Source: a virus
Reading direction: 5' to 3' (one strand)
Length of the DNA stretch: 64,000 bases
IMG/VR virus record: IMGVR_UViG_3300037961_002813
Span: 42,559-106,558 of that record
How positions within the stretch are numbered: the stretch's first letter is position 1; every line of letters starts with the position of its first letter. The notes under the pieces are model-generated. The model saw only the letters and a list, made by a program, of their open reading frames with translations. It did not search any database and had not been told where the DNA came from. This document shows, one piece after another, positions 1 to 64,000 of this stretch. The translations under genes and the position numbers were made by a program.

Positions 1-336
1 GTAGTCTATACAAGACATAATGTGGATAGGTGCGCTACAAGCATGCACTTTATCAAAACGATTTGAGTATTCAGTTAGTAGTGCTTGAGCATGGCGAGCC
101 AACCACTGAAAGTTAGCACGACTGTCACCCGCCCATACTGTGCAAGGGTGATGTTTGTATCCTCCCTTGTATGGTTTACCTGCTTTGGTAAGTGGCATCT
201 GCTCATCAGTAGCACCATGCCTACGCAAACTAGCGGCCATCATCTGTGCTGACTCTACGCACATCTTAGGTAATCTAACATCATCCATGTACTTAGCCGC
301 AGTAACAGGGTTTTCATCTAATACAAATATGTTCAT
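1..336 (-). CDS. Pyrimidine-dimer DNA glycosylase / endonuclease V-like protein (truncated by window edge)
   Basis: Not in ORF track; manual translation from ATG at 336 gives MNIFVLDENPVTAAKYMDDVRLPKMCVESAQMM...YKHHPCTVWAGDSRANFQWL...EYSNRFDKVH, matching the MNIF..D / K...E.AQ / HPC..W pattern of phage DenV-like proteins. Confidence 0.75.
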   Translation of the reverse strand, partial: MNIFVLDENPVTAAKYMDDVRLPKMCVESAQMMAASLRRHGATDEQMPLTKAGKPYKGGYKHHPCTVWAGDSRANFQWLARHAQALLTEYSNRFDKVHACSAPIHIMSCIDY

Positions 337-566
337 TACAAAGCCTCCAACTTAGATTCTACATCTATAACTATAGTGTTAATGATACTTTCTAGCGTAC
401 TATTCCACCCAAAACCAAGTTGTTCTAAATCGCTCATTTTATCTAAAACATCATAAATAATTTCTTTTGCTTGAGTAGCCAATCCGTGCAACTGTTCAAG
501 TTGTTCGGCTTGGTATGCTTTTTCTTCTAGTCTTTCTATATCTGCTTGTATTTCTGCACTTTTCAT
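336..566 (-). CDS. Hypothetical acidic coiled-coil protein
   Basis: ORF track; GGAGG upstream; stop overlaps next start. Confidence 0.6.
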   Translation of the reverse strand: MKSAEIQADIERLEEKAYQAEQLEQLHGLATQAKEIIYDVLDKMSDLEQLGFGWNSTLESIINTIVIDVESKLEAL

Positions 567-569
567 TAT

Positions 570-767
570 CTATTCCTCCGCTAACAAAGCCCATTCGATT
601 TTATCTTTCAAATCAAGGCCGAATCTGTGTTCATAGGCGGTAAGGAAATCAACTACGGTTTCAATACAACCTACTTGTTCTACCATACTTTCTATGTCTT
701 GCTTATCCCAATCATAGAGATTGACAGCAACATAACAGGCTAAATTTTTCATTTGTCTATATCCCAT
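570..767 (-). CDS. Hypothetical protein (start revised to ATG 767)
   Basis: GGAGG SD just upstream of MGYRQMKNL. Confidence 0.55.
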   Translation of the reverse strand: MGYRQMKNLACYVAVNLYDWDKQDIESMVEQVGCIETVVDFLTAYEHRFGLDLKDKIEWALLAEE

Positions 768-769
768 AT

Positions 770-931
770 CTATTCCTCCTGTATGTCTACCTCTTCTGCC
801 TCGAACAAGTAGTCCTCGTATGGTGCGCCAAATAATGTATGCACTACCCACAACTTCTCTTCTAGTTCTTCTTCATTTTCTGCCTCTATCTCACCTGTAT
901 AGGTGACTCTTACTGTATATGTTTTTTTCAT
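770..931 (-). CDS. Small acidic hypothetical protein (53 aa)
   Basis: Manual translation MKKTYTVRVTYTGEIEAENEEELEEKLW...QEE*; first gene after promoter copy at 945-970. Confidence 0.6.
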   Translation of the reverse strand: MKKTYTVRVTYTGEIEAENEEELEEKLWVVHTLFGAPYEDYLFEAEEVDIQEE

Positions 932-944
932 GTTTCTCAATCCT

Positions 945-970
945 CATTTCTTATTTGGTTTATATATTAT
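945..970 (-). promoter_or_regulatory. Early promoter copy 1
   Basis: Minus strand ATAATATATAAACCAAATAAGAAATG; matches 8-copy consensus. Confidence 0.75.
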
Positions 971-1291
971 TTATTCCGGTCTGTATTTTTTACCGTAGTC
1001 ATACATCTCTTGCCATACCCCTACCAATGCAAAGTGGTAATGGTAATCATTTACACTCGCTTTGAAGTTGTCATAGTTTATACCCATCAACAGGTCACCG
1101 ATGACAGTGCCTACAACATAGTTGTCTATGTCTGCCCTGTATGGGTAGTCTGCATCTGCATCTTCATACACTTCTGCATTTGGAAAAATACTTTCAATGT
1201 GATTTTTATTTCTCGCTCGCACCAATAATGTATGTTCCTTATCCCTGTGCTTTACGATACTCAACCATCCCTTATTGGTCGCTATCCACAT
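971..1291 (-). CDS. Conserved phage hypothetical protein (MWI...LLVRAR...DYPYRA...NYDNFK)
   Basis: ORF track; motif pattern typical of a small phage protein family. Confidence 0.65.
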   Translation of the reverse strand: MWIATNKGWLSIVKHRDKEHTLLVRARNKNHIESIFPNAEVYEDADADYPYRADIDNYVVGTVIGDLLMGINYDNFKASVNDYHYHFALVGVWQEMYDYGKKYRPE

Positions 1292-1595
1292 AGTCACCAT
1301 CTTCCTCTATTAATCCTAACTCCTTACCGTTGTACATGATTACGCTTTCTCCATCTTCGTTGTAATCAAGTAGCGGGTTTTCCCAATAAAATTCATCTAT
1401 ACCGGATTCAATGTGTAAACGCCAAATACTTAACAAGAAACCATGTGGTGTAGACTCTACTGTAGGGTCAATCTCTATTTGCCGCAAAGCATCTTGGATT
1501 AGTTTATCCGCATGCCGTTTGTTTTTACATGGGTCTACATTTGCCCCATCTTCACTATATCCATATCGTGCTACATATTCTATTCTTTTACTCAT
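1272..1595 (-). CDS. Hypothetical protein
   Basis: ORF track; coupled to upstream gene by ATGA overlap. Confidence 0.55.
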   Translation of the reverse strand: MSKRIEYVARYGYSEDGANVDPCKNKRHADKLIQDALRQIEIDPTVESTPHGFLLSIWRLHIESGIDEFYWENPLLDYNEDGESVIMYNGKELGLIEEDGDYVDSDQ

Positions 1596-1897
1596 TCTTC
1601 ATCCTCCGATTGTATTGAATGTAATACCTTAGATGTTGCCTCGGACATTTTCATAACTTGGATAGTTTCACCATCCTTGTAGCCATCTATCTCAACCTCA
1701 CTCTCATGTTTGCGACCTGTAACAAGATTGAACTGACCAAGCATGAACAGTATCCCGTTAGTCGTGTAACCTTTGTTGATATACTTCACTATCTTGTTAC
1801 GCATGATTTCTTCCGCTTCCATCTGTGCATCAGTCACAATCTCGTTAAGTTCTTTCAGTGTTAATTTCACGCTAACAACTCCATCGCTTTGTTCCAT
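1592..1897 (-). CDS. Hypothetical protein
   Basis: ORF track; ends EDEE* in ATGA overlap. Confidence 0.5.
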   Translation of the reverse strand: MEQSDGVVSVKLTLKELNEIVTDAQMEAEEIMRNKIVKYINKGYTTNGILFMLGQFNLVTGRKHESEVEIDGYKDGETIQVMKMSEATSKVLHSIQSEDEE

Positions 1898-2868
1898 GCA
1901 ATAACCTTTCTTCGTGCAAGTGGGCCGAACATGGCTGACTGTGTGCGCTTGATACTTGTCTCACCATTACGCAGTTGAGTGAGGCTGTGGTCAATCGCTT
2001 CTGTGATTGCATTGTAAGCCGCCCATACTGTGCCACTCATGTTACCGATGTTGTTAGTAGGTGACAGTAGTAGTTTGTTGGTGGAAGCAATAATGTTCTT
2101 ACCTCTTGTCGCAAGTTCACCATCTTCATCACGCTTCAAGTCCATGACATCAATGAAGTATTCTTGCGTAGTTTCAAGATTAATTTTCGTATTCAACATA
2201 CGCTCTACATCATTAGCCCATTGTGTGAAGTCCTCTTCTACAGCCTGTAGTGCTTTCTTTGCTTCTTCCATTCTCTCGTGCATCTTACCGGAGTGACGGA
2301 TTGCATACCCTTGACCTTTACCTCGACCTAACGCCATTGACAAAGTATTGAAACATACCACACGGATAGGTGTCGGTAGTATTCTTACCGAGCCTGTGCC
2401 ATCGTGTGTGTTGCTTATCAACAGATACTTGTGGACTGTATCTACATTATCGAACACGATACTTGTAGGTAGCCTCGCTAGTATCCAAACTGTCTGTCCT
2501 TCGCCTAGCGCACCACATACCTCAACCTTCGGCTTGTGGTCACCTGTCAATTCGTCAAGGAATGAAAACGCTTCTACATTCTGTAGTGCTTTCCATACCT
2601 TGCCAACTGTTTGTCCGTTCTTTGTCAATGGAATCTTCTTGCCGCTTTCAGTACGGAACACACCGTATGTACCGGGCAGTACATCCATCTCATCATTGTC
2701 CTCATAGTACAATGGCTCTTTGGTAACCACCCAATTCAAGTTGGCCTTGATTAACGCATCATGCGTGGTCATCAATCCATCTGCTTGTGTTCCTAACTTG
2801 TGCCACGGAGTTGCCCCCGCCCATGCTGTCATCCATTCTCCTGTTTGTGTTTGTGCTATATTGTGCAT
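1867..2868 (-). CDS. DUF932 / phage-plasmid TIGR03299-like protein
   Basis: PWHKLG, LQNVEAFSFLD, GALGEGQTVWILA, NTHDGTGS, TPIRVVCFNTL, GTVWAAYNAITE motifs. Confidence 0.9.
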   Translation of the reverse strand: MHNIAQTQTGEWMTAWAGATPWHKLGTQADGLMTTHDALIKANLNWVVTKEPLYYEDNDEMDVLPGTYGVFRTESGKKIPLTKNGQTVGKVWKALQNVEAFSFLDELTGDHKPKVEVCGALGEGQTVWILARLPTSIVFDNVDTVHKYLLISNTHDGTGSVRILPTPIRVVCFNTLSMALGRGKGQGYAIRHSGKMHERMEEAKKALQAVEEDFTQWANDVERMLNTKINLETTQEYFIDVMDLKRDEDGELATRGKNIIASTNKLLLSPTNNIGNMSGTVWAAYNAITEAIDHSLTQLRNGETSIKRTQSAMFGPLARRKVIAWNKAMELLA

Positions 2869-2894
2869 TTTTTATCTCTCCTTTTCATCTCTCT

Positions 2895-2928
2895 TTTCTT
2901 TCTTGGTTTATATATCATTTCTTTCAGT
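2895..2928 (-). promoter_or_regulatory. Early promoter copy 2
   Basis: ACTGAAAGAAATGATATATAAACCAAGAAAGAAA upstream of DUF932. Confidence 0.8.
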
Positions 2929-3396
2929 CTTGTTTTTATTTTTGTTTTCGTGAATCATATTGTGTATTAATTCCCTCGCAATATTGTCGTACAACTCTTT
3001 GTTCTTCGGTAGTATGTCTTTCCACGGTATAGCCATAGATGGTCTTAGTTCAGCCATCTTCGCTCTTACTTCTTTGTCGTTAAGGTTGGCAAGTAAGCGT
3101 AGTACAACATACGCTACTCCGCCTGTCCTATCCCTACCGTGTACACAGTGCAAGAGTACATCCTTACCTGTGTCGAGTAAGTCAATCACCAAGTCTACGG
3201 CATGCGCCCATATCTCCGGTGTACTATTTTTAGCCCTAAAGTAATAGTGGTGTCGCTCATGCTTGTCCGAGTCTATGTATCTAGGTGGGTAGCGACACAG
3301 TGTAACTATCGTGTGGTTCGGTTGTAGTGTATCACGGAAGTCATTAAGGCCACACATAGTAAGTGAGCCATTACTTACTTTGATTGATTGGTTCAT
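2908..3396 (-). CDS. Dual-specificity / tyrosine protein phosphatase (CX5R)
   Basis: VLLHCVHGRDRTG catalytic loop; later LRPS motif. Confidence 0.85.
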   Translation of the reverse strand: MNQSIKVSNGSLTMCGLNDFRDTLQPNHTIVTLCRYPPRYIDSDKHERHHYYFRAKNSTPEIWAHAVDLVIDLLDTGKDVLLHCVHGRDRTGGVAYVVLRLLANLNDKEVRAKMAELRPSMAIPWKDILPKNKELYDNIARELIHNMIHENKNKNKTERNDI

Positions 3397-3460
3397 TTGT
3401 CTCTCTCCTTAATTATTTGTTCACAAATCCAAATCCACATCAATTCATTTAATGTCATTC

Positions 3461-3772
3461 TCATTCTTCCTCGCCTCCATACATCATTTCGTAGCATTCC
3501 TTTGAACAGATGTGAATATCGTCATCATCTATCTCTTCTCTAAAGTGACCCTCACCTTGCATTTCTGTTCCGCACCAATCGCATTCATACACTTCATAGT
3601 GACCTTTTTCGGCTAAATCGTGGTATTCATCTATATCCCAAGAATAGTCAGTGGTTCTATGTTCTTCGCAGATTTTACAGTAAGCCTCAACAAACACATG
3701 GACTATACCATCACTGTCACTTGGTCTGTATGGCACGCTAAATGTCCACTCATGATTACATTCTTTCTTCAT
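3461..3772 (-). CDS. Zn-finger (CxxC) hypothetical protein
   Basis: CNHEW, CKIC, CDWC, CSKEC; ends GGEEE* junction. Confidence 0.6.
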   Translation of the reverse strand: MKKECNHEWTFSVPYRPSDSDGIVHVFVEAYCKICEEHRTTDYSWDIDEYHDLAEKGHYEVYECDWCGTEMQGEGHFREEIDDDDIHICSKECYEMMYGGEEE

Positions 3773-4116
3773 TCAATCACCTTCCCATTTGTAATACTTC
3801 TGTGTAAGTCCTCAATGTAATCACTCATGTAATACCCATCAGCCGCCTCCATATTGTTAGCAATATCAGTAATCGCTTCACGCAACCGTTTGATTTCAGC
3901 AAGAAGTTTTGGTGCGTCTTGTATCAGTAAAGCATCTGCTTCAATTTTCTTCCTTGTTCTTTGTCCTACTTCTTCGGTAAACAATTTACATATTCCACCT
4001 ACTGCTACCGAGCCATCCTCAAAGAAATGAGCCTTCCAATGTGTGCTATGTCCTTCGTAGTCATCTATGACGATACCACGAGGGCGAAAGAGAGAAAAGA
4101 GGGGAATCCAACTCAT
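3769..4116 (-). CDS. Member of the DAPxLLAE(V/I)KRLRE paralog family
   Basis: DDYEGHS...LIQDAPKLLAEIKRLRE; variant repeat B at 3878-3898. Confidence 0.7.
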   Translation of the reverse strand: MSWIPLFSLFRPRGIVIDDYEGHSTHWKAHFFEDGSVAVGGICKLFTEEVGQRTRKKIEADALLIQDAPKLLAEIKRLREAITDIANNMEAADGYYMSDYIEDLHRSITNGKVIE

Positions 4117-4256
4117 TCTTCCTCGCCTCCTTCACATTCTTTACACAAGCCTTGCTTGTTCATATCTACTAACGGATAGGCGTGGGAACACCCTAAGCAA
4201 TAACCCATGAGTATTCCTTTCTTTACTCCCTCAATGTAATCATCGCTGTGTATCAT
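4113..4256 (-). CDS. Small Zn-ribbon protein (47 aa)
   Basis: Manual translation MIHSDDYIEG...CLGC...CKECEGGEEE*; bounded by identical junction repeats. Confidence 0.6.
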   Translation of the reverse strand: MIHSDDYIEGVKKGILMGYCLGCSHAYPLVDMNKQGLCKECEGGEEE

Positions 4257-4546
4257 TCTTCCTCGCCTCCTTCACGATACTCCGCCCATTCATCGAACAG
4301 CGTTTCATTATCTATTTTGAATACCCTCTTTGTTGAAAGCCCACACACTTTACACAAGTATCTCAATTCCATTTCATTGTCTGCAACGGTAGGTGTAGCC
4401 AACGCTTGATGGTGAACCAATGTCCACTCATGCTCTACACATGGTTTATCTGCGTAGCCGGACTCTTCCCAAAAGTTTAGTTTGTCCAACCTGTTCTGCA
4501 AGTCTATCATATCTTGTTTTATTTTATCTCTTAATTTATTTTTCAT
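4253..4546 (-). CDS. Hypothetical Zn-binding protein
   Basis: CVEHEW, CKVCG; ends GGEEE*. Confidence 0.6.
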   Translation of the reverse strand: MKNKLRDKIKQDMIDLQNRLDKLNFWEESGYADKPCVEHEWTLVHHQALATPTVADNEMELRYLCKVCGLSTKRVFKIDNETLFDEWAEYREGGEEE

Positions 4547-4763
4547 CTTTCTTCACCGCCTCAAATAAGTCTTTATACAATTTAGCATACTCTTTCTTTT
4601 CATCATCGTCAAGCATATCGAGAACATAATCCCAATCTGTATGTTCAAGGAAAATTCTCTTTGCTTTTTCTTCTAACTCCAATATCCTTTGCTTCTTTAT
4701 TTTCAACTTGATTTCTTTCTGCTTGTTTATCCATTCGTTGTTCATATTACTACACCATGTCAT
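4536..4763 (-). CDS. Hypothetical protein
   Basis: ORF track; start revised to the ATGA-coupled ATG. Confidence 0.5.
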   Translation of the reverse strand: MTWCSNMNNEWINKQKEIKLKIKKQRILELEEKAKRIFLEHTDWDYVLDMLDDDEKKEYAKLYKDLFEAVKKDEK

Positions 4764-5020
4764 TCTTTCTTCACCGCCTCTCTTAACGCCCATCTGCTTT
4801 GCTTGTGCTTATTGTCGTACCTAACTTTACGATAATAACGACCAAGCACTGTGCTTAACTCATTCCTCGTTACACCTACTCGTAGGGGTTTGAAGTCTAT
4901 CTCCGGTATCTTGACATTACCGTGTACTATATCGTAGATTTGTCCTGTGTATAAATTAGGTTTTACTTTTAGTAACTTAGTAATCCTGTTGCGTATAACT
5001 GTCTTGCTCATCTTAATCAC
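4760..5020 (-). CDS. Small basic protein, possible winged-helix DNA binder
   Basis: Basic; LYTGQIYD...TRNELSTVL helix pattern. Confidence 0.45.
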   Translation of the reverse strand: MIKMSKTVIRNRITKLLKVKPNLYTGQIYDIVHGNVKIPEIDFKPLRVGVTRNELSTVLGRYYRKVRYDNKHKQSRWALREAVKKE

Positions 5021-5161
5021 CCATCAGTGTTTTTATGTCCTCTAAAGGTAAATGGTAATAAAAATCTTCACAAGCATATCTTGTACCGTCTGTATAGTTC
5101 AACTTCATTTGTTCTAATGAACAATAAGGGCATAACGGCATTGATAATCTACAATTTTTAT

Positions 5162-6616
5162 TCATCCAGTCACTTCCTTTGTACGGTTTAGTTTATCCTC
5201 CCTATAACCAAACGGCATTGTTGTAAATTTATCTTTGTGCATTTCAAACCACATGTCACCTTTAGTTTGTAAGTTCACTAAACATTGTTGTGGAGTAGAC
5301 ATTGATTCAACTTCAACATTAGGGTGTAGATTTAATTCAGTGGTCACATTGTTAGTCTTGTACCTAATGGTAGGAGTAACAAACTGTAATTCTCCATTCT
5401 TGATTTTTCTATCTACACATACTTGAAGATTGTTTGGTCGCATGGCATTATTTACTGCGGAACAATAATCAATAGCATCCTGTTCATTTAAGAATCTAAC
5501 ATTGTACCCAATAATGTCATAGGTATGTAACTTTTCTATCGGTTTCCAAACATAAGACACGATTTCCATACCGAATGATTTTTGCACATGACCCTTTGAA
5601 TACACCCAACCGTTTACTTCATCACCTAACTTACGCTTCTTAGAATTAGATGCCATGATTTTTGTTCTTTTATCTTGAACTTTTCGCCACACACTGTCAT
5701 ACCACTTGAACTTACGACCTCTACCTTCTGTTGTTTGACACACTACACCACGCTTCTTCATACGATTGACAGCCTTGTTGATTTGTTTAATTACCGTCTT
5801 GTCGTCAGCGTGTTTAGTGTAAGTGCGAGTAAACATTTTGTTGTATTCAATTGAGCCATCTAACACTAGCCTTTTTTGTAAGTAATCACTTGTCCACCCT
5901 ACAGGTATGTTGGATGGTGATAAGATTTGTAAATCCGGCATCATGACCCAAGCATTTCTTTTGGCTTCCCCGCCATGAATCGTACACATACTTTCCTTGT
6001 CTCTTGTACACAAACCATACCATGAAATTTCTCCATATTTTGATTTAATCTTTGAAGTTCCTTTAGATGTAGTAAAGTAATAACTCGGCCAATTATATTC
6101 AACTGAATTACGACAGAAAGTTTCAAACTCTTTCTTTCTACTTTTTTGTGATTCACTTGAGATACTACTGTATCCCCCTTCAACTTCCCATCCGCATATT
6201 ACATCTAAGTAATCACGATAGTCAATTTCATGTCTGTCTAATACACCTATTATGGAATTAATATACCCTACTCTTCTTTGTCTACCGTATTCATTGGACT
6301 CACGCTTTATGTGAACACCATCACACACAACTTTCTTTCTGTCTAATACACCTCTTACAATTCTCCCCGACTCAAACAATGAGGCGAGTCTTGTATGGTC
6401 ATTGACTAAATCTTTAGCCGTGACCTCTACATTCTCGCCCATACTAACGATACTGTACAGTACCGCTATGTCCATTGGGTTAGCCTTGCCTACCGTATGT
6501 TTCACATACCCTAACGCTTGACTTGTCAGTACTTCTTCGTCAGTGTATGAAAGGGTATCACCCATCAGTCCTAATTCGTGCCATGTGTTCGCATCTCTAT
6601 GTTTACTATATTGCAT
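5162..6616 (-). CDS. Hypothetical protein (~484 aa)
   Basis: Long ORF directly downstream of promoter copy 3. Confidence 0.75.
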   Translation of the reverse strand: MQYSKHRDANTWHELGLMGDTLSYTDEEVLTSQALGYVKHTVGKANPMDIAVLYSIVSMGENVEVTAKDLVNDHTRLASLFESGRIVRGVLDRKKVVCDGVHIKRESNEYGRQRRVGYINSIIGVLDRHEIDYRDYLDVICGWEVEGGYSSISSESQKSRKKEFETFCRNSVEYNWPSYYFTTSKGTSKIKSKYGEISWYGLCTRDKESMCTIHGGEAKRNAWVMMPDLQILSPSNIPVGWTSDYLQKRLVLDGSIEYNKMFTRTYTKHADDKTVIKQINKAVNRMKKRGVVCQTTEGRGRKFKWYDSVWRKVQDKRTKIMASNSKKRKLGDEVNGWVYSKGHVQKSFGMEIVSYVWKPIEKLHTYDIIGYNVRFLNEQDAIDYCSAVNNAMRPNNLQVCVDRKIKNGELQFVTPTIRYKTNNVTTELNLHPNVEVESMSTPQQCLVNLQTKGDMWFEMHKDKFTTMPFGYREDKLNRTKEVTG

Positions 6617-6629
6617 ATTTCTCATCTCT

Positions 6630-6666
6630 CATTTCTTATTTGGTTTATATATCATTTCTTTCAGTG
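6630..6666 (-). promoter_or_regulatory. Early promoter copy 3
   Basis: CACTGAAAGAAATGATATATAAACCAAATAAGAAAT. Confidence 0.85.
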
Positions 6667-6672
6667 TCAATT

Positions 6673-6909
6673 TTATTCTAATGGATGGTCTATGTACTTG
6701 TCACCTAGTGTCCATCTAAGGGCTTTGACTACGCCCTCAAGTGCCTTGTAATTTCTCATGTGATAGATACGCTCTTTCTTCTTACCTATCTGCATCCTTG
6801 TGAAGTGCATGTTCTGTTTGCGCTCGGCTCTATCGAGCATAGCAAGGATAACTTTCTCATCCCTAACGCCCATGAATGATTCGCTGTCTTGGTGGTCGCT
6901 CATTGTCAT
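6673..6909 (-). CDS. Hypothetical protein (RNYKALEGVVKALRWTLG)
   Basis: ORF track; ATGA-coupled to the array. Confidence 0.65.
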   Translation of the reverse strand: MTMSDHQDSESFMGVRDEKVILAMLDRAERKQNMHFTRMQIGKKKERIYHMRNYKALEGVVKALRWTLGDKYIDHPLE

Positions 6910-7238
6910 TCTTTCATCACCTCACAGAAGTTATTGAACCAATCATTTCTATCTTCGTGATTACAATTTTCCCACACATCAACTACTTGCTCTATCAAGT
7001 CACGCAACCGCTTGACTTCTTCAAGGAGTAATGGTGCGTCTGCTATCAAGTTTGCATCAGCATCGGAAAACTCAATGACCTTGTCCTCAAGGTCAAAATC
7101 AACTACGCTGAATGCTTGAACATAAGCGATGTATCTGTCATTAGGGCATTTACCATTTGACACGAAGTTGTTGGTTATTCTCCAACCAACTTCATTATCA
7201 CCTTTAGTATGTCCTTCATATTTGTCTGTGTCAATCAT
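6906..7238 (-). CDS. MIDTDKYE/EVKRLR paralog 1
   Basis: MIDTDKYEGHT...LIADAPLLLEEVKRLRD. Confidence 0.8.
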   Translation of the reverse strand: MIDTDKYEGHTKGDNEVGWRITNNFVSNGKCPNDRYIAYVQAFSVVDFDLEDKVIEFSDADANLIADAPLLLEEVKRLRDLIEQVVDVWENCNHEDRNDWFNNFCEVMKE

Positions 7239-7513
7239 TCAATCATCTCCTTCTTGTATGTCATACCATCAATCGTGACTAAGCCATCTTCTTCTTTCCA
7301 TTCTTCTATGAGAAGTAGTAACTTCCTACAAGTATAGTCGGCATTCTCCATGAGCCAATCCCATACTCTTTCATATTCCCAATCAGCCATTCGCAAGATA
7401 TGATTCTCTTCACGCAACCGCTTGACTTCTGCGAGCAGGTTCTCTACTGCATCCTCTAATTCATCGGATGGCGTTTCCCATGTCATTTCTTCGTATTTGT
7501 CTGTGTCAATCAT
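7235..7513 (-). CDS. MIDTDKYE/EVKRLRE paralog 2
   Basis: MIDTDKYEE...LLAEVKRLREE. Confidence 0.8.
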   Translation of the reverse strand: MIDTDKYEEMTWETPSDELEDAVENLLAEVKRLREENHILRMADWEYERVWDWLMENADYTCRKLLLLIEEWKEEDGLVTIDGMTYKKEMIE

Positions 7514-7707
7514 TCAATCACTCCCATTTCTCTCATTATCCGACAGAACTCCAATGAATCCATGTCTAAATCTAAGTAAGCCTTGATGGTTTCACGCAAC
7601 CGCTTGACTTCTGTAATCAAGTTCGTCAGTGTATCTCCAAGTGTTTCACCCTCAAACTCTACAAGTTCGGGATGGTCTGTTTCTTCGTATTTGTCTGTGT
7701 CAATCAT
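7510..7707 (-). CDS. MIDTDKYE/EVKRLRE paralog 3 (start revised to 7707)
   Basis: MIDTDKYEE...ITEVKRLRET. Confidence 0.8.
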   Translation of the reverse strand: MIDTDKYEETDHPELVEFEGETLGDTLTNLITEVKRLRETIKAYLDLDMDSLEFCRIMREMGVIE

Positions 7708-8006
7708 TCTTCCTCGCCCTCCAAAATATCTAAACATGAATATTCTACATCATTAAAACCACAACGGTTTATAGCATCCTCCAGTTTCTTATTTTCTTCA
7801 CGCAACCGCTTGACTTCTGCATCTAATTCTTCGCACTTCTCTATCCACTTTAGTCCATCTTCATGCTTACCATCAAGTTCAAAGCGTAGTGACTCATTTA
7901 CTCTAACAATATTACAGTAAGAGTGCATAACTTCTTCCCATTGGTGAGCCTTTAGGTTATGCCAATCGTCAATCGTTAGTTCTGCGTATTTGTCTGTGTC
8001 AATCAT
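7704..8006 (-). CDS. MIDTDKYA/EVKRLRE paralog 4
   Basis: MIDTDKYAE...DAEVKRLREE. Confidence 0.8.
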   Translation of the reverse strand: MIDTDKYAELTIDDWHNLKAHQWEEVMHSYCNIVRVNESLRFELDGKHEDGLKWIEKCEELDAEVKRLREENKKLEDAINRCGFNDVEYSCLDILEGEEE

Positions 8007-8407
8007 TCAATCATCTCCAACATATCTTTCATGAAACCATCTATCCAATCCGCTACTTCTTCATCAGCGAGGTGAGAAGAATATGCTTCAATGAGTTTTG
8101 CCATGTTGTCAGCAACTTTACCAATTCCTTCACGCAACCGCTTGACTTCTGCTAGAAGTTTTGGTGCGTCTGCCATCAGCATTTTGTTCGCCATCATTGT
8201 CGTGAACTCTTCATCGGAGAAATCTTCACCCTCCGGTAATGGTGTCATGGTAGCAATCGGCACTTCTTCGTAGCCTTTCTTGCCATAAGTGGAAGGGTCA
8301 GTAAAACTCTCTCCATTGTAAAGGCACTTCCATATTTCTCGCCCTTCCTCACTGTTGTAATTCCACGGTGCGGGTGTATGTCCTTCGTATTTGTCTGTGT
8401 CAATCAT
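8003..8407 (-). CDS. MIDTDKYE/EVKRLRE paralog 5
   Basis: MIDTDKYEGHTPAPW...MADAPKLLAEVKRLRE. Confidence 0.8.
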   Translation of the reverse strand: MIDTDKYEGHTPAPWNYNSEEGREIWKCLYNGESFTDPSTYGKKGYEEVPIATMTPLPEGEDFSDEEFTTMMANKMLMADAPKLLAEVKRLREGIGKVADNMAKLIEAYSSHLADEEVADWIDGFMKDMLEMIE

Positions 8408-8736
8408 TCTTCTTCATCCTCCAAATCATCACCATAGACATTACAACCCCACCCTTCTCTACAATAATCTTCGTGGTCTGCACCTGCATAACCTAAGTGT
8501 TCAAGTGCCATGTCCAAAGCACCGGAGTATTTGTCTATCTTTTGTTCAGCCTTGCTAAGTTCTTCACGCAACCGCTTGACTTCTGCTCGTAGTGTCGGTG
8601 CGTATTCAATCAAATATCTGTCATCATCGCTAAGTTCAATCAACGACTTACTCAACTTACGCCACTCATCGGGTGAGTGCGCCCTTGTATAATGTAATAT
8701 CATATCAATTTCTGTCGGTTCGTTTGTGTCACTCAT
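8404..8736 (-). CDS. MSDTNE/EVKRLRE paralog 6
   Basis: LIEYAPTLRAEVKRLREE. Confidence 0.8.
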   Translation of the reverse strand: MSDTNEPTEIDMILHYTRAHSPDEWRKLSKSLIELSDDDRYLIEYAPTLRAEVKRLREELSKAEQKIDKYSGALDMALEHLGYAGADHEDYCREGWGCNVYGDDLEDEEE

Positions 8737-8959
8737 TCTCCATCACCTTCTTCGATTTGCTTCGCCATGCCTCTAATCCATCATTCGATATAGGAAATAC
8801 ATTCATGTATTGCTCAACCCTCTCTATTGCTCGCTCAAGTGAAGAGTAACTATAGTTACCCATTAAGTCCACTACTTCTCTTAGGTCAGTGTCACCTAAC
8901 CCATGTCTGTCCAACCATCGAAGGACATATACTGCTAATTGTTTTGTATCAGTTATCAT
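8729..8959 (-). CDS. Hypothetical protein
   Basis: First gene after promoter copy 4. Confidence 0.55.
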   Translation of the reverse strand: MITDTKQLAVYVLRWLDRHGLGDTDLREVVDLMGNYSYSSLERAIERVEQYMNVFPISNDGLEAWRSKSKKVMENE

Positions 8960-8967
8960 CAACCAAT

Positions 8968-9003
8968 ATTTCTTAGTTGGTTTATATATTATTTCTTTCA
9001 GTG
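8968..9003 (-). promoter_or_regulatory. Early promoter copy 4 (drives paralog array)
   Basis: CACTGAAAGAAATAATATATAAACCAACTAAGAAAT. Confidence 0.85.
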
Positions 9004-9009
9004 TTAATT

Positions 9010-9666
9010 TTAAGCAACTCTTCTCGCTATGTCGCCCACTCTTTGCTGTAATATACTCGCTGTGTTAGGGTTTTGAACTGCTTGGTCAATGGCACTACGC
9101 ATAGCATCCTCGCCCCCGTATGTATCGTATGACCTACCTATGTCTTGTTCAGTTATGTGACCTAACTCATTAGGATTTTTCAGTCTTAAAGTATCGAGTT
9201 CACCTACGGTAGAACCAAACGCTGAACCTTTAGGTGCGCCCTGCGCTCTAAAAGCACCTGCCCCTCCAACATCAACATAGGATATACTACCATCGGGTAA
9301 CACTATGGCATTGTCATTATCCAAACCTAGCATATCCCAATTAGCAATCATCGCATGCGGAACAATATCTCTCGCAGTATGCGCTCTATCTCTTATTGGT
9401 TGAATGTGGCGACCCTGCTGATACTCGGTTATCATGTGGTCATCATCAAAGTGCGCTTGCGGAACGCCTACGCCTAATAGATTCAGTAAGCGATTCATCT
9501 CATACTCATTGCGAATATGAGCAGGACTACTACCACGCTTAGATACGAAACGGCCTTGCGGTACATCGAATAGCCTTGCGCCTGTGCTACCGCCTAAGAA
9601 CTGACCTCGTTCTCCCGCCTGTTGCCTCGCCCGAATCTCTTGCATGGCGAGTTCCATAGGCGACAT
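9010..9666 (-). CDS. HipA/PI3-PI4-kinase-like protein
   Basis: G-rich LGGSTG, VSK lysine, NEYEMNRLLNLLGVGVP, IANWDMLGLDNDN catalytic loop, YVDVGG metal-binding; start MSPMELAMQ after GGTGA SD. Confidence 0.65.
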   Translation of the reverse strand: MSPMELAMQEIRARQQAGERGQFLGGSTGARLFDVPQGRFVSKRGSSPAHIRNEYEMNRLLNLLGVGVPQAHFDDDHMITEYQQGRHIQPIRDRAHTARDIVPHAMIANWDMLGLDNDNAIVLPDGSISYVDVGGAGAFRAQGAPKGSAFGSTVGELDTLRLKNPNELGHITEQDIGRSYDTYGGEDAMRSAIDQAVQNPNTASILQQRVGDIARRVA

Positions 9667-9704
9667 GGATTCACCTATGAGTGTCACCTAAATAACGACT
9701 ATCA

Positions 9705-10298
9705 TCATTTAGGGATGTACATATCATACTCATGTGAGAACTGCTTTAGGAAATCTTCGGGCGAGTCATACTCCATTGACTTGACTATCTCATTCAAGAA
9801 CTCATTAGCCATATCAGTCATCGCCTTACTCTCATCTGTGCGTGAGAGAATGAATGAACCATCGGGGAACAACCCACGCTCTACACCATCAAGCCATGCC
9901 CCGTACACGATGTCGGGAACATTACCATCATCATCAAAGAAACTGATTTGATGTACTCTCCAATAAGAACCCATGTGGTCAAAGACAGGTTGTATCTTTA
10001 GACATGCTATCCATGACATAGGTACATCATACTCACTCGCAAGGTAGCGATAAGTGTTCACCCAAAAGAATGAGTCTATCTTTTCTGCTTCCATCATCTC
10101 TTGAACATATCCCATCCAACCTGTGTGTAGGTGGTTCTGTAACTGTGCCGCATTCTTCAATGCCTTCAACGCATCCTCTTTCGCTTTGATGTAATCATGT
10201 ATCTCTTGCGGCCACATGATTTTTCCTTGACCTTTCAAATCATGTTGTAAGATAGAAAGCGAACCTATGATGTCATCAGCCTTGTATGTATCATTCAT
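9705..10298 (-). CDS. Hypothetical protein
   Basis: ORF with GAGGTG SD. Confidence 0.65.
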   Translation of the reverse strand: MNDTYKADDIIGSLSILQHDLKGQGKIMWPQEIHDYIKAKEDALKALKNAAQLQNHLHTGWMGYVQEMMEAEKIDSFFWVNTYRYLASEYDVPMSWIACLKIQPVFDHMGSYWRVHQISFFDDDGNVPDIVYGAWLDGVERGLFPDGSFILSRTDESKAMTDMANEFLNEIVKSMEYDSPEDFLKQFSHEYDMYIPK

Positions 10299-10451
10299 TG
10301 TACCACCTCATAAGATTTAAACTCCCAAGACTCTCTCCACTCATGTCCTTCATGACATACATATACTACAGTTAAATGTGTATCTTCAAATATATCTTTC
10401 CTATCCATATCATCACTACCACATACAGGGCATACTAAAGGTGCGGTTTTC

Positions 10452-10784
10452 TCACTCATGCTTAAGCCTCCATTGTCGCCTCTCCATAAGTCTCTTCATG
10501 TGGTTCATTCTTTCTGTAACAATCTTCTCATCACCATTAGCCCACAGTATTGCCTTCTCAAGAAGAGGCTCTACATCTGTGAATGAATTGTTGAAGAACT
10601 TGATGTACTCTAAGTATTCTGCGAGTGTTTCAAAGTCATAGTGTTCTTGTTCGTAGATGTCGTTATCGTCGTATCTGTCATCATCTATACAGAAGTACTT
10701 GTGGTTCTCATGGTCTTTATGGTAATCAGTTGCGCCTTTTGGTATCTCGTAACTGATGTAGTTGTCTTTGGTATTCACGCTCAT
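10452..10784 (-). CDS. Hypothetical protein
   Basis: ORF track; GAGGTG SD before MSVN. Confidence 0.55.
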   Translation of the reverse strand: MSVNTKDNYISYEIPKGATDYHKDHENHKYFCIDDDRYDDNDIYEQEHYDFETLAEYLEYIKFFNNSFTDVEPLLEKAILWANGDEKIVTERMNHMKRLMERRQWRLKHE

Positions 10785-10785
10785 G

Positions 10786-10971
10786 TTAGTCACCTCTTGT
10801 AAATGGATTCTTGCGTGTGTCCTTCGTTGTGTCTTTGGGTACTTTCATTACCAAAACTAAGTCATCCATGTCTACTGCTTCGGCAATAAAGGTGTGGTCG
10901 AAGTCCGGTTTAGTTGTGTATAGGTCACCATCAACATAAAAATATATGTTGGCTAATTGTATGTCACTCAT
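10786..10971 (-). CDS. Hypothetical protein
   Basis: ATGA-coupled ORF. Confidence 0.5.
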   Translation of the reverse strand: MSDIQLANIYFYVDGDLYTTKPDFDHTFIAEAVDMDDLVLVMKVPKDTTKDTRKNPFTRGD

Positions 10972-11354
10972 TCTTCTGCCTCCTTGTATTCATCATCAAC
11001 TATTTTCAGTAAGTCATTCTGTAGTGCGAAGTCTATCAGTTCCGAACACTTGACTGAACTTGCATTCAAGTGTAACACAAAGATGTCATCGTTATCTCTT
11101 ATCTCAAAGGCTACGCAGTTTGTGTACTTGGTAAGAGTCACACCACGAATGTAGTACTTCTCATTAGAAGCAAATGAGTTGTGTGTTGCACTACGGAAGG
11201 ATAACCATTCAGTCATCTTCGTAGGCACGCTGAACTTTTCAGCATAACCATATTCACGATTCGCTGTCACCTCACCTTTACCCTGTACATGTAGTACTCC
11301 GTCACCGGCACTCACTCTTACTTGCAATACATTATCATTATCTTTTTTACTCAT
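10968..11354 (-). CDS. Hypothetical protein
   Basis: First gene after promoter copy 5. Confidence 0.6.
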   Translation of the reverse strand: MSKKDNDNVLQVRVSAGDGVLHVQGKGEVTANREYGYAEKFSVPTKMTEWLSFRSATHNSFASNEKYYIRGVTLTKYTNCVAFEIRDNDDIFVLHLNASSVKCSELIDFALQNDLLKIVDDEYKEAEE

Positions 11355-11365
11355 AATTCTCATCT

Positions 11366-11394
11366 CTCATTTCTTATTTGGTTTATATATCATT
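11366..11394 (-). promoter_or_regulatory. Early promoter copy 5
   Basis: AATGATATATAAACCAAATAAGAAATGAG. Confidence 0.8.
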
Positions 11395-11614
11395 CTTCTT
11401 CTTCATCGTTTTCTAACTTGGCTCTAGTGGGTATCACGAACTTAGGTGCATTCATGTTAGGTGGATTGAAAACTTCCCAACCCCTGTTGGTCTGCCGTAT
11501 CAAGTCGCCTATCACTACCTCTATCCTACAGTTGTGTTCTTCTCTTACTTGGTAGATGTTCCCACCAATGTATTCTATGTCTATCCATTTGTTCTGTCCT
11601 AATACTAACCTCAT
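11390..11614 (-). CDS. Hypothetical protein
   Basis: ATGA-coupled to helicase. Confidence 0.5.
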   Translation of the reverse strand: MRLVLGQNKWIDIEYIGGNIYQVREEHNCRIEVVIGDLIRQTNRGWEVFNPPNMNAPKFVIPTRAKLENDEEEE

Positions 11615-14175
11615 GCTTTCACTTCCTTTTTCTTTTGGATGAAACTTTTGGGTAGGTCTCCATCCTCAACCATTTGTTGTAAGAGCATAGTGGCTATACC
11701 CTTACGGTCATCCAAGTCACCACCATCAAGGATGGACTTGATAACCTCACGCTTTGCTTCGACCACTGCGTTAAACTTCTCATCTATTGTTCCGGCTACA
11801 GTAAGGAACACTGCGTGTACACTGTTACTATCTTGACCGATACGATTGACTCTATCTTCTGCTTGTTCCTCCCATGCCGGAGTCCACTCTCTCTCAACAA
11901 AGAGAACAGTGTCAGCCGCAGTAAGTGTGATACCTTCCTTAGCCGCAACAGTAGAACATAGAAGGACATCTAACTTACCTGCTTGGAACGCTTCGACTCT
12001 TATCTGTCTATCACTTGCTGATACTTGTCCGTTGATAACACCGCATCGCCACTGCTCTTTGCTGTTACCAAGTGCATCCCATATTCCTTTGAGTACATCT
12101 TGGTGGTGAGCAAAGACCACCACAGGCTTGCCTGTTATCTCTCGGTATTCAGTCAGCCATTCGACAGCCGACTCGACTTTGATTTTACCACACTCATGCC
12201 GCAAGTCTGTTAGCATGTTCAAGACGAAACCCTTTGGTGTACTACCACTCATCAAGTGATACTCATACTCTTGTATCCATGACTGATGTAGAGCGTTGTA
12301 GTTAGTAAGTTGTTTCTTACTTGGCTTGACTGTGTGCATGGTGCGTATCTTGTCGGGTAGTTCATCGAGTACTTCCTTCTTGAGTCTACGGATACAGAAG
12401 TCTCTTGTGCGCTCATGTAACTCATCAGTGTTACTCGCACCGGAGTAGTCCCATCCCCAACCGTTGTCGAAAGCATCGCAGTATCTTTGTCCGTAGTTAT
12501 AGAAACTATTGAACTCCGCAGGTCTAAGCAGGTTGAGTGTAGTAAAGAACTCCGATGGTCTGTTAGTGATAGCAGTACCACTCAAGCACAGGATTGATTC
12601 AGCATTAGAAGCAACCTCAAGCGTGGCTTGGGTACGCTTTGCTTTACTGTTCTTGACATAGTGTGACTCATCACAGATAACTATGTTGAACTCTTTGTCA
12701 AGTAACCCATCCATTCGCTTTGCCATTATCTCATAGTTACAGATGACCACATCAGTATCCGGTATCACACCCTTACCACCTTCAAGTACACTCACTGTTA
12801 GATTAGGTAGCCACGCCATGAACTCCTTGCGCCAGTTATACTTTACATTAGAAGGACATACTACAAGAGCAGGTAACTTGTCTTGGTTAAGAGCAGTGTA
12901 AGCGATGGCTTGGATAGTCTTACCCACACCCATGTCATCACCTATCAAGGCACGACCTCCTGCTAACTGTGCAAACCTCACACCGACATATTGGAACGGG
13001 AACAACTCACGCCCTTCGGGGAAGTGGTTGGCTAACTCTTCACGCATCTGTGTTACCATCTCTTCATCATCAAGTGCTGATGCACCACTGATGGAGATAC
13101 GCTTGGCTCTCTCTTCCATCGCTGTGTGTATCTGTGGTATAGTCTCAAGAGCATCAACAAGTAACTTCGCTTCACTTAGGTTTTGTTTCTTTAGTCTGTC
13201 TATCAAAGCAGGTGCTTGATAGATACTGACTGACCATGACTTGTTATCGGGATTATACTTACGACCTTCTGTTGCTTTGACTTGTGCCATCACTCTCATA
13301 CGCACATCCGGGTCAGCGATGTAAGGCCACTTCATTTCGATGGTAGTACCTTTGAGTGTGGCTGTGTAGTTAGTAACTTTCTTCACCACTTGTTTAGGTG
13401 TGAAAGTATGTTCACCTCTTAGTTGTGCAAGTGACTCATCAAAGAAACCTCCGGCTTCCTCAAGCACACGCACAGCAGTATCAAGAGTATCCTTGTCATC
13501 ATTGAGTGTCCACTTCTTTCTTGAACCATCGAACTTAACTCTTGGAAACTGTAAGGCTTGCTTGAGTGCTTGGTTGAACTCATTGTTGTACGCATAGGTA
13601 AGAGCGATACGCTTGGTCTTGAACTCCTTGCCCCACTTGTTTTTCCACACATCATCTACAAGTTTAACACTGATAGTAAGTGAGAAAGGTGGAGTCCAAC
13701 TGTTTACATAGTCCTCGATGAAAGCCTCCGCCTCATCTTTCTCAAGTCCGTGTGAGTACATGACAGCATTGACAACGAACTCATCAAAGACATTCTCCCT
13801 ACCTCTAAGTTTAGTGTTAAGTAAACTCATGGTGCTTGCCTCTTTCTTTCTTTGTATAGACTGTAACTCTTGGAGTATCTCATACTTACGCTTGGCTTCT
13901 TCACCAACCATCTTCATCTCAAGTAAGAAAGAACTTACATCCGTATGACCATCGAGTAGTCCTGTGTCTGCAAGTATGCTTGGTAACTGTGTGTTCCTAT
14001 ATTTGTAGAGGCGTTCAGCCGCCTCAAGTAACTCATGCTTCTCCATCGTATCCTTGTGTGCTATCCTGTCGAAGAAAGGGAAGTCTGCTTTGTTAGCACC
14101 TATCCCATCATCCATTACAGGCGCACCATAACCAACGAAGGTTCGTATCATTCTGTGTACTATATCTGTGTTCAC
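11611..14175 (-). CDS. SNF2-family helicase, SMARCAL1/HARP-like (annealing helicase)
   Basis: GDDMGVGKT, VCPSNVKYNW, DESH, LSGTAITNRPSE, VFAHH, EGITLTAA, QAEDRVNRIGQ; two HARP-like segments (KFDGSRKKW, KYNPDNKSW). Confidence 0.92.
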   Translation of the reverse strand: MNTDIVHRMIRTFVGYGAPVMDDGIGANKADFPFFDRIAHKDTMEKHELLEAAERLYKYRNTQLPSILADTGLLDGHTDVSSFLLEMKMVGEEAKRKYEILQELQSIQRKKEASTMSLLNTKLRGRENVFDEFVVNAVMYSHGLEKDEAEAFIEDYVNSWTPPFSLTISVKLVDDVWKNKWGKEFKTKRIALTYAYNNEFNQALKQALQFPRVKFDGSRKKWTLNDDKDTLDTAVRVLEEAGGFFDESLAQLRGEHTFTPKQVVKKVTNYTATLKGTTIEMKWPYIADPDVRMRVMAQVKATEGRKYNPDNKSWSVSIYQAPALIDRLKKQNLSEAKLLVDALETIPQIHTAMEERAKRISISGASALDDEEMVTQMREELANHFPEGRELFPFQYVGVRFAQLAGGRALIGDDMGVGKTIQAIAYTALNQDKLPALVVCPSNVKYNWRKEFMAWLPNLTVSVLEGGKGVIPDTDVVICNYEIMAKRMDGLLDKEFNIVICDESHYVKNSKAKRTQATLEVASNAESILCLSGTAITNRPSEFFTTLNLLRPAEFNSFYNYGQRYCDAFDNGWGWDYSGASNTDELHERTRDFCIRRLKKEVLDELPDKIRTMHTVKPSKKQLTNYNALHQSWIQEYEYHLMSGSTPKGFVLNMLTDLRHECGKIKVESAVEWLTEYREITGKPVVVFAHHQDVLKGIWDALGNSKEQWRCGVINGQVSASDRQIRVEAFQAGKLDVLLCSTVAAKEGITLTAADTVLFVEREWTPAWEEQAEDRVNRIGQDSNSVHAVFLTVAGTIDEKFNAVVEAKREVIKSILDGGDLDDRKGIATMLLQQMVEDGDLPKSFIQKKKEVKA

Positions 14176-15203
14176 TCTTTCACCCCCACTGTCTTGTCAC
14201 AGTTTCTACACTCAAGGTCACCGAACTGTGGGTTGATGCGAGTGATGTCTGTAACTTTGAAGAACTGTTTGCATGCACCACATTCAAACTTACCACCGTG
14301 TGACTCAACACCTGTCAAGTCAGCGAAGCATTGTATACACTCCGGCTCACCATCAGCGAACTCAACAAGAGGTAGGTATTCATGACACGCAGGACAGTGC
14401 TTTGTACCATCCACTACATCTTCATGGAAGGCATCTATCAAGTCATCGTAGTCCATGTCTAGGTCAGTAGTAGTAACTCCTTTTCCCTTATCAGCAACCT
14501 TGTAGTTTGGTGGGTCGTACAAAGTAGACCAACCACTGTAACTACCACCCCATGATGGTTCGTGAACTTTGTTTTCACCAAGTGGTATCTCACACACATC
14601 AGCGATGTATTGCTGTTGGCTCTTGGCTTCTACCGCATGAGTACAGTGTTGCTCACGCACCCACTCTACTAACTCACCTGCATCTTTCCATGTGTGTTGC
14701 TCGGTTGGTATTAGGTAGTGAGCAAGTATGGCTAACTGAACTCCGGTACGACCATGCCCGCCCGCACACTGTGTGGATATAACTTTGATGTCGAACTCCT
14801 TGATGTCATCAAGTAGTGCATACCAAAAGTACTTGCTGACTTTAGGTATGGAGAAGTCCGGCCAGTCTAAAGATACAAAGTGTGGCGGAGTACTGTTAGT
14901 AAGATGTTGCTCACATGACCAACCCTCCGGTACTTCAGTCTTGGAACTAAGTAAGTTCATACCTAGAGTCTCGCTTGGTGCTATCGCTAACTGTGGTAGT
15001 GGACTCATCAAGTGCCAACCACCGTTGCGGTTACGCCCGCCCGCCCATACTTCAACACCATCATCGGTCTTGAAGATAAGGTTGTGTCCTGTGTGGCAAG
15101 TCTGCTTGCTTACCCATGTGCCTGTATTTTTCTTTGCTTGTTTCATTTTCTTCATCTCCTTTTTCTTTGCTTGCTTTCGTTGTCTTGCTTTTCTCTTTCC
15201 CAT
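14172..15203 (-). CDS. CX5R protein phosphatase-like protein with C-terminal Zn ribbons
   Basis: DWPDFSIP (WPD loop), QCAGGHGRTG, AVEAKSQQQYI (Q-loop); four CxxC pairs. Confidence 0.85.
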   Translation of the reverse strand: MGKRKARQRKQAKKKEMKKMKQAKKNTGTWVSKQTCHTGHNLIFKTDDGVEVWAGGRNRNGGWHLMSPLPQLAIAPSETLGMNLLSSKTEVPEGWSCEQHLTNSTPPHFVSLDWPDFSIPKVSKYFWYALLDDIKEFDIKVISTQCAGGHGRTGVQLAILAHYLIPTEQHTWKDAGELVEWVREQHCTHAVEAKSQQQYIADVCEIPLGENKVHEPSWGGSYSGWSTLYDPPNYKVADKGKGVTTTDLDMDYDDLIDAFHEDVVDGTKHCPACHEYLPLVEFADGEPECIQCFADLTGVESHGGKFECGACKQFFKVTDITRINPQFGDLECRNCDKTVGVKE

Positions 15204-17851
15204 TACTCATCATCTCCTTCTGCGAACTCCCATACTCCCATCTCAACATCTTCTTCATTAGTTAAGTGTGAAGGTAGGTCAAGTTTCTCGGTAACTGTTA
15301 GGACACCCTCCATCACACAAGTAAGTACATACTGCATGCTCACATTTTCAACCATCTGTTTATCCCATGCCGAGTGCATACCTAGTGGATTTAGTGGATA
15401 CTTACCCAACGCTACATGGTAAAACATAAGAGGCTCAAAGATACTGTCATATAACTCCACACCATAACAGTTGCACAGTTCATACACCTCTTTCTCTAGT
15501 GCTTTCAAGTCTGTCTCACCTACCCATTGGTTCATCTTTAGGAACTCACCTGTGTTTTCTGTTGGCATCTGTGCTAACCATGCGGAGTAGTACTTGTTCA
15601 GTTTGTCAGTAACCCACTGCGGCATGTCAAAGTGTTTCTTCAAGAAGGCTGATGCTAGTAGGTAAGTGGTTTGGTTGTAGGTACTTTCCTTAGCCATGTT
15701 CTTGAAGGTAAAGATGAGTGAGTCTATCAAGGGAACACTAGGTGGGGAAGGAGGGGTATCACTAGGTAAGGACATATCAAGTTCCTTGTCCGGCACAGGT
15801 GGTGCTAAGTCAGTCTGCTTTTGCTGACCTAACATATCATGTGCATGAGTCTTGCATGTAGGACACTTGGTGTGACCACAAGGGATGAAGTAAGATGCGG
15901 AAGTATCACTGCCGTACTTACCGTGATGCCACTTGTTGAAGTCCTCCGGTAGTTGGTGGTACACTACCGGGAGGTCATCGTCAAGGAACATAGGATGCTT
16001 TGCCATGTACTCAAAGGAGTGACCAAGCCTGTTGTTGGCGTAGTTAGTAACTGCTGTGTAGTCATGAAGGTTGTTGAAGGTCATACCACGCTTGTCCCAC
16101 GCATCCTTAGCGGCATAGAAGATGTTGAAGATGTTGTTCTTACGCTCACGCATAGTGTTTGCTGTGATAACACCGATGTCAGTACCCATGTCGAAGGCTA
16201 TCTTCTGTATGAACTTGTCAAGGAAGAAGCCGTTGTTGTGTACGATGTTCTCACAGTCATTGGTAACACCACATAGGTAACTCATGTTCTCTTTGTTAGG
16301 AGTCTCTTGCATCTGCTTGATGGCCTTAGCAACAAGGAGTGCTTTGTTGGTAGCGTCGGCATACTTAGTGCCACCGTAGCCACCACTCCAACCTGTGTCG
16401 TAGACTTTCTTCAACCATGTTAGCCCACCGATGTAAGAGTCAAGAGTGATAGGTACTTGCTCGACAGTAGAGTAGAAGGCTTGCCTGTCTGTGGTTAGGT
16501 GGTTAGTGATGTTAAGAAGTTCAGCCTCACGGTCATGCCACTTGCCGTAGTACAAAGCGTGTAGTGTAGTCCAGTGCAAAGGAGTCTTGTTCTTCTTCTG
16601 TCCGTAGTGTCTTGCTTCACCAAGTGATACGGAGTAAGGTGCGGCTACCATGTAACCGGCAAAGACACCTGCAAGGTAAGCAGTTTGTTCCGGCTCATGA
16701 AGCATCTGTCCATCCATGTACTGATGGAACAAGTTAGACAACCAACCGTACTGACGGGAGTGGTTGTATAAACCAACATCAACACCCTCCATGAAAGCAT
16801 CTGCATACTCCATGATGTCATAAGGCACAGGCTCTATGGAAGGGTCGTCACATACCCAACCGCTAACGACTTGAACATAAGTGTCACCAACATTGACAGC
16901 ACCCTTGATGTAAGGAACATTATACTTAACACACTGACCACAGTGATGAGTACCGTCAGTACCAAGAGGGTGAGATACTACAAGACCATCCTTGCCCGCA
17001 TGCTCACGCAACTGTTCTTCAAGCCACGCTAACTCCGAGTCATCAGCACACTTGACATGGATGATTTGCTTGACCTCGACCATACCATCGTCGCAACCAA
17101 AGAGGTTACCACTGTACAGGTTACCATCAAAGTCACTTGGCATAGAAGGGGCAGGTGCTATTGGTGGTGCGCCATGAGAACCACGCAACTGAACTAAGTA
17201 AGTGTCACGAACCATGTAACCATTAGAGTTACGGGCATCCCTCGCTTGAGTGCTAACGAACTCTAACTCTATCTTGCTTGGGTCTATGTCTATCTTATCT
17301 AAGTCATGGGTGAGGTAGTTGTCATGTCCAACCTTGAGGATGACTTTGAAACAGTCCTCACCTGCTGTGACACCTGCATTACCTTCACCGAAAACTATGT
17401 GAGAGTTGGGGTACATAACTGCTGATGCTACTGCATCAACGAAGGGTTGTACTATGAGCATACCTTGAGGGTCTATGTAACCATGCTTGTATGCGGGAGT
17501 TTCACTTGGGTCTTTGGACAACATAGTTCTAACTATGCGCTCTACTATCTCTCTTGCATCATCAAGAGTAGCGGCAGGAGAGGACTCAAGTACGCCCGGT
17601 CTAGGGTTGAGAGGGCATGCTCGTATGAACATCGGTCTATCTTCGGAGTAACTACGGCTACTCCATATCTTATCTATCGTTTCCAACGCTTCACTCACGA
17701 AGCGTTCCGTAGTCTCTTCGTCAAGGATGTCTCCCCACTGTAGACTCCACTTGATGTCATCAGTATCAAGCGTGGCGAGGTCTTGGTACAACCTACCATT
17801 GGTTTTTGCGGTCACATATTTTGCTAAGGCTTCTGCTTTTTGGCTCATCAT
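15203..17851 (-). CDS. PEP synthase / pyruvate phosphate dikinase-like protein (ATP-grasp plus His swivel domain) fused to unknown domain
   Basis: FIRACP..RPGVLES, IVQPFVDAVASAV, GEGNAGVTAG, IELEF, YLVQLR, then VVSHPLGTDGTHHCGQCVKYNVP resembling GG.TSHAA..AR..G.P. Confidence 0.55.
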   Translation of the reverse strand: MMSQKAEALAKYVTAKTNGRLYQDLATLDTDDIKWSLQWGDILDEETTERFVSEALETIDKIWSSRSYSEDRPMFIRACPLNPRPGVLESSPAATLDDAREIVERIVRTMLSKDPSETPAYKHGYIDPQGMLIVQPFVDAVASAVMYPNSHIVFGEGNAGVTAGEDCFKVILKVGHDNYLTHDLDKIDIDPSKIELEFVSTQARDARNSNGYMVRDTYLVQLRGSHGAPPIAPAPSMPSDFDGNLYSGNLFGCDDGMVEVKQIIHVKCADDSELAWLEEQLREHAGKDGLVVSHPLGTDGTHHCGQCVKYNVPYIKGAVNVGDTYVQVVSGWVCDDPSIEPVPYDIMEYADAFMEGVDVGLYNHSRQYGWLSNLFHQYMDGQMLHEPEQTAYLAGVFAGYMVAAPYSVSLGEARHYGQKKNKTPLHWTTLHALYYGKWHDREAELLNITNHLTTDRQAFYSTVEQVPITLDSYIGGLTWLKKVYDTGWSGGYGGTKYADATNKALLVAKAIKQMQETPNKENMSYLCGVTNDCENIVHNNGFFLDKFIQKIAFDMGTDIGVITANTMRERKNNIFNIFYAAKDAWDKRGMTFNNLHDYTAVTNYANNRLGHSFEYMAKHPMFLDDDLPVVYHQLPEDFNKWHHGKYGSDTSASYFIPCGHTKCPTCKTHAHDMLGQQKQTDLAPPVPDKELDMSLPSDTPPSPPSVPLIDSLIFTFKNMAKESTYNQTTYLLASAFLKKHFDMPQWVTDKLNKYYSAWLAQMPTENTGEFLKMNQWVGETDLKALEKEVYELCNCYGVELYDSIFEPLMFYHVALGKYPLNPLGMHSAWDKQMVENVSMQYVLTCVMEGVLTVTEKLDLPSHLTNEEDVEMGVWEFAEGDDE

Positions 17852-17865
17852 ATTTCTCATCTCCT

Positions 17866-17901
17866 ATTTCTTTCTTGGTTTATATATCATTTTCATTCAG
17901 T
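17866..17901 (-). promoter_or_regulatory. Early promoter copy 6
   Basis: ACTGAATGAAAATGATATATAAACCAAGAAAGAAAT. Confidence 0.85.
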
Positions 17902-18019
17902 CTATCTTTCTTGTTTGGTATCTCGTGCATAGGTGGGGGTGTCCATTCACCCACGCCCATGATTAGTTCTTGGAACTCGTATGCTTTCACAAACGATATG
18001 GTGAAAACTATTTCGCTAC

Positions 18020-18496
18020 TCATAGTATCACCACCATAGCATTGTCAAGTCTGTATTCCTTGCCACCATTATCAAGTGGCTCAAGCATAAAGTAAGTAAC
18101 TCTTGTACCGTACATCTGTTTGGTCACACTCATAGCCTTGAAGTTCTTGGGTGTATCATAAGCAGGTTTAGTGATGTGCTTTGTCTGTATCCAAACAGAT
18201 TCAGCATTCATGTAACTGCGTTTCAAGTTCACTTCAGTCTTGTTGTCTTTAGCATACACACGGATGCTTTGGGGAGTAAAACGATTTATGTTTCTGTGAG
18301 TAGACAGCGTAGGCCAACCACCATTACAAAGAAGTATCCTTCCGTCTAAGTACCAAGTGATGATGTCAGTATCATGGTAGCGTAGTGCATACTTGCCACC
18401 ATCAAGCATGAACAGTCTAGTGTTAGAAGTCACAGGCTTGCCTTTGCTTGGGTCTCTTGCTCTACCAAAGAGATAAGCCACATCTTTGTACTTCAT
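18020..18496 (-). CDS. Conserved phage hypothetical protein
   Basis: YHDTDIITW...NGGWPTLSTHRNIN motif. Confidence 0.7.
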   Translation of the reverse strand: MKYKDVAYLFGRARDPSKGKPVTSNTRLFMLDGGKYALRYHDTDIITWYLDGRILLCNGGWPTLSTHRNINRFTPQSIRVYAKDNKTEVNLKRSYMNAESVWIQTKHITKPAYDTPKNFKAMSVTKQMYGTRVTYFMLEPLDNGGKEYRLDNAMVVIL

Positions 18497-18648
18497 TGTT
18501 CATCACACTCACTGCACAGTTCTGTGTACACATACTGTGTTCCTTTCCATTCATACTTGCATTTAAAACAGCGAGTGGGTAAGTTACTTTCGTAGTATGT
18601 AAGACCGCTTGCCATATCATATATTACTTGACCAATTTTGGGTTTCAT
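18493..18648 (-). CDS. Small Zn-ribbon protein
   Basis: CFKC...CSEC; start revised because the listed start lies inside the promoter. Confidence 0.5.
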   Translation of the reverse strand: MKPKIGQVIYDMASGLTYYESNLPTRCFKCKYEWKGTQYVYTELCSECDEQ

Positions 18649-18655
18649 CAATTCA

Positions 18656-18710
18656 CATTTCTTAATTGGTTTATATATCATTTGATTTCAGTCCACCGTT
18701 TTTCAATATC
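18656..18710 (-). promoter_or_regulatory. Early promoter copy 7 (extended form)
   Basis: GATATTGAAAA...ACTGAAATCAAATGATATATAAACCAATTAAGAAATG. Confidence 0.85.
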
Positions 18711-18759
18711 AGTCTTGTTAGTGTGGGTGCATATACTTTGAGGCTAAAAGTATCTTCGC

Positions 18760-18922
18760 CACTATGTTCAATGTTCAAAATGTTCATCGCCATGTTCACT
18801 AAAATGAATAGTCATGTATTCACTAACACCTATGATAATAATATATTATTTATCTTAGAGAGAGTGTGAGTATGAGTATGTTCATTTCTTTGAACAACAC
18901 TATGAGCAAAGTGAACATTGAC
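18760..18922. repeat. Symmetric TRTTCA(C) repeat element around AT-rich core (origin-like element 1)
   Basis: ATGTTCA at 18764, 18771, 18780, 18792; TATTCAC 18817; AT core ~18831-18856; inverted TGAACA at 18891, 18912. Confidence 0.7.
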
Positions 18923-19189
18923 TATATCTTTCCTGTAGGTTACAAGATGTAACTCGTACTCCCGTATAAGTATTTGAAAAGAGGGTACTGCGAGCAAGGG
19001 TCAGCCTCGCCCCTAAGAATAGTCACCCGCCCGTTAATATACCGGGACTTAAATCTCGCTCTCGCTCGCACTAATGGAATTATTTTTCCAACCCATACGG
19101 GTGTGTCGCAGTAACTCGCAAGGTGAACGGGTCAGCGAACCGCATGCGAGGCGACAACACCCCGACATCGCATGCGCTATGGCGAATTT

Positions 19190-19237
19190 GAAAATAAAAA
19201 AAAGCCCCCACGCCCCCCGAAAGGGGCGCAGGGGCAG
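19190..19237 (-). terminator. GC-rich hairpin plus U-tract terminator
   Basis: Minus strand GCCCCTGCGCCCCT-TTCG-GGGGCGTGGGGGC followed by TTTTTTTATTTTC, ~50 nt after stop of 19290 gene. Confidence 0.8.
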
Positions 19238-19289
19238 TTATAACCCGCAGGTTATATCAGTTCATAAGTTTGCTAGGGTAGTCACCTAC

Positions 19290-20216
19290 TCAAGACAGGG
19301 ACACATGACCGTTGGTCATTAGCCAAGTGATGCTGTTCATGGTTGCACCTGTGCCTGTGTAGACATCTTTTGGTGCGCCTTTGTCTTTGGCGATGTTTCT
19401 CACGGTTATGCTAGGCATGCTTGAGATGTTAGCGACGGTTAGTTTGACCTCTTCTTGCACAGGCTCGCTGACTGTTGGTTGTGGTGTTTCTGTTGCTTGC
19501 ACTTGTGTAGGAGTGTTGGTTATGACCGCCATCTTCTTCATCTCTTTGCGCTCGGCAGATGTCTTGCCTTCATGCCACTGTGTGATGACCTTGCCTGTCT
19601 TTGGGTCTTTGATGTTGAACTCACATCTGCACCACTGCTTTCGTGCTTGACCTTCATACTCAAACGGCTTTTGTGTAGGGTCGTTAGCGGCGTAGAAAGC
19701 CTCACCCTTTTGCACAGCAGACATAACAGCGATGTCTTTTCTGTCCTCAAGCACCTTTTGGCGGATGTTACCCATTCCATGTGCTACAAGGTTGCGCTTG
19801 TTGCCTTTGTTCTTGCCGTTCAAGACCTCATGCTCATGGGAGAGCATGTCTAAGACTTGTGCTTCTGTGGCTGTGTAGGAAGGCACTTTCTCTTGGAACG
19901 CTTTGTTTGCATCCTCACGGAAACCTGCAAGGGCAACCATAGCGGTTACGACTTCTGCTCTTGTGTAAGTGATGTACTCACTTGGCATCCATGCGGTCTT
20001 TTCATTCTGCTTAGGGGCTTTACCTGTCCACTCAAGGTAACCGGCTTCTTCGTCGAAGGTCACAGGTAGGGACACAAACGCATGGTCACTTGCTAGGAAG
20101 TCATGCAGTTGGTTACATACAGGGGTAAACTGTTCACCTCTTGCGGCACTCCTGTCCACAGGAGTTGGGGTTACGGTCATAGGCTGGCTTGGGGTTTCTT
20201 GGCTTTGTTTGCTCAT
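19290..20216 (-). CDS. Hypothetical protein, first gene of the left arm
   Basis: Start revised to ATG 20216 after GAGGTG SD; own promoter and terminator. Confidence 0.8.
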   Translation of the reverse strand: MSKQSQETPSQPMTVTPTPVDRSAARGEQFTPVCNQLHDFLASDHAFVSLPVTFDEEAGYLEWTGKAPKQNEKTAWMPSEYITYTRAEVVTAMVALAGFREDANKAFQEKVPSYTATEAQVLDMLSHEHEVLNGKNKGNKRNLVAHGMGNIRQKVLEDRKDIAVMSAVQKGEAFYAANDPTQKPFEYEGQARKQWCRCEFNIKDPKTGKVITQWHEGKTSAERKEMKKMAVITNTPTQVQATETPQPTVSEPVQEEVKLTVANISSMPSITVRNIAKDKGAPKDVYTGTGATMNSITWLMTNGHVSLS

Positions 20217-20235
20217 TTTTGACACCTCAACCACC

Positions 20236-20289
20236 ATTTCTTAGTTGGTTTATATATCATTTGACTTCAGTAACTTGATTTTCAATATC
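20236..20289 (-). promoter_or_regulatory. Early promoter copy 8 (extended form)
   Basis: GATATTGAAAA...ACTGAAGTCAAATGATATATAAACCAACTAAGAAATG. Confidence 0.85.
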
Positions 20290-20294
20290 GGAAA

Positions 20295-20780
20295 GTCATA
20301 GCATACACGCCATAGCACATAGCATCTAAGCACATGAAGGGAAGGTGCTATCCGCACCCGTATGGGTTGGGTCAAGGGTCGCTATTCATGGGGGTGCGAA
20401 TGAGAGAAGGCTATGGGAGTAGGCAATACATGGGGGCGAGGGCGGGAGTGCCACTTAGGAATCTATAGAACGGCGCATGTGGGCGCAGGTAGGGGCGCAG
20501 TGTAGCGGTCTATAGAATGCCTGTGCCACACCCACGCCCCACCCTCGCATAGCACGCACGCAAGGTTTAGCCATAGCACAAAGTGCTATGCCGTTCTATA
20601 GAACGGGGTACTGCGGCCATAGCATAGCCCATAGCACGCCCCATAGCACGCCCCCTTAGAAGGAGAGATAGCCATAGCACACCCCATAGCACTTCTTTTA
20701 ACCACGCACAGCATTTTAGAAAAAAAATTTTATAGAAAAAAATTTACTGTAAAAGTAATTTTATAGCGAATATCTTTTAT
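20295..20780. repeat. Non-coding CATAGCA(C) iteron cluster with palindromes and adjacent A/T tract at the strand switch
   Basis: About 10 forward CATAGCA copies plus a few inverted (T)GCTAT(G) between 20297 and 20692; hairpin CATAGCAC-AAA-GTGCTATG 20572-20590; palindrome CCGTTCTATAGAACGG 20591-20606; A/T run 20714-20765. Confidence 0.85.
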
Positions 20781-20802
20781 CCTCATTGTTCTTAGCACCC
20801 GC

Positions 20803-21141
20803 ATGGTGGAGTATGACTTCTGTGATTGTTGTAGTCCTACCGAACTTGCTTTTGCAGTGATGAAAGCAAAGAAAAAGTCCAAGCCGTTTCACGGTTATAA
20901 CCCAAATAGGCATCACCGAAAAGGTGGGCTAAACGCTAAAGGTAGGGCGGCGGCTAAGAGGAAAACCGGCGCAAACTTGAAGCCGCCTGTAACCACCAAA
21001 CCGTCAAAACTCAAGCCCGGCTCTAAGAAAGCAAAGCGTCGTAAGTCTTTTTGTGCGAGAATGGGTGGTATGAAAGGGCCAACTTCTAAGAAGGGCAAAT
21101 TGACACCAAAAGGTGCGGCATTGAAAAGGTGGAATTGTTAA
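20803..21141 (+). CDS. Very basic small protein (KGGLNAKGR...RRKSFCARM module), candidate internal virion protein
   Basis: Lys/Arg-rich module preceded by SPTELAFAVMK tag. Confidence 0.75.
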   Translation: MVEYDFCDCCSPTELAFAVMKAKKKSKPFHGYNPNRHHRKGGLNAKGRAAAKRKTGANLKPPVTTKPSKLKPGSKKAKRRKSFCARMGGMKGPTSKKGKLTPKGAALKRWNC

Positions 21142-21632
21142 TGACAGCGTTTAACCAAGCGTGGGATATATTAAAAATGCGCTTTAAAGATTTTCAAGGT
21201 AAAGCAAAAGGAATGCAAGATGATATTAAACATAGATATGCAAAAGAACACTCAATGGGTTATGGCGACTCAAATACAATGCCATTTCATGAACAAGAGA
21301 CAGTTAATCAAAGCATAGTAGATAGATTAGTACATGATAAAATGCAAGAAAACATGCAACAAGGTAGAGTAGGCGAGCAAACTACAGATGCATTAGCAAG
21401 TAATAAGCCTTTATTCGTACCTAGATATGATGCTCGTACAATAGACCCTCGATTTACAGTAAGACAAGATATACAAGATGAAATGCCTTACTCATTTAGG
21501 GATTTATACACTGAAAACCCGCCAGTTAAATTTTACAACCCGGAAGATTATTCACACCTTTCAAAACCAACTCTTACTGAAAAAGATATGGAGATGTTGA
21601 GAAGGTTCGACACTAATAATTTTGATATATAA
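21141..21632 (+). CDS. Hypothetical protein with N-terminal AFNQAWDILK tag
   Basis: Start revised to ATG 21141 (TAATG overlap). Confidence 0.7.
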   Translation: MTAFNQAWDILKMRFKDFQGKAKGMQDDIKHRYAKEHSMGYGDSNTMPFHEQETVNQSIVDRLVHDKMQENMQQGRVGEQTTDALASNKPLFVPRYDARTIDPRFTVRQDIQDEMPYSFRDLYTENPPVKFYNPEDYSHLSKPTLTEKDMEMLRRFDTNNFDI

Positions 21633-21644
21633 GGTGGAATTAAC

Positions 21645-22454
21645 TTGAATGCATTTAAACAGGCTTGGAATTTATTAAAACAAAAAAATAGTGTAGATTA
21701 TAGTAGGTTACCAAAGGCTGACTTGGCTATGATGAATGCGCTTGCTAATCTTGGGTATCCTATTTTTCCCAAAACTCCTACAACACCAACTAAGAATCGT
21801 TTATTTCCTACTGAACAAGAAGAAATAAGAACTCATCATGACCCATACTTTTCCATAGATTATGAAAATGATGAAGATGTTAGAAATGATTTAGAAGAAA
21901 TTATGGAACAACAGGATAAACCACTTGGTTATGCTTTAGGTTTGGGTAATGAAGATTTTGATGAGGTTCGGGATGAGGTAGGATATGATTCAAAAGGGAA
22001 TATGAAATATTTTGCCCCTACAATACACCATACAGATAGAATAAGAAATTTAGGAAGAACACTGCAACAAATGACCGGGCCAATTGGTAATAACGAACCA
22101 CAAATAACAAGAAATGATAAGCAAGTATTTCAAGATTTTAAACAAGTAGACCCGCTACAGTTTGATAAATTTAACCAAGCATATCTTAACAGAAATCAAT
22201 TTAAACCATTTTATGAAGCCGAAAAAGTTTTGTTTAATAACCCTCAATCTTTTGGTCGAAATGCACCGAATGAAGGACAAATACAGCAACTTAGAGAAGA
22301 TTTTAATTTAGACGATGCAGAATATAGAGATATTGGTTCTGCTTTACAATTTATGAATACTCCTACTGAACAAAAAAGACTGTTTGAATTTGGTGATACA
22401 CCGCATGCAGAAAGATACCGGGAAATGTTAAGTTCTTTAAATCAAGACCAATAA
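21645..22454 (+). CDS. Hypothetical protein with N-terminal AFKQAWNLLK tag
   Basis: TTG start after AGGTGG SD. Confidence 0.7.
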   Translation: MNAFKQAWNLLKQKNSVDYSRLPKADLAMMNALANLGYPIFPKTPTTPTKNRLFPTEQEEIRTHHDPYFSIDYENDEDVRNDLEEIMEQQDKPLGYALGLGNEDFDEVRDEVGYDSKGNMKYFAPTIHHTDRIRNLGRTLQQMTGPIGNNEPQITRNDKQVFQDFKQVDPLQFDKFNQAYLNRNQFKPFYEAEKVLFNNPQSFGRNAPNEGQIQQLREDFNLDDAEYRDIGSALQFMNTPTEQKRLFEFGDTPHAERYREMLSSLNQDQ

Positions 22455-22485
22455 GTTTAATTTGTAAACTACTTTAGGCTCGGAC

Positions 22486-22662
22486 ATGAGTGTAGTTGAA
22501 TTACTTGGATATTTTTTAGTAGCCGTTTTAGTAGGTTATGTTTGGGCTTGGTATATGATTGTTAATGAAAATACTACAGATTTTAAAGTATTTAATAGCG
22601 AAGAAGAAATAGAAGAATTCCATAAGTCTTGCTTCCACGGTATGAGGAAGGGGATTGAATGA
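22486..22662 (+). CDS. Small single-pass membrane protein (58 aa)
   Basis: Manual translation MSVVELLGYFLVAVLVGYVWAWYMIVNE...; ATGA overlap with lyase gene. Confidence 0.6.
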   Translation: MSVVELLGYFLVAVLVGYVWAWYMIVNENTTDFKVFNSEEEIEEFHKSCFHGMRKGIE

Positions 22663-23495
22663 AGGTAACCGTCTATGAGGTTGGCCCTCGTGACGGATTG
22701 CAAAATTTAAAACAATTTATACCGACTGAAATTAAAATAGGCTTGATTGATGAATTATACAAAGCCGGTTTAACTCATATTGAAGAAACATCATTTGCAC
22801 ATCCAAAGTATGTACCACAGATGGCTGATGCTGAAAATGTGTTTAACAAAGGTTCTGTGCTTGTAATGAACAAGCGTGGTCTTGATAGGGCGTTAAGTGT
22901 AGGTGCTGAAAAAATAAATATTGTATATTCACCATGTGAAGAGTTTAATATCAAAAATTTTGGTAAAACAAGAAGTGAATTAATCACAATGTACTACACA
23001 ATGCTTAACGGAATACCTAAAGAAAATATAAGAGTCTACATTTCTATGGCGTTTGGGAGTCCGTATACCGGCGTAATATCGCCTAAAATGATGCGTTTAT
23101 GTATAAAAGATGCAAAATTGTTGGGTAAAACGGTAGTTTTCTCGGATACCGTAGGTGCGGCTACAAAAGAGGAAGTAGCATTGTGGGCGGATATGGCGAA
23201 AGAGAATAATTTGAAAGCCGCTATTCATATTCATCATAACGGAGATGAACAAAAAGCAATTAGAACAGTAAAATATGCTTTATTGGAGGGTATTAGAGAA
23301 ATAGACTCTAGTATAGGCGGTTTGGGTGGCTGTCCTTTCGTACAGGAGAGTGGTGCTAACTTGTCTACTGAAACATTAGTACGACATTTGAATGTATGGG
23401 GTTTTGATTGCGGTATAACTGAAAGAAAATTACAACCGGCTTTAAAAATTGTAAGAGAAATAAAAGAACTTCAAGAGTTAATGTTAGTAAAATAG
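22659..23495 (+). CDS. hmgL: Hydroxymethylglutaryl-CoA lyase (DRE-TIM metallolyase)
   Basis: YEVGPRDGLQN, TSFAHPKYVPQMADA, SDTVG, HIHH metal site, DSSIGGLGGCPF, GANLSTE. Confidence 0.88.
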   Translation: MKVTVYEVGPRDGLQNLKQFIPTEIKIGLIDELYKAGLTHIEETSFAHPKYVPQMADAENVFNKGSVLVMNKRGLDRALSVGAEKINIVYSPCEEFNIKNFGKTRSELITMYYTMLNGIPKENIRVYISMAFGSPYTGVISPKMMRLCIKDAKLLGKTVVFSDTVGAATKEEVALWADMAKENNLKAAIHIHHNGDEQKAIRTVKYALLEGIREIDSSIGGLGGCPFVQESGANLSTETLVRHLNVWGFDCGITERKLQPALKIVREIKELQELMLVK

Positions 23496-24863
23496 ATGTT
23501 GATTTCTTGGCTCAACTACTGTTGGGTTTTCTTCTTTATAGTTTTCAGCCATTAATTGTATAGTTCTGTGCATAAAAGGGTCAATATCTTCAATTAATGT
23601 ACCGTTATTCGTCGGTGTCATTTTATGTGTGCGGTCAAGCATCATTATGTCGTCAATAAATTCTTGTGGTAATTCTTCATTGTGGTGGAGTTCTACTGAA
23701 CCTTTTACTAATAACTCCCATGCTAAATCCATAGGTTCACTTTTGTATTTCTCATCTTTTCTTGCTGTAATAGCCGCTTGTTTTTTTCGTCTTTGATTTT
23801 TTTGTCTATTTTTACCACCCATAGGTTTACCGTCTATTTTTTGCCTTCTTGCTACATGTTCTTTAAATTCATTTTTACTTAAACCGTGAGCATCAATAAG
23901 CATAGTATTATTTTTTCCAAATTGGTCGCCTGTAAACGGTTGTCCACCTCTAATAAAAGGAGTACCACGATACATAACAGTAGTAAGTATGGGTTTTTTT
24001 GTTCTAGGGTGTTCTTTAACAACTGCAATAATTGAGTCACCTCTACTACGAGAATCAGCCGAACTTAATCCATGTTGTCTTAATACATCTTTAGGTATTT
24101 CTTTCGCTTCTCTAATGTTATCTAATAAATGAGTTCGTATAGCAAATTCTTTGGTAGGAACATTTCTTTTATAGTTTCCATCTTTATCTAAATATGGGCT
24201 TAATGCAGAATGTATCCTATCTATTATTTGCTGTCTTTCCTCATCTTTTTCAAATCTATAATTCCCAAACAATCTAAAATTAGCATGGCCTATAGTGCCT
24301 TCATAAAATTCTTTAGGTAATCTACCTTTAAAACTAGGTTCTGCATTAGAGTCAAATTGAGGTCGTTGAGGTTCGGGTTCGGGTTCAATTTTTGGAGGTA
24401 AATTTTGAGCCGGAATATCTAAAGGTGCTTTATCAGCATCTATATTTTCAGTAAAAAAACCACCTTCTCGATTTCCTGCTAATACATTTGTAAAATTTTG
24501 TCTTGAAACCCCGGAATAATCATCCGGTAGATTTAGATTAGGTTTATTATACATATCTTGTATATGTTGTTGTACAGAAGGATGGACATATTCTCCCTTT
24601 GATACACTTGCACCGGCTTTGGCTTTGTCAGCCATATCTTGAGCCGATGACATTTGTGCTTGATTCTTTTGCTGTTGCATTTCTGCTCTTCGTTGTTGCA
24701 TCTCCATGCCTGTTTGAGCCATACTTTGAGGCTTAAGTTTTTCTTTTATGGCTTCTACTGCAACTTGACCTGTCTTATCCTTTGCTTTACTTGCAACACT
24801 TGCTATTGCGCCACCAATTACCCGTAAAGGTACGGCTTTACGCACACCAACAGGTCGGCTCAT
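23484..24863 (-). CDS. Multi-module hypothetical protein carrying SEPMDLAWELLVK tag
   Basis: 459-aa ORF opposite to neighbours; tag at ~23700-23744. Confidence 0.75.
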   Translation of the reverse strand: MSRPVGVRKAVPLRVIGGAIASVASKAKDKTGQVAVEAIKEKLKPQSMAQTGMEMQQRRAEMQQQKNQAQMSSAQDMADKAKAGASVSKGEYVHPSVQQHIQDMYNKPNLNLPDDYSGVSRQNFTNVLAGNREGGFFTENIDADKAPLDIPAQNLPPKIEPEPEPQRPQFDSNAEPSFKGRLPKEFYEGTIGHANFRLFGNYRFEKDEERQQIIDRIHSALSPYLDKDGNYKRNVPTKEFAIRTHLLDNIREAKEIPKDVLRQHGLSSADSRSRGDSIIAVVKEHPRTKKPILTTVMYRGTPFIRGGQPFTGDQFGKNNTMLIDAHGLSKNEFKEHVARRQKIDGKPMGGKNRQKNQRRKKQAAITARKDEKYKSEPMDLAWELLVKGSVELHHNEELPQEFIDDIMMLDRTHKMTPTNNGTLIEDIDPFMHRTIQLMAENYKEENPTVVEPRNQHLFY

Positions 24864-24925
24864 GAATAGCGTATAGGGCGAGCATTCTAAATGCTATCGC
24901 TACCTCGCCCATAACAGGTGCGAGC

Positions 24926-27310
24926 GTGAGCAAGATTTTTGTTAAACAGCAAACCACCTTACGAGACTACGGAATGGAAAGAGTAGATGAGTTTCCAACC
25001 ATTCCTTATGACCCATCTCAACTAACACCCGGTATTGAAGCAAGTTTGCAAAACCAAAGTGATTCATATAGAACTGCACCTATGGGTGAAGGTCATATCG
25101 TATCTAATATTCGACCTACTAACTTACAAGAATATATGGATATGTTACATGACGATTATTATACAAATGTAACTGCTTTTAGTCATCCAACTGAACTTGA
25201 AAATATAGAAAATGACCTTGAAAATACTAGAAATACGGTTATGCGTCAAATATCTAATCAAGTAGGTGGGTATGGTCCAAATAGAAAATTTCAATTATTT
25301 CCAAAAGGCATACCATCTAAAACACCAACAGGGTATGAAAATGCTAGTCATACAATGTTAGATATGCTTAGACAAATGGATATTAAAGAAAAAGGATTTA
25401 GTGATATTACACAAGAAATGATAATGAATGCAAAAATTTTTGGTACAGGTGACCCTTCAAATGCGCCCAAACCTCTTGATTTAGATGAAGATGGAAACCT
25501 TGCGTATGTTAAAGAATTAGAAAAAATAAAACGCACAAGAGCAATTAATGATGCTCTAAAAAATACATTACCGGGTAACTATGATAAAAATTTTGCTAAC
25601 TTAATGGAATCTTTTAAAGGAAAGCGTAGAGAAAATTTAATGTCATCAAGAAACTTTTTTAATAATTTAGTTAGAAGATATGGCCCTCAAGGTGCAACCG
25701 AGATATTAAGAAATCACCCTGCTTTAAAATTAAACCGTCAAAGAAGTTTAGCCGAAGTATTACCTGCATATCAAACTGAAAATCCATTTAACCCGGATGG
25801 CTCAATAAAACCCGGTGCTGTACCTCCTGTAACAGCAGTTAAGCAAATGTCTGCTAGTGATATTAAGAGATTAATGCTTGGCGCAGGGCTTATGCCTATA
25901 GGCTCACAAACTGATTCGGATAATGAAGGATACGAGCGTACTCAAGTAATACCTCGCTTAATGAGGCAATTTGATAAAAATAGAAGTCAGCAAAGTAAAG
26001 ACCTTTCCGCACTTGAGAAACCAATGATTATTGCTGAACATGATTCACAAAATCGTGGCGGAACACAAGCCGGAAGTTTTGTCTCACCTACAACAATACC
26101 GGATATTCGTAGAGCAATTGTAGCATCAAAAAGAGAACCACAGAATCTAAGAATGTTAGGTGTAAGAGGTTTAAATCCTGTTGATGATTTTGTACAACAA
26201 CGAGCATCTACAGGACAACAAGAAGCAACAAGTGAAGGATATATACACTCAAGAATAGACCCTAGTAGACTTGTACCAATTGAAATGCCAAAAGGTGATA
26301 TTCCTGCTACAGTTAGAGGTGATGTATCTATTGATGTAAGCGACCCAACACCTTCACAAGAGCAAAGAGTAGCCGCTATACTTGGTACTGTAGATGAAGG
26401 TTTTAAACCCGGTATTACAAGAAATACTATAACACCTAAATTAACTAGAAGAGGTGGAGGAAAACGATTTAACTTACAATCATTATTTAGATTTAATAAA
26501 GATGGATATACTGATGGTCGAAATGCGATTAGAGGACACATAGCAAGAAATGAAGATAGAATGAAAGATTTAGATGAATCACTTGAAATATATTATAAAA
26601 GATTAAAAGACTTGAATAATATGACAAGTCAAATTACAAATCCACACACTTTGGTTAATCATGAAGATTCAATAGAACACGCAGAATTCCGTATTGATGA
26701 TTTAGAAGGAGAAAAAGAAAAAGTTAATACTCAAATACAACATCTTAATCATAGATTAAAATATTATAATCAAGATTTCCAAGAAGCAGTTAAGCAATAT
26801 GCAGACGGATTAAAAAGTATAGATGAAAAATTACCATTCCTTACCGATATGCCACTAGAAGGTATTGATTTAACTGATACTGCAAAATACTTTACATCAA
26901 GAGATGGTTATGATGGTGGAACTGAATTAGATGACAGGAAAAAATTAAACCTTAATTTAGACAAACATGGTTTCCCGTTAAAAGAAGATGGCACTGCTAT
27001 GACATTAGATGAAAAAATTAACTTAGTAACAGACCCTAATTTAGAAGAATTAGCAGAAAATATATTTAAAAATAGAAATAGAGTTTTAGACCAAATAATG
27101 CGCTACAATACAAAACTACCTTTCGGTGATGACACACCAACTAAAAAGAAAATTGGAGTTCAAGAATTAGAAGATTATATTAAAAGACTAGAATCTGCAA
27201 AATATGATGAACTAGATGCTAGAGGTTATAACCCGGATAATAAAGCATTTGAAGAATACTTAAACAATTTAAGAAGAGATTACTACGAAGCAAGGGTGGG
27301 AGTGGTTTGA
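24926..27310 (+). CDS. Large hypothetical protein, candidate internal head protein
   Basis: 794 aa; N-terminus MSKIFVKQ; coiled coil; SEGYIHSRIDP motif. Confidence 0.75.
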   Translation: MSKIFVKQQTTLRDYGMERVDEFPTIPYDPSQLTPGIEASLQNQSDSYRTAPMGEGHIVSNIRPTNLQEYMDMLHDDYYTNVTAFSHPTELENIENDLENTRNTVMRQISNQVGGYGPNRKFQLFPKGIPSKTPTGYENASHTMLDMLRQMDIKEKGFSDITQEMIMNAKIFGTGDPSNAPKPLDLDEDGNLAYVKELEKIKRTRAINDALKNTLPGNYDKNFANLMESFKGKRRENLMSSRNFFNNLVRRYGPQGATEILRNHPALKLNRQRSLAEVLPAYQTENPFNPDGSIKPGAVPPVTAVKQMSASDIKRLMLGAGLMPIGSQTDSDNEGYERTQVIPRLMRQFDKNRSQQSKDLSALEKPMIIAEHDSQNRGGTQAGSFVSPTTIPDIRRAIVASKREPQNLRMLGVRGLNPVDDFVQQRASTGQQEATSEGYIHSRIDPSRLVPIEMPKGDIPATVRGDVSIDVSDPTPSQEQRVAAILGTVDEGFKPGITRNTITPKLTRRGGGKRFNLQSLFRFNKDGYTDGRNAIRGHIARNEDRMKDLDESLEIYYKRLKDLNNMTSQITNPHTLVNHEDSIEHAEFRIDDLEGEKEKVNTQIQHLNHRLKYYNQDFQEAVKQYADGLKSIDEKLPFLTDMPLEGIDLTDTAKYFTSRDGYDGGTELDDRKKLNLNLDKHGFPLKEDGTAMTLDEKINLVTDPNLEELAENIFKNRNRVLDQIMRYNTKLPFGDDTPTKKKIGVQELEDYIKRLESAKYDELDARGYNPDNKAFEEYLNNLRRDYYEARVGVV

Positions 27311-30222
27311 AACGGGGCAAAATAATTGTTAAACAAAGTCTAAGTGATGCATATAGGCAATACTTAGAGGATGTAACTATCCCAATGAATACTTATTTTG
27401 AAGCACCCGAAGAGTTTGTAACTACTAAACCATCTATTTATCATTCATTAAGATTGCAACCTGCTACTGATGCAAGAACAGGTCGAATAAGAAATTCACC
27501 CGCAATAGCAAGAGCATTAGCAAGTATAGACAATTTACAATTTCAAGATGATATAAAAAATTTCTCGTTACCATTAAACACTAATCAAGGACAACCGCTA
27601 TACGGTAGACATGTTTATCCCGGTGAGTTACATTCTTTAAGTCCTAATTTAACATCACATACATCAGTACCCGATTTACCAAGAACTTACATAAAAAGAT
27701 GGGGTGGTGGAGAAAAGTACAGACCGCTTAATTTGTATGGTTTTACAGGTGATGCCGCTACTCCGCAAAGATTTACTAATCAAACATTACAACCGGAAGG
27801 AATAATTTACGGTAATTTAGATACAAATGATGTAGTACAACTAAACACTAGACCTGCTTCTGCAATTAGATTAAGTCAAGTAGCAAGAGCATTGTCACCG
27901 TTTCATCCCGAAAGAGATGTAAAAGATTTAACTGAACGCTCGGAAGATTTAGCAAGAGATATTATGGATGCGGGTATTCCACCAATATTAGCAGAATCTA
28001 ATGTAGATACTAAAGGTGTAACTCAACATTTACCATTTAGATTAGATAATAAAATAGATGTAAAGGAAGCACATGACCCATTTGTTCAATATGATATGGG
28101 TAATTTAAATCGCCCGACCCCGGAAGGACTTGAACAGTTTACACTTGATTCTATTAGAGCAGGTGAACCAATGGACATCGCTATGCAGTTGTTGAAAGAA
28201 GAGATACCATATAGCAGTAGAGATTATCCACCACAAGAAATTTCTATATCTACAGGTAATCCGCTTGTAACACCTAAAGTTGCAGGTGAAACACCCGAAG
28301 TTTGTAACATGCCGGGATGTGATTCGGGTCTACCTCCTGTGATGTATAGAAGAATGGCTAATCCGATTAGAAGTATAGATAATCATGAATTTATGTGTGA
28401 GCAGTGCGCTTACAAACATGACTTACAATCATTACTTTTCGATAAAATGATTAAAGGTGAAATAACTCTAATGGAATACGCTATACGAAAAGCCACTTTA
28501 CCTACTTTACGAGAAGCAGGTTTAAGTTTTGAAGATTTAGATGCTTTAAGATTTATTCCTAATTATCGTAAAACAAGTTTTTATCAACCACAACTATTAA
28601 ACAAACCTGCTAACATAGATTATGAAATAAGAACTGCATCAAAAAAACCGGAATACAAAAGAATACCCGGATTACAAACAGAACTTGGACCACCACAAAA
28701 TAATATACATTCTTATTTTGTAAACCCTGCAACACGCTTAGGTGCTTTAGGGGGAGATGTGACATTCATGGCTAGACCTACATTATTAGGTATTAGAAAT
28801 AATAATAATAATTATGGAGTTGATTTTTGGAGGACTAAAAGACAAGGGGCAGGTAGTGAAGGTGGAGAAGGTTTAATTTACGGTGAACTACCAAAACAAA
28901 ATTTTGTAGAAATTCCAATAAATTATACTGCGGCTGATGCGATGAGGGCTAAATTAAATTTAGACCACTTTATGAATACTTTTCACATACCGGAAGAAGA
29001 AGCATTTGAAATGTTAGCCACTAGATTTCCCGAAGTGCATAATATAGCATCACAATTACCAAATGTAAATACTCAAGATACTTCATGGCAACAACCTGCA
29101 CAATACAGGGGTACTAATCCATTACTCTTAGATGAGATAGATACAAAAGTAGCAAGCGAGCCAATGGATATTGCTATGCAGTTGTTGAAACAAGAACCTT
29201 TACAATTGAGAAATAGTGCTGAACTTGCCGAATTAGCAAGACAAGGTGACACGGAAGCATACAATGAAATGATGGAAAGAACAGGTGATTATTACTTGGC
29301 TAATGAAATAACCGGAGAACCCGATATGGAGGCTAACTTAGAGGCTTACGGGGCTGAAACAGGTAAAAATCCATTTAAAACTCCCCCTATTGGGCGTACA
29401 AATCAAATTCAAATCCATCAACCTCCTGTGACTCCTATTCATGCTGATAAAAAATTACATAATTGGCAATACAAAAACGCAAGTGAGCCGATGGAGATTG
29501 CTATGCAGTTGCTAAAGCGTGAATTACATCCCGGTAGAGATATAGAGGGTTATCTAAAAGATGATGGACATTATGCCGGTGAAGAAGAACTTTACAATTT
29601 AAATGACCCCGAAGTACAAAATTTTGTAAATAGATTACATTTAGATAAACAACCACCCGTACATCTTATTCCCGAAACTTTAGGTATGGATTTAGAATAT
29701 GTTGAGCCGGAGTTAAGAGTTGAAAATAGAGATACTAAGTTATATCATCCTATTATGATGGATGAACATGAAAACTTAGATAAATTCCCCGATAGAAAAA
29801 TAGTTGAAAGAGAAGATGGTACAAAAGAAGAACTAGTTTCTACAAGCGACCCAACAAGTGATGTTGTTGGAGTTGGAAGAACAGGTCGTACTCTTGTATC
29901 TTCAAAACCTACATTTGAAGGTATACCATTTAGTGAAGAAACAGGCTTTACCCGTAGCGAACCGATGGAGATTGCTATGCAACTACTCAAAGAGCGTGTA
30001 AGCCCCGAAGCCAAGCGACACAAGTTAGAGTATGATAAGAAGTATGAATCTTCACCGGAGAGAGTAAAATACCGTGAAGAATTAAACCGTGAGCGTAGGC
30101 GTAGACACATTATGGGTAGGGGTGGACCGGATATGAGCCACACCAAAGACCATACCATTGTACCGGAAAGCCCTCATACTAATCGGGCAAGGCATTTTAA
30201 AGACAAAGGAACTCTTTTGTAA
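27307..30222 (+). CDS. Polyprotein-like protein with four EPM(D/E)IAMQLLK linkers
   Basis: Linkers at 28159, 29152, 29479, 29953 separate unrelated modules; last module basic and HNH-remnant-like (DMSH...TNRARH). Confidence 0.8.
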   Translation: MKRGKIIVKQSLSDAYRQYLEDVTIPMNTYFEAPEEFVTTKPSIYHSLRLQPATDARTGRIRNSPAIARALASIDNLQFQDDIKNFSLPLNTNQGQPLYGRHVYPGELHSLSPNLTSHTSVPDLPRTYIKRWGGGEKYRPLNLYGFTGDAATPQRFTNQTLQPEGIIYGNLDTNDVVQLNTRPASAIRLSQVARALSPFHPERDVKDLTERSEDLARDIMDAGIPPILAESNVDTKGVTQHLPFRLDNKIDVKEAHDPFVQYDMGNLNRPTPEGLEQFTLDSIRAGEPMDIAMQLLKEEIPYSSRDYPPQEISISTGNPLVTPKVAGETPEVCNMPGCDSGLPPVMYRRMANPIRSIDNHEFMCEQCAYKHDLQSLLFDKMIKGEITLMEYAIRKATLPTLREAGLSFEDLDALRFIPNYRKTSFYQPQLLNKPANIDYEIRTASKKPEYKRIPGLQTELGPPQNNIHSYFVNPATRLGALGGDVTFMARPTLLGIRNNNNNYGVDFWRTKRQGAGSEGGEGLIYGELPKQNFVEIPINYTAADAMRAKLNLDHFMNTFHIPEEEAFEMLATRFPEVHNIASQLPNVNTQDTSWQQPAQYRGTNPLLLDEIDTKVASEPMDIAMQLLKQEPLQLRNSAELAELARQGDTEAYNEMMERTGDYYLANEITGEPDMEANLEAYGAETGKNPFKTPPIGRTNQIQIHQPPVTPIHADKKLHNWQYKNASEPMEIAMQLLKRELHPGRDIEGYLKDDGHYAGEEELYNLNDPEVQNFVNRLHLDKQPPVHLIPETLGMDLEYVEPELRVENRDTKLYHPIMMDEHENLDKFPDRKIVEREDGTKEELVSTSDPTSDVVGVGRTGRTLVSSKPTFEGIPFSEETGFTRSEPMEIAMQLLKERVSPEAKRHKLEYDKKYESSPERVKYREELNRERRRRHIMGRGGPDMSHTKDHTIVPESPHTNRARHFKDKGTLL

Positions 30223-30362
30223 TAGTCAAATATTCACAATGTTCACTATGTTAGTCAATAAAATGACTATTCACTTTATTCACTACTCTCTAATAATAAT
30301 ATAATATATTTGTATAGTCAAAATAATGAACATGAATATGAACAAAGTGAATATATGAATAG
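30222..30362. repeat. Symmetric TRTTCA(C) repeat element around AT-rich core (origin-like element 2)
   Basis: TRTTCAC at 30231, 30240, 30268, 30277; AT core 30291-30325; inverted TGAAYA at 30327, 30333, 30339, 30348, 30356. Confidence 0.75.
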
Positions 30363-30392
30363 AAATCTTTATATTGGCTATAAAATTGACCA

Positions 30393-30947
30393 ATGGTGAG
30401 CAACATGCAAGGTACAGGACAAGACTCGGATGCAGAAATAAGATTGATGGGGTTGATTTTAGCCCAATCAGCGTTAGTAGGATTAGCAATAGGTGTGTTT
30501 GATGCAGACCTATGGTTGAAAAGTGAAACTCCTATGCTAAATGGATTCACATACGCTATGGCCGCTTTCTTTGTACAAGGTATTGCTTATTATTTCTTTA
30601 AGATGTTCTTTGAACAGAATATGCAAGAAAGAGTAAGAGCAACCGGTGTACAAAGGTCAAGAGATGCAAGATACAAACAAATGCAAATGAATTTTGATAA
30701 CAGGAGAGTTGAGATGGAAATGCGAATGCAAGAAGCCCAACTTGAGCGTGAATTGCGTTGGATGGAAGCAAATCCCGGTAAAATGCCTCCAAGTTGGGGT
30801 GTACCGGGTGGTTCACAATCTATAGTTTCACAATATGATTCCGGTCAATTTAATCCCGGTATACCAAGTCATGAAGTTGAAGTAGACCAACCGATTAACT
30901 TAGGTATCAAAGAAGAGGAAGGAAAAGAGGAAAAGAAGAAAAAGTGA
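30393..30947 (+). CDS. Membrane protein (2 TM plus coiled coil)
   Basis: LMGLILAQSALVGLAIGVF and GFTYAMAAFFVQGIAYYFF hydrophobic segments. Confidence 0.75.
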   Translation: MVSNMQGTGQDSDAEIRLMGLILAQSALVGLAIGVFDADLWLKSETPMLNGFTYAMAAFFVQGIAYYFFKMFFEQNMQERVRATGVQRSRDARYKQMQMNFDNRRVEMEMRMQEAQLERELRWMEANPGKMPPSWGVPGGSQSIVSQYDSGQFNPGIPSHEVEVDQPINLGIKEEEGKEEKKKK

Positions 30948-30956
30948 GGTGGTTAG

Positions 30957-31199
30957 TTGGGTCGTATCTTCAAAACCCCTACTGATGATTCTACAGAAGC
31001 AACACTACGGGCTATGCATACTCAAAATATGTTAGACACATATTATGAAAAAGGTGTTGGGTGGTTAAGAACTTTAATCTTTGTAATAATTGCAATCATG
31101 GCTACAAGTGCTTTTGAATTAAGAAGCGGTGATTCAATATGGGAAAATACTGTTGAATGGTTTTGGAATAAAGTAGAAAGTTGGGTAAGTGGTGATTAA
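30957..31199 (+). CDS. Small membrane protein
   Basis: WLRTLIFVIIAIMATSAF; GAGGTG SD. Confidence 0.7.
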   Translation: MGRIFKTPTDDSTEATLRAMHTQNMLDTYYEKGVGWLRTLIFVIIAIMATSAFELRSGDSIWENTVEWFWNKVESWVSGD

Positions 31200-31916
31200 A
31201 TGGTCGAACCTGCCGGTACTGCTTTAGTTGGTGTTGCGGTATGGGGGCAGAATCTATACAATTCTTGGAGACCAAGAAAAGTTGGAATATACGGTGCGGC
31301 TATGGTTGGTAAAACTACACTTGACCGCTATATGACTACACCGGGTGAAATGGAAGAAATACCCGATGAAGAAAGAACAAGTCACATGAGATTACTTGGA
31401 AAATATCTATTACCAAAACCTACTAGAAAGCGTATATCGTGGAAAGGAGATAGAAGAGTAGTATTTTCTGCTGACTTGGGTGGACAAGAAAGATTTTGGT
31501 CACTGTGGATAGACGATATGGTTGCTCGACAAGTAGAGGCTGTAGTATACATGTTTGATGAAAGAGCCTTCAAAGGCGGCGATGAAGCATTACAACAAAT
31601 AGCCGGATTCAAATATTTAGTAGACTGTATAATTAATAGACAGTATAGGTATCGTAATCTCAAAAGTAGATGGAAGGGTAAAAAATATGTGCCAAAACTA
31701 GTAATGTTGGTTGCTAATAAAGCAGATAGATTTTTCGATGAGTCTGCCGCTATGCTTTGGCAACAAAACAGAATAGGAGAGCATAAGGTGTTTGACCCAT
31801 TTAGAGATGATTTAGTTAGATTACAAAAAGCCGGAGTGCCTACTAGAAGGTCATTCATGGCTACAAGAATAGGGTGGAATGTAGAAACCACATTAATAGA
31901 TTTACTTTCTGCGTAG
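31200..31916 (+). CDS. Small Ras-superfamily (Arf/Sar-like) GTPase
   Basis: G1 GAAMVGKTT, G3 DLGGQ, G4 NKAD, G5-like FMAT. Confidence 0.85.
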   Translation: MVEPAGTALVGVAVWGQNLYNSWRPRKVGIYGAAMVGKTTLDRYMTTPGEMEEIPDEERTSHMRLLGKYLLPKPTRKRISWKGDRRVVFSADLGGQERFWSLWIDDMVARQVEAVVYMFDERAFKGGDEALQQIAGFKYLVDCIINRQYRYRNLKSRWKGKKYVPKLVMLVANKADRFFDESAAMLWQQNRIGEHKVFDPFRDDLVRLQKAGVPTRRSFMATRIGWNVETTLIDLLSA

Positions 31917-31921
31917 GTGAT

Positions 31922-32095
31922 ATGATGAATAAAAGAACAAAGATAATAGCAGTGAATAAAAACACAAAGTGTGTAAGAACAGTTATACCTAATGCGATGG
32001 CTGAACTAATTAATGTTAAGGCCGGTGATGAAATTTCATGGGTACTAAAAACCGATAAAAATAAATTTTATCTCGAAGTAACTAAGGTGGAATAA
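31922..32095 (+). CDS. AbrB/MazE-like DNA-binding protein
   Basis: RTVIPNAMAELINVKAGDEISW; GGTGA SD before ATG 31922. Confidence 0.75.
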   Translation: MMNKRTKIIAVNKNTKCVRTVIPNAMAELINVKAGDEISWVLKTDKNKFYLEVTKVE

Positions 32096-32096
32096 A

Positions 32097-33038
32097 ATGT
32101 ATAATAGTGGCAATCAACCAAATCTAGGACAAGTAAACCAAGCACAACTCTTGGCATTAAGTCAGCAAGGTAATAATTCATTAACACACAGGGCGTTAAT
32201 CGAACAAGCAACTGCACAAGCGGCTATGCAAGAAGCATCAAAGAAAACTGATTTACAAGTTCCTAAAGTAAACTTTTATCCAAGTCGTCATCCTAATCCT
32301 AACAAAGCAAGAAAGAAAGATATTAAACAGGCATATAAACTTCTTACACCTACTAAAAGAAGTATATTTAATCCGTTTAGGTTATTCTTTGGTAGAAAAT
32401 ACCGTTACAATAAGCAAAGTCATGTATGTGTAGTAGATGGTTGTGATTGTGCTAATTTAATTCAGTATGATAATTTATATGCTAAAATTTGCGATGAAGA
32501 TACAGGAGATTCTTTGTGGGATTTGTATTGGAAAAATCCCGTAACAGGAGAGCCGGAAGCGTTTGTTGCGCTTGAAAAAGTCACTAGTGGTCGTAAAATG
32601 CGTGGTACATATTGCCCCGAACACATGCATTTGTATCATTTACTTGTAAAATGGGAAGCAGAAGAAGATAAAATTAGTGAAGCGAATCCAAGAAGATTGA
32701 GAGATAGAGTCAAGAAAGGAGTATCTATTGTTACTGTTCCTATTACAGCAATAAAGAAAAATGACCCTACACCGGAAATGCTAAAGAAATATGAGCCGTT
32801 TTTTGCCGAATTAGAAAAAGATGCAAGAAAAACTAAAGGAATTAACATTCAGTATTATACTAATCCTATGACTAAACAAAACGATATTACAATTGTAAGT
32901 TTTGATTTAAGAATATTTCAGCATGAATTGGCTATGTTTAATCAACCTACACCTGCTTTTCAAGCGATGTTAAACCAACAAGTAGAAGAAGTAGTTAATC
33001 AAAACACTAATTTGATAGATACCCTTCCGACGGAGTGA
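32097..33038 (+). CDS. Hypothetical protein with Cys/His motifs
   Basis: CVVDGCDC, YCPEH; Q-rich N-terminus. Confidence 0.7.
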   Translation: MYNSGNQPNLGQVNQAQLLALSQQGNNSLTHRALIEQATAQAAMQEASKKTDLQVPKVNFYPSRHPNPNKARKKDIKQAYKLLTPTKRSIFNPFRLFFGRKYRYNKQSHVCVVDGCDCANLIQYDNLYAKICDEDTGDSLWDLYWKNPVTGEPEAFVALEKVTSGRKMRGTYCPEHMHLYHLLVKWEAEEDKISEANPRRLRDRVKKGVSIVTVPITAIKKNDPTPEMLKKYEPFFAELEKDARKTKGINIQYYTNPMTKQNDITIVSFDLRIFQHELAMFNQPTPAFQAMLNQQVEEVVNQNTNLIDTLPTE

Positions 33039-33658
33039 TAGAGATGTTTGGACTAAGTGGAAATAATCAAAATTCTAATACCTTAAACTTAGGTGTTCCA
33101 TCTCAACAACCTATACAAACAGCCAATCCGTGGGCGCAACAACAACAACCTAATCCGTTCATGGCAGGTTTATTTGGAGGACAACAACAAGCCAATCAAT
33201 TTATGCAACAACCAATGCAACCACCAAGTGAGATAGAAATTCAAATGGAGTTATTAAAACAACAAGCAACTATTGAAAGATTTGTTGCAAGTAGTCAAAT
33301 GGGAGTATTAATTGAAATGATGGGAAGTGTAGTTACTTTAAGTGTTTTAGAAATATTAAGAAATGCTACTTTTACACTCAACGAAGATGATGGCACTTTG
33401 CGTTTAGATACTACAACATTACCTGCTAATTTACAGACTATGAGTGCAGAAAATATAGCAAGTCAATTTACTAATTTACAAGCATCAGCACAACAAGTAG
33501 TCAATCAAAGTGAAATGACACAACAACAGTTAGCCGCATTAGCACAACAATCCATGATGGGTGGTGCTTTAGCGGCTTTACAAAGTGAAGGAGTTATGGA
33601 GAAAGTTGGAGGCGGAGTGGGAAGTTTCGCTCGTTCAATGCTAACAGGAGGAAGATAA
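33035..33658 (+). CDS. Gln-rich hypothetical protein
   Basis: ORF track; operonic overlap. Confidence 0.7.
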   Translation: MIEMFGLSGNNQNSNTLNLGVPSQQPIQTANPWAQQQQPNPFMAGLFGGQQQANQFMQQPMQPPSEIEIQMELLKQQATIERFVASSQMGVLIEMMGSVVTLSVLEILRNATFTLNEDDGTLRLDTTTLPANLQTMSAENIASQFTNLQASAQQVVNQSEMTQQQLAALAQQSMMGGALAALQSEGVMEKVGGGVGSFARSMLTGGR

Positions 33659-33659
33659 A

Positions 33660-33911
33660 ATGATGGATAAAGATTACTCAACATACATACCGCAATCGTT
33701 TGCCGCATCTACATTAGATGTACTGAATCCAAACAGAAGTGTGATAATAGATATGATAATGGTTCAAATTCTTTCTATGATTGTAGTTATGTCTATGATT
33801 TTAGTTTTCAAAGGTAGCACTATGCCTTCTTCTACAATATCATACTTTTTAGTTGGTTTGTTTGCTAGTTTCCTTATGCTTAGTGGAGTCTATAGCCGTA
33901 TCACTAGATGA
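33660..33911 (+). CDS. Small 2-TM membrane protein
   Basis: MIMVQILSMIVVMSMILVF and ISYFLVGLFASFLMLSGVY. Confidence 0.7.
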   Translation: MMDKDYSTYIPQSFAASTLDVLNPNRSVIIDMIMVQILSMIVVMSMILVFKGSTMPSSTISYFLVGLFASFLMLSGVYSRITR

Positions 33912-34148
33912 CGGCCATTTTCCTATAGGGCAACTTGAATTAAGTAAACTAATTTTAGTTTTAACAAAACACCCACACATATCACATCTTTTACCACCGA
34001 ATTGACAAGAGTTGCAGATTTGCTCTCTTAACATTCTTAATTCGGGTGGAGTTTTATTATTGAGTGCTACATCTTTAGCGGCTCTCGTTAGACTTTTGAG
34101 AGTCTGCATATTTAGGGGAACACCCGCAACTCTTTTTGCTCTCCACAT
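33849..34148 (-). CDS. Cys-rich protein (CxxC...RCxxCGCF...CPxGKW)
   Basis: ICNSCQ..KRCDMCGCFVKTK...CPIGKW; start revised to MWRAK. Confidence 0.65.
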   Translation of the reverse strand: MWRAKRVAGVPLNMQTLKSLTRAAKDVALNNKTPPELRMLREQICNSCQFGGKRCDMCGCFVKTKISLLNSSCPIGKWPSSSDTAIDSTKHKETSKQTN

Positions 34149-34209
34149 AGTACTTTCCAAGTTATTTTTCTCCATAAGCATTTTGTAAGGGATAGACATA
34201 AGCGTGTAC

Positions 34210-34890
34210 ATGCAGGAGGCGAATCGCATAGTGAAACGGTCCTGCAAACTTTGTACTAGTGACAGTAGAGATGAGATAGAAGAACAATTACTCAACGGTC
34301 ATATTAGTCCAAAAGAAGTAGATAAAATGATGGGTTGGCGAGCCAATACTACTGATAGACACTTTCGTAATCACATGGGAGAATATCACATGGCGGCTAA
34401 TCCATCTTGTCCTATTTGTGCAAGTCCTAAAAGAGCCGAATATGAAAAAGAATATTTTGAAGGAAATGCTGATACTCACGCAATAGCAGAAGAATTAGGA
34501 TGTGCTGAAAGAACAGTCTATAATCACATGAAACATCACTTCCAACCTTTAGTGCAGAAAACTGCGGCATACGAAGTAGCATTAGCGGCAGGTCAAGAAA
34601 TACAATTACTGCGTTCTAATGCAGAAAAACTAAACAGTAAACTAAGTGAATTACTAGATGAAGGTACAGTTCATGAAGATGGTTTTGTTCGTGATGCTGT
34701 TATTCTACACAAAGAAGTAAGAGAAACAGTAAAAGATTTACTTCGCTTCCAAGACCAATGGGGGGCTAAGACAGATAATCAACAAGTCAATCAAACTATC
34801 AATGTATTACAGATTGAACTTAGTAAAGAAAGCCCGGAAACTTGGACAAGAATTAGAAAGCAGTTGGCTGAAAATATGGGGGTAGAATAA
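34210..34890 (+). CDS. Tandem Zn-binding HTH protein, candidate terminase small subunit
   Basis: Two SCxxC...H(F/M)xxH repeats plus coiled coil; upstream of large terminase. Confidence 0.5.
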   Translation: MQEANRIVKRSCKLCTSDSRDEIEEQLLNGHISPKEVDKMMGWRANTTDRHFRNHMGEYHMAANPSCPICASPKRAEYEKEYFEGNADTHAIAEELGCAERTVYNHMKHHFQPLVQKTAAYEVALAAGQEIQLLRSNAEKLNSKLSELLDEGTVHEDGFVRDAVILHKEVRETVKDLLRFQDQWGAKTDNQQVNQTINVLQIELSKESPETWTRIRKQLAENMGVE

Positions 34891-36722
34891 TGCCAATGAT
34901 GGGTCGAGGTTCGGATACAAGAATGTACTCGCCAAGAAGCGAGTCGGCTCACATGTATGGTTCGGCTAACGAAGATGGCGATAAATACAGTCCTACTTCT
35001 CCCGAAGATGCTGATAAGCGTAGGGAAGAAAAACAAAGAAAAGATGAGGAAAGAAAATCAAGACTAAAAGATATTAAACATATCAAAATAAAACCATCAC
35101 AAGGATTAGGAAGTGGTCCTAAATTACCTACAGAAGAAGGATTAGATGATGGTAACAAGCGTGATGATGAGCGTGAAATATCTCTTCAAGGTGGACCGGC
35201 AGGTAGTCGTGGACATTTACTTGACTTAGCCACAGGTGCAAAAACAGGCACAGGTTCAGCGATGGGTACAGGTAACTCCGCAGTTAGAACAGGCGAGCCG
35301 ATGAAAGATGCTTGGTCTACATTATTGAAAGAAGATGATGAATATAATTTTTCGGTAAATGATGTAATAAACACGCCTAGAGATACATGGTATAGCCAAA
35401 TAATGGGAAGAGATACACCAATGGTTGATACTTTAGTAGATAGTGGAATAATGTTCGCTTTAGGATATGCTAATCACCATCATGGCGACCCCGAAACGAT
35501 AAGTGATTTTCATGAAGAAGGTGTTAGTGTAGACAAAGCACTTGAAAATCTTATGAATCATAGAAATTCTTTGATGGTTTTAGATGCTAAAATGCAAGGT
35601 AAAGAACATACAATTCCGCAACAGTTTCATGATTATCACAATGATTTTGGTATCACAAGGATGATGGAAGATTTAGGTGTACCACCGCATATACAAGCGG
35701 GGCAACATTTAGGATTATTATATTCTTATTTAAATTATCTTGGTTACAAAATCGGCCCTCAAATGGGTGAACCCGATGATGATTTTAACATGAAATATAC
35801 AAGCGAACCGATGGATAATGCTTGGAGTGAATTACTAAAGCGTGATACTCCAAAGAAAATACAGGCTCGCCGTCGCCGTGAAGCAAGACAGGAGTTTAGA
35901 CCATCTACCGGTCAATTCAAGAAACCTCCCGGCGGTCAATCCGGTGGTGCAGGTGCTACTATGCGTAGATTCAAAGCAAGAATGCGTGGTATCAAAGGTG
36001 GTAAAAGGACCGGTTTGATGAAGCCACATCTATCTGTGGAGATGAGCCACCGTGGTATTGCTACTAAGCAACCTATGAGTAAAGACCCACAAAAGTATCG
36101 TCAATATATGGGGCAACAAGAAGCACAAAAAATCCTCGGTGGAGTAAGAAATACATTTTCACCTCACGCTAGACACAGTGCTAGAAGTTTCGTAGCCGGT
36201 CCTACCGGTGGTGGTAGACTAACAGGTATGTTACCGGGTCAAGCGGGTCAAATGAGACAACCATCTTTAACTAGATTAGGTAGACCACGCAGACCTCGTA
36301 TGCCTCGTATGCCTCGTATGCCAAGACCACCAATGCCACCACAAATGCCTATGATGCCACCTGCACCTCCTGTACCTATCATGACAAGTGAAGATACTCC
36401 TTCGCAAATTATGATGAGTAGTGATAGAACTGAAAGTGAGATTCTAAAAGCAAATAGACATGCTAGAAAATTAGAGATGTTAGAATTAATGCGTAGATTA
36501 ATTGATTTACAAAAGAAAAGAAATAAATTAATGAAATATGTTCAAGGGGGAGGTTCTGCTTTTGAAAACGGTCATGTACCCACTCACCCTGCCGGTGTTC
36601 AACAACACGAAGATGAAGATGAGAAAAATGATGGACCAACACAGAATTTAGAAACTAATTCAAGTCGTTTAGGTCTTGACCCTGCGGGGCATCTATCCGG
36701 TAAGAGGGGGCATTTCGGTTGA
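34890..36722 (+). CDS. Multi-module low-complexity protein with two EPMxxAWSxLLK tags
   Basis: TGEPMKDAWSTLLK (35289) and TSEPMDNAWSELLK (35799); acidic module between, basic module after. Confidence 0.75.
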   Translation: MPMMGRGSDTRMYSPRSESAHMYGSANEDGDKYSPTSPEDADKRREEKQRKDEERKSRLKDIKHIKIKPSQGLGSGPKLPTEEGLDDGNKRDDEREISLQGGPAGSRGHLLDLATGAKTGTGSAMGTGNSAVRTGEPMKDAWSTLLKEDDEYNFSVNDVINTPRDTWYSQIMGRDTPMVDTLVDSGIMFALGYANHHHGDPETISDFHEEGVSVDKALENLMNHRNSLMVLDAKMQGKEHTIPQQFHDYHNDFGITRMMEDLGVPPHIQAGQHLGLLYSYLNYLGYKIGPQMGEPDDDFNMKYTSEPMDNAWSELLKRDTPKKIQARRRREARQEFRPSTGQFKKPPGGQSGGAGATMRRFKARMRGIKGGKRTGLMKPHLSVEMSHRGIATKQPMSKDPQKYRQYMGQQEAQKILGGVRNTFSPHARHSARSFVAGPTGGGRLTGMLPGQAGQMRQPSLTRLGRPRRPRMPRMPRMPRPPMPPQMPMMPPAPPVPIMTSEDTPSQIMMSSDRTESEILKANRHARKLEMLELMRRLIDLQKKRNKLMKYVQGGGSAFENGHVPTHPAGVQQHEDEDEKNDGPTQNLETNSSRLGLDPAGHLSGKRGHFG

Positions 36723-38908
36723 TAGGAATAAGACCTTTTTTACTTCAAAAAGCATGGAGTATGATAGGTTATACTCCACAAGGACCGACAATGTTTCGTA
36801 ACCCACCGGCACAGCACTTCAAACCACCACAAAATATGGATTTACCTTTGTTTGCTCATGACGGTAGAGGTAAATCTTTGGTAGGTGAATGGACAAATGG
36901 AGAGCATGGAGAGCAAATTTACAATACAGAACTTGGCTCTTTTCAGCATGGTATAGATGCTTTAGCGAGTCATTTAGGAGATTTTTTACGAAGAAATAAT
37001 ATTAACAGAAGTCCGGTAGATGTGATTAATCAAGCAATAAAGCAATTCAATGCCACTCACACAGATAAGGCTCATCAATTACCTATGTTTGATAATTTGG
37101 CTTGGAGAAAACTAAGAGCCGGTATGTTACCACCGGGTGACGGAGATAGAGAAACAGCCACAAGACCAACTCGAACTCATAATAATACTTTAATTACTAC
37201 TTACACAAATAAAAATTACAAAGATACTCCATTTGGTAGGTTTATGGAATCTTATGCAATACCTTTTCATCAACAACTACAACATGTACTAGAAGATGAA
37301 CACGGTATAGAAGAAGAACAATGGAAGCGAATGCCGTATGTAAAATATCCCTATATGTATGCACATTATACTGTTCCTAATGTAATAGATGAAAACGGAC
37401 ATGTTCGTGCTTATGTTAGAAGTAATCATAGAGAACATCCCGGCCAAGTCACTTCACAAATGATGGGTGGCGCACCGGCAGATTACTTTGGAGATATACA
37501 AGATGTACACACATGGGAAACCTTACACCATTTACCCGATATTTTCTTTTATCCTAAATTAAATCAACATGGAAAAAAAGGTGGTAAAATTCCTACCGGA
37601 CTGTATCAATCTGCACACTCCATAATAGACCAAATAATGGATAAAGGTATAGAACATGTACCGGATATTAACATTACTTACAACCAATCCGGTAAACTAA
37701 CTCAACCCGATATGGTTCAAAGACCGTTAAGAGAAGTGCTACAAACACCGGATATGCGTGAAGCACTAATCAAAGATTTAGCACATGTACCCGCTATGAT
37801 GTATTTGTTTGGTAGAAGTTTTCAAGGAGATTTCAAAAACTTATACAATCTTATGATGGAAAATTATGGCACAGGAGAAGATGGATTATCCCATGAGGAC
37901 CACATGAGGTATCTTCAACCGGGAGAAAAGGGTGGTAAAGGGTTACATACTACTGCCGGTAAAATTATGGCTCTTGCTCGTAAATCGGGCGTTGGAGAAA
38001 ATGAGAGTAGAAGTAAATTTGGCGAACATCAAATTACATCCGAAGAACTAGAAACATTAGGAATTAAACATCACAACGAAACTGCACTAGGTCAAGTAGA
38101 CAGGTATCGTGGGATAATCGAAGCCTTAGCCGACCATCAAGCAAGTGCTAGAGGTCATACTGTAAAAATGGGAATCGGTGATATACCAACCGAACCAATG
38201 CAAAATCTTGATATTTTTGGATACCCCGAAGAGGGTGCTACTATGGGTATGGAAGAACACATGTCACCATATTTCCATGATTTAAGTGATTATGCGGCGA
38301 GTGAAGGAATGCCCGTTCCACCTCAATCCGCACCTCCTGCATCAGTAGATGCCCTTCCTAGTTCCGCCGGTGACACAGGCATGTCTACCCCGGTTTCTCG
38401 ACCTCTTCCGGTTTCTCAACCCGGCGGAACACCCCCACTCACAAGCCCGGCGGTTGCTGTACGGCGACCACCTCTATCTTTGCCGCAAGAATTTCAAGAG
38501 CGCAGACCACAAGCGGCATCTTTTGACCCTGCACAATTTAGACAATTTTTAGGTCTTAGACCCGGAGGGGAAGAACTAACTGAATTTGAACAAGCACAGC
38601 AAAGAGCAATTGCTGACCCAAGACAAACTCTTCTTACTCAATACATGAAATCCGAAGATTCGCATTTACCAATCATGGATAGAACATTGAAGGCTTTGGA
38701 AAGAATGCAATTTCATGAAGCGAGTTTAGATACAAGCATTAACCATGGTAGGGTTTTTGCTGATATAAACCAAATAGCCAAGCATGTAGGTCTTACAAGT
38801 GGTGAAGTTAATTCTATAAATGAATCAATGGGTGATTGGCACAAGATAGCAAAAGCATATTATGTGCAACCTAAAGTGGTAAAAGTAATTAAATTAAATA
38901 TGAAGTGA
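36719..38908 (+). CDS. Hypothetical protein (729 aa), candidate virion protein
   Basis: Long ORF in late operon. Confidence 0.75.
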   Translation: MIGIRPFLLQKAWSMIGYTPQGPTMFRNPPAQHFKPPQNMDLPLFAHDGRGKSLVGEWTNGEHGEQIYNTELGSFQHGIDALASHLGDFLRRNNINRSPVDVINQAIKQFNATHTDKAHQLPMFDNLAWRKLRAGMLPPGDGDRETATRPTRTHNNTLITTYTNKNYKDTPFGRFMESYAIPFHQQLQHVLEDEHGIEEEQWKRMPYVKYPYMYAHYTVPNVIDENGHVRAYVRSNHREHPGQVTSQMMGGAPADYFGDIQDVHTWETLHHLPDIFFYPKLNQHGKKGGKIPTGLYQSAHSIIDQIMDKGIEHVPDINITYNQSGKLTQPDMVQRPLREVLQTPDMREALIKDLAHVPAMMYLFGRSFQGDFKNLYNLMMENYGTGEDGLSHEDHMRYLQPGEKGGKGLHTTAGKIMALARKSGVGENESRSKFGEHQITSEELETLGIKHHNETALGQVDRYRGIIEALADHQASARGHTVKMGIGDIPTEPMQNLDIFGYPEEGATMGMEEHMSPYFHDLSDYAASEGMPVPPQSAPPASVDALPSSAGDTGMSTPVSRPLPVSQPGGTPPLTSPAVAVRRPPLSLPQEFQERRPQAASFDPAQFRQFLGLRPGGEELTEFEQAQQRAIADPRQTLLTQYMKSEDSHLPIMDRTLKALERMQFHEASLDTSINHGRVFADINQIAKHVGLTSGEVNSINESMGDWHKIAKAYYVQPKVVKVIKLNMK

Positions 38909-38912
38909 TATT

Positions 38913-40085
38913 ATGGCTAAAATTCTTGTTAAAAAATCCGCACCTAAAGGTGTGTTAATTAAAAAGAGAGTAGGCCAACAACTTCCAAATGACCAAGGTT
39001 TATTTCAAACACCGGATAGGGGTAAATCCTTTATGGATTTTGCTAGAATTGCCTTCGGACCAAGAAGAAAAAAAGCAAGTAGCGAGTTTGATGTTGATAG
39101 ACCCGGTATTAAACCAACAGCAAGATTAGCCGCACTTGCAGGTATGACAGGTAAAGGGATTGCAGGTGTTGCGGCTTTAAATGAAACCATGAATGCTATG
39201 CAAGGTGGTAATATGACCGCACCATTAGGTATAGGTTATTCTTATGAAAGACTTGACCCAACAGGAAGAATGATTAGTGATTTTGCCGACCCTACTTTAT
39301 CTCATAAACCTGTAAAATTAGATAATACACCACCAAAGAAAGCAAGTGTTGATGCGTTTTTAGACCCACGAAATAGTCATACAAGAGGACCTAGAGGACC
39401 ACCTTTACCTGCGGATTCGCCTCTTAATAGATTCGGAAACCCGGAGGCCGGTTTAGCCCGTCGAATACCCGGTAGAGAGCAACGACAGGCATCAACATAT
39501 CCACAACATACAATGAGCAGAAGAACGGCTTTTAACCAACTAGGTGCAGGTCAGCCGACAGGAGTTCCTATCCAAGCCAAAAGACCTTCACCTGTTCAAG
39601 TTCCACCTAGCCATGTTCCGGGTGCTGTAGCGAGTAATGTAACGATTGAGCCTGTTGGTGGTATATCTCAATCACAACCACCGAATTATCCGGGTAATCA
39701 AACCTCTCTCCCTCCACCACCTCAACCTCCATTACCTCCACTAAATCAAGCACTTGCAACATTAGGACCACAATCATCTGCTCAACCAATTCCTCCACTT
39801 CAACAACCACAACAGCCACAACAGCCACAACAGCCACAACAGCCACAACAGCCACAACAGCCACAACAACAACAAACCGGTCAAGTACCACAAGGTCAAG
39901 TAGGACAAGTACCCGGTGACCAAAGTATGTTTCTTTCTCCCGAAGAATTCCATCAAAACCAACTGATGCAAAATAAATCATTCGTTACCGCACTTACTGA
40001 AAAGTTAGGTGCTGATATAGTTTACAAGATGACACCCCATGAAATAGGAACATTTGCCGCATATACTTTACTAAAATTGAGATGA
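38913..40085 (+). CDS. Pro/Gln-rich protein with MAKILVKK N-terminus
   Basis: ORF track; QQP tandem repeats. Confidence 0.7.
   Translation: MAKILVKKSAPKGVLIKKRVGQQLPNDQGLFQTPDRGKSFMDFARIAFGPRRKKASSEFDVDRPGIKPTARLAALAGMTGKGIAGVAALNETMNAMQGGNMTAPLGIGYSYERLDPTGRMISDFADPTLSHKPVKLDNTPPKKASVDAFLDPRNSHTRGPRGPPLPADSPLNRFGNPEAGLARRIPGREQRQASTYPQHTMSRRTAFNQLGAGQPTGVPIQAKRPSPVQVPPSHVPGAVASNVTIEPVGGISQSQPPNYPGNQTSLPPPPQPPLPPLNQALATLGPQSSAQPIPPLQQPQQPQQPQQPQQPQQPQQPQQQQTGQVPQGQVGQVPGDQSMFLSPEEFHQNQLMQNKSFVTALTEKLGADIVYKMTPHEIGTFAAYTLLKLR
39801..39874 (+). repeat. 9-bp tandem repeat (CAACAGCCA)n encoding QQP
   Basis: About 7 units. Confidence 0.9.
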
Positions 40086-40089
40086 TACT

Positions 40090-41577
40090 ATGAGTGAAAA
40101 CATGGAACAGTTTATCCTAGATATGGATAGAAAGATGGCTGAAAAGTCATTTAAGTTCTTTTTCACAGATATACTTGGTTTTCATTACAGTACCCATCAT
40201 GAAATGTGGGATAAAGGATTGAAAGAAAATCGTTACTACTGCGTTAAAGCGAGTCGTGACCACGGTAAATCCACTTTGTTTATGTCGTATGCTCTATGGA
40301 TAGCCGCTTTCAATCCCGGTACTCACATCATGATTTTCTCACACTCATTAGAACAGACACTTGAACACATGAGATTTATTCGTAATAACATAGAAAGTGC
40401 TGATATTCTAAGAGGTTTGAAGCCCGACCAAGGTAGACCTTGGGCTAAATCATACTTCGAGTTCACTAACGGTAGCCGTATCATGGCTAAGTCGGTTGGT
40501 GGTGCTACTCGTGGTTTCCACCCCGATGTAGTAGTATGTGATGACATCTTGTGGGGTACTACAGGTGGAGAGTTACAAAGAGCCGCCGATTGGTTCTATG
40601 GTGTATTACTTCCGGTACTGCACCACACAGCACGATTGATGATGGTTGGTACACCGTTTAGTTACAATGACTTGTATGCTGAACTTGAAGAAAAAGAAAC
40701 ATTTGCTGTAGAAACATATCCTGCTATCAATGCGGAAGGTATAGCACTTTGGCCGGAAAGATGGAATCTTGAGGCACTTGAACAAAGGCGATTATCAATG
40801 CCCGCTATACAATTTAGCCGTGAGTATCTGTGTGAACCTATCCACGATGTAGCGAGTATGTTCCCTGCTACTATACTTGAGGCGGCTCGTGATAAAGAGT
40901 TAGTGCTTCTTGATAGGGCTGATACTGAATTCGATGAAGAGGGTAATCCGGCAGGGGTATTTGGACAGCACTTTATCGGATGGGATACAGCGATTGCTTC
41001 CGATAAGAACGCTGACTATACCGCTATGTTAGTACTAAGAACACCACCGGGTGATAATATCAAAGAAATAGTTGGTATTGTACACGAAAAAGGTCTTGGT
41101 GGTGCGGCACAGAAAAAACAAATTTTACTGTTAAATAACAGGTTTCAACCCGATTTGATTGAACTTGAAGGTAACAACTTTCAGCGTATGTTTGCGGCTG
41201 AACTTCAAGACATGAGAGGGGATATTCCTATTCGCACATTTATGACAACACGCCAAAGAAAAGAAAGTATGTTCATGTCACTTCTTATGGCGTTTGAGCA
41301 AGGACAAATAAAAACTCCATACGGTGATGAGCGAAGTCGTGAATTTACACATAAGTTAGAATCCGAGTTAAACAGATTTGGTATGCAGAAGAATGGCAAA
41401 CTAGAATCTGTAGGAACTCACGATGACTTGGCTATGGCATTGGCTTTGGCTAATTGGGGAACAAAAGAATTCAAGGGTTCAGTAGTATTACTTGATGATG
41501 TATTACCGGGCTTTGATGAGTGGATAACAGGGAAACCACACAGAAATTATGGAAAAAATGATTGGGTGATACCGTGA
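40090..41577 (+). CDS. terL: Terminase large subunit
   Basis: Walker A ASRDHGKS, Walker B VVVCDD, motif III VGTP, nuclease GWDTA...DYTA, HDDLAMAL. Confidence 0.95.
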   Translation: MSENMEQFILDMDRKMAEKSFKFFFTDILGFHYSTHHEMWDKGLKENRYYCVKASRDHGKSTLFMSYALWIAAFNPGTHIMIFSHSLEQTLEHMRFIRNNIESADILRGLKPDQGRPWAKSYFEFTNGSRIMAKSVGGATRGFHPDVVVCDDILWGTTGGELQRAADWFYGVLLPVLHHTARLMMVGTPFSYNDLYAELEEKETFAVETYPAINAEGIALWPERWNLEALEQRRLSMPAIQFSREYLCEPIHDVASMFPATILEAARDKELVLLDRADTEFDEEGNPAGVFGQHFIGWDTAIASDKNADYTAMLVLRTPPGDNIKEIVGIVHEKGLGGAAQKKQILLLNNRFQPDLIELEGNNFQRMFAAELQDMRGDIPIRTFMTTRQRKESMFMSLLMAFEQGQIKTPYGDERSREFTHKLESELNRFGMQKNGKLESVGTHDDLAMALALANWGTKEFKGSVVLLDDVLPGFDEWITGKPHRNYGKNDWVIP

Positions 41578-41759
41578 GTTGTGAATGTGGACATTGTATT
41601 GGAATGGATAGTGCGTTTGACTTTTTAGAAAAGAAACTATGCCCCGAAGGTAAAGCGGCGGCAAAGCGTAAATTCAAAGTTTATCCGTCAGCCTATGCTA
41701 ATGGATGGGCTGTTCAATATTGTCGTGGTAAGTTTAGAAAGAAGGGGAAGAAAAAATGA
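41574..41759 (+). CDS. Small basic protein (KRKFKVYPSAYAN module)
   Basis: CECGHC followed by MDSAFDFLEK tag and basic module. Confidence 0.7.
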   Translation: MSCECGHCIGMDSAFDFLEKKLCPEGKAAAKRKFKVYPSAYANGWAVQYCRGKFRKKGKKK

Positions 41760-41917
41760 AACTTAAAAAAGATAAATGTTGTTGTGGTGGAACTAAAAAA
41801 ACACCTTGTATTTGTATGGTGCAAGGTAACCAATGTTCTGCAACTGCACCTAAATGCCCTTGCTATGCTTTGTTAGATAAACAAAGAAACATCAAAAAAA
41901 TGGTTGCAGTAAGGTGA
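41756..41917 (+). CDS. Small Cys-rich protein (53 aa)
   Basis: Manual translation MKLKKDKCCCGGTKKTPCICMVQGNQCSATAPKCPCYALL...; ATGA overlap. Confidence 0.6.
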   Translation: MKLKKDKCCCGGTKKTPCICMVQGNQCSATAPKCPCYALLDKQRNIKKMVAVR

Positions 41918-41921
41918 GTAC

Positions 41922-42935
41922 ATGACTAAAGTATTAATCCGCAAGAACTTGAACCGATGGTTCAAAGAAAAGTGGGTTGATGTTAGTCGTAAAGATAAGG
42001 ATGGTAAGCACCCGCCATGCGGTAGGTCAAAAGCCAAGACTTCAAGCAAAGGTTATCCAAAGTGTAGACCGAGTGTAAAAGTTTCAAGTAAAACTCCAAA
42101 AACTTCCGGCTCAATGTCCGAAGGGCAAAAACAAGCCGCTACTAAAAGAAAGCGTAGTAAGAAACAAGGAGTCGGTGGTAAGCCTACAATTGTAAAAGAA
42201 GATTTCATCAATGACCCTATGAGTAGTTTTAACATGATGATGGCTTTACAAGATGAAGCGTATAAATTGGCTGAATTAAATATGCCTTACTCTCGTGAAA
42301 TATATCCAAATCGTGATGAATATGAAGATGCTTTAGAATTGGAAGGAGAATATCAACTTATGCAGATGATGACTAATCCTAAGTATGCACCTCTAAGAGA
42401 AAGATATATGCAAAGTATCCCAAAAATGACTGAAACAGATGGGTTTTCTCAAGATTTTATTGATACTTACAAAGGCAATCCAATAGAAATCGCATTTAGA
42501 TTATTAAAAGCACCTCGTATACCTCGTAAAAAAGGACAACCTGCGGGTTCAAAGAAGCATTCCGATTTGTATACTGATGAAAACCCAAAAGGAACAATAC
42601 ATAATTTAGGATTTAAAAATCCTCAAAAAGCAAGACAGTCAGTTAGTAAAATCAAAAACAGTAGTAGAACTCATGCTCACAAAACTCAAGCGGCTATCGC
42701 TATGGAACAAAGAGCAAGAGAAATGGGTAAAAAACAAGAAGCAGGTATATACCGTAGATTCATAGAGCAACAGAAAAAGAAAACAAAGGAGATGAATAAA
42801 ATGGATGATAAGAAGAAAAAGAAAGGCGTTGTAATGGTCATCGCTATTGGTGGTAAGCCACCTAAAGGTATGGAAAAACCAAAAGATGACAAGAAAAAAG
42901 CATTTGATGACGCTTGGAATACATTAAATAAATAG
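41922..42935 (+). CDS. Modular basic protein (WFKEKWVD..PCGR..YPKCRP and HSDLYTDENPKGT modules)
   Basis: Basic modules separated by PTIVK and GNPIEIAFRLLK; C-terminal AFDDAWNTLNK. Confidence 0.75.
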   Translation: MTKVLIRKNLNRWFKEKWVDVSRKDKDGKHPPCGRSKAKTSSKGYPKCRPSVKVSSKTPKTSGSMSEGQKQAATKRKRSKKQGVGGKPTIVKEDFINDPMSSFNMMMALQDEAYKLAELNMPYSREIYPNRDEYEDALELEGEYQLMQMMTNPKYAPLRERYMQSIPKMTETDGFSQDFIDTYKGNPIEIAFRLLKAPRIPRKKGQPAGSKKHSDLYTDENPKGTIHNLGFKNPQKARQSVSKIKNSSRTHAHKTQAAIAMEQRAREMGKKQEAGIYRRFIEQQKKKTKEMNKMDDKKKKKGVVMVIAIGGKPPKGMEKPKDDKKKAFDDAWNTLNK

Positions 42936-42953
42936 GTCAATTTGGTGGTCATT

Positions 42954-44252
42954 ATGTGGGGTAGTGCTTTACTAGGTGATGAGTACGACCTCGCTGTACA
43001 ACCTGCTGATGATTTAACAAAAAGCGTTTTATCGAATTTATCACAGCATCCCGAATTTACAGTTACTACAGCCCCTATAGAAAAATCATCAAGTTTGTTT
43101 TCTAATGACGATATTAAATCGTATAGTTTTGCACCTAACGGTGATGGGTGGTTAGAGAGTACATACGGTAAAGACGCTAACTCAATAATTCGTATGTGTA
43201 GAAAAATGCGAAGATTAGATAAAGATAATCGTGAAAGTATTGATGCAATCATTGATGACATTCGCACAATAAAATCTATGGAAATAGAAGCCACTATTGG
43301 TAATCTTTCATGGAGTGAAGGTTTAGAAGATGTAATAAAAAATATAGGTCTTAATGATAGAAGCCTAAAAGCACTTCGTAAATTCGGTGAATCTCGTTCA
43401 TCTTCTTTACAAAAAGCATGTCAATTGTATCTTAAATCTATGACCGTATTGAATTTATTAAATGAAAAGTTAGATTGGGGAGTTGATGACCAAAAAGAAT
43501 GGGCTAATGCTTTACAGTTGAAAAAAGATGCTCGTAAAATGTGGTCTAACACTTTGCATCAAATTGATAGTATATCAAAAACAGATAAAGCAACTCTTAA
43601 TTTTATTTCCGATGAATTAACAAAATCCGGTCCACTTAGTAGTCGTGAGTTAGTTCGTAGAGGTGTTGGAACTATATCTAAATCTGTTACCCCTACAAAG
43701 GTAGGTATGCTATTGAAAATGTACGGTGAAGAGATAGATATTTACAAAAGTAACAGTAGAGGTGACTTTGTAAAAATTAATTCTCATGGTTTAATTATCA
43801 AAGATATATGGGCTTATGCCGCAGGTTTTCTTGATGCTGACGGTAGTATATTCATAACAGAAAGGGGCGAACCAAGAGCGACATTTATCGCTACAGGTGA
43901 TAGGGGTCGTATGCAGTGTGAAGAGTTACACAAAGCACTAGGTTGCGGTAGATTAGTTCTAAATCAAAGAATACATAAAAACAGTGTCCGAAGCCAACAC
44001 CGACTCATATTCTCATCAAAAAATGATTTAAGGCAATTATTGAAAGGTATATTACCCCATTTAAAAATGAAATCGTTGCAAGCAAAGGCTGTTTTATCCT
44101 TTGTAGATGAAAAAGATAAGATGAGAAAAGACGAATTGTATCGTGTTGTTACATATAACAATTGGAAAGACGACAAGAAAAAGGCCGATAGTTTCTTGAG
44201 TAAATGGGGCGTGGATGCAGATACAATAGGTAATTATGCGGAGAGTTTGTAA
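42954..44252 (+). CDS. Protein with C-terminal LAGLIDADG endonuclease-like domain
   Basis: YAAGFLDADGSI; FIATG; ILPHLKMKSLQAK; preceded by helical and wHTH-like region. Confidence 0.8.
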   Translation: MWGSALLGDEYDLAVQPADDLTKSVLSNLSQHPEFTVTTAPIEKSSSLFSNDDIKSYSFAPNGDGWLESTYGKDANSIIRMCRKMRRLDKDNRESIDAIIDDIRTIKSMEIEATIGNLSWSEGLEDVIKNIGLNDRSLKALRKFGESRSSSLQKACQLYLKSMTVLNLLNEKLDWGVDDQKEWANALQLKKDARKMWSNTLHQIDSISKTDKATLNFISDELTKSGPLSSRELVRRGVGTISKSVTPTKVGMLLKMYGEEIDIYKSNSRGDFVKINSHGLIIKDIWAYAAGFLDADGSIFITERGEPRATFIATGDRGRMQCEELHKALGCGRLVLNQRIHKNSVRSQHRLIFSSKNDLRQLLKGILPHLKMKSLQAKAVLSFVDEKDKMRKDELYRVVTYNNWKDDKKKADSFLSKWGVDADTIGNYAESL

Positions 44253-46039
44253 TGGCAGATGATGAAAGTAGAATTAGTCGGTTTCTTTCGACATTGAGTA
44301 AACCCTTCAAGCGTAAGTCATCACCAACCCCGACTATGCCGCTTTGGACAAGTGGTATACAAGAACCTGTAATGGCACAGGGTATCACGATACCTGCTCT
44401 TTATGCAGTAAGCACAGAATGTTTGATTCTAAGAACCGTACTTTCTAAATTAAGACAAGAGATGTTTAGAAGAGGATACTATTGGGAAAAGAAGTTCCAT
44501 AAGAAATGTGTTCAGTGCGATGAAGAATATCAACACGATGTACAAGTATGTGAAACATGCGGTGGGGAAGTTAGAGGACCGGATAACGAAGAATTAGTAT
44601 ATGCTAAGTGGTTACTCAAACAAGAAAATAGTATGGAACAACAGTTCTTACATGTTCTACATGAGATTGAAAATGACCTAAATATTGTAGATGACGCATT
44701 TATGATATTTGTAAAAGAGTATTATATTGACCCGGAAACAAAAGAGGTCGCATTTTATCGTGTAAAAGAAATGATTAGAGGTGACCCTATATTTATGAGA
44801 ATAGTTGCTGATAAAAGAGGGGTAAGAGGTGGTCGTTACAAGACTTGTTTAATTCACCGTGACCAAGTAAAAACACACGCAGAAGATGATAAGTGCGAAG
44901 TTTGTGGTAGCGATTTACACGATGTACACTATGTAAACATGGCAGGTAGTGGTAAAACACAATACTTCGTTGAAGGTGAAGTACTCCATGTCAGTAAATA
45001 TAATCCATCTAAATTATATGGCCGTTCTCCTGTCAATACAATGTGGCGACAAGCCATGACATTAACAGCGATGGATAACTACATGTATACTGCTTATCAA
45101 AAGCGTAGAATGCCTAAAGGTATTATTTCTGTTACAACCGACAATCTTGAATCAATGAAGTCATTTTGGAAGTCAGTAGATGAAAAAATGGAGAGAGACC
45201 CCCACTATGTACCTAAAGTTGGTATTGAATCTAATACCGGTAGAGGTGGTGTCAATTGGGTTAAATTCATGGATACCCTAGAAGAGATGCAATATATTGC
45301 TGTCCGTGATGAAATAAGAAATCGAATTGCCGCTTATTTTGGTGTATCAAGTATATTTATGGTAGACAATGGTAAGTCCGGTGGTCTTAACAACGAAGGT
45401 CTACAGATTCTTGTTACTAATCGTGCAGTAGAGTTTGGACAAAAAATTTACACTGATGTTTTATTCCCTAAGATTCTAAAACAAATGGGAGTGTTTGATT
45501 GGAAATTAACACTATATCCAAACGAAGAAGAAGATGAAATTACAAGACTACGCCGTGATGAGCAAGAGTTGAATGTAGCACAAAGAATGGCTCAACTCGG
45601 TTTCGTGCCGGAATTGATTAGTGGTGATACAAGTAACGACATTAAATTTGTTTATCGTAAACCTAAACCCGAAGAACAACAAGGCGCACCACCTCCGGGT
45701 GGCGCACCACCAATGATGCCACCGGGTGGAGGAAGAATGCCTCCGGGTATGCCAATGGGTGGTATGCCTCCGGGTATGCCAATGGGTGGTATGCCACCGG
45801 GTATGCCAATGAGAGGTATGCCTCCGGGTATGCCAATGGGTAACATGCCAATGCCACCTCCACAACCGGGTGGTCAAGGTGTAGGAATACGCAACCGTGG
45901 TCCTGCCGCACCCGAAAGAAGAACCTCACCGGGTAGTGGTGCGCCTGTAACAAGTGTACAACAAAGAGGACCACCACCATCACTTGGACAGCAGAATGTA
46001 AACACCATGCAGAATGCTCGAAGATTTAGAGGTGCATAA
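44252..46039 (+). CDS. Portal protein
   Basis: Position after terminase; LYGRSP, MPKGII, RIAAYFGVSSIF, GGLNNEGLQ; two CxxC inserts; Pro/Gly/Met tail. Confidence 0.9.
   Translation: MADDESRISRFLSTLSKPFKRKSSPTPTMPLWTSGIQEPVMAQGITIPALYAVSTECLILRTVLSKLRQEMFRRGYYWEKKFHKKCVQCDEEYQHDVQVCETCGGEVRGPDNEELVYAKWLLKQENSMEQQFLHVLHEIENDLNIVDDAFMIFVKEYYIDPETKEVAFYRVKEMIRGDPIFMRIVADKRGVRGGRYKTCLIHRDQVKTHAEDDKCEVCGSDLHDVHYVNMAGSGKTQYFVEGEVLHVSKYNPSKLYGRSPVNTMWRQAMTLTAMDNYMYTAYQKRRMPKGIISVTTDNLESMKSFWKSVDEKMERDPHYVPKVGIESNTGRGGVNWVKFMDTLEEMQYIAVRDEIRNRIAAYFGVSSIFMVDNGKSGGLNNEGLQILVTNRAVEFGQKIYTDVLFPKILKQMGVFDWKLTLYPNEEEDEITRLRRDEQELNVAQRMAQLGFVPELISGDTSNDIKFVYRKPKPEEQQGAPPPGGAPPMMPPGGGRMPPGMPMGGMPPGMPMGGMPPGMPMRGMPPGMPMGNMPMPPPQPGGQGVGIRNRGPAAPERRTSPGSGAPVTSVQQRGPPPSLGQQNVNTMQNARRFRGA
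45737..45842 (+). repeat. 27-bp tandem repeat encoding MPPGMPMGG
   Basis: ATGCCTCCGGGTATGCCAATGGGTGGT x4, slightly degenerate. Confidence 0.9.
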
Positions 46040-46078
46040 GAAACGCTTTTATTATAGTAGTATGTGAGACAGGCAGGG

Positions 46079-46435
46079 ATGAAGATGGAATTAATCAAAA
46101 TGCACCCAATGGCAAGAAAACTTGAACAAGCCCAAAAGGGATTTCTAACAGCCCTAGAAAGTGATAATGCAGAAGTAGCAAAACAACATTTGACAGAAGT
46201 ACAAAAACTAGCAGACTTCCTCGCAGATGACCTAAATACGGTTATCGCAAAGTCCGAATCCGCTAAAGGTGTAAATGATATTTATGCAGGTGGAGTTCCT
46301 GTAATGAAGTTCACCGAAGGAAGAGGAAGGACAGGTTCTATTCAAGGGCAAAGACTTCCCGGCTCTATTACTACAGGAATTAGAAAATCTAACTTTAGCC
46401 GCAGTGCAGGTACATTTGGCCGCTATTCAAATTGA
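46079..46435 (+). CDS. Hypothetical head-associated protein
   Basis: ORF after portal; VIAK/SES motif. Confidence 0.65.
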   Translation: MKMELIKMHPMARKLEQAQKGFLTALESDNAEVAKQHLTEVQKLADFLADDLNTVIAKSESAKGVNDIYAGGVPVMKFTEGRGRTGSIQGQRLPGSITTGIRKSNFSRSAGTFGRYSN

Positions 46436-46444
46436 GGTCATACT

Positions 46445-46783
46445 ATGACAGAAGATAAATCCGAACTTTTAGTGAACGCTTTAATCACTAAAATGGAAGT
46501 TATGGATTCTAACATAGAGATTTTAAAACAAGAAAATGAGCGTCTTAAAAGTATAATTAACAACCCTCAAAGATTGTTGAGAAAAATGGGTATGGTAAAA
46601 ACTACTACTCCGTTTACCGAAGATGTACAAGATGACCCTTTTAGAAACGACCTAAATAATAATTCAATTCTAAAAGGTCAAAATACCACTATCCCGCAAA
46701 CCAATGAAGAATTCCACAATATGGATTGGGATGAAATTCATGAGTTAGCAAACCAAGCAAAAAAGACAGATGTGATACAATGA
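46445..46783 (+). CDS. Candidate accessory scaffolding protein
   Basis: Coiled coil plus C-terminal TIPQTNEEFHNMDWDEIHELAN matching the protease/scaffold tail. Confidence 0.65.
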   Translation: MTEDKSELLVNALITKMEVMDSNIEILKQENERLKSIINNPQRLLRKMGMVKTTTPFTEDVQDDPFRNDLNNNSILKGQNTTIPQTNEEFHNMDWDEIHELANQAKKTDVIQ

Positions 46784-47379
46784 AGCCAAGATTTGAAAAG
46801 ATGAGTTATGAAACTACAGTTATGCTTGAAAAAGCAAAAGCGATGAATGACAGGCTAGATAGAATAGAGAAAGAAATGACTCTACCACTGTCAGCAGGTA
46901 CACCTCGAACATCAAAAAGAGGTAAAATGGAAAGCATGAGAACACCTCGTGAGGGTATGCGTGAAACCGGTGAGATGCCTCTTCCGGGTACAGGTGACGA
47001 TACAGGTATGGCTACAAAGGCTGAAGGTTGTCCCGACTGTGGCGGTAAAAAATGTACATGTAAAGATTGTCCTTCATGTGGTTCTAAAGTAAATAAAGCG
47101 GGTATGTGTAAAGCAAATTGTGTACCGGGTAATAAAATGGCTAAAGCCCAACCCGGATTTGCACCCGAAAAAATCACTGACATCAATCCTCACTTCGTAG
47201 CAGAATCCGGTGGACAGACTAAGAGTGGTTATTTTACTACTAATGGTAAAACTATTGAAACTGAAGATGCTAAACCAAAGAGAAAGAAAGCAGATTCTAA
47301 GGTGAACATGGAAAGACTATCATCAAGACAAAACCCGCACTCCGATACAGGAGTCGTTAGAGAAGAAAAGTTTGATTGA
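46780..47379 (+). CDS. Hypothetical protein with Cys cluster
   Basis: CPDCGGKKCTCKDCPSC. Confidence 0.65.
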   Translation: MKPRFEKMSYETTVMLEKAKAMNDRLDRIEKEMTLPLSAGTPRTSKRGKMESMRTPREGMRETGEMPLPGTGDDTGMATKAEGCPDCGGKKCTCKDCPSCGSKVNKAGMCKANCVPGNKMAKAQPGFAPEKITDINPHFVAESGGQTKSGYFTTNGKTIETEDAKPKRKKADSKVNMERLSSRQNPHSDTGVVREEKFD

Positions 47380-47388
47380 GGTGATATT

Positions 47389-47559
47389 GTGAAACCTATA
47401 GCGGTTAAAAAAGCAAATATCAACTCTAAACTTAGAGAAGCGGGAGAAGCGGGAATGCCTATAGTATGTAGAAAGTGCGGTGGCACAAATACTTCGGGTT
47501 GTAAATTACATCAAGGTATGGATATACACGCATGTCCTTTATTTGAACCGCTATCATAG
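47389..47559 (+). CDS. Small Zn-binding protein (56 aa)
   Basis: Manual translation from GTG after GAGGTG: MKPIAVKKAN...CRKCGG...CKLH...CPLF. Confidence 0.6.
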   Translation: MKPIAVKKANINSKLREAGEAGMPIVCRKCGGTNTSGCKLHQGMDIHACPLFEPLS

Positions 47560-47562
47560 GCG

Positions 47563-50500
47563 GTGAAAATAATGATAGATGATTTCAACATTCGTAAAAA
47601 TGAGTTTGTAATATCTCTTTACGATGGTTTAGATTTATCTCGAAGTGCCGCAGAATACATTATGGCATGGGAATCTTTAGAAAAATCCCCTAGCGATTTA
47701 TTTTCTTTAAATCTTAAAGATACTGCTGAAACAATAATTAAATTCGATAAAAAGGAAGGTGTAGGTTATTTATTGGCTAGTATGCCTACTTTTGGTGAGC
47801 CAACAAATCATGTTTGGGCTAACGGTTTAATTCGTAGAGAAGGTAGAGGTCACTCGATATTTCCTACTTATAGAGCAGATGTGAAGTCATCTTACACAGA
47901 TACTCACTTTCCTTATCATGAAATGAACCATCCATTAAGGCAGATAAACCACGCTACAGGTTTACCAAATATGTTTGAAGTGCTTAGGTCATTTGCGTTA
48001 GGTGGTGCAAGTACACAAGAAATGGAGATGGAGAAAAAGTGGTATAAGACTATGACAGAAAAAAATAGTCCTTTAGTTACCGGCATAAAAGCGGGTTCTA
48101 AAACTATACCAATTCTTGGAGATATTAATGCACCGGGAACTGTAGCACAGCATCAACATCATCTGTACGAAAGAGATTATAGAAGATGGAAAAAGCAAAA
48201 TGCAGATTTAGAAACAGAACTCCAAAGTAGAGGTTTGAAAGGCAAGGAGTTGGAAAGTGAACTGCGCCATAGTCACTTTGATGATAAAGTAAAGGAGTGG
48301 ACAAGTAAAGAAGGAGAGTTAGGTTTAGACGGTTTTATGTACGGTCTTGAATGGTTTACACCCGAAGAAAGAGATTCTATTGAAGAACAGTTACACGAAG
48401 GTATAGATAAAAAATCAACACTTACATTACCCAATGGTGAGAAAATACCCACCGCTAGAATAGCAGTAAATAATTTACTTAGAAGAACACCCGAAATGAA
48501 CTTTATGCTTAGGTCAAATCAAAATTTTGGCCGTAATGCTCATTATCGAAATCAATCTAATGAAGAAGATTATTCTCAAGGTGAAAACAGATTCATTAGA
48601 AGTGCTTTAGGAGAATATGTCCATAATCAAAACGATATGTTAGACTATCCTATCGCTGATTATATATTGAGTGAGATTAATGAAAAATATGCTGTTGATG
48701 ATAAAGCACCTTTACAAGTACTACCGTCACTTCAAATTCATAAAACAAAACCTAAAGATAAATATAATTATCAAGATTTACAAAGAGCATCTAAACACAA
48801 AAGACTCTCTATGGAAGATTTACTTTTCTTAGCGGGATTTGACCCTAACACGAAACAGTTGATTGATGACCACCCCATACATGGTAAAATGGATGGGCCG
48901 ATAATTGATTTACCAACGCTAGAAAAAGTACAAGACCATGCACGACGCAACGGAACAGTTCAACAATTAGCAAAAGAAATGGTGAATGATTTAGCGTTTT
49001 TAAAATCACCACACGGTCCTCATCCCGATGAAGAAAAACAAGAATTTTGGGAAAATCATCCCGATGGATATACATACGGTCCGGGTAAATTTTATTCTTC
49101 TTTGTATGCTAATATACCGGGTATGAATGTATCACCTGCAACATGGATTGAATTTTTACACTCTATGTCACATGACAAAGATAACTCTATCATGTTTCAA
49201 ACAGACCCAAGTAACTATCAATTTTGGATGCCAAATCAAGATAACACTATTTTAGGAATGCATTTCGGTCCACTGTTTGCGCCACCCATAGGGGCTTTTG
49301 ATGCTACTAAGTATAAATTTGATTATACTCCCGAAAAAATGCCTTTGCAAAATATATTTTCTCCTTTTGGTACAGGTAAATCTTCTAATCGAACTGAAAA
49401 AAATAACTATACCGAGCATAAATCGGCAATCAATCCAATGTATGAGTATGCAATAAGAACAGCAAATCCTGCTTTTAAACAACAACTAGGTACACATAAT
49501 CAACATTTAGAACCACACACTTCAACTAATCCTACTATTATGCCTAAATCTACATCTATGTATGGTACGCATCCTAGTGATAGTAGATTACACGAAAGAG
49601 CAGTTAAAGCACAATTACATAACACATTTTTGAATAGAGTTGGTCATCCATTTACTCCACCAAAAAAAGCCATAGCGCAACTTAAAGATTTTTTAACAGG
49701 TGACTTAACATTATCAGCAGGTCTCGGCCTTCAAGAATTCAAAGATTATGTGGGGTGGGATTCTAAACCTACCACTTATAGTAATGTCAAAGATACTATA
49801 GAAACAGGCGATTACCCAATAGTTAGATTAGTAAATTCAGTTAGTAAAATACTCAATACAACAGATAGTAGAAAAATCAACAATTTTATAGAAAATTTGT
49901 CTGTTGATAAAAACGATGAAAATTATAAAATTCTACATGACTATTATATAGATAACCACGATTTTGCTGTTAATGATAAAATTAATTTAGATGAGGCTAG
50001 GTCTAAATTACAAAGTGTAACATCTAAACTTCATCAAAGAAAATTAGATGGTCCGAAAAAGAAATACCAACCTAAAACAACATCTACTGATGCTATTCAG
50101 TCTATCCTAAGATTTGGTGGTGACAATGTTTCTACTGAAAAAGAAAATAGAATTAGAGAAACTATTGATTCAATAAATGAAATGATGATGAATCCCGATT
50201 TATCACAAGAGCAAGTAATGGGTTTGAGAGAAGATTTACAAGATGCTGTGACTCAATTAAATCAAGTTCAATTATCTGCAAAACAAAAAGATAAACCGAC
50301 ATCGCATTGGAAAATTAATGCTAAACAGTATTTAGATATGCTACGGTCTCATCATGATACAGTTGTTGATTATGCTAAAAATGTCGTAATGCCGTTAGTT
50401 CTTGAACAACAACCCGATGCTTTTGACCCTAACAACCCTGTACAGTTTATACATAATGTACAAAAATTATTGGCTGACACACAAAGACACATTTTAGCAA

Positions 50501-53142
50501 CTGACAATCACGATTTATCTCCTGTAACTTACGGAATAGATTACAATGTGGTCAGTCAAAAACCAAAAGAAATTAATGAACATGGTGCTATTGCTAATCA
50601 TTTACTAGAAAATGGTGCAGAAATAGATGGTAACATGTCGGTTGATGAAGTAATTAATATGTTAAACTTAGAAAAAACTCCCGCTATGAAAGAACATGTT
50701 GCTAATATTATTAATGAATCTTCTTTGAGACAACAACCATTATTTGTTTCAACAGTGGGTAATCTGCTTACAAGTGGTACATTATCAAAAATAGGAAATG
50801 CAGATATATCTCATTTACATACTCCTAATGATGATATTATGGGTACTGAATATGATGATTTAAACAGTAACGATAAGTTCCATCACGATTTACATAATTC
50901 AAATATTCATAACGCAATAACTATTGCACAAAAGAGAGCAAGAAAAGAAAATGAAAATTGGAAAGCAAATCCTATACATGGATTATCTCAATCATTAAAC
51001 CATATTCTTAACACAAAACATTTTGGACAATCAATGCAAAATAGCGGATTAGAATTTTTCCACGCTAGAGACTTTGATGCTCATGGTGCAAAAGATATGG
51101 GTAAAGGGGTTAAGAAAGTCACCGCTACTACTAGAAATAATTTAGACTCTTTAATTGTGTTAGATGAAAGAAAGTTAATGGATGAAAGAGGTGGTATATT
51201 AGAAAGCGCATTTGAAGCACCTACAACTGAAACAGTTGCTAGAGCCGGTTTAGGTACTCATTCTAAGATAGGTAGAGTGAACCCCACTAATGCATCTATC
51301 TACAATATATTCGGTGTAGGAGATATTCATGAAGGGTTTGTAGCAGAACCTTCGTTTGGTATTGAAACTAACATAGAAGGTGAACCAATAGTTGGAGAAT
51401 ATACTCAACCGGGCTTTTATCCAAGAGTAAGTGAAGAAGCGTTGAACACATTGTTTGGAGAAGAAACCGTACAACAGGTACTACCAAATTTACCACCACC
51501 TCAAACTACCCTTTCAGCACATCAAGGAGTAAATATGGATACATACTTATCTCCATCGGATGACCCTTCAACTATTGCTATGAGTGAAGTTTCTACATAT
51601 ATCACATCATTACTTAATCCCGATATATTACTAATGAAAAACGATGATGTAAAATGGTCACCTCCTATTAGACCAATGCATCGTATTTTTGAAATAAGCG
51701 ATTTACACCATCTAAGAGGGTTTAGTGGCTCGTGGGTAGTTAGTAAATGGTATGATGGTAAGAGAGTAATTATTGTAAACGAAGATGAAACTATTACTAC
51801 ATACGATGAAGATGGTAAAAAAGTAGGATTGAAAAAAGTATTCAAAGAAAATCTTTCAAAGTTAAATAAAAGAGATTATGTTATAGACGGTATTTTGGGT
51901 GAGGATGAATTAAACATAATAGATATTCTAAATTATGACGCTAACAATGTAAGCGATATGACTATGTTTGAAAGAATGAAATTATTAAGAAGTCAATTTG
52001 ACAGTCATGAAAATATAATTATTCCCGGTCCACATGATACTAAAATGACAGATGAAGAAGGTTTAGATGAAACGGTATCTAATCTGCAAAAAGAACATGA
52101 GGTGCTTTTACTAAGAGATGGTAAATCTACATACATGAAAGGAGAAAGGCGACATCCTAAATGGATGCTACTTAGAAACACTAAAGATTATAATTTCATA
52201 GTATTAGATGTAAAAGGTAAAAATTCACATACATATAGATTAGGTGCAGGGCCAATATTAGATGGGTCAAAATTAGGCAATAGAGCAGTAGAAGTAAATG
52301 GTCAAGAGTATATGGATATAGGCACTATACATAATCAAACGGATTCATACAAAGTAGGAGATGTGGTTAGAGTATCTATTACAGGAGTTACAAAGAAAAC
52401 TCGTGGTGGAAGAGATGTTTTCAATGTACAAATGAAACAAATAACCGGTAAGGGTGATGGTGAAGGTGCGGCTAGTGCCGAATCTTTAGATATACTTACT
52501 AAATCTTTAACTCCTATTTTAGTTCCGCATGATATAGAATATGATAATAATAAATTAAAAGTTATATTAAAAGATGTAGATACTGTAGAATATGATGTTG
52601 TGAGTTATGGTAACTTATGGTATTTAGAAAATCCATCTACAGCATTGAGTGGTATGGTAAAATCAAACTATCCTGTTACATTAGCAGAAAGTATGTATCC
52701 ATATTGGAGTGCTGTTGCACCGCTTATGTTTGATGGTCATTTAGTTAAAAGAGATGTACTAGATGAAAAACCTCCAAGCCGTAAACGGCAAGATAAACAA
52801 TCAGCAGGTATATTAGATGCAGATGATGATAACCGGTTACTAAAACCAACTACTAAGAAAGCCTTAGAGATAATTACTCGTGCTTTAGATAAATTACACA
52901 AAGAGCGCACTACATGGACAGGGCCGAAAGGTTTGGGTATAGATATGGCTACACCAATAGAATCCCCAAGTGGTCCAACTCGTTTGGCTAATGAAGAAAC
53001 TATGCCGGATTATGATGGTAGAAAGCGAAGTGATGAAAAAGAAATTGAGCCTAAGAAAAACAAAAAAGAGAAAAAACCAATAAAACATATAGAAGTAAAC
53101 GATAATACTTCGCAGTTGTCCGATTTTAACAAAATAGACTGA
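47563..53142 (+). CDS. Giant head-module protein with C-terminal ATP-dependent DNA ligase-like domain
   Basis: SKWYDGKR, VIDGIL, IIDIL, LLLRDGKSTY..GERRHPKW, OB-fold-like region; between portal and protease. Confidence 0.8.
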   Translation: MKIMIDDFNIRKNEFVISLYDGLDLSRSAAEYIMAWESLEKSPSDLFSLNLKDTAETIIKFDKKEGVGYLLASMPTFGEPTNHVWANGLIRREGRGHSIFPTYRADVKSSYTDTHFPYHEMNHPLRQINHATGLPNMFEVLRSFALGGASTQEMEMEKKWYKTMTEKNSPLVTGIKAGSKTIPILGDINAPGTVAQHQHHLYERDYRRWKKQNADLETELQSRGLKGKELESELRHSHFDDKVKEWTSKEGELGLDGFMYGLEWFTPEERDSIEEQLHEGIDKKSTLTLPNGEKIPTARIAVNNLLRRTPEMNFMLRSNQNFGRNAHYRNQSNEEDYSQGENRFIRSALGEYVHNQNDMLDYPIADYILSEINEKYAVDDKAPLQVLPSLQIHKTKPKDKYNYQDLQRASKHKRLSMEDLLFLAGFDPNTKQLIDDHPIHGKMDGPIIDLPTLEKVQDHARRNGTVQQLAKEMVNDLAFLKSPHGPHPDEEKQEFWENHPDGYTYGPGKFYSSLYANIPGMNVSPATWIEFLHSMSHDKDNSIMFQTDPSNYQFWMPNQDNTILGMHFGPLFAPPIGAFDATKYKFDYTPEKMPLQNIFSPFGTGKSSNRTEKNNYTEHKSAINPMYEYAIRTANPAFKQQLGTHNQHLEPHTSTNPTIMPKSTSMYGTHPSDSRLHERAVKAQLHNTFLNRVGHPFTPPKKAIAQLKDFLTGDLTLSAGLGLQEFKDYVGWDSKPTTYSNVKDTIETGDYPIVRLVNSVSKILNTTDSRKINNFIENLSVDKNDENYKILHDYYIDNHDFAVNDKINLDEARSKLQSVTSKLHQRKLDGPKKKYQPKTTSTDAIQSILRFGGDNVSTEKENRIRETIDSINEMMMNPDLSQEQVMGLREDLQDAVTQLNQVQLSAKQKDKPTSHWKINAKQYLDMLRSHHDTVVDYAKNVVMPLVLEQQPDAFDPNNPVQFIHNVQKLLADTQRHILATDNHDLSPVTYGIDYNVVSQKPKEINEHGAIANHLLENGAEIDGNMSVDEVINMLNLEKTPAMKEHVANIINESSLRQQPLFVSTVGNLLTSGTLSKIGNADISHLHTPNDDIMGTEYDDLNSNDKFHHDLHNSNIHNAITIAQKRARKENENWKANPIHGLSQSLNHILNTKHFGQSMQNSGLEFFHARDFDAHGAKDMGKGVKKVTATTRNNLDSLIVLDERKLMDERGGILESAFEAPTTETVARAGLGTHSKIGRVNPTNASIYNIFGVGDIHEGFVAEPSFGIETNIEGEPIVGEYTQPGFYPRVSEEALNTLFGEETVQQVLPNLPPPQTTLSAHQGVNMDTYLSPSDDPSTIAMSEVSTYITSLLNPDILLMKNDDVKWSPPIRPMHRIFEISDLHHLRGFSGSWVVSKWYDGKRVIIVNEDETITTYDEDGKKVGLKKVFKENLSKLNKRDYVIDGILGEDELNIIDILNYDANNVSDMTMFERMKLLRSQFDSHENIIIPGPHDTKMTDEEGLDETVSNLQKEHEVLLLRDGKSTYMKGERRHPKWMLLRNTKDYNFIVLDVKGKNSHTYRLGAGPILDGSKLGNRAVEVNGQEYMDIGTIHNQTDSYKVGDVVRVSITGVTKKTRGGRDVFNVQMKQITGKGDGEGAASAESLDILTKSLTPILVPHDIEYDNNKLKVILKDVDTVEYDVVSYGNLWYLENPSTALSGMVKSNYPVTLAESMYPYWSAVAPLMFDGHLVKRDVLDEKPPSRKRQDKQSAGILDADDDNRLLKPTTKKALEIITRALDKLHKERTTWTGPKGLGIDMATPIESPSGPTRLANEETMPDYDGRKRSDEKEIEPKKNKKEKKPIKHIEVNDNTSQLSDFNKID

Positions 53143-53204
53143 TTTCTTTTAGACATAAAGTATCAGTTCAATATAAATAGGATGACAGTAAGTTGTGTGA
53201 ATTG

Positions 53205-54620
53205 ATGCTAACTATACAGCGACCATCTGCGGGATTGAAAGTCCTAAAGAGTGGTAGTGATTTAGTTGTAGCCGGTTATGCATCTGTAGAACTTGTTGAT
53301 AAGCAAGGAGATTTGATTACTCGTGGTGCATTAAAAGATGCATTTGACGGTTTTATGAAGAGTGACAGATACAGAAATGTACAGTTGGCTCACTCTAATA
53401 TACAAGTTGGAGAAGTTATAGATAACTATGTAGACTCCAACGGAAGAATGTGGAAGTCCGAAGTAGACGACACAGGAATGTTTGTAGTTTGTAAACTACG
53501 AAACGATATAGAAAAGGCTCGTGAAGTAGCCGCAGAAATACGCAAAGGTAATTTGCAAGGATTCTCCATTGGTGGACAGGCTTTCAAGCGTGTTAGAAAG
53601 GCTGATGGTGAACACGGAGAATACCAAGAGATAAGTAAAATGGAACTCCATGAAATTACAATTTGTGAAAAAGGGATTAACCCGGAAGCACAATTTAGAA
53701 TTTTAAAGGAAGATGTGAATAATATGACAGATATAGACAGTGACCTAAACGCAGTAATGAACAGGCTAGAAGCAAGACTTGACGCTATGGAGAAAGGTGA
53801 AATTCCACCTCAACTCCGAGAGCATATCAAGGGTAAGAAAGATGATTCCGACGACAAGAAAGAAGAAAAGAAGGATGATAAGATGAAGGCCGAAGATGAA
53901 AAGAAAGATGAAAAGAAAGAAAAGAAAGATGATGACAAAATGAATTACATGAAAGGTGATGAATACAGTGATGTCATTAGTGCCGAGTACCTAAATTGGA
54001 TGGAAGATACTCTAAAATCCGCAGGTGTAGATACTCATTCAGCAAGAGCGCACTTTGATGCTCTTGAGAAAGCACAACTTGGTGGATTCGACAACCCGGA
54101 TACAGTAGACGGTGCAGATTACTTCGCCGGACAAGTTAGAGGCCGAGGACAAACCGCAGGTAGTCCATCAACCGGTGCTATCAATGCAGTAAGTCAAAGC
54201 GGTGGAAAGCAACCGGCAGGGGCTATGGGTGCGGCTGACCTTTCAAAATCCTACATTCACCCATCGAGTGTTTCAGCATCCGATATTGAGGCGGCTTATG
54301 AAGTCTACAAAGCGGCGGCTATGGAACAACAATTCCGTGGTGACCTAGAAGGACACTTTGCTTCAAGATTTGCTAAAGAGCAAGAAATTGCTAAGTCCGA
54401 AGCAGAAAAGGCTCAATTTGATGCTCGTGAACCAATTAGTGAAGTCATGAAAGCAATTTCAAACCTTTCCGAAAGAATTGACAACCTAACTACAGAAGGA
54501 ACAACAATTGCAAAGGCTGACCTATCAACAAATGTTACAATCCCATCTACTCAAGACCTAAGTAACATGTCTTGGGATGAGGTACACACACTAGCAAATA
54601 GTGTCTACAGGGGTGCTTGA
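53205..54620 (+). CDS. Prohead protease fused to scaffold
   Basis: VAGYASVELVDKQGD, QLAHSNIQVG (His), GFSIGG (Ser), LHEITICEKGINPEA; charged coiled-coil C-terminal half. Confidence 0.92.
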   Translation: MLTIQRPSAGLKVLKSGSDLVVAGYASVELVDKQGDLITRGALKDAFDGFMKSDRYRNVQLAHSNIQVGEVIDNYVDSNGRMWKSEVDDTGMFVVCKLRNDIEKAREVAAEIRKGNLQGFSIGGQAFKRVRKADGEHGEYQEISKMELHEITICEKGINPEAQFRILKEDVNNMTDIDSDLNAVMNRLEARLDAMEKGEIPPQLREHIKGKKDDSDDKKEEKKDDKMKAEDEKKDEKKEKKDDDKMNYMKGDEYSDVISAEYLNWMEDTLKSAGVDTHSARAHFDALEKAQLGGFDNPDTVDGADYFAGQVRGRGQTAGSPSTGAINAVSQSGGKQPAGAMGAADLSKSYIHPSSVSASDIEAAYEVYKAAAMEQQFRGDLEGHFASRFAKEQEIAKSEAEKAQFDAREPISEVMKAISNLSERIDNLTTEGTTIAKADLSTNVTIPSTQDLSNMSWDEVHTLANSVYRGA

Positions 54621-54653
54621 GGATAATAAATTAAAAATTAGGAGATGAAAAAT

Positions 54654-55823
54654 ATGGCAAGAGATTACATAAGAAACATAACAGATATGGAAAGATATTT
54701 TTACGGCGCAGGTAACGCTATGGGCTATTCCTACTCCGGTAGTGAATTGTTGAAGGCTGACGCACCAATGCTAAGTACTACAGCAGGAACATACCAAGCA
54801 ATCTACGGTAGAAAAGTTTGGTCACAGTTGAACCAAGAGTTTAACGCATTCTCAATTCTACCTAAGAGACCATGGGAAAGAAGTGGTTGGAGAGTTATTA
54901 CTGACAGACCATCCTTTGCTAAGGGTGGCGGTGTAGCAGAAAACGCTACTCTACCGGACACAACTAAACCACAGTTCCAACACATAGCCGCAAAACCAAA
55001 GACAGTTGTTCACACATTTGACATGAGTGAAACCGCTATGTTCTTGGCTGACAAAGATGACGGTCTAGGTGACATTCGTTCAGTACTAAAGGAAGAAATG
55101 GGTAAGCACCACGCAGAACACATCAACAAGATGCTTACACAAGACTGTGACACAGTAGCAGGTAACGACTTTGAATCACTAGACAGAATCACCGGAAATG
55201 ACGGTGGTGCAACCGGTGGACTAACCTCTTTGGAAACAGGTGCGGCGGCGGCAGACCACTGTGGCGCAGGTGACCTTGACATCTACAGTATTGACCGAAG
55301 TGCAAACTCATGGTCAAATGCAGAAGTAAACTGTGGTAGCGACCAAGATGCGGCTAACAGAAGGACTCTTTCACTAGACCATTTAGACACACTATTCCAA
55401 CAGATTTGGGTTCGTGGTGGTAATCCAAAGGTTATCCTAACAGGATATGATACTCTAATGAGACTTCAACAACTACTACAAAGCCAACAAAGGTTCATGG
55501 AAGAGAAGAGAGTTACACCAACCTACAACGGTGTTAAGGGTGTACCGGGTATTGAAGCCGGTTTCATCGTAGCAACCTACAACGGTGTACCAATCATTCC
55601 ATCTAAAGATGTAGTAAAAGACGGTATTTCCCGTATGTATTTCTTAGATACTGATTACACATACTTCTCAACTGCTATACCAACTCAATACTTTGAATCC
55701 GGTATCGAAACCGGTGACCCATTCGCTATTAACCGTCTAGGACAAGAGGGTATGTACCGTTCAATGGGAGAAATTTGGACAACTTTCTTTGGAGGACATG
55801 GTTCAATTCGTGACCTACAGTGA
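54654..55823 (+). CDS. Major capsid protein (HK97-like fold)
   Basis: Follows protease; ILPKRPW, GGVAENATLP, YNGVPIIPS; high-expression codon usage. Confidence 0.9.
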   Translation: MARDYIRNITDMERYFYGAGNAMGYSYSGSELLKADAPMLSTTAGTYQAIYGRKVWSQLNQEFNAFSILPKRPWERSGWRVITDRPSFAKGGGVAENATLPDTTKPQFQHIAAKPKTVVHTFDMSETAMFLADKDDGLGDIRSVLKEEMGKHHAEHINKMLTQDCDTVAGNDFESLDRITGNDGGATGGLTSLETGAAAADHCGAGDLDIYSIDRSANSWSNAEVNCGSDQDAANRRTLSLDHLDTLFQQIWVRGGNPKVILTGYDTLMRLQQLLQSQQRFMEEKRVTPTYNGVKGVPGIEAGFIVATYNGVPIIPSKDVVKDGISRMYFLDTDYTYFSTAIPTQYFESGIETGDPFAINRLGQEGMYRSMGEIWTTFFGGHGSIRDLQ

Positions 55824-55861
55824 GGTTAATGGAGAAAAAAATATTAAGGAGATGATTAAAT

Positions 55862-56326
55862 ATGGCTAAGCAAACAGAAACAGAAAATGGATTAACAATT
55901 AGTTATGAAGATAGCGAATTTTCAGCGATGGAGATACTATTAGACCTTGACATGAGAACAGGAACACCTGTAGAAGAAACAGGTTGGTTAGATGGAAATG
56001 CAGGTGGCTCTTATCCGGGTACATTAGCAGGTTTTAATGCCGCTAATACTGATGGAAACGCAGTTGGAAGTTTAAGAATGGTGACAATATCTTTTACCCT
56101 TGCTACTGCTGATGCAGAAGTATTTGTGTTTACCGCAGGTTGCTCTAAGATTATTGGTGTAGTTGGTACTACTCTTGAAGTTGCAGATAAAACTCTTTCA
56201 GTTAGAACAACTGAAATAGGTGACGATGCTTCACCGCCTACATTTACAGGTGGTGCATTAAGCGGTGTTGAACTTCACGCAGAAGGTGCAGGTGCAGGTA
56301 CAGTCACACTTCTAATGCTTAATTGA
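55862..56326 (+). CDS. Putative capsid decoration protein
   Basis: Acidic Gly/Ala/Thr-rich; strong GGAG SD; immediately after MCP. Confidence 0.6.
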   Translation: MAKQTETENGLTISYEDSEFSAMEILLDLDMRTGTPVEETGWLDGNAGGSYPGTLAGFNAANTDGNAVGSLRMVTISFTLATADAEVFVFTAGCSKIIGVVGTTLEVADKTLSVRTTEIGDDASPPTFTGGALSGVELHAEGAGAGTVTLLMLN

Positions 56327-56336
56327 GGTGGGCTAA

Positions 56337-56714
56337 GTGCCTACAGTAACCTATAAAGGGATTTATTACGAATCCCGTAGAACAGACACTAAAGATGTTT
56401 GGGTTAGAGGTAAAGCAGTAGAAGTATCTCAAGAGTGGCTTAACACTCATAGACATTCTTTGGATAGTAAAAACTTCCTCATCGAAGGCGATGAAGGAGA
56501 AACTGTTGATTTGAAAGATGACGGTATACCGGATGTAGCATGGGCTAGAAAAGATATTCTAAAATGGCTTAAAGATAATGGAGTCAAAACAGGCGCAGGT
56601 TACTTAACTAAAACCGCCGCTTTAGAATTAGTAGAATCTCACTTGAATCCACCTGTAATTGAGGAAGTTTTAAGTGAAGAAGAAAATACGGAAATAACAG
56701 GAAGTGAACAATAA
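56337..56714 (+). CDS. Hypothetical virion/head-completion protein
   Basis: ORF with GAGGTG SD. Confidence 0.6.
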   Translation: MPTVTYKGIYYESRRTDTKDVWVRGKAVEVSQEWLNTHRHSLDSKNFLIEGDEGETVDLKDDGIPDVAWARKDILKWLKDNGVKTGAGYLTKTAALELVESHLNPPVIEEVLSEEENTEITGSEQ

Positions 56715-57253
56715 TGACAGTAACAATTGATACAAGAACGCATGTAATGGGCGATATGCTCATGATAACAGGAACATTTGATAATGAAGGAGGTAGTGTG
56801 CCTTATGACGGACTACTAGGAACAGTTTTCGCCGCAAGCGGTCACTTGGAAGATACTATATTCAATACAGGTGTGAGAATAAACAACGGTGGAGGTTATG
56901 CCGCAGGAACTAATAATATTACCGTTGATACTGTAGATGCTCGGTTATATTTTAATAAAGGAGAGGACATTTATGACCTTGCTACAGGGAAAAGGTTGGC
57001 TACAATCTCAAGAGTAGCCAATGCTACTACCATTTTGCTAGAGTCACCGGGTTTGACACAAGCCGTACTTGATAGTGATAAATTAGCAAAATTCGGCCCA
57101 CACCAAGGTTCAGTAACTCTTGAAAACGGAGATTTCCATGTAGGTATTGATACTGTTGCTAAAAGAGTGCAATTTACTCATGGTAATGCAGGTGCAACTT
57201 CGGATGAAGCAAATTATAAAGGCAGATTTTGGATTCTTGGTAGCAGGGCTTGA
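56714..57253 (+). CDS. Putative virion structural protein
   Basis: Beta-rich, INNGGGYAAG motif. Confidence 0.6.
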   Translation: MTVTIDTRTHVMGDMLMITGTFDNEGGSVPYDGLLGTVFAASGHLEDTIFNTGVRINNGGGYAAGTNNITVDTVDARLYFNKGEDIYDLATGKRLATISRVANATTILLESPGLTQAVLDSDKLAKFGPHQGSVTLENGDFHVGIDTVAKRVQFTHGNAGATSDEANYKGRFWILGSRA

Positions 57254-57277
57254 TTCACCTAGCAGAAGGTGATTTAA

Positions 57278-57451
57278 TTGGCTAAAACATGCACAATACT
57301 CGGTCCTTACGCACAGGCAGACTTTAACGACTCTACTAAGAGAACCGCTATACAAACTGCAATTGTAACGGCTTTTAGTACTAATACTCCTGTGTCAGCA
57401 GACCCGCATGTAATACTTGGTAACATCTACATATTCGTGACCACATCTTGA
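57278..57451 (+). CDS. Small hypothetical protein (57 aa)
   Basis: TTG start after AGGTGA; MAKTCTILGPY...IYIFVTTS*. Confidence 0.55.
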   Translation: MAKTCTILGPYAQADFNDSTKRTAIQTAIVTAFSTNTPVSADPHVILGNIYIFVTTS

Positions 57452-57460
57452 GGTGGTTAA

Positions 57461-57754
57461 ATGGGGTTTGATTTACAGAAATTAGACCTTAGCGACTTAG
57501 TGAGAGCGAGTAAGCAAGGTGTCAAGTTAGATACACATTCAGCCGTTGTAGCAGATAATGAACATCCACTAAAGGGTGTTACATCTCAACAACGAAATCG
57601 CAATAAAAATATAGGTGATATACTTAACATTGGTTCGGGAACAAGATGTACACACTGTGGCTTTCTACATTTTATGTGGAGAGCAACATGTGCCACATGT
57701 GACAAACCAATGGAATATAATCTAGGACATAGAGATGAAGAAAACAGGATATGA
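57461..57754 (+). CDS. Zn-ribbon protein
   Basis: CTHCG...CATC. Confidence 0.7.
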   Translation: MGFDLQKLDLSDLVRASKQGVKLDTHSAVVADNEHPLKGVTSQQRNRNKNIGDILNIGSGTRCTHCGFLHFMWRATCATCDKPMEYNLGHRDEENRI

Positions 57755-57758
57755 TATT

Positions 57759-58322
57759 ATGAGTAAAATTTTAATTAAAATGCCAATGAAACCACATAGA
57801 CAAAAAGTGCTTACACCGGATGGACAAGAAGTTCGTCTACAGCAGTTTGCTAATCGTATGGCCGCAGATGCGCTTAGAGGCGCAGGTGGAGATGCAAGTG
57901 GCGACCAATTCACTTCTGCTCGTGACAAACTCATGCGTGACATAGTAGCGAATCCCGAAGCACATAATATCAAGTTCATGGGCGAAAGAGTACCTTTTGA
58001 GGGGCAAACTCTTGGTGAATCACTTTCCATGCCCGATGTAGCAGGTGAGCAAGCCGCTATTGATAGTCAATTTGCAGGTAAAGAACCTATGGATGACCCC
58101 GATTTTAAAGAAAATATGACAGAAGATGAATCTTTTGAATTAGCAGAAAAGTTTATGCCCGGTGTTGTAGCAAATCACGGTAGTTCATTCAATACTCCAC
58201 CAAAAGAAGATGATGATGAAAAAAAGTTCAACCCCGACAAAGAGGCTGAACATCTGCGTCGTATTATGACTTCTCGTAATGTAATTATGCGTGATGCTTG
58301 GAGTGTATTGAAAAATCAGTGA
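57759..58322 (+). CDS. Hypothetical protein with MSKILIK N-terminus and MRDAWSVLK C-terminal tag
   Basis: Start revised to MSKILIK. Confidence 0.7.
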   Translation: MSKILIKMPMKPHRQKVLTPDGQEVRLQQFANRMAADALRGAGGDASGDQFTSARDKLMRDIVANPEAHNIKFMGERVPFEGQTLGESLSMPDVAGEQAAIDSQFAGKEPMDDPDFKENMTEDESFELAEKFMPGVVANHGSSFNTPPKEDDDEKKFNPDKEAEHLRRIMTSRNVIMRDAWSVLKNQ

Positions 58323-58336
58323 GGGGGGTCTAATGT

Positions 58337-59935
58337 ATGCCAAAAGTATTTTCACCGGGCGAGGTAGAAACACGACCTCTTGACCCTACTGCAACGGTGT
58401 ATACTACGGCTCAAAAAGTAGCAGACCTACTTGATATTGGACCAAGTGAAGCGGTGCTTGTAAGTGCCGATAGTGTGTCCGATGGTGTATTTATTACCGG
58501 TGGGGATTATAGAAATGATGGATTTAGTGTAGGAGATACTATACTTATTTATTCGGATGCTGACCCTTTAGGTGTAGAAAAAACAATTACTGCTATTTCA
58601 TCTTCGGCTAGTGGTGTAAAACTTGCATTTACCGGTGCTTTTACTCATGCTGATTATCAACTTGCTGATAATGCGTATGTACAAAATCAAGCATCATTTA
58701 CTAATGGTAGAAATAGAGGACTAACTAAAGACAAGGTAGATAGAGTAATTCTAAAGATGCAAGATAAAATAGACAATATAACCCACAATGCTTGGCGACC
58801 ATATCTTGTAGTAGCAGAATATATTAATTTTGATACTTACAAACCATATCGTAGAAGATATTATACAGACTATGTAGGAACTGCACCTTTACTCTTCCGT
58901 AATGTGCAACAAATATTACGCCTTGAATTATGGCAGGGTGACGATTATCGTGAGATTGGTGGGGCAGAAGCAAGGATACATTTACCGGAAAATGTAAGAG
59001 CATTACACAATAAAAATATAGTAGTATCTCCGGGTAATGGTACAAGTGGAAAACTACAAGCGATATTAACTGAAACTGTAAGCACTTGGGATGTAGGATT
59101 TGATAAAATTACATCTGCTCAAAGTCTTGCTAATTTAATTAATAAAGATGCAAGAACAGGTAAACAAGGTATTACTCTTGCACCATCTTATGTTTTACCG
59201 GGTGCTACAAGTATAAGCGATACTACTCAAGTTAGTAATGAGTTTTTAGCAAGTGCTAATGCTGATTATGGAACAGGCACAGTAAAAATTACAAGTATGA
59301 GGCCAACTAAAGCCGGAGAAACTTGTACTATTGTTACTGATTCAAGCGAAATAGAAATTAAACAAACCGAAAGACTTACTGCAAATGTTAGCGGAAGGAG
59401 TGGCTCTTTTGGGGGTAACAACGGTGTTATTGATGTGGATAGTACCGCCGGTTTTGCCGAAGCAGGAGTTGTTGAATATGGTGGATTTATTATCCGTTAC
59501 ACAAGTAAAACAGCAACATCTTTTACCGGTTGTACTACAGTTACACCGGGCGGCACTCCGCCTACTAGTGGTCTTTTAACTCAACATATTTTTAAAATAG
59601 ATTTACAGGGTGGTAGTAGTAGTGGTGACCAAGCAAGACTTCGAGATTGGTGGTTCGACTCGGAAATGGGTATAATTTACTTTAACAATTCTTATCCCTT
59701 CTTTGAATGGAATGCGATAAAAGTTGCATACATTTACGGTGAACGATATTTAGAAAAAGCGATAGAGGATGCATGTACCAAGATGGTAGCAATTGAGTTA
59801 CTTATGGCTGATGACCGTTCTGTGCTTATACCGGAAGGAACACAGAATATAGATGTAGCAAGTAAGGTTCAGTTATATCAAGCAGATGTAGACCGTACAC
59901 TACCTCGTTATGTAGAGATGGTGTTGTTTGAATGA
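58337..59935 (+). CDS. Putative head-tail adaptor with beta-rich insertions
   Basis: YTTAQKVADLL, KIDNITHNAWR, IKVAYIYG, IEDACTKMVA pattern of gp6/gp15-like adaptors. Confidence 0.65.
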   Translation: MPKVFSPGEVETRPLDPTATVYTTAQKVADLLDIGPSEAVLVSADSVSDGVFITGGDYRNDGFSVGDTILIYSDADPLGVEKTITAISSSASGVKLAFTGAFTHADYQLADNAYVQNQASFTNGRNRGLTKDKVDRVILKMQDKIDNITHNAWRPYLVVAEYINFDTYKPYRRRYYTDYVGTAPLLFRNVQQILRLELWQGDDYREIGGAEARIHLPENVRALHNKNIVVSPGNGTSGKLQAILTETVSTWDVGFDKITSAQSLANLINKDARTGKQGITLAPSYVLPGATSISDTTQVSNEFLASANADYGTGTVKITSMRPTKAGETCTIVTDSSEIEIKQTERLTANVSGRSGSFGGNNGVIDVDSTAGFAEAGVVEYGGFIIRYTSKTATSFTGCTTVTPGGTPPTSGLLTQHIFKIDLQGGSSSGDQARLRDWWFDSEMGIIYFNNSYPFFEWNAIKVAYIYGERYLEKAIEDACTKMVAIELLMADDRSVLIPEGTQNIDVASKVQLYQADVDRTLPRYVEMVLFE

Positions 59936-60294
59936 AGGGCGATAGGGATTTCAACAGTTTTGGTGAACATTCCCATCAGCGAGTCATTGAGGTGTTTAAA
60001 AAAGATAAAGCATTTCAAACAGAATATAAAGAATATTTTAGTAATAATCCACATACTTTAAGAATTAGATTTAAACAAATAGAAGCAGGGGCGTTGGGTT
60101 TGAGGTTAGAAGATGATGATTCTTATACTGACTTCAACAATAATACACCTGCTACGGAAAAACAACTTTCAACCTTAAAGAAACAAACTGATGAGGCTAT
60201 GCTTAAACAAAATCCCGAAATGAGTGAGCAAGGTTTTGAATACAAGAATGGGTTTATTGTTCCTAAATCAATAAAGGAACTGCAAAGGAAGTGA
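59932..60294 (+). CDS. Hypothetical neck-region protein
   Basis: ORF track; operonic. Confidence 0.55.
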   Translation: MKGDRDFNSFGEHSHQRVIEVFKKDKAFQTEYKEYFSNNPHTLRIRFKQIEAGALGLRLEDDDSYTDFNNNTPATEKQLSTLKKQTDEAMLKQNPEMSEQGFEYKNGFIVPKSIKELQRK

Positions 60295-60298
60295 TACT

Positions 60299-60748
60299 AT
60301 GGTAGCAACATGGACAGAAGGTTTAGATGTTGTGTTAAATTTATTCCAAACTGATTGGAATAGGGGTAATACAAGCGGTATTAGGCCGATTGTTATTGAC
60401 ATAGCCGAAGTACAACCGGAAAGAGGTAAGCGTCTTGACCTGTCTCGGCATGATTATGTTCTATGTTACGAAACAGCACACAACGAAGAAGCACCCGATT
60501 TACTCTATGATTTCGTTACAACACGCATAAATATAACCGTAGACATGCGAACAATTAAGGGGAGAAAGCATCTGCAAGCACTTGAGAACGAAGTTCGTAG
60601 AGTAATTCACAAAAGTCGTAAGGGAGATGGAACTAATTTTGACAGGCTCGTATTCAAAACAAGAACCGATTTAAGTGACAGAAGCAAGCAACTTTTCCGA
60701 ATGACATTCCAAATAGAAGTAGTAATATTAGCAGAACTAATACCGTGA
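60299..60748 (+). CDS. Putative tail terminator/completion protein
   Basis: Size, position before tail tube gene, INITVDMRT / FRMTFQIEV strands. Confidence 0.6.
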   Translation: MVATWTEGLDVVLNLFQTDWNRGNTSGIRPIVIDIAEVQPERGKRLDLSRHDYVLCYETAHNEEAPDLLYDFVTTRINITVDMRTIKGRKHLQALENEVRRVIHKSRKGDGTNFDRLVFKTRTDLSDRSKQLFRMTFQIEVVILAELIP

Positions 60749-60757
60749 GATGATAAA

Positions 60758-62671
60758 ATGCCAAGTACAGTATACAAAGGAGATATAGCAGAAGTTTCTT
60801 TTGCGCCCGAAACAGGTCTTGTAATTAGAGGTGTTACAGATGCTACAATGGCACTTAGCCATAGTGATGATATAACCACAATTACTTTTTCTTCCGAGCA
60901 AAATACTACTTTGTTTGAAGCCGCACCATCAAATAAATTACGATACCCAAAAAATATACTTGTTGGTTCACAAGTGATATGGGAAAAAGGAAGTTCAAAT
61001 GCGGTAGTTGATGCTGATTTACCAAATAGTGGTTCGGGTGGTAAAGTATTCACTATTGTAGAAAATAGCGGTACTACAATTAAAATCACCCCTAAAATGA
61101 CAACAGGTGCAGTAACTTTAGGTGCAGGAAATAATTTACATATTCTTCCTTACAAAACACCACCAATTGATGTGGCTTCTAGTGAAGCCGCTACCGGTGC
61201 AGGTAACGGTGGCACTGAAAGTTGTAAGATAGACCAATTTTTAGGCGTAGCATCAGCAATCACTCTTCCCGAAACTAAAGTAGATTTGAAGAGATACCAT
61301 GTTGTAGGACTTGGAAGAGATACTTCAATTCAAGTTCCGGGTAAAATGATTACCGAAGGTGGGTCTTTTGAAGTAAACATGCATACGGCAAGGTGGTTGA
61401 AATATTGTCTTGGAAATGAATTACTTGAAATTGCTAATAATGATACTATATCTTCCGGTGTACAATTAGATGGTGCTGTGGGTGTTGGTGCATCGGTTAT
61501 TAAATTAAATAAAAAAGCAGGTATGGCTGTAGGAGATTTTGTAGAAATAAGAGATGAGGCCGCTTCTGTTCCTATTGTAAGTGACCATGAACCCGACGGA
61601 GGCGATTGGACAGGTGCATTTGATAATGCAGTATTTGATAAAGCGATGCCACATGAAACTAGAAGAATTATTGGTATTAGTGAAAATGACAATACTATAT
61701 ACTTAGATGAACCGTTAAAATATCCTCATGCTGATACCACTGCTGTAAAGGTTAGAAGATATAATAATAGTAATTCTATAAACATAAGCAGTAATACAAT
61801 TACTAATCCCGCTACACATTTATTATTTTCACGCTCTACACTACCTTCATTTTGTTTAGAAGTATCTCAAAGAAGAAGAGATTTAGATTCCGATGTATCT
61901 ACTACAGACGGTTTGGTAGGAGATACTAAAGAATTGACTCGTGTATATCGAGGTTGTAAGGTAACAGACTTTTCAATGACTACAGATAACGATGCCGCAT
62001 TAAGATTATCAGTTAATTTTAATTCAGCACTTTGTTATACAGATACAGGTCGTTTAGAATCCACACCTCTTACAAGATACGGCGCACATCGTATGTTTGA
62101 TGATACTGCTAATACTGATGCAACAAGACTTGAATCGGGTATTGGTGTAGGAACTCAAAAACCATTTATGTTTTACAATGGTAGTATACAACTTGGTGGC
62201 ATACAAGTCGCTCAAGTCTTTTCATTTACACTCAATGGAACTACCGGTATGGTTGGTCATCATACTATAGCAGGTTCATCTCAAGCGGCGGATAGTAATG
62301 CAACAGACCAAGTACCATTTGCAGGTTCAAGAAATGTAAGTCTAATGGTAGAGGGTCAAACAACTTATGACATGACTATAGAAATCGCTGTAGATGACCC
62401 TGTATTTTTCCATAAGATGAGAACAGGTACAGAATTTAGCACTAATGCAGACGGTACAGGTGCAAATAGAGTTCTTATAGAATTTGAAAAGAACCTTATC
62501 GGTAGCACTATGGCAGGTGCAAGTGAAAAGATGCTATTAATAGTTGATGACTTTTATATTGTAGAAGCACCTATACAGATACCGGAAGATAAAGGTATAG
62601 TAAAATCTACTTTAAGGATAATGCCTAAAGCGATAAAAGTTATTGCTCGTGATACACTACACAAATATTGA
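60758..62671 (+). CDS. Major tail (tube) protein with insertion domains
   Basis: EVSFAPET, GGSFEVN, LPSFCLE, RVYRGCKVTDFSMT, PFMFYNG pattern of tail tube proteins. Confidence 0.7.
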   Translation: MPSTVYKGDIAEVSFAPETGLVIRGVTDATMALSHSDDITTITFSSEQNTTLFEAAPSNKLRYPKNILVGSQVIWEKGSSNAVVDADLPNSGSGGKVFTIVENSGTTIKITPKMTTGAVTLGAGNNLHILPYKTPPIDVASSEAATGAGNGGTESCKIDQFLGVASAITLPETKVDLKRYHVVGLGRDTSIQVPGKMITEGGSFEVNMHTARWLKYCLGNELLEIANNDTISSGVQLDGAVGVGASVIKLNKKAGMAVGDFVEIRDEAASVPIVSDHEPDGGDWTGAFDNAVFDKAMPHETRRIIGISENDNTIYLDEPLKYPHADTTAVKVRRYNNSNSINISSNTITNPATHLLFSRSTLPSFCLEVSQRRRDLDSDVSTTDGLVGDTKELTRVYRGCKVTDFSMTTDNDAALRLSVNFNSALCYTDTGRLESTPLTRYGAHRMFDDTANTDATRLESGIGVGTQKPFMFYNGSIQLGGIQVAQVFSFTLNGTTGMVGHHTIAGSSQAADSNATDQVPFAGSRNVSLMVEGQTTYDMTIEIAVDDPVFFHKMRTGTEFSTNADGTGANRVLIEFEKNLIGSTMAGASEKMLLIVDDFYIVEAPIQIPEDKGIVKSTLRIMPKAIKVIARDTLHKY

Positions 62672-62680
62672 GGTGAAAAA

Positions 62681-63214
62681 ATGAAGAAATCACTTATCAA
62701 ATATAGAAGAATGGGCGCACTAAACTACGCTCGATGGGTGTGCGAAACCAATGGTGTAGAGTTACAATTAGTTCTTGATGCAATTCAAAATAAAGAATTA
62801 ATTATTGGTTTATTAAACAGGGGTGAAATAGAATCTTTAGTTCAAGATATTTTAGACAACCCTCCTATAGAAACTACCGAAGAAGAAATCAATCCTCTTG
62901 TACAAGAAGAGGCAATAAACCCATTCCCTGCTGATGTTCAGCAATACGATTCCCTAAAAGTTACTGAATTAAAGGAACTTTGCAAGGAGAGAAATCTCCC
63001 TGTATATGGAACTAAAGCAGAACTTGTTTTGCGTCTAAGGCAGAACGATGAAGGGATAACAACCGAAACAGGTGAAACTGACGGCCTCGCAGAAGCGACC
63101 CCGGATGTAGAGCCGGAAGCCCCTACCGAAGAGGTAGCCGCATCCAATGGAAGTGACATAAATGACCAAACCACAGATAGTGAAGAACAAGAGCCTATTA
63201 TTGAAGAAGAATGA
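62681..63214 (+). CDS. SAP-domain protein
   Basis: YDSLKVTELKELCKERNLPVYGTKAELVLRL. Confidence 0.85.
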   Translation: MKKSLIKYRRMGALNYARWVCETNGVELQLVLDAIQNKELIIGLLNRGEIESLVQDILDNPPIETTEEEINPLVQEEAINPFPADVQQYDSLKVTELKELCKERNLPVYGTKAELVLRLRQNDEGITTETGETDGLAEATPDVEPEAPTEEVAASNGSDINDQTTDSEEQEPIIEEE

Positions 63215-63536
63215 TGTAACTAGACATGAAATTAGGGTAGACCCTAATGATGAAAGTCTAATTATGGAAGTATATGTAAGAGATGTATCTTTCTTAGATA
63301 TACAAGAAGCCGCCCAAGAAATGTTTGTAATTAACAAGGGCGATGTTACAATGAACTTGAAAGGATATTGGAAGTTTGCATTTTCTAATTGGATAACTGA
63401 AACCAACCCGGCTTTGACATCCGGTGAATTAATTTCTCTTAGTGGGTATGTTGGTGACCAAATTACTAAGGTCTTACCACAACCTAACGATATTGCGGAG
63501 GCTTTGCAGGGGGGGTTTACAACGCCGAAAAGGTGA
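63162..63536 (+). CDS. Tail assembly chaperone (gpG-like)
   Basis: Position between tail tube and tape measure; G7 slippery run near 3' end. Confidence 0.65.
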   Translation: MTKPQIVKNKSLLLKKNDVTRHEIRVDPNDESLIMEVYVRDVSFLDIQEAAQEMFVINKGDVTMNLKGYWKFAFSNWITETNPALTSGELISLSGYVGDQITKVLPQPNDIAEALQGGFTTPKR

Positions 63537-63808
63537 AGGTGAACAAATTTCTCAACAAAAAACAGTATACAGAAGTTGAGGATTTAACCCTTCAAGCGGA
63601 GTTATATGCATATATTGTAGCATCACACTACGGTATATCACTCCATGATGTTTACAACATGCCCTTACCGATATTTCAACAATCACTGACATGGGCTTTA
63701 GCAGTAAGAGAACATAGAGATAAAAATAGAGAAGTACAAAAACAAAAAGCAAAAGCAGGGGATAGAGAAGTGGTATCGTTAGATTATTCATTTTTAGATT
63801 GGGAGTGA
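63509..63808 (+). CDS. Tail assembly chaperone frameshift extension (gpT-like)
   Basis: -1 frame is open from GGGGGGG (63509-63515) to TGA 63808. Confidence 0.6.
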   Translation, partial: GGVYNAEKVKVNKFLNKKQYTEVEDLTLQAELYAYIVASHYGISLHDVYNMPLPIFQQSLTWALAVREHRDKNREVQKQKAKAGDREVVSLDYSFLDWE

Positions 63809-63812
63809 TTAG

Positions 63813-64000
63813 ATGGCAGTAGCGGGCGGTGGTGCATTAATAGCATTAATGACTAATGTAGCGAGTCTTGTTGGTAAAATTGGCCCGGAATTTCAAAATA
63901 TAGGTCAAATAGCGAGTAAAGTATGGGAAGGAATAAAATCAGTTGTAAATAAATATCTAATTGAACCACTAAAAGATTTCTTTGATTGGCTTGGTGGTGT
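63813..64000 (+). CDS. Tape measure protein, N-terminal fragment
   Basis: MAVAGGGALIALMTNVASLVGKIG...SKVWEGIKSVVNKYLIEPLKDFFDWLGG; position after chaperones. Confidence 0.6.
   Translation, partial: MAVAGGGALIALMTNVASLVGKIGPEFQNIGQIASKVWEGIKSVVNKYLIEPLKDFFDWLGG

What the first reader, a model, noticed from the sequence alone, without database searches (positions are those of the whole stretch)
20803..58322. Shared peptide tag (S/G)EP(M)(D/E)xA(W/M/F)xxLLK on many unrelated proteins: candidate capsid cargo-addressing and polyprotein-processing system
Seen directly: AGEPMDIAMQLLK (28159), ASEPMDIAMQLLK (29152), ASEPMEIAMQLLK (29479), RSEPMEIAMQLLK (29953), KSEPMDLAWELLVK (23700, minus strand), TGEPMKDAWSTLLK (35289), TSEPMDNAWSELLK (35799), KGNPIEIAFRLLK (42471), SPTELAFAVMK (20833), AFNQAWDILK (21147), AFKQAWNLLK (21651), MDSAFDFLEK (41603), AFDDAWNTLNK (C-terminal, ~42900) and MRDAWSVLK (C-terminal, ~58287). 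Codons differ between copies, so the constraint acts on the peptide. The tag is an amphipathic helix ending in Lys, placed at a protein end or exactly between unrelated modules: very basic DNA-binding-like peptides, acidic domains, a Zn finger and ART-like segments. The capsid protein (SELLK/AD) and protease-scaffold (VLK/SG, ILK/ED, IAK/SE, IAK/AD) have the same hydrophobic-hydrophobic-Lys ending. The precedent is T4, whose internal proteins carry a capsid-targeting sequence removed by the prohead protease. Inference: a portable tag lets any module dock on the procapsid scaffold, be cut free after Lys, and be stored in or ejected from the head. That would make a plug-in payload system in an archaeal virus.
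Basis: partly seen in the sequence, partly recalled or inferred. Interest (0 to 1): 0.9.

Follow-up and report, generated by a model that had tools for sequence, protein, structure and literature searches.

The report
Lysine-ended cargo tag in a magrovirus
A short amphipathic peptide ending in Leu-Leu-Lys really does recur at the ends of, and between, many unrelated protein modules encoded beside the head genes of an abundant ocean archaeal virus. It most likely addresses them to the capsid and marks where the capsid protease cuts them apart, but neither step has been shown.

Summary
The window is a magrovirus-like tailed virus with an HK97-type capsid protein and an S78 prohead protease fused to a scaffold.

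- **The tag is real.** (S/G)EPM(D/E)xA(W/M/F)x(1-2)LLK occurs 8 times in strict form, always in coding frames. A DNA pattern that matches four of these copies gives 0 matches in shuffles.
- **It is widespread but virus-specific.** Related ~100-kb viral contigs hold 213 further unique copies. Only 2 real copies turned up in 596 Gb of prokaryote genomes.
- **It marks module boundaries.** Tags sit at N-termini, at C-termini (sometimes as the last residue) and between domain-sized modules (median 140 aa). I sorted 338 modules into 115 families.
- **Modules are portable.** The same module appears as a stand-alone ORF or inside a polyprotein. It always starts right after the Lys, behind either the helical tag or a short N-terminal MKxVLVKK-type leader.
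- **Cutting is plausible.** Proline never follows the Lys (0 of 205, about 12 expected).

Cleavage and packaging remain inferred. First-stage readers noted similar linkers in two other genomes of this scan. I class it as a new variant of the T4 capsid-targeting principle.

The parts
28159..28197 (+). helical tag 1 of the 971-aa polyprotein (AGEPMDIAMQLLK)
   Evidence: (27.9 bits). Predicted helix 288-297.
29152..29190 (+). tag 2 of the 971-aa polyprotein (ASEPMDIAMQLLK)
   Evidence: (26.4 bits). Predicted helix 619-627.
29479..29517 (+). tag 3 of the 971-aa polyprotein (ASEPMEIAMQLLK)
   Evidence: (25.7 bits). Predicted helix 728-736.
29953..29991 (+). tag 4 of the 971-aa polyprotein (RSEPMEIAMQLLK). 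It precedes the most widely conserved basic C-terminal module, ERVSPEAKRHKLEYDK...
   Evidence: (27.5 bits). The following module has pLDDT 72-81.
27307..30222 (+). 971-aa polyprotein: N-terminal leader MKRGKIIVK plus five modules (288, 331, 109, 158 and 76 aa, each counted with its trailing tag)
   Evidence: The ortholog's leader is MVDDKYWQLLK in front of the same module start.
23703..23744 (-). tag of the 459-aa protein (KSEPMDLAWELLVK), followed by a 72-aa acidic module
   Evidence: 25.9 bits. Orthologous tags are in L004 and L007.
35289..35330 (+). tag A of the 610-aa protein (TGEPMKDAWSTLLK)
   Evidence: 27.2 bits. Conserved in relatives.
35799..35840 (+). tag B of the 610-aa protein (TSEPMDNAWSELLK), followed by a 293-aa module of net charge +32
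   Evidence: (31.5 bits).
42471..42509 (+). tag in the 337-aa protein (KGNPIEIAFRLLK), between a DUF5872 module and a basic module
   Evidence: 21.8 bits. DUF5872 stands alone in relatives.
42900..42932 (+). C-terminal short tag of the 337-aa protein (AFDDAWNTLNK, then stop), preceded by a VVMVIAIGGK strand-like element
   Evidence: Weak score (-0.6 bits). The same composite sits at the N-terminus of a relative's protein.
20833..20865 (+). diverged tag (SPTELAFAVMK) in front of the DUF6321 basic module (net +30)
   Evidence: It matches an internal junction, CCSPAEIAWAVTK|AKKKSKPF, in G004.
21147..21176 (+). N-terminal short tag of the 167-aa protein (AFNQAWDILK)
   Evidence: N-terminal enrichment.
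21651..21680 (+). N-terminal short tag of the 269-aa protein (AFKQAWNLLK)
41604..41633 (+). N-terminal short tag MDSAFDFLEK in front of the basic module KLCPEGKAAAKRKFKVYPSAYANGW
   Evidence: aligns to ...MDLAFRLLK plus the same module inside the G002 829-aa polyprotein.
58287..58313 (+). C-terminal tag of the 195-aa protein (MRDAWSVLK, two residues before the stop)
   Evidence: 4.6 bits; the ortholog G002_34980 scores 10.4 bits.
40053..40076 (+). possible C-terminal tag of the 390-aa protein (FAAYTLLK, two residues before the stop)
   Evidence: Pattern match only.
24926..24946 (+). N-terminal strand-like leader MSKIFVK of the 794-aa protein
27307..27333 (+). N-terminal leader MKRGKIIVK of the 971-aa protein
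38913..38936 (+). N-terminal leader MAKILVKK of the 390-aa protein
   Evidence: The G002 ortholog has MGKVLVK.
41922..41945 (+). N-terminal leader MTKVLIRK in front of DUF5872
   Evidence: The T7-like phage homolog starts MS|LRRWF... without a leader.
57735..57779 (+). N-terminal leader ...MSKILIK of the 195-aa protein
   Evidence: The G002 ortholog has MTVYILK|QPNPHRQK.
53193..54620 (+). S78 prohead protease fused to a scaffold. Candidate exposed cut sites are FRILK172|ED and TIAK|AD. LKVLK19 is a core beta strand.
54741..54755 (+). candidate maturation site SELLK37|AD of the capsid protein (gene 54645-55823)
   Evidence: Invariant in 56 relatives. Aligns to GGMSK|AD of the HVTV-1 capsid protein, which carries about 66 more residues upstream.

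Best explanation
The window belongs to a magrovirus-like archaeal tailed virus that keeps a large, fast-shuffling set of accessory protein modules. They include very basic DNA-binding-like peptides and acidic domains. Relatives also carry GNAT, HD and SAM-lyase-like enzyme modules.

Each module is preceded by a portable leader that ends in hydrophobic-hydrophobic-Lys. Some modules are followed by one instead. The main form is an amphipathic helix, (S/G)EPMDxA(W/M/F)xLLK. At protein N-termini, a shortened helix (M..FxxAWxLLK) or a short strand-like MKxVLVKK can replace it.

Proposed mechanism (inferred):
1. The leader docks the module or polyprotein inside the assembling procapsid, on the scaffold, the capsid protein's N-terminal segment or the protease.
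2. The S78 prohead protease then cuts after the Lys and frees the modules.
3. The modules stay with the packaged DNA and probably enter the host with it.

Recombination within the conserved tag sequence moves modules between genes and genomes.
For: Shown:
1. The tag is real, in frame and far above chance.
2. IMG/VR relatives hold 213 unique strong copies, against 2 real copies in 596 Gb of prokaryote genomes.
3. All copies lie in the block co-oriented with the terminase, portal, protease and capsid genes. None lies in the replication arm.
4. Segments between tags are domain-sized, median 140 aa and range 56-378. The 338 modules fall into 115 families, 64 of them singletons.
5. The same module occurs stand-alone or inside a polyprotein and starts right after the Lys whatever the leader. 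Examples...RLLK|KLPPHWS against MKRVLVKK|ALPRHWS; MKRGKIIVK|QSLSDAYRQYLE against MVDDKYWQLLK|RSLADQHRQYLE; LLK|ASLPTMRE against MKPVQVKK|AYLPT.
6. Tags also end proteins: 14 of 114 C-terminal remainders are 11 aa or shorter, one of them 0. So the tag does more than mark a cut.
7. Pro is absent right after the Lys (0 of 205; 0 of 158 unique; 9-12 expected; p about 8e-5). Pro is enriched at the P2' and P4'-P6' positions.
8. N-terminal hydrophobic-hydrophobic-Lys leaders occur in 39 of 163 late-block proteins against 22 of 207 others (Fisher p = 7e-4).
9. The protease is S78 (Pfam 1.5e-10). His67 and Ser125 align to His65 and Ser114 of HK97 gp4. Its best fold matches are herpesvirus assemblins and T4 gp21.
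10. FRILK|ED and TIAK|AD fall in low-confidence linkers of the model. SELLK|AD in the capsid protein is invariant and aligns with K|AD in HVTV-1.
11. Homologs of three basic modules lie between the scaffold and capsid genes of T7-like marine phages, without leaders. In T4-like cyanophages they lie beside the terminase genes, fused into 427-849-aa proteins.
12. Relatives' modules include GNAT and SAM-lyase-like domains located within polyproteins, and HD domains. These are typical of injected polyvalent proteins (PMC5512222).

Established knowledge: HK97 gp4 removes the capsid protein's delta domain by cutting after Lys103 (the sequence FNK|SLGS is seen). T4 internal proteins are a diverse set that share only a capsid targeting sequence (PMC3012670).
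Against: - There is no direct evidence for packaging, for cleavage, or for which partner binds the tag. Cleavage after Lys cannot be seen in tryptic proteomics.
- The tag is far longer and more conserved than a typical protease site.
- The strand-like leaders share only the final hydrophobic-hydrophobic-Lys with it. So docking and cutting may be separate functions, or docking may use another feature.
- The capsid protein's N-terminus is uniformly conserved, so conservation cannot mark a propeptide boundary.
- One proposed protease site is structural.
- Tag DNA has a consensus with rare codons, so part of the conservation may reflect gene conversion.
- The AlphaFold model of the 971-aa protein is poor (mean pLDDT 42.6), so module folds and tag exposure are not established.
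- The window's own modules have no recognisable enzymatic family.
Confidence: 0.55

Rival explanations
1. The tag is a docking or oligomerisation helix that is not cleaved. The multi-module proteins stay whole, as classical polyvalent proteins do. The repeated helix binds a common partner, such as the capsid interior, the portal or a host target, or it bundles the modules together.
For: The conserved part spans 13-16 residues, and often a further PFxExTGFT element upstream. That is much more than a protease site needs. Tags at the extreme C-terminus have nothing to release. Some polyvalent proteins are delivered uncut (PMC5512222).
Against: Short strand-like leaders replace the helix in front of the same modules. 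Pro is strictly excluded right after the Lys yet enriched just beyond it. Modules work equally well as separate ORFs. The final residue is always Lys, which matches the known P1 residue of an S78 protease.
Confidence: 0.2
2. The tag is only a polyprotein processing signal. The viral protease, or another protease, cuts the precursors in the cytoplasm. The products act inside the infected cell and are never packaged.
For: The module boundary sits exactly at the Lys, and Pro is excluded at P1'. Nothing shows encapsidation.
Against: Stand-alone modules keep an N-terminal tag, and others carry a tag as their very last residues, which processing alone does not explain. S78 proteases are active inside procapsids (established knowledge). 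The genes are interleaved with terminase, portal and connector genes. Module homologs sit in head or packaging gene clusters of unrelated phages.
Confidence: 0.1
3. The conserved element is mainly a DNA-level recombination cassette that lets modules be swapped. The peptide it encodes is a tolerated linker with no function of its own.
For: There is a preferred codon consensus with rare codons: CGG 61% in tags against 2% genome-wide, ATC 69% against 21%, CTC 45% against 10%. Upstream contexts and downstream modules are combined freely.
Against: Every degenerate position shows synonymous variation while the residues stay fixed or change conservatively (W/M/F, I/L, R/Q). Codon identity at identical residues is 0.52-0.59, no higher than in orthologous core genes at 0.35-0.61. 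The element is never found out of frame or in non-coding DNA. The N-terminal short tags and strand-like leaders have different DNA but the same terminal hydrophobic-hydrophobic-Lys.
Confidence: 0.05
4. The tag addresses proteins to a destination other than the capsid. Candidates are a virus-encoded chaperonin, the membrane/GTPase module encoded at 30393-33911, or a host complex.
For: An amphipathic helix is a generic binding element. Many magroviruses encode chaperonins (PMC5434244).
Against: There is no specific link to any such partner. Tagged genes are also interleaved with terminase, portal and connector genes. The Lys end and the Pro exclusion point to a protease.
Confidence: 0.1

Closest known systems
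T4 capsid targeting sequence (CTS) and internal proteins IPI-III and Alt, processed by prohead protease gp21
   Same: A short conserved amphipathic leader is the only shared feature of a diverse, fast-evolving set of small proteins. In T4 the leader sits at the N-terminus, ends at the protease's P1 residue and is removed in the prohead. The window's cluster of small ORFs at 20803-22454, each with an N-terminal tag, mirrors the T-even internal-protein locus (PMC3012670).
   Different: The sequences are unrelated. P1 is Lys instead of Glu. The protease is of the HK97/S78 type, not gp21. Here the tag also sits internally as a delimiter of up to five or more modules in one polypeptide, and at C-termini. 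An alternative strand-like N-terminal leader exists. The host is archaeal. Function is not demonstrated.
Polyvalent proteins of phages and conjugative elements (Iyer et al. 2017, PMC5512222)
   Same: Many unrelated domains are strung in one polypeptide. The genes lie near head genes. The proteins are predicted to be packaged and delivered with the DNA. GNAT, HD and SAM-lyase-like modules occur in relatives.
   Different: Polyvalent proteins are described without a conserved inter-domain delimiter. Where they are processed, it is attributed to embedded peptidase domains. Here a uniform tag separates the modules and no embedded peptidase was found.
Propeptide-directed head proteins of giant phages (phiKZ, SPN3US) cut by a gp21-like protease
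   Same: Many head and ejection proteins are processed at one short motif by the prohead protease (PMC5694885, PMC10052503, listed).
   Different: In those phages the motif is a three-residue site ending in Glu and the propeptides are not a conserved portable tag. No polyprotein strings of shuffled modules are described.
HK97 gp4 C-terminal capsid-targeting tail, and encapsulin cargo-loading peptides
   Same: Short terminal peptides load proteins into an HK97-fold shell and can work on foreign cargo (my own knowledge, not checked here).
   Different: The motifs differ. Those peptides are not cleavage sites and do not occur as internal delimiters. In this virus the scaffold's own C-terminal motif (NMSWDEVHTLA) differs from the tag.

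Membership tests
S78 (HK97-type) prohead serine protease | Sequence match to the family profile above its curated threshold | tested here: met
   PF04586: E = 1.5e-10, 41.9 bits against a cutoff of 21. PF14550: 32.1 bits against 24.
S78 (HK97-type) prohead serine protease | Catalytic His and Ser conserved | tested here: met
   BLASTP to HK97 gp4 aligns LAHSN (His67) with FNHKT and GFSIG (Ser125) with GMSVG. Both are invariant in 46 relatives. The identity of the HK97 catalytic residues is from my own knowledge.
S78 (HK97-type) prohead serine protease | Assemblin-like fold | tested here: inconclusive
   The top Foldseek matches are herpesvirus proteases (E = 2.6e-3, probability 0.99), and T4 gp21 is at rank 15. 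But TM-scores are low (0.17-0.41) and the model's mean pLDDT is 59.8.
S78 (HK97-type) prohead serine protease | Cuts after Lys in capsid and scaffold substrates | not testable with these tools
   Only candidate sites are available: SELLK|AD, FRILK|ED, TIAK|AD.
T4-type capsid-targeting-sequence system (by function, not homology) | One short conserved leader shared by otherwise unrelated proteins | tested here: met
T4-type capsid-targeting-sequence system (by function, not homology) | The leader is sufficient to load proteins into the prohead | not testable with these tools
   Needs a tag-reporter assembly assay.
T4-type capsid-targeting-sequence system (by function, not homology) | The leader is removed by the prohead protease | not testable with these tools
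   Indirect only: invariant Lys, no Pro at P1', module starts at Lys+1.
T4-type capsid-targeting-sequence system (by function, not homology) | Homology to the T4 CTS peptide or to gp21 | tested here: not met
   The tag ends in Lys, not Glu, and the protease is S78. This is an analogue, not a member.
Polyvalent proteins | Two or more unrelated domains in one polypeptide, recombined among relatives | tested here: met
Polyvalent proteins | Enzymatic effector domains of conflict type | tested here: inconclusive
   Relatives carry GNAT, HD_4, DUF3293/SAM-lyase and DnaJ zinc-finger domains. The window's own modules match nothing.
Polyvalent proteins | Delivered into the host with the DNA | not testable with these tools
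   -
Magroviruses (viruses assigned to Marine Group II archaea) | Capsid protein about 33% identical to haloarchaeal siphovirus capsid proteins and to nothing else; genomes of about 100 kb; ligase inside the structural module; SNF2 helicase in group A | tested here: met
   34% identity to HVTV-1 and HCTV-1, with archaeal viruses only. Relatives are 85-105 kb. A weak ligase domain lies in the 1859-aa protein between portal and protease. SNF2 helicase is at 11611-14175. The description comes from PMC5434244.
Magroviruses (viruses assigned to Marine Group II archaea) | Archaeal-type replisome genes; host assignment | not tested
   The window holds only part of the replication arm. No tag-bearing contig was found in any Poseidoniales genome.

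The most novel reading that the evidence does not exclude
The tag may be one dialect of a protease-matched addressing code for capsid cargo that is shared across marine viruses of bacteria and archaea.

The same kit of small basic modules (DUF5872, the KLCxxGKAAAKRKFKVYPSAYA module and DUF6321) appears in three forms:
- leaderless in T7-like phages, which lack a head protease;
- fused in T4-like cyanophages, in one case by linkers FS(N/S)WRD...PEPMV..xE that end in Glu, the P1 residue of gp21;
- behind EPMDxAWxLLK tags that end in Lys in magroviruses, which have an S78 protease.

If this holds, cargo modules cross between bacterial and archaeal viruses and are re-addressed by swapping the leader. 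The leader alone would then predict the packaged and injected proteome of uncultured viruses.
Probability: 0.2. Interest if true: 0.85.

Novelty: new variant of a known kind. Interest (0 to 1): 0.72.

Why it matters
Magroviruses are among the most abundant archaeal viruses of the surface ocean, and neither they nor their hosts are cultured. Most of their genes have no assigned function.

- A sequence tag that marks a class of portable, probably capsid-loaded proteins gives a direct handle on that dark matter. This small sample alone holds more than 100 module families. The tag says which proteins to express, where the mature products start, and which may be the first virus proteins to meet the host.
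- It would extend the T4 internal-protein principle to archaeal viruses and to HK97-type proteases.
- It would show a new architecture, with one tag used as a delimiter inside polyproteins.
- It would offer a compact loading peptide for HK97-fold shells.
- The key claims can be tested in E. coli with three genes: the capsid protein, the protease-scaffold and one tagged substrate.

Tried and rejected
- Pfam on the window's ten separate modules at E up to 1: nothing credible.
- AlphaFold2 of the 971-aa protein with 24 relatives: mean pLDDT 42.6. Only the tags (as helices) and the C-terminal module are defined.
- VIA-align wide search with that model: no match above Z 4, and only generic helices.
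- PDB sequence searches with the capsid protein and the protease: uninformative.
- HVTV-1's structural region scanned with the tag HMM: no tag, best score 3.3 bits. The tag is therefore not shared with the nearest cultured relatives.
- N-terminal processing data for the HVTV-1 capsid protein: the paper (PMC3592136) is not held, and the reviews say nothing on it.
- Literature on S78 specificity: one paper held all four search terms; it concerns SPN3US and I did not open it. A CBASS preprint I opened had nothing on S78.
- A 2A-like ribosome-skipping peptide was considered and rejected, because the tag also occurs at the extreme N- and C-termini.
- PCNA-interacting (PIP) and ESCRT-interacting (MIM) motifs were considered and rejected on spacing. 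That comparison is from memory only.
Residues 15-19 and 24-31 form the first beta-hairpin of the protease core, as in HK97 gp4.
- The FS(N/S)WRD linker of T4-like cyanophages was found in only 2 of 4 proteins checked, so it remains a lead.

Full report
**What the window is.** The right arm (about 20.8-64 kb, plus strand) carries a tailed-virus morphogenesis block:
- large terminase, 40090-41577;
- portal, 44252-46039;
- an S78 prohead protease fused to a scaffold, 53193-54620;
- an HK97-fold capsid protein of the SU10 type, 54645-55823;
- tail genes.

By tblastn the capsid protein matches only archaeal viruses, at 34% identity to HVTV-1 and HCTV-1. The left arm has an SNF2 helicase. A 1859-aa protein with a weak ligase domain lies between the portal and the protease. 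Relatives in IMG/VR are contigs of 85-105 kb. This is the published description of magroviruses: capsid protein about 33% identical to haloviruses only, genomes of about 100 kb, a ligase embedded in the structural module, and SNF2 in group A (PMC5434244).

A strict pattern finds eight copies, all in the coding frames of four ORFs. A DNA pattern covering four of them has an expectation of 0.00 in shuffles. An HMM built from the strong copies separates real from reversed proteins cleanly: 16.6-31.5 bits against a decoy maximum of 2.8.

The weaker copies gain support from relatives. MDSAFDFLEK aligns with MDLAFRLLK, followed by the same module, in a relative's polyprotein. The two N-terminal AFxQAWxxLK peptides belong to a class found 13 times in the first 30 residues of proteins in four genomes. 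Only 6 unrelated hits occur in 101,200 other positions. The C-terminal MRDAWSVLK is conserved in the ortholog.

**How far it reaches.** A degenerate DNA scan of IMG/VR returned 99 stretches. Together with the loci, they hold 213 unique strong copies. The same scan of 596 Gb of prokaryote genomes returned 9 stretches. Only two of these are real tags, both on 16-kb contigs that are probably mis-binned virus. The structural region of HVTV-1 has none. A protein search found 263 related polyproteins of 534-1700 aa. None is annotated, and some come from the Tara <0.22 µm fraction. The magrovirus papers I could read do not mention the tag.

**Anatomy.**
- Tags occur at N-termini as M-x-P-(M/F)-D-x-A-W-x-L-L-K, between modules, and at C-termini. 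Of 114 C-terminal remainders, 14 are 11 aa or shorter. They include LLK-stop, LLKGD-stop and LLKGE-stop.
- Segments between tags are domain-sized, median 140 aa and range 56-378. The 338 modules fall into 115 families, of which 64 are singletons.
- Upstream contexts (FQDIxTGEPM, DQMKYTGEPM, NEETGFTRSEPM) combine freely with downstream modules.
- Modules move between stand-alone ORFs and polyproteins. The window's tag+DUF6321 gene is the C-terminal part of 250- and 291-aa proteins elsewhere. Its DUF5872 module is a separate 97-102-aa protein elsewhere.

**A second kind of leader.** The same module begins right after the Lys whatever precedes it:

| Module family | Behind a helical tag | Behind a short N-terminal leader |
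|---|---|---|
| LPxHWS | ...RLLK\|KLPPHWS | MKRVLVKK\|ALPRHWS, MKPVLVIK\|ALPKHWS |
| SLxDxxRQYLE | MVDDKYWQLLK\|RSLADQHRQYLE | MKRGKIIVK\|QSLSDAYRQYLE (window), MRKVAIRK\|AY.. |
| LPTxxE | LLK\|ASLPTMRE | MKPVQVKK\|AYLPT |

(All.) A short strand-like N-terminal leader is therefore interchangeable with the helical tag. The window has five such leaders, on the 794-, 971-, 390-, 337- and 195-aa proteins. N-terminal hydrophobic-hydrophobic-Lys leaders are enriched in the late block: 39 of 163 proteins against 22 of 207 (p = 7e-4).

**Signs of cutting.** Pro never follows the Lys: 0 of 205 copies and 0 of 158 unique ones, with 9-12 expected (p about 8e-5). Pro is enriched at P2' and at P4'-P6'. That is what a scissile bond followed by a linker would look like.

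The protease carries the His and Ser of HK97 gp4. Its best fold matches are assemblins and T4 gp21, although the scores are weak. HK97 gp4 cuts its capsid protein after Lys103 (my own knowledge); the sequence FNK|SLGS is visible.

In the protease-scaffold model, FRILK172|ED and TIAK|AD lie in low-confidence linkers. In the capsid protein, GSELLK|(A/S)D is invariant in 56 relatives. It aligns with GGMSK|AD of HVTV-1, whose capsid protein has about 66 extra residues upstream. In the 1859-aa protein, conserved Lys sites flank the ligase-like domain.

**Signs of a capsid destination.**
- Tagged genes are interleaved with terminase, portal and connector genes.
- Several modules are extremely basic, with net charge +30, +32 and +23.
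- Homologs of three basic modules lie between the scaffold and capsid genes of T7-like marine phages. There they start without any leader (MA|KLCARGKAAAKRKF..., MS|LRRWFDEKWVDV...).
- In T4-like cyanophages the same modules lie beside the terminase genes, fused into 427-849-aa proteins.
- Relatives' polyproteins contain GNAT, HD and SAM-lyase-like modules. Such domains are characteristic of polyvalent proteins thought to be injected with the DNA (PMC5512222).
- The closest precedent is T4, whose internal proteins are a diverse set of defence inhibitors sharing only a capsid targeting sequence (PMC3012670).

**Peptide or DNA constraint?** All degenerate codon positions vary while the residues are fixed or change conservatively. 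Codon identity at identical residues (0.52-0.59) is no higher than in orthologous core genes. Yet the tags prefer codons that are rare in these genomes: CGG 61% against 2%, ATC 69% against 21%, CTC 45% against 10%. The peptide is under selection. The DNA consensus fits common descent or gene conversion among tags, and so fits their use as recombination joints.

**What remains inferred.** Packaging, the binding partner, cleavage and ejection are all unshown. The AlphaFold model of the 971-aa protein is poor (mean pLDDT 42.6). It does predict each tag as an isolated helix at 288-297, 619-627, 728-736 and 886-896. I put 0.55 on tag-directed loading plus cutting after Lys by the S78 protease. The rivals are an uncleaved docking helix (0.2), cytoplasmic processing only (0.1), another destination (0.1), and a DNA cassette with an incidental peptide (0.05).

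**Other notes from this scan.** First-stage readers saw similar linkers in two other genomes (e1-5996694, e1-5866588). Those notes are unchecked and are not independent evidence.

Noticed in passing
window 24926-24946, 27307-27333, 38913-38936, 41922-41945, 57735-57779: Five proteins of the late block start with a strand-like leader, M-x-K-(I/V)-(L/F/I)-(V/I)-(K/R). In relatives this leader is interchangeable with the helical tag in front of the same modules.
   Followed up: yes
tag DNA, e.g. window 28165-28197; 129 unique copies in L001-L111: The tags share a preferred codon consensus with rare codons (CGG, ATC, CTC, GAC, CCA) that departs strongly from genome codon usage. This is compatible with gene conversion or recombination at the tags.
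   Followed up: partly
window 46445-46783 and 54540-54620: The C-terminal motif of the scaffold (NMSWDEVHTLA) recurs at the C-terminus of a small coiled-coil protein encoded after the portal (NMDWDEIHELA). It is conserved in three relatives. It may be a second capsid-binding motif, distinct from the tag.
   Followed up: partly
window 47563-53142: The 1859-aa protein between portal and protease has a ligase-like domain. Conserved sites NPD(I/V)(L/I)xK| and L-x-(I/L)-L-(T/A)-K|S flank it in relatives and may be further protease sites.
   Followed up: partly
L141:559-3108 (Synechococcus phage ACG-2014f), L222:1221-3668 (S-SCSM2R): T4-like cyanophages fuse DUF5872, the PSAYA module and DUF6321 into one 815-849-aa protein near the terminase genes. 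ACG-2014f has three linkers FS(N/S)WRD.., two of them with PEPMV..xE, and S-SCSM2R has one. Two other phages checked have none.
   Followed up: partly
L140:2159-3137 (Prochlorococcus phage P-SCSP2), L031:2173-2662 (Pelagibacter phage HTVC131P): T7-like marine phages encode small, very basic proteins between the scaffold and capsid genes. In P-SCSP2 these include the PSAYA module, DUF5872 and DUF6321; in HTVC131P, DUF6321. Their function is unknown. The position suggests a head-internal role.
   Followed up: partly
window 22659-23495: An HMG-CoA-lyase-like gene (Pfam HMGL-like, 2e-20) sits among the tagged genes. It carries no tag, and orthologs are present in two relatives.
   Followed up: no
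window 45600-45950 and 39700-39900: The portal C-terminus has a Pro/Gly/Met-rich repeat (GMPPGMPMG, several copies). The 390-aa protein has a (PQQ)n run.
   Followed up: no
L088 about 1921-3310 (G004 9100-10477): In one relative the polyprotein region is split into three short ORFs, each ending at or near a tag. This is either frameshifts in the assembly or a real break-up at the tags.
   Followed up: no
window 1867-2868, 14172-15203: The left arm encodes a DUF932 protein (1.4e-46) and a protein with a weak tyrosine-phosphatase match.
   Followed up: no

Follow-up and report, generated by a model that had tools for sequence, protein, structure and literature searches.

A conserved viral gene cassette built around a divergent Arf-family-like small GTPase, a candidate membrane module of marine tailed viruses

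Viral source and genomic context

The window, that is, the whole stretch of 64,000 nucleotides analysed here (positions 42,559 to 106,558 of the IMG/VR record IMGVR_UViG_3300037961_002813), is tailed-virus DNA, in which family scans detect TerL, a portal, an S78 protease, an SU10-type capsid protein and SNF2. Its relatives of 100-107 kb encode a Cpn60/TCP1 chaperonin, and the sources are Tara and marine JGI samples. A marine tailed-virus morphogenetic block combined with an SNF2 helicase and a thermosome-type chaperonin is characteristic of magrovirus group A (PMC5434244), and the window and its relatives together show this set of features. Taken with the same study, these features point to Marine Group II (Poseidoniales), abundant archaea of the ocean, as the probable host, and not to a haloarchaeon.

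The locus of interest comprises seven ORFs at 30393-33911, all of which were found at the predicted coordinates on the plus strand, with successive intergenic gaps of 9, 0, about 5, 1, -4 and 1 nt. The cassette is preceded by an AT-rich intergenic region of 170 bp (30223..30392, plus strand), one of the few gaps longer than 150 bp in the late arm, with a TATA-like TTTATATT at 30368-30375; judging from its sequence, this region probably holds the cassette promoter. The motif ATGATATATAAACCAA of the early arm is present in 8 copies, all on the minus strand between 955 and 20260, and is lacking in 30223..30392 and near the cassette. The strand, the position and the absence of this one promoter motif suggest late timing, with the cassette expressed outside the early regime.

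A five-gene core and two accessory genes

The core of the cassette consists of five genes in a fixed order, namely, TM1, TM2, GTPase, Cys/His and Q-rich. The first two encode membrane proteins, for which hydrophobic segments were delineated by Kyte-Doolittle averages in windows of 19 residues. TM1 (30393..30947, plus strand, 184 aa) combines an acidic N-terminus, a hydrophobic hairpin and a highly charged, coiled-coil-like tail with a Lys/Glu-rich end; its strong hydrophobic segment spans residues 18-36 (2.16), and a weaker one, at ~54-75, averages about 1.2. TM1 lies upstream of the GTPase in all three lineages described below, with L18, L23, G30 and E74 kept (family alignment A5), and has no Pfam, PHROG, NCBIfam or PADLOC family. 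TM2 (30957..31199, plus strand, 80 aa), whose stop abuts the GTPase start, consists of a conserved N-terminal portion of ~35 aa, a single hydrophobic segment (37-55; 1.91) and an acidic, Trp-rich C-terminus, and a TM2-like protein of 72-95 aa with the same build is encoded immediately upstream of the GTPase in every lineage. By the positive-inside rule, TM1 and TM2 are each predicted to face the cytoplasm with one conserved segment.

The third gene (31200..31916, plus strand, 238 aa) encodes the divergent Arf-family-like small GTPase that is discussed in the next sections, and the last two core genes encode soluble proteins: a Cys/His protein (32097..33038, plus strand, 313 aa) and a Q-rich protein (33035..33658, plus strand, 207 aa). 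The Cys/His protein combines a Q/N-rich N-terminus and a basic stretch with a conserved core, in which C111 and G115 are joined by another Cys (CxxC in lineage 2), ahead of G-T-Y-C173-x-x-H176 (alignment A3, three lineages). It finds its counterparts in lineage 3 at 1e-34 and in lineage 2 at 2e-4 to 4e-3 (phmmer), and has no match in the family scans; the pattern of its core suggests a probable zinc-binding knuckle. The Q-rich protein starts with an M-G-L-F-G-type N-terminus and ends with a Q- and G-rich tail; in between are a Q/N/G region of low complexity and a central domain of ~100 aa that is conserved (G120, E139 and N140 in alignment A4, three lineages). Its gene is always located immediately 3' of the Cys/His gene, and the start of the one usually overlaps the stop of the other.

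The remaining two genes are accessory. The SpoVT/AbrB-like gene (31922..32095, plus strand) encodes ~57 aa from the ATG at 31922, a more likely start than the GTG given in the ORF list (31874), from which the gene would overlap the GTPase. The AbrB-like assignment itself is weak, as the match to PF04014 (E 3.6e-4) reaches 20.8 bits, below the cut-off of 24.7. TM3 (33660..33911, plus strand, 83 aa), the lineage-specific sixth gene, encodes a protein with two TM segments (32-50, 2.61; 59-77, 1.84) and a basic C-terminus; it was detected in 80 of the 80 close loci, at 34-94% identity, and none was seen downstream of the Q-rich gene in either lineage 2 or lineage 3.

Conservation of the cassette across virus lineages

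The order TM1-TM2-GTPase-Cys/His-Q-rich is kept in all 80 close IMG/VR loci, with the GTPase as the best-conserved gene of the cassette (71-99% identity). The five genes also occur together in a second abundant tailed lineage (375 loci) and in a third lineage. The cassette is present, too, in G032, a group-D-like record of 110 kb and 52.5% GC with genes for RNA polymerase A, DNA polymerase B and a thermosome, which has only the cassette genes in common with the window (phmmer). The AbrB-like gene was detected in 34 of the 80 close loci (29-90% identity), is replaced by other small ORFs in the remainder and is absent from the other two lineages.

The original prediction of a linked cluster is borne out in its essentials, with a smaller membership. 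Every relative that was examined, from three lineages that differ greatly, shows synteny of the GTPase with the membrane genes, so that the lost synteny named as evidence against the prediction was not found. Among the three membrane-protein genes to which the GTPase was said to be linked, TM1 and TM2 belong to the core but TM3 is limited to the lineage of the window. Similarly, the Cys/His and Q-rich genes are genuine members, but the AbrB-like gene, listed alongside them, is absent from the majority of the close loci or has another gene in its place there.

The location of the cassette bears on one alternative interpretation, under which the GTPase and its partners would function in virion assembly, as a GTP-timed chaperone or scaffold, or at a membrane-tethered assembly site, with the Q-rich protein resembling a scaffold. 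In the window, the cassette sits inside the structural and packaging block and reads in the same direction, with TerL 8.9 kb downstream; in lineage 2, it has the capsid and head-completion genes on one side and the tail genes on the other; and the GTPase is a core gene of the TerL-anchored loci, present in 33 of the 33 that have enough flank, at a distance of 7.8-9.9 kb upstream of TerL. Given this placement within morphogenetic gene blocks, an assembly role would suit the cassette, too. However, its position relative to the head, tail and packaging genes differs from lineage to lineage, head-tail assembly does not usually involve integral membrane proteins, of which the core has two among its five, and no cassette protein carries the EPMxxA[WM]xxLLK tags that are found on the large late proteins flanking the cassette. 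Furthermore, the cassette is present in G032, in which TerL, portal and capsid genes were not found, although the lack of a capsid gene proves nothing in this case because the record is linear, with an estimated completeness of 79%, and contains many large ORFs that match no family. On balance, we consider a role in morphogenesis unlikely.

The small GTPase: motifs and predicted fold

The GTPase motifs originally reported, GAAMVGKTT (32-40), DLGGQERFWSLW (92-103), NKAD (173-176) and MAT (220-222), are all present, and the resulting map (G1 32-39, G3 92-96, G4 173-176, G5 220-222) follows the order of the Ras superfamily (TRAFAC). In 29 relatives with 71-99% identity, G32, G37, K38, T39, D92, G94, G95, W103, N173, K174, D176, M220, A221 and T222 are invariant. 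Between virus lineages, where identity drops to 21-37%, W103 (at least 90%), D176 and the G5 Ala are nearly invariant, and in 22 diverse members, down to 21% identity, G32, G37, K38, D92, G95, N173 and K174 remain invariant. The viral proteins carry two inserts, one of ~25 extra residues in switch I (47-74) and one of ~20 residues, a basic stretch, before beta5 (147-165). Among the candidates for G2, T47 is nearly invariant and lies just 8 residues past the P-loop Thr, and T60 and T75 are not conserved across lineages.

The AF2 model (pLDDT 76, pTM 0.77) contains the canonical six strands and five helices, with a predicted beta2-beta3 hairpin (75-81, 84-94) and an N-terminal helix (4-23), and retrieves Rac, Rab and Ras in a Foldseek search of the PDB at E about 1e-7. 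Motifs and modelling show that the ORF encodes a real small GTPase, with a predicted Ras-like fold, which would be expected to bind GTP.

The residue after the GG of G3, which is catalytic in Ras and Arf, varies in the viral proteins (Q, E, D, H or A), so that hydrolysis may be slow or partner-dependent. This variability, the lack of a clear G2 threonine and the uniformly weak matches to curated families could be taken to indicate a degenerate, non-enzymatic pseudo-GTPase that serves only as a structural adaptor. We regard this as very improbable: even at identities as low as those given above, there is no variation in the G and K of the P-loop, the D and G of G3 or the NK of NKxD, a pattern to be expected only under selection for nucleotide binding, and the His found at the catalytic position in lineage 3 is the residue of Sar1.

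In every lineage, the GTPase has a hydrophobic N-terminal extension of 22-40 aa. For the window protein, the hydrophobic character that was originally noticed is real but falls under the threshold for a TM segment (maximum 0.88, Kyte-Doolittle). The hydrophobic moment of the helix is modest as well, at 0.27-0.56 among 22 members, and exceeds that of 95% of shuffles in 5 of the 22, the window protein not being among these (muH 0.32, matched by 15% of its own shuffles).

Affinity with the Arf branch

Whether compared by sequence profile, by profile-profile alignment, by fold or by language-model neighbourhood, the viral GTPase lies nearest to the Arf, Arl, Sar and SRbeta proteins, in agreement with its initial description as Arf/Sar-like. 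When a profile built from 22 diverse viral members was compared with the PDB by hmmsearch, the best solved match was Asgard GerdArfR1 (8oun_A, E 1.7e-7), with an alignment that starts within the N-terminal helix, followed by Arl8A, Arl8B and Arl10 at about 1e-4 and by Ras and Rab at 2e-3 or weaker. In hhalign comparisons, the viral profile aligned over the full length with two Pfam-Arf-positive proteins at a probability of 98.5-98.7%, and with a Pfam-Arf-positive Asgard Arf-family protein at 97.1%. The top rows of the VIA-align fold comparison, which are tied within 1 Z unit (overall Z 10-13.4 over 143-177 residues), are led by Arf6 (Z 13.4, rmsd 3.2, 158 aligned), with SRbeta (2fh5_B, 13.3), Gs-alpha (13.0) and Arl2, LokiRagO and Sar1 (12.7 each) next. 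Beyond the viral clusters, the neighbours in the language-model Atlas are annotated as Arf.

The likeness extends to individual motifs. The viral GTPases keep DxGG[Q/H] with Trp at +11 (D92 to W103), the same spacing as in the alignments with Arl8/Arl10 and GerdArfR1, the His variant being that of lineage 3. Arf, Arl8, Arl3, Sar1 and Asgard ArfR (8OUN/8OUM) share with the viral proteins a Ras-like G domain that follows an N-terminal helix, this combination of DxGG[Q/H] and Trp +11, NKxD, and G5 [C/M/S]-A-T/x...G..V.E. Unlike the Arf family, the viral proteins contain the switch I and pre-beta5 inserts, do not have a fixed catalytic Gln and have an N-terminal helix of modest hydrophobic moment. 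They also lack the aromatic residue before the G3 Asp, with A, S or T at position 91 compared with IWD in Arl8/Arl10 and IFD in GerdArfR1. The window GTPase scores under the Pfam cut-offs for both Arf (PF00025; 10.8 vs 22.3 bits) and Roc (17.9 vs 27); among the 22 family members, 10 match Pfam Arf at E up to 0.1, with the best at 8.7e-4. A further difference is that the viral GTPase comes from viruses of a non-Asgard archaeon and has unrelated partners. By profile comparison, it is closer to the Arf family than to other small GTPases, and is best described as a very divergent Arf-type small GTPase.

The proximity to SRbeta, an Arf-branch GTPase that works on the membrane with a dedicated partner, brings up another explanation, namely, takeover of the host at the membrane, be it through SRbeta-like targeting or insertion of viral membrane proteins, interference with division or the envelope, or superinfection exclusion. 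SRbeta is tied for the best structural match (7obq_v, Z 12.5, in addition to 2fh5_B), SRPRB is matched by 6 of the 22 family members (best E 2.4e-4), one fringe relative was automatically named SRP receptor beta, and the cassette supplies its own membrane proteins. However, SRbeta is anchored by a true TM segment at its N-terminus and pairs with SRalpha through the SRX domain of the latter, whereas the N-terminus of the viral GTPase is too weakly hydrophobic for an anchor of this type, and nothing like the SRX partner was recognised by family scans. Moreover, no PADLOC family is matched, and the gene is on the non-early arm, whereas takeover functions usually are early. Host takeover appears improbable.

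Lysis genes and known GTPase systems

The machinery by which head-tailed viruses of archaea leave the cell is reported to be completely uncharacterized to date (PMC10791045). No holin or lysin family was detected in ~39 window ORFs scanned with Pfam and 10 scanned with PHROGs, as the original prediction had it. Like phage holins, TM1 and TM3 are small membrane proteins of the late arm, and TM1 fits the generic description of a holin, a small membrane protein with a charged C-terminal tail; Pfam and PHROGs recognise no holin family among the cassette proteins, holins being too diverse for sequence to exclude. Unlike in a holin-endolysin cassette, no lysin or hydrolase adjoins the TM genes, and, to our knowledge, holins have no GTPase partner.

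The nearest experimentally studied analogue of the action proposed below, as far as gene content can be compared, is ArvA-ArvB-ArvC (OapABC), an archaeal GTPase operon that drives membrane vesiculation (PMC10927574). It comprises a small GTPase with a releasable hydrophobic helix and an adjoining gene for a Zn-ribbon protein, to which the viral GTPase, its N-terminal helix and the putative zinc-binding Cys/His protein would correspond on paper. Sequence comparison identifies no homology at a testable level. An ArvA from an Asgard MAG, encoded beside OapB, aligned with the viral profile at 71% in hhalign over 40 P-loop columns only; its gene is unmatched by the viral HMM, which matches Arf-like paralogues of the same genome, and in Pfam it scores as MMR_HSR1/EF-Tu type. 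The partners fared no better, with 0.2% for Cys/His against OapC and 0.1% for Q-rich against OapB in profile comparison, and when the cassette proteins were scanned with Pfam at E up to 1, neither OapB (PF09846) nor OapC (PF09845) was matched. The cassette is undescribed in the searchable literature.

A possible GTP-switched membrane module

In the Arf family, the N-terminal helix that is freed upon GTP binding is the membrane anchor (10.1101/2024.02.28.582541). In the mechanism proposed here, the viral GTPase would bind GTP and, in the GTP-bound state, dock on the cytoplasmic face of the host membrane, where its hydrophobic N-terminal helix, the segments of TM1 and TM2 on the cytoplasmic side, or both would hold it. 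The docked GTPase could then recruit or control the Cys/His zinc-type protein and the Q-rich protein, and the favoured output would be that, as infection ends, the host membrane is remodelled or breached and the progeny released. Taken as a whole, a self-contained viral module around an Arf-family-like GTP switch, with membrane remodelling or breach for progeny release as the favoured output, is our tentative reading, which falls somewhat short of probable. For its parts, our confidence differs: action at the membrane is slightly on the probable side, and egress as the output is rather doubtful.

A more specific version would make the cassette a GTP-switched machine for membrane vesiculation or scission, in which TM1 and TM2 nucleate the GTPase, the zinc-type and Q-rich proteins regulate or couple it, and magroviruses exit by this route. 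We see this as a long shot, and its consequences are conditional in the same measure. If it holds, the cassette would be a functional parallel, of independent composition, to coat nucleation by Sar1/Arf and to ArvABC; tailed magroviruses would in this manner leave a host without a cell wall; group-D-like elements without recognisable capsid genes might spread in vesicles; and Arf-branch GTPases with a membrane role would exist in the non-Asgard archaeal mobilome.

Small GTPases are rare in tailed viruses, as noted at the outset: the small-GTPase matches in BFVD originate from giant viruses of eukaryotes rather than from tailed ones. The Rab, Ras and Ran proteins of giant viruses, such as the mimivirus Rab (5XC5, Z 10.9), have the same fold and are likewise virus-encoded. 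These GTPases of the Nucleocytoviricota are clear Rab, Ras or Ran members recently captured from eukaryotic hosts, whereas the GTPase described here has no close cellular relative and is encoded by a prokaryotic tailed virus, in a fixed cassette with membrane proteins.

Genome organization and host

The window (GC ~38%) consists of a minus-strand arm (1-20.3 kb) with genes for a SNF2 helicase, a tyrosine-phosphatase-like protein and DUF932, and a plus-strand arm (20.8-64 kb) encoding the large terminase (TerL), portal, S78 prohead protease, SU10-type capsid protein and a tail-tube-like protein. Contigs of up to 150 kb from Tara Oceans and marine JGI samples carry close relatives of the GTPase gene, and the related IMG/VR records, which measure 100-107 kb and are 94-100% complete, have a gene for a Cpn60/TCP1 chaperonin. 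The combination of SNF2 and thermosome in a marine tailed virus describes group A of the magroviruses, which are among the most abundant viruses of the surface ocean and for which the host, Marine Group II (Poseidoniales), was inferred by Philosof et al., not by the present analysis (PMC5434244). The late, plus-strand arm also encodes an HMGL-like TIM-barrel protein (22659-23495; PF00682, E 2e-20), a possible auxiliary metabolic gene, and, amid the tail genes, a 177-aa protein with a SAP DNA-binding domain (62681-63214; PF02037, 2.4e-12).

The motif ATGATATATAAACCAA has eight occurrences (six perfect, two with a single mismatch) where 0.12 would be expected by chance. Every copy is on the minus strand (955-20260), ahead of early-arm genes; the plus-strand late arm has none. 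The five copies inspected are located ~15-35 nt upstream of gene starts, and the motif is likely to be an early promoter with a TATA box. A peptide tag, EPMxxA[WM]xxLLK, is encoded on the plus strand at 28165, 29158, 29485, 29959, 35295, 35805 and 42477, and on the minus strand at 23738; it is found in proteins of 971, 610, 337 and 459 aa that flank the GTPase gene cassette and in none of the cassette proteins.

A gene cassette conserved in three virus lineages

The original prediction placed an Arf/Sar-like GTPase (31200-31916, 238 aa) in an operon of seven plus-strand ORFs, with three membrane proteins (TM1, TM2 and TM3), a Cys/His protein, a Q-rich protein and an AbrB-like gene. The positions of these ORFs are correct; they are spaced by -4 to 9 nt and follow a 170-bp AT-rich gap that holds TATA-like elements. 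All 80 close IMG/VR loci contain TM1, TM2, the GTPase, a variable small ORF, the Cys/His protein, the Q-rich protein, TM3 and then an HTH gene, with the GTPase being the best conserved of these, and the GTPase gene is located 7.8-9.9 kb upstream of TerL in each of the 33 loci whose sequence extends 9.5 kb or more upstream of TerL.

The same five genes, TM1, TM2, GTPase, Cys/His and Q-rich, in the same order, are found in a second lineage of tailed viruses (375 IMG/VR loci, GTPase of 220-223 aa, complete genomes of 98 kb without a chaperonin), where the cassette separates the tail genes from the capsid gene and three small head genes, which precede it. In a third lineage (loci L161-L164), these five genes directly follow the thermosome gene. 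The family alignments of TM1, TM2, Cys/His and Q-rich proteins hold over all three lineages. Across lineages, the claimed linkage stands for these five genes but not for the two accessories: the AbrB-like gene was detected in only 34 of the 80 close loci, and TM3 is present solely in the lineage of the window. An IMG/VR search with P0129 found no locus. For these viruses, the cassette counts as a core set of genes.

The claim that small GTPases are unusual in tailed viruses is borne out by BFVD, where giant viruses of eukaryotes account for the small-GTPase matches; neither the cassette nor the GTPase has a match, at the DNA or protein level, in the GenBank phage collection. Among prokaryotes, sampled at one genome per species, the family is confined to three contigs of 8-16 kb (L165, L166 and L167; 72-73% identity), which carry the cassette and are binned in MAGs labelled Maricaulis, Promethearchaeati and Parvibaculum; these are probably magrovirus contigs mis-binned into cellular MAGs. 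A literature search yielded no paper pairing ‘magrovirus’ with ‘GTPase’, and the sole earlier flag on this gene is the automatic JGI annotation ‘GTPase SAR1 family protein’.

The cassette in a group D-like record

Behind one of the third-lineage loci (L164) is a 110-kb record, G032 (52.5% GC), that encodes a 1611-aa RNA polymerase A-like protein, a family-B DNA polymerase and a thermosome. The same set makes up the gene list of magrovirus group D, a group in which no morphogenetic block was detected (PMC5434244). In a phmmer comparison of G032 with all ORFs of the window and two second-lineage loci, matches were limited to the cassette proteins. Searches of G032 for Terminase_6C, Phage_portal, the TerL of the window and the second-lineage capsid protein found none of these, identical searches recover those genes in second-lineage genomes (TerL 38% identical), and Pfam identified no structural family among the 20 largest G032 ORFs. 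Because this record is linear and estimated to be 79% complete, structural genes may have been missed; with that limit, the comparison suggests that the cassette travels beyond tailed genomes. It is clearly a unit common to very different elements and differently placed in each. G032 also contains a 2955-aa ORF on the minus strand (L268:307-9171; G032 73303-82170) that joins HD, guanylate kinase, NUDIX, glutaredoxin, DUF7831 and DUF5824 domains in one frame.

The GTPase and its relationship to the Arf family

The GTPase motifs quoted in the original prediction are exact. A search of 5.8 billion proteins detected 457 relatives, with the top 120 being 78-98% identical and nearly all 238 aa long. 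A full HMMER pass over 1.84 billion representatives retrieved only 86 family entries at E up to 1e-3, including full-length forms of 220-280 aa, so that the family is compact and isolated. The residues of the G1, G3, G4 and G5 motifs are invariant in 29 relatives (71-99% identity). Across lineages (22 members, 21-37% identical to the window protein), G32, G37, K38, D92, G95, N173 and K174 are invariant, W103 and D176 nearly so, and the position that follows GG holds Q, E, D, H or A. On the sequence evidence, the small GTPase is real and under selection. The AF2 model (pLDDT 76) consists of a helix (residues 4-23) followed by the canonical G-domain order, interrupted by a long switch I insert and, ahead of beta5, by a basic one.

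Several lines of evidence point to the Arf branch. In a PDB search with a diverse profile, the best true match is 8oun_A (1.7e-7), followed by Arl8A, Arl8B and Arl10 near 1e-4, with Rab33, IFT22 and KRas at 2e-3 or weaker; the RecA matches in this search are repeated P-loop matches. The 8OUN structure is GerdArfR1, an Asgard Arf-related protein from a family defined by an N-terminal amphipathic helix (10.1101/2024.02.28.582541), and the alignment of the viral profile starts inside this helix. In hhalign comparisons, the related proteins P0203 and P0205, both of which pass Pfam Arf, scored 98.5% and 98.7% along their full length, and a 220-aa Asgard protein passing both Pfam Arf and SRPRB scored 97.1%. 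The nearest language-model neighbours are viral clusters and then bacterial clusters annotated as Arf. Spacing in the G3 region is that of Arf/Sar, DxGG[Q/H] followed by a Trp at +11, and the third lineage has His after GG. In an exhaustive structural comparison, Arf6, SRbeta, Gs-alpha, Arl2, a Loki Rag-like protein and Sar1 came out on top, tied at Z 12.7-13.4.

Opposing membership in the Arf family, the single-sequence Pfam matches are weak and under the cut-off (Roc 3.7e-3, Arf 0.34), no aromatic residue precedes the G3 Asp, and the N-terminal helix of the window protein is not significantly amphipathic. Identities of 12-20% are too low for a tree with labelled Arf, Sar, SRbeta, Rab, Rag and MglA sets. 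The profile and fold matches favour Arf but the cut-off, aromatic and amphipathicity points oppose it, and the protein is therefore best described as Arf-family-like and is not filed as an Arf family member.

In Asgard MAGs (L173:1474-2949 and L176:528-1971), a 220-aa Arf-family GTPase has a virus-like basic insert ahead of beta5. The gene on its 3' side encodes a YkgJ-like Cys-cluster protein that has an acidic tail and was ruled out as a relative of the viral Cys/His protein (0.2%).

The partner proteins and possible function

TM1 has one strong and one weaker hydrophobic segment and then a highly charged tail, TM2 has one transmembrane segment and TM3 has two; the N-terminus of the GTPase is hydrophobic, under the transmembrane threshold. 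Across lineages, the Cys/His protein retains C111, G115, a second Cys and then G-T-Y-C173-x-x-H176, residues that likely form a zinc knuckle. Its AF2 model is poor (pLDDT 62, pTM 0.42), with nothing above Z 4.3 in a VIA-align comparison with 48,161 chains and no usable match in the ESM Atlas. Complex prediction for the GTPase and residues 50-290 of the Cys/His protein (family alignments A2 and A3) scored 0.00, an uncontrolled value that says nothing about binding either way. None of the cassette proteins has a significant match in PHROGs, NCBIfam or PADLOC.

A GTPase adjoining a putative zinc protein recalls ArvABC, the archaeal vesiculation operon, in which ArvA drives Haloferax vesicle formation, ArvB is a DUF2073 (OapB) protein and ArvC (OapC) is a Zn-ribbon protein and proposed GAP (PMC10927574). 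With comparison sequences taken from one Asgard MAG, the match of ArvA to the viral GTPase profile is confined to the P-loop, and OapB and OapC match none of the cassette proteins. Homology was rejected on these grounds; the resemblance is functional and architectural.

In the favoured reading, the GTPase would cooperate with TM1 and TM2 as a GTP switch on the cytoplasmic side of the host membrane and would control two soluble partners, the Cys/His and Q-rich proteins. Such a module would act late, with virus release as the most plausible output; beyond an Arf-like GTPase fixed beside membrane proteins, all of this is what we infer. Until now, discussion of Arf-family GTPases beyond eukaryotes has concerned Asgard archaea, and a deeply diverged Arf-branch GTPase that is fixed in Marine Group II viruses and virus-like elements bears on the origin and movement of membrane switches. 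The players in the egress of head-tailed archaeal viruses are ‘still completely uncharacterized’ (PMC10791045); the cassette is small enough for expression and testing, and includes an enzyme with a simple read-out.

Genes downstream of the cassette

The gap between TM3 and the HTH gene is occupied by a minus-strand ORF (33849-34295) with a CxxC...CxxC pattern and a weak match to DUF6171 (2e-4). Roughly half of the close loci conserve this ORF, at 27-96% identity, and its true length is probably less than listed. The 228-aa protein encoded at 34204-34890 combines a zinc-ribbon-like N-terminus with an HTH and a coiled coil, and has weak matches to a small-terminase PHROG (phrog_2538, 1.4e-3) and GerE/HTH families; it is possibly the small terminase subunit, heading the packaging operon.
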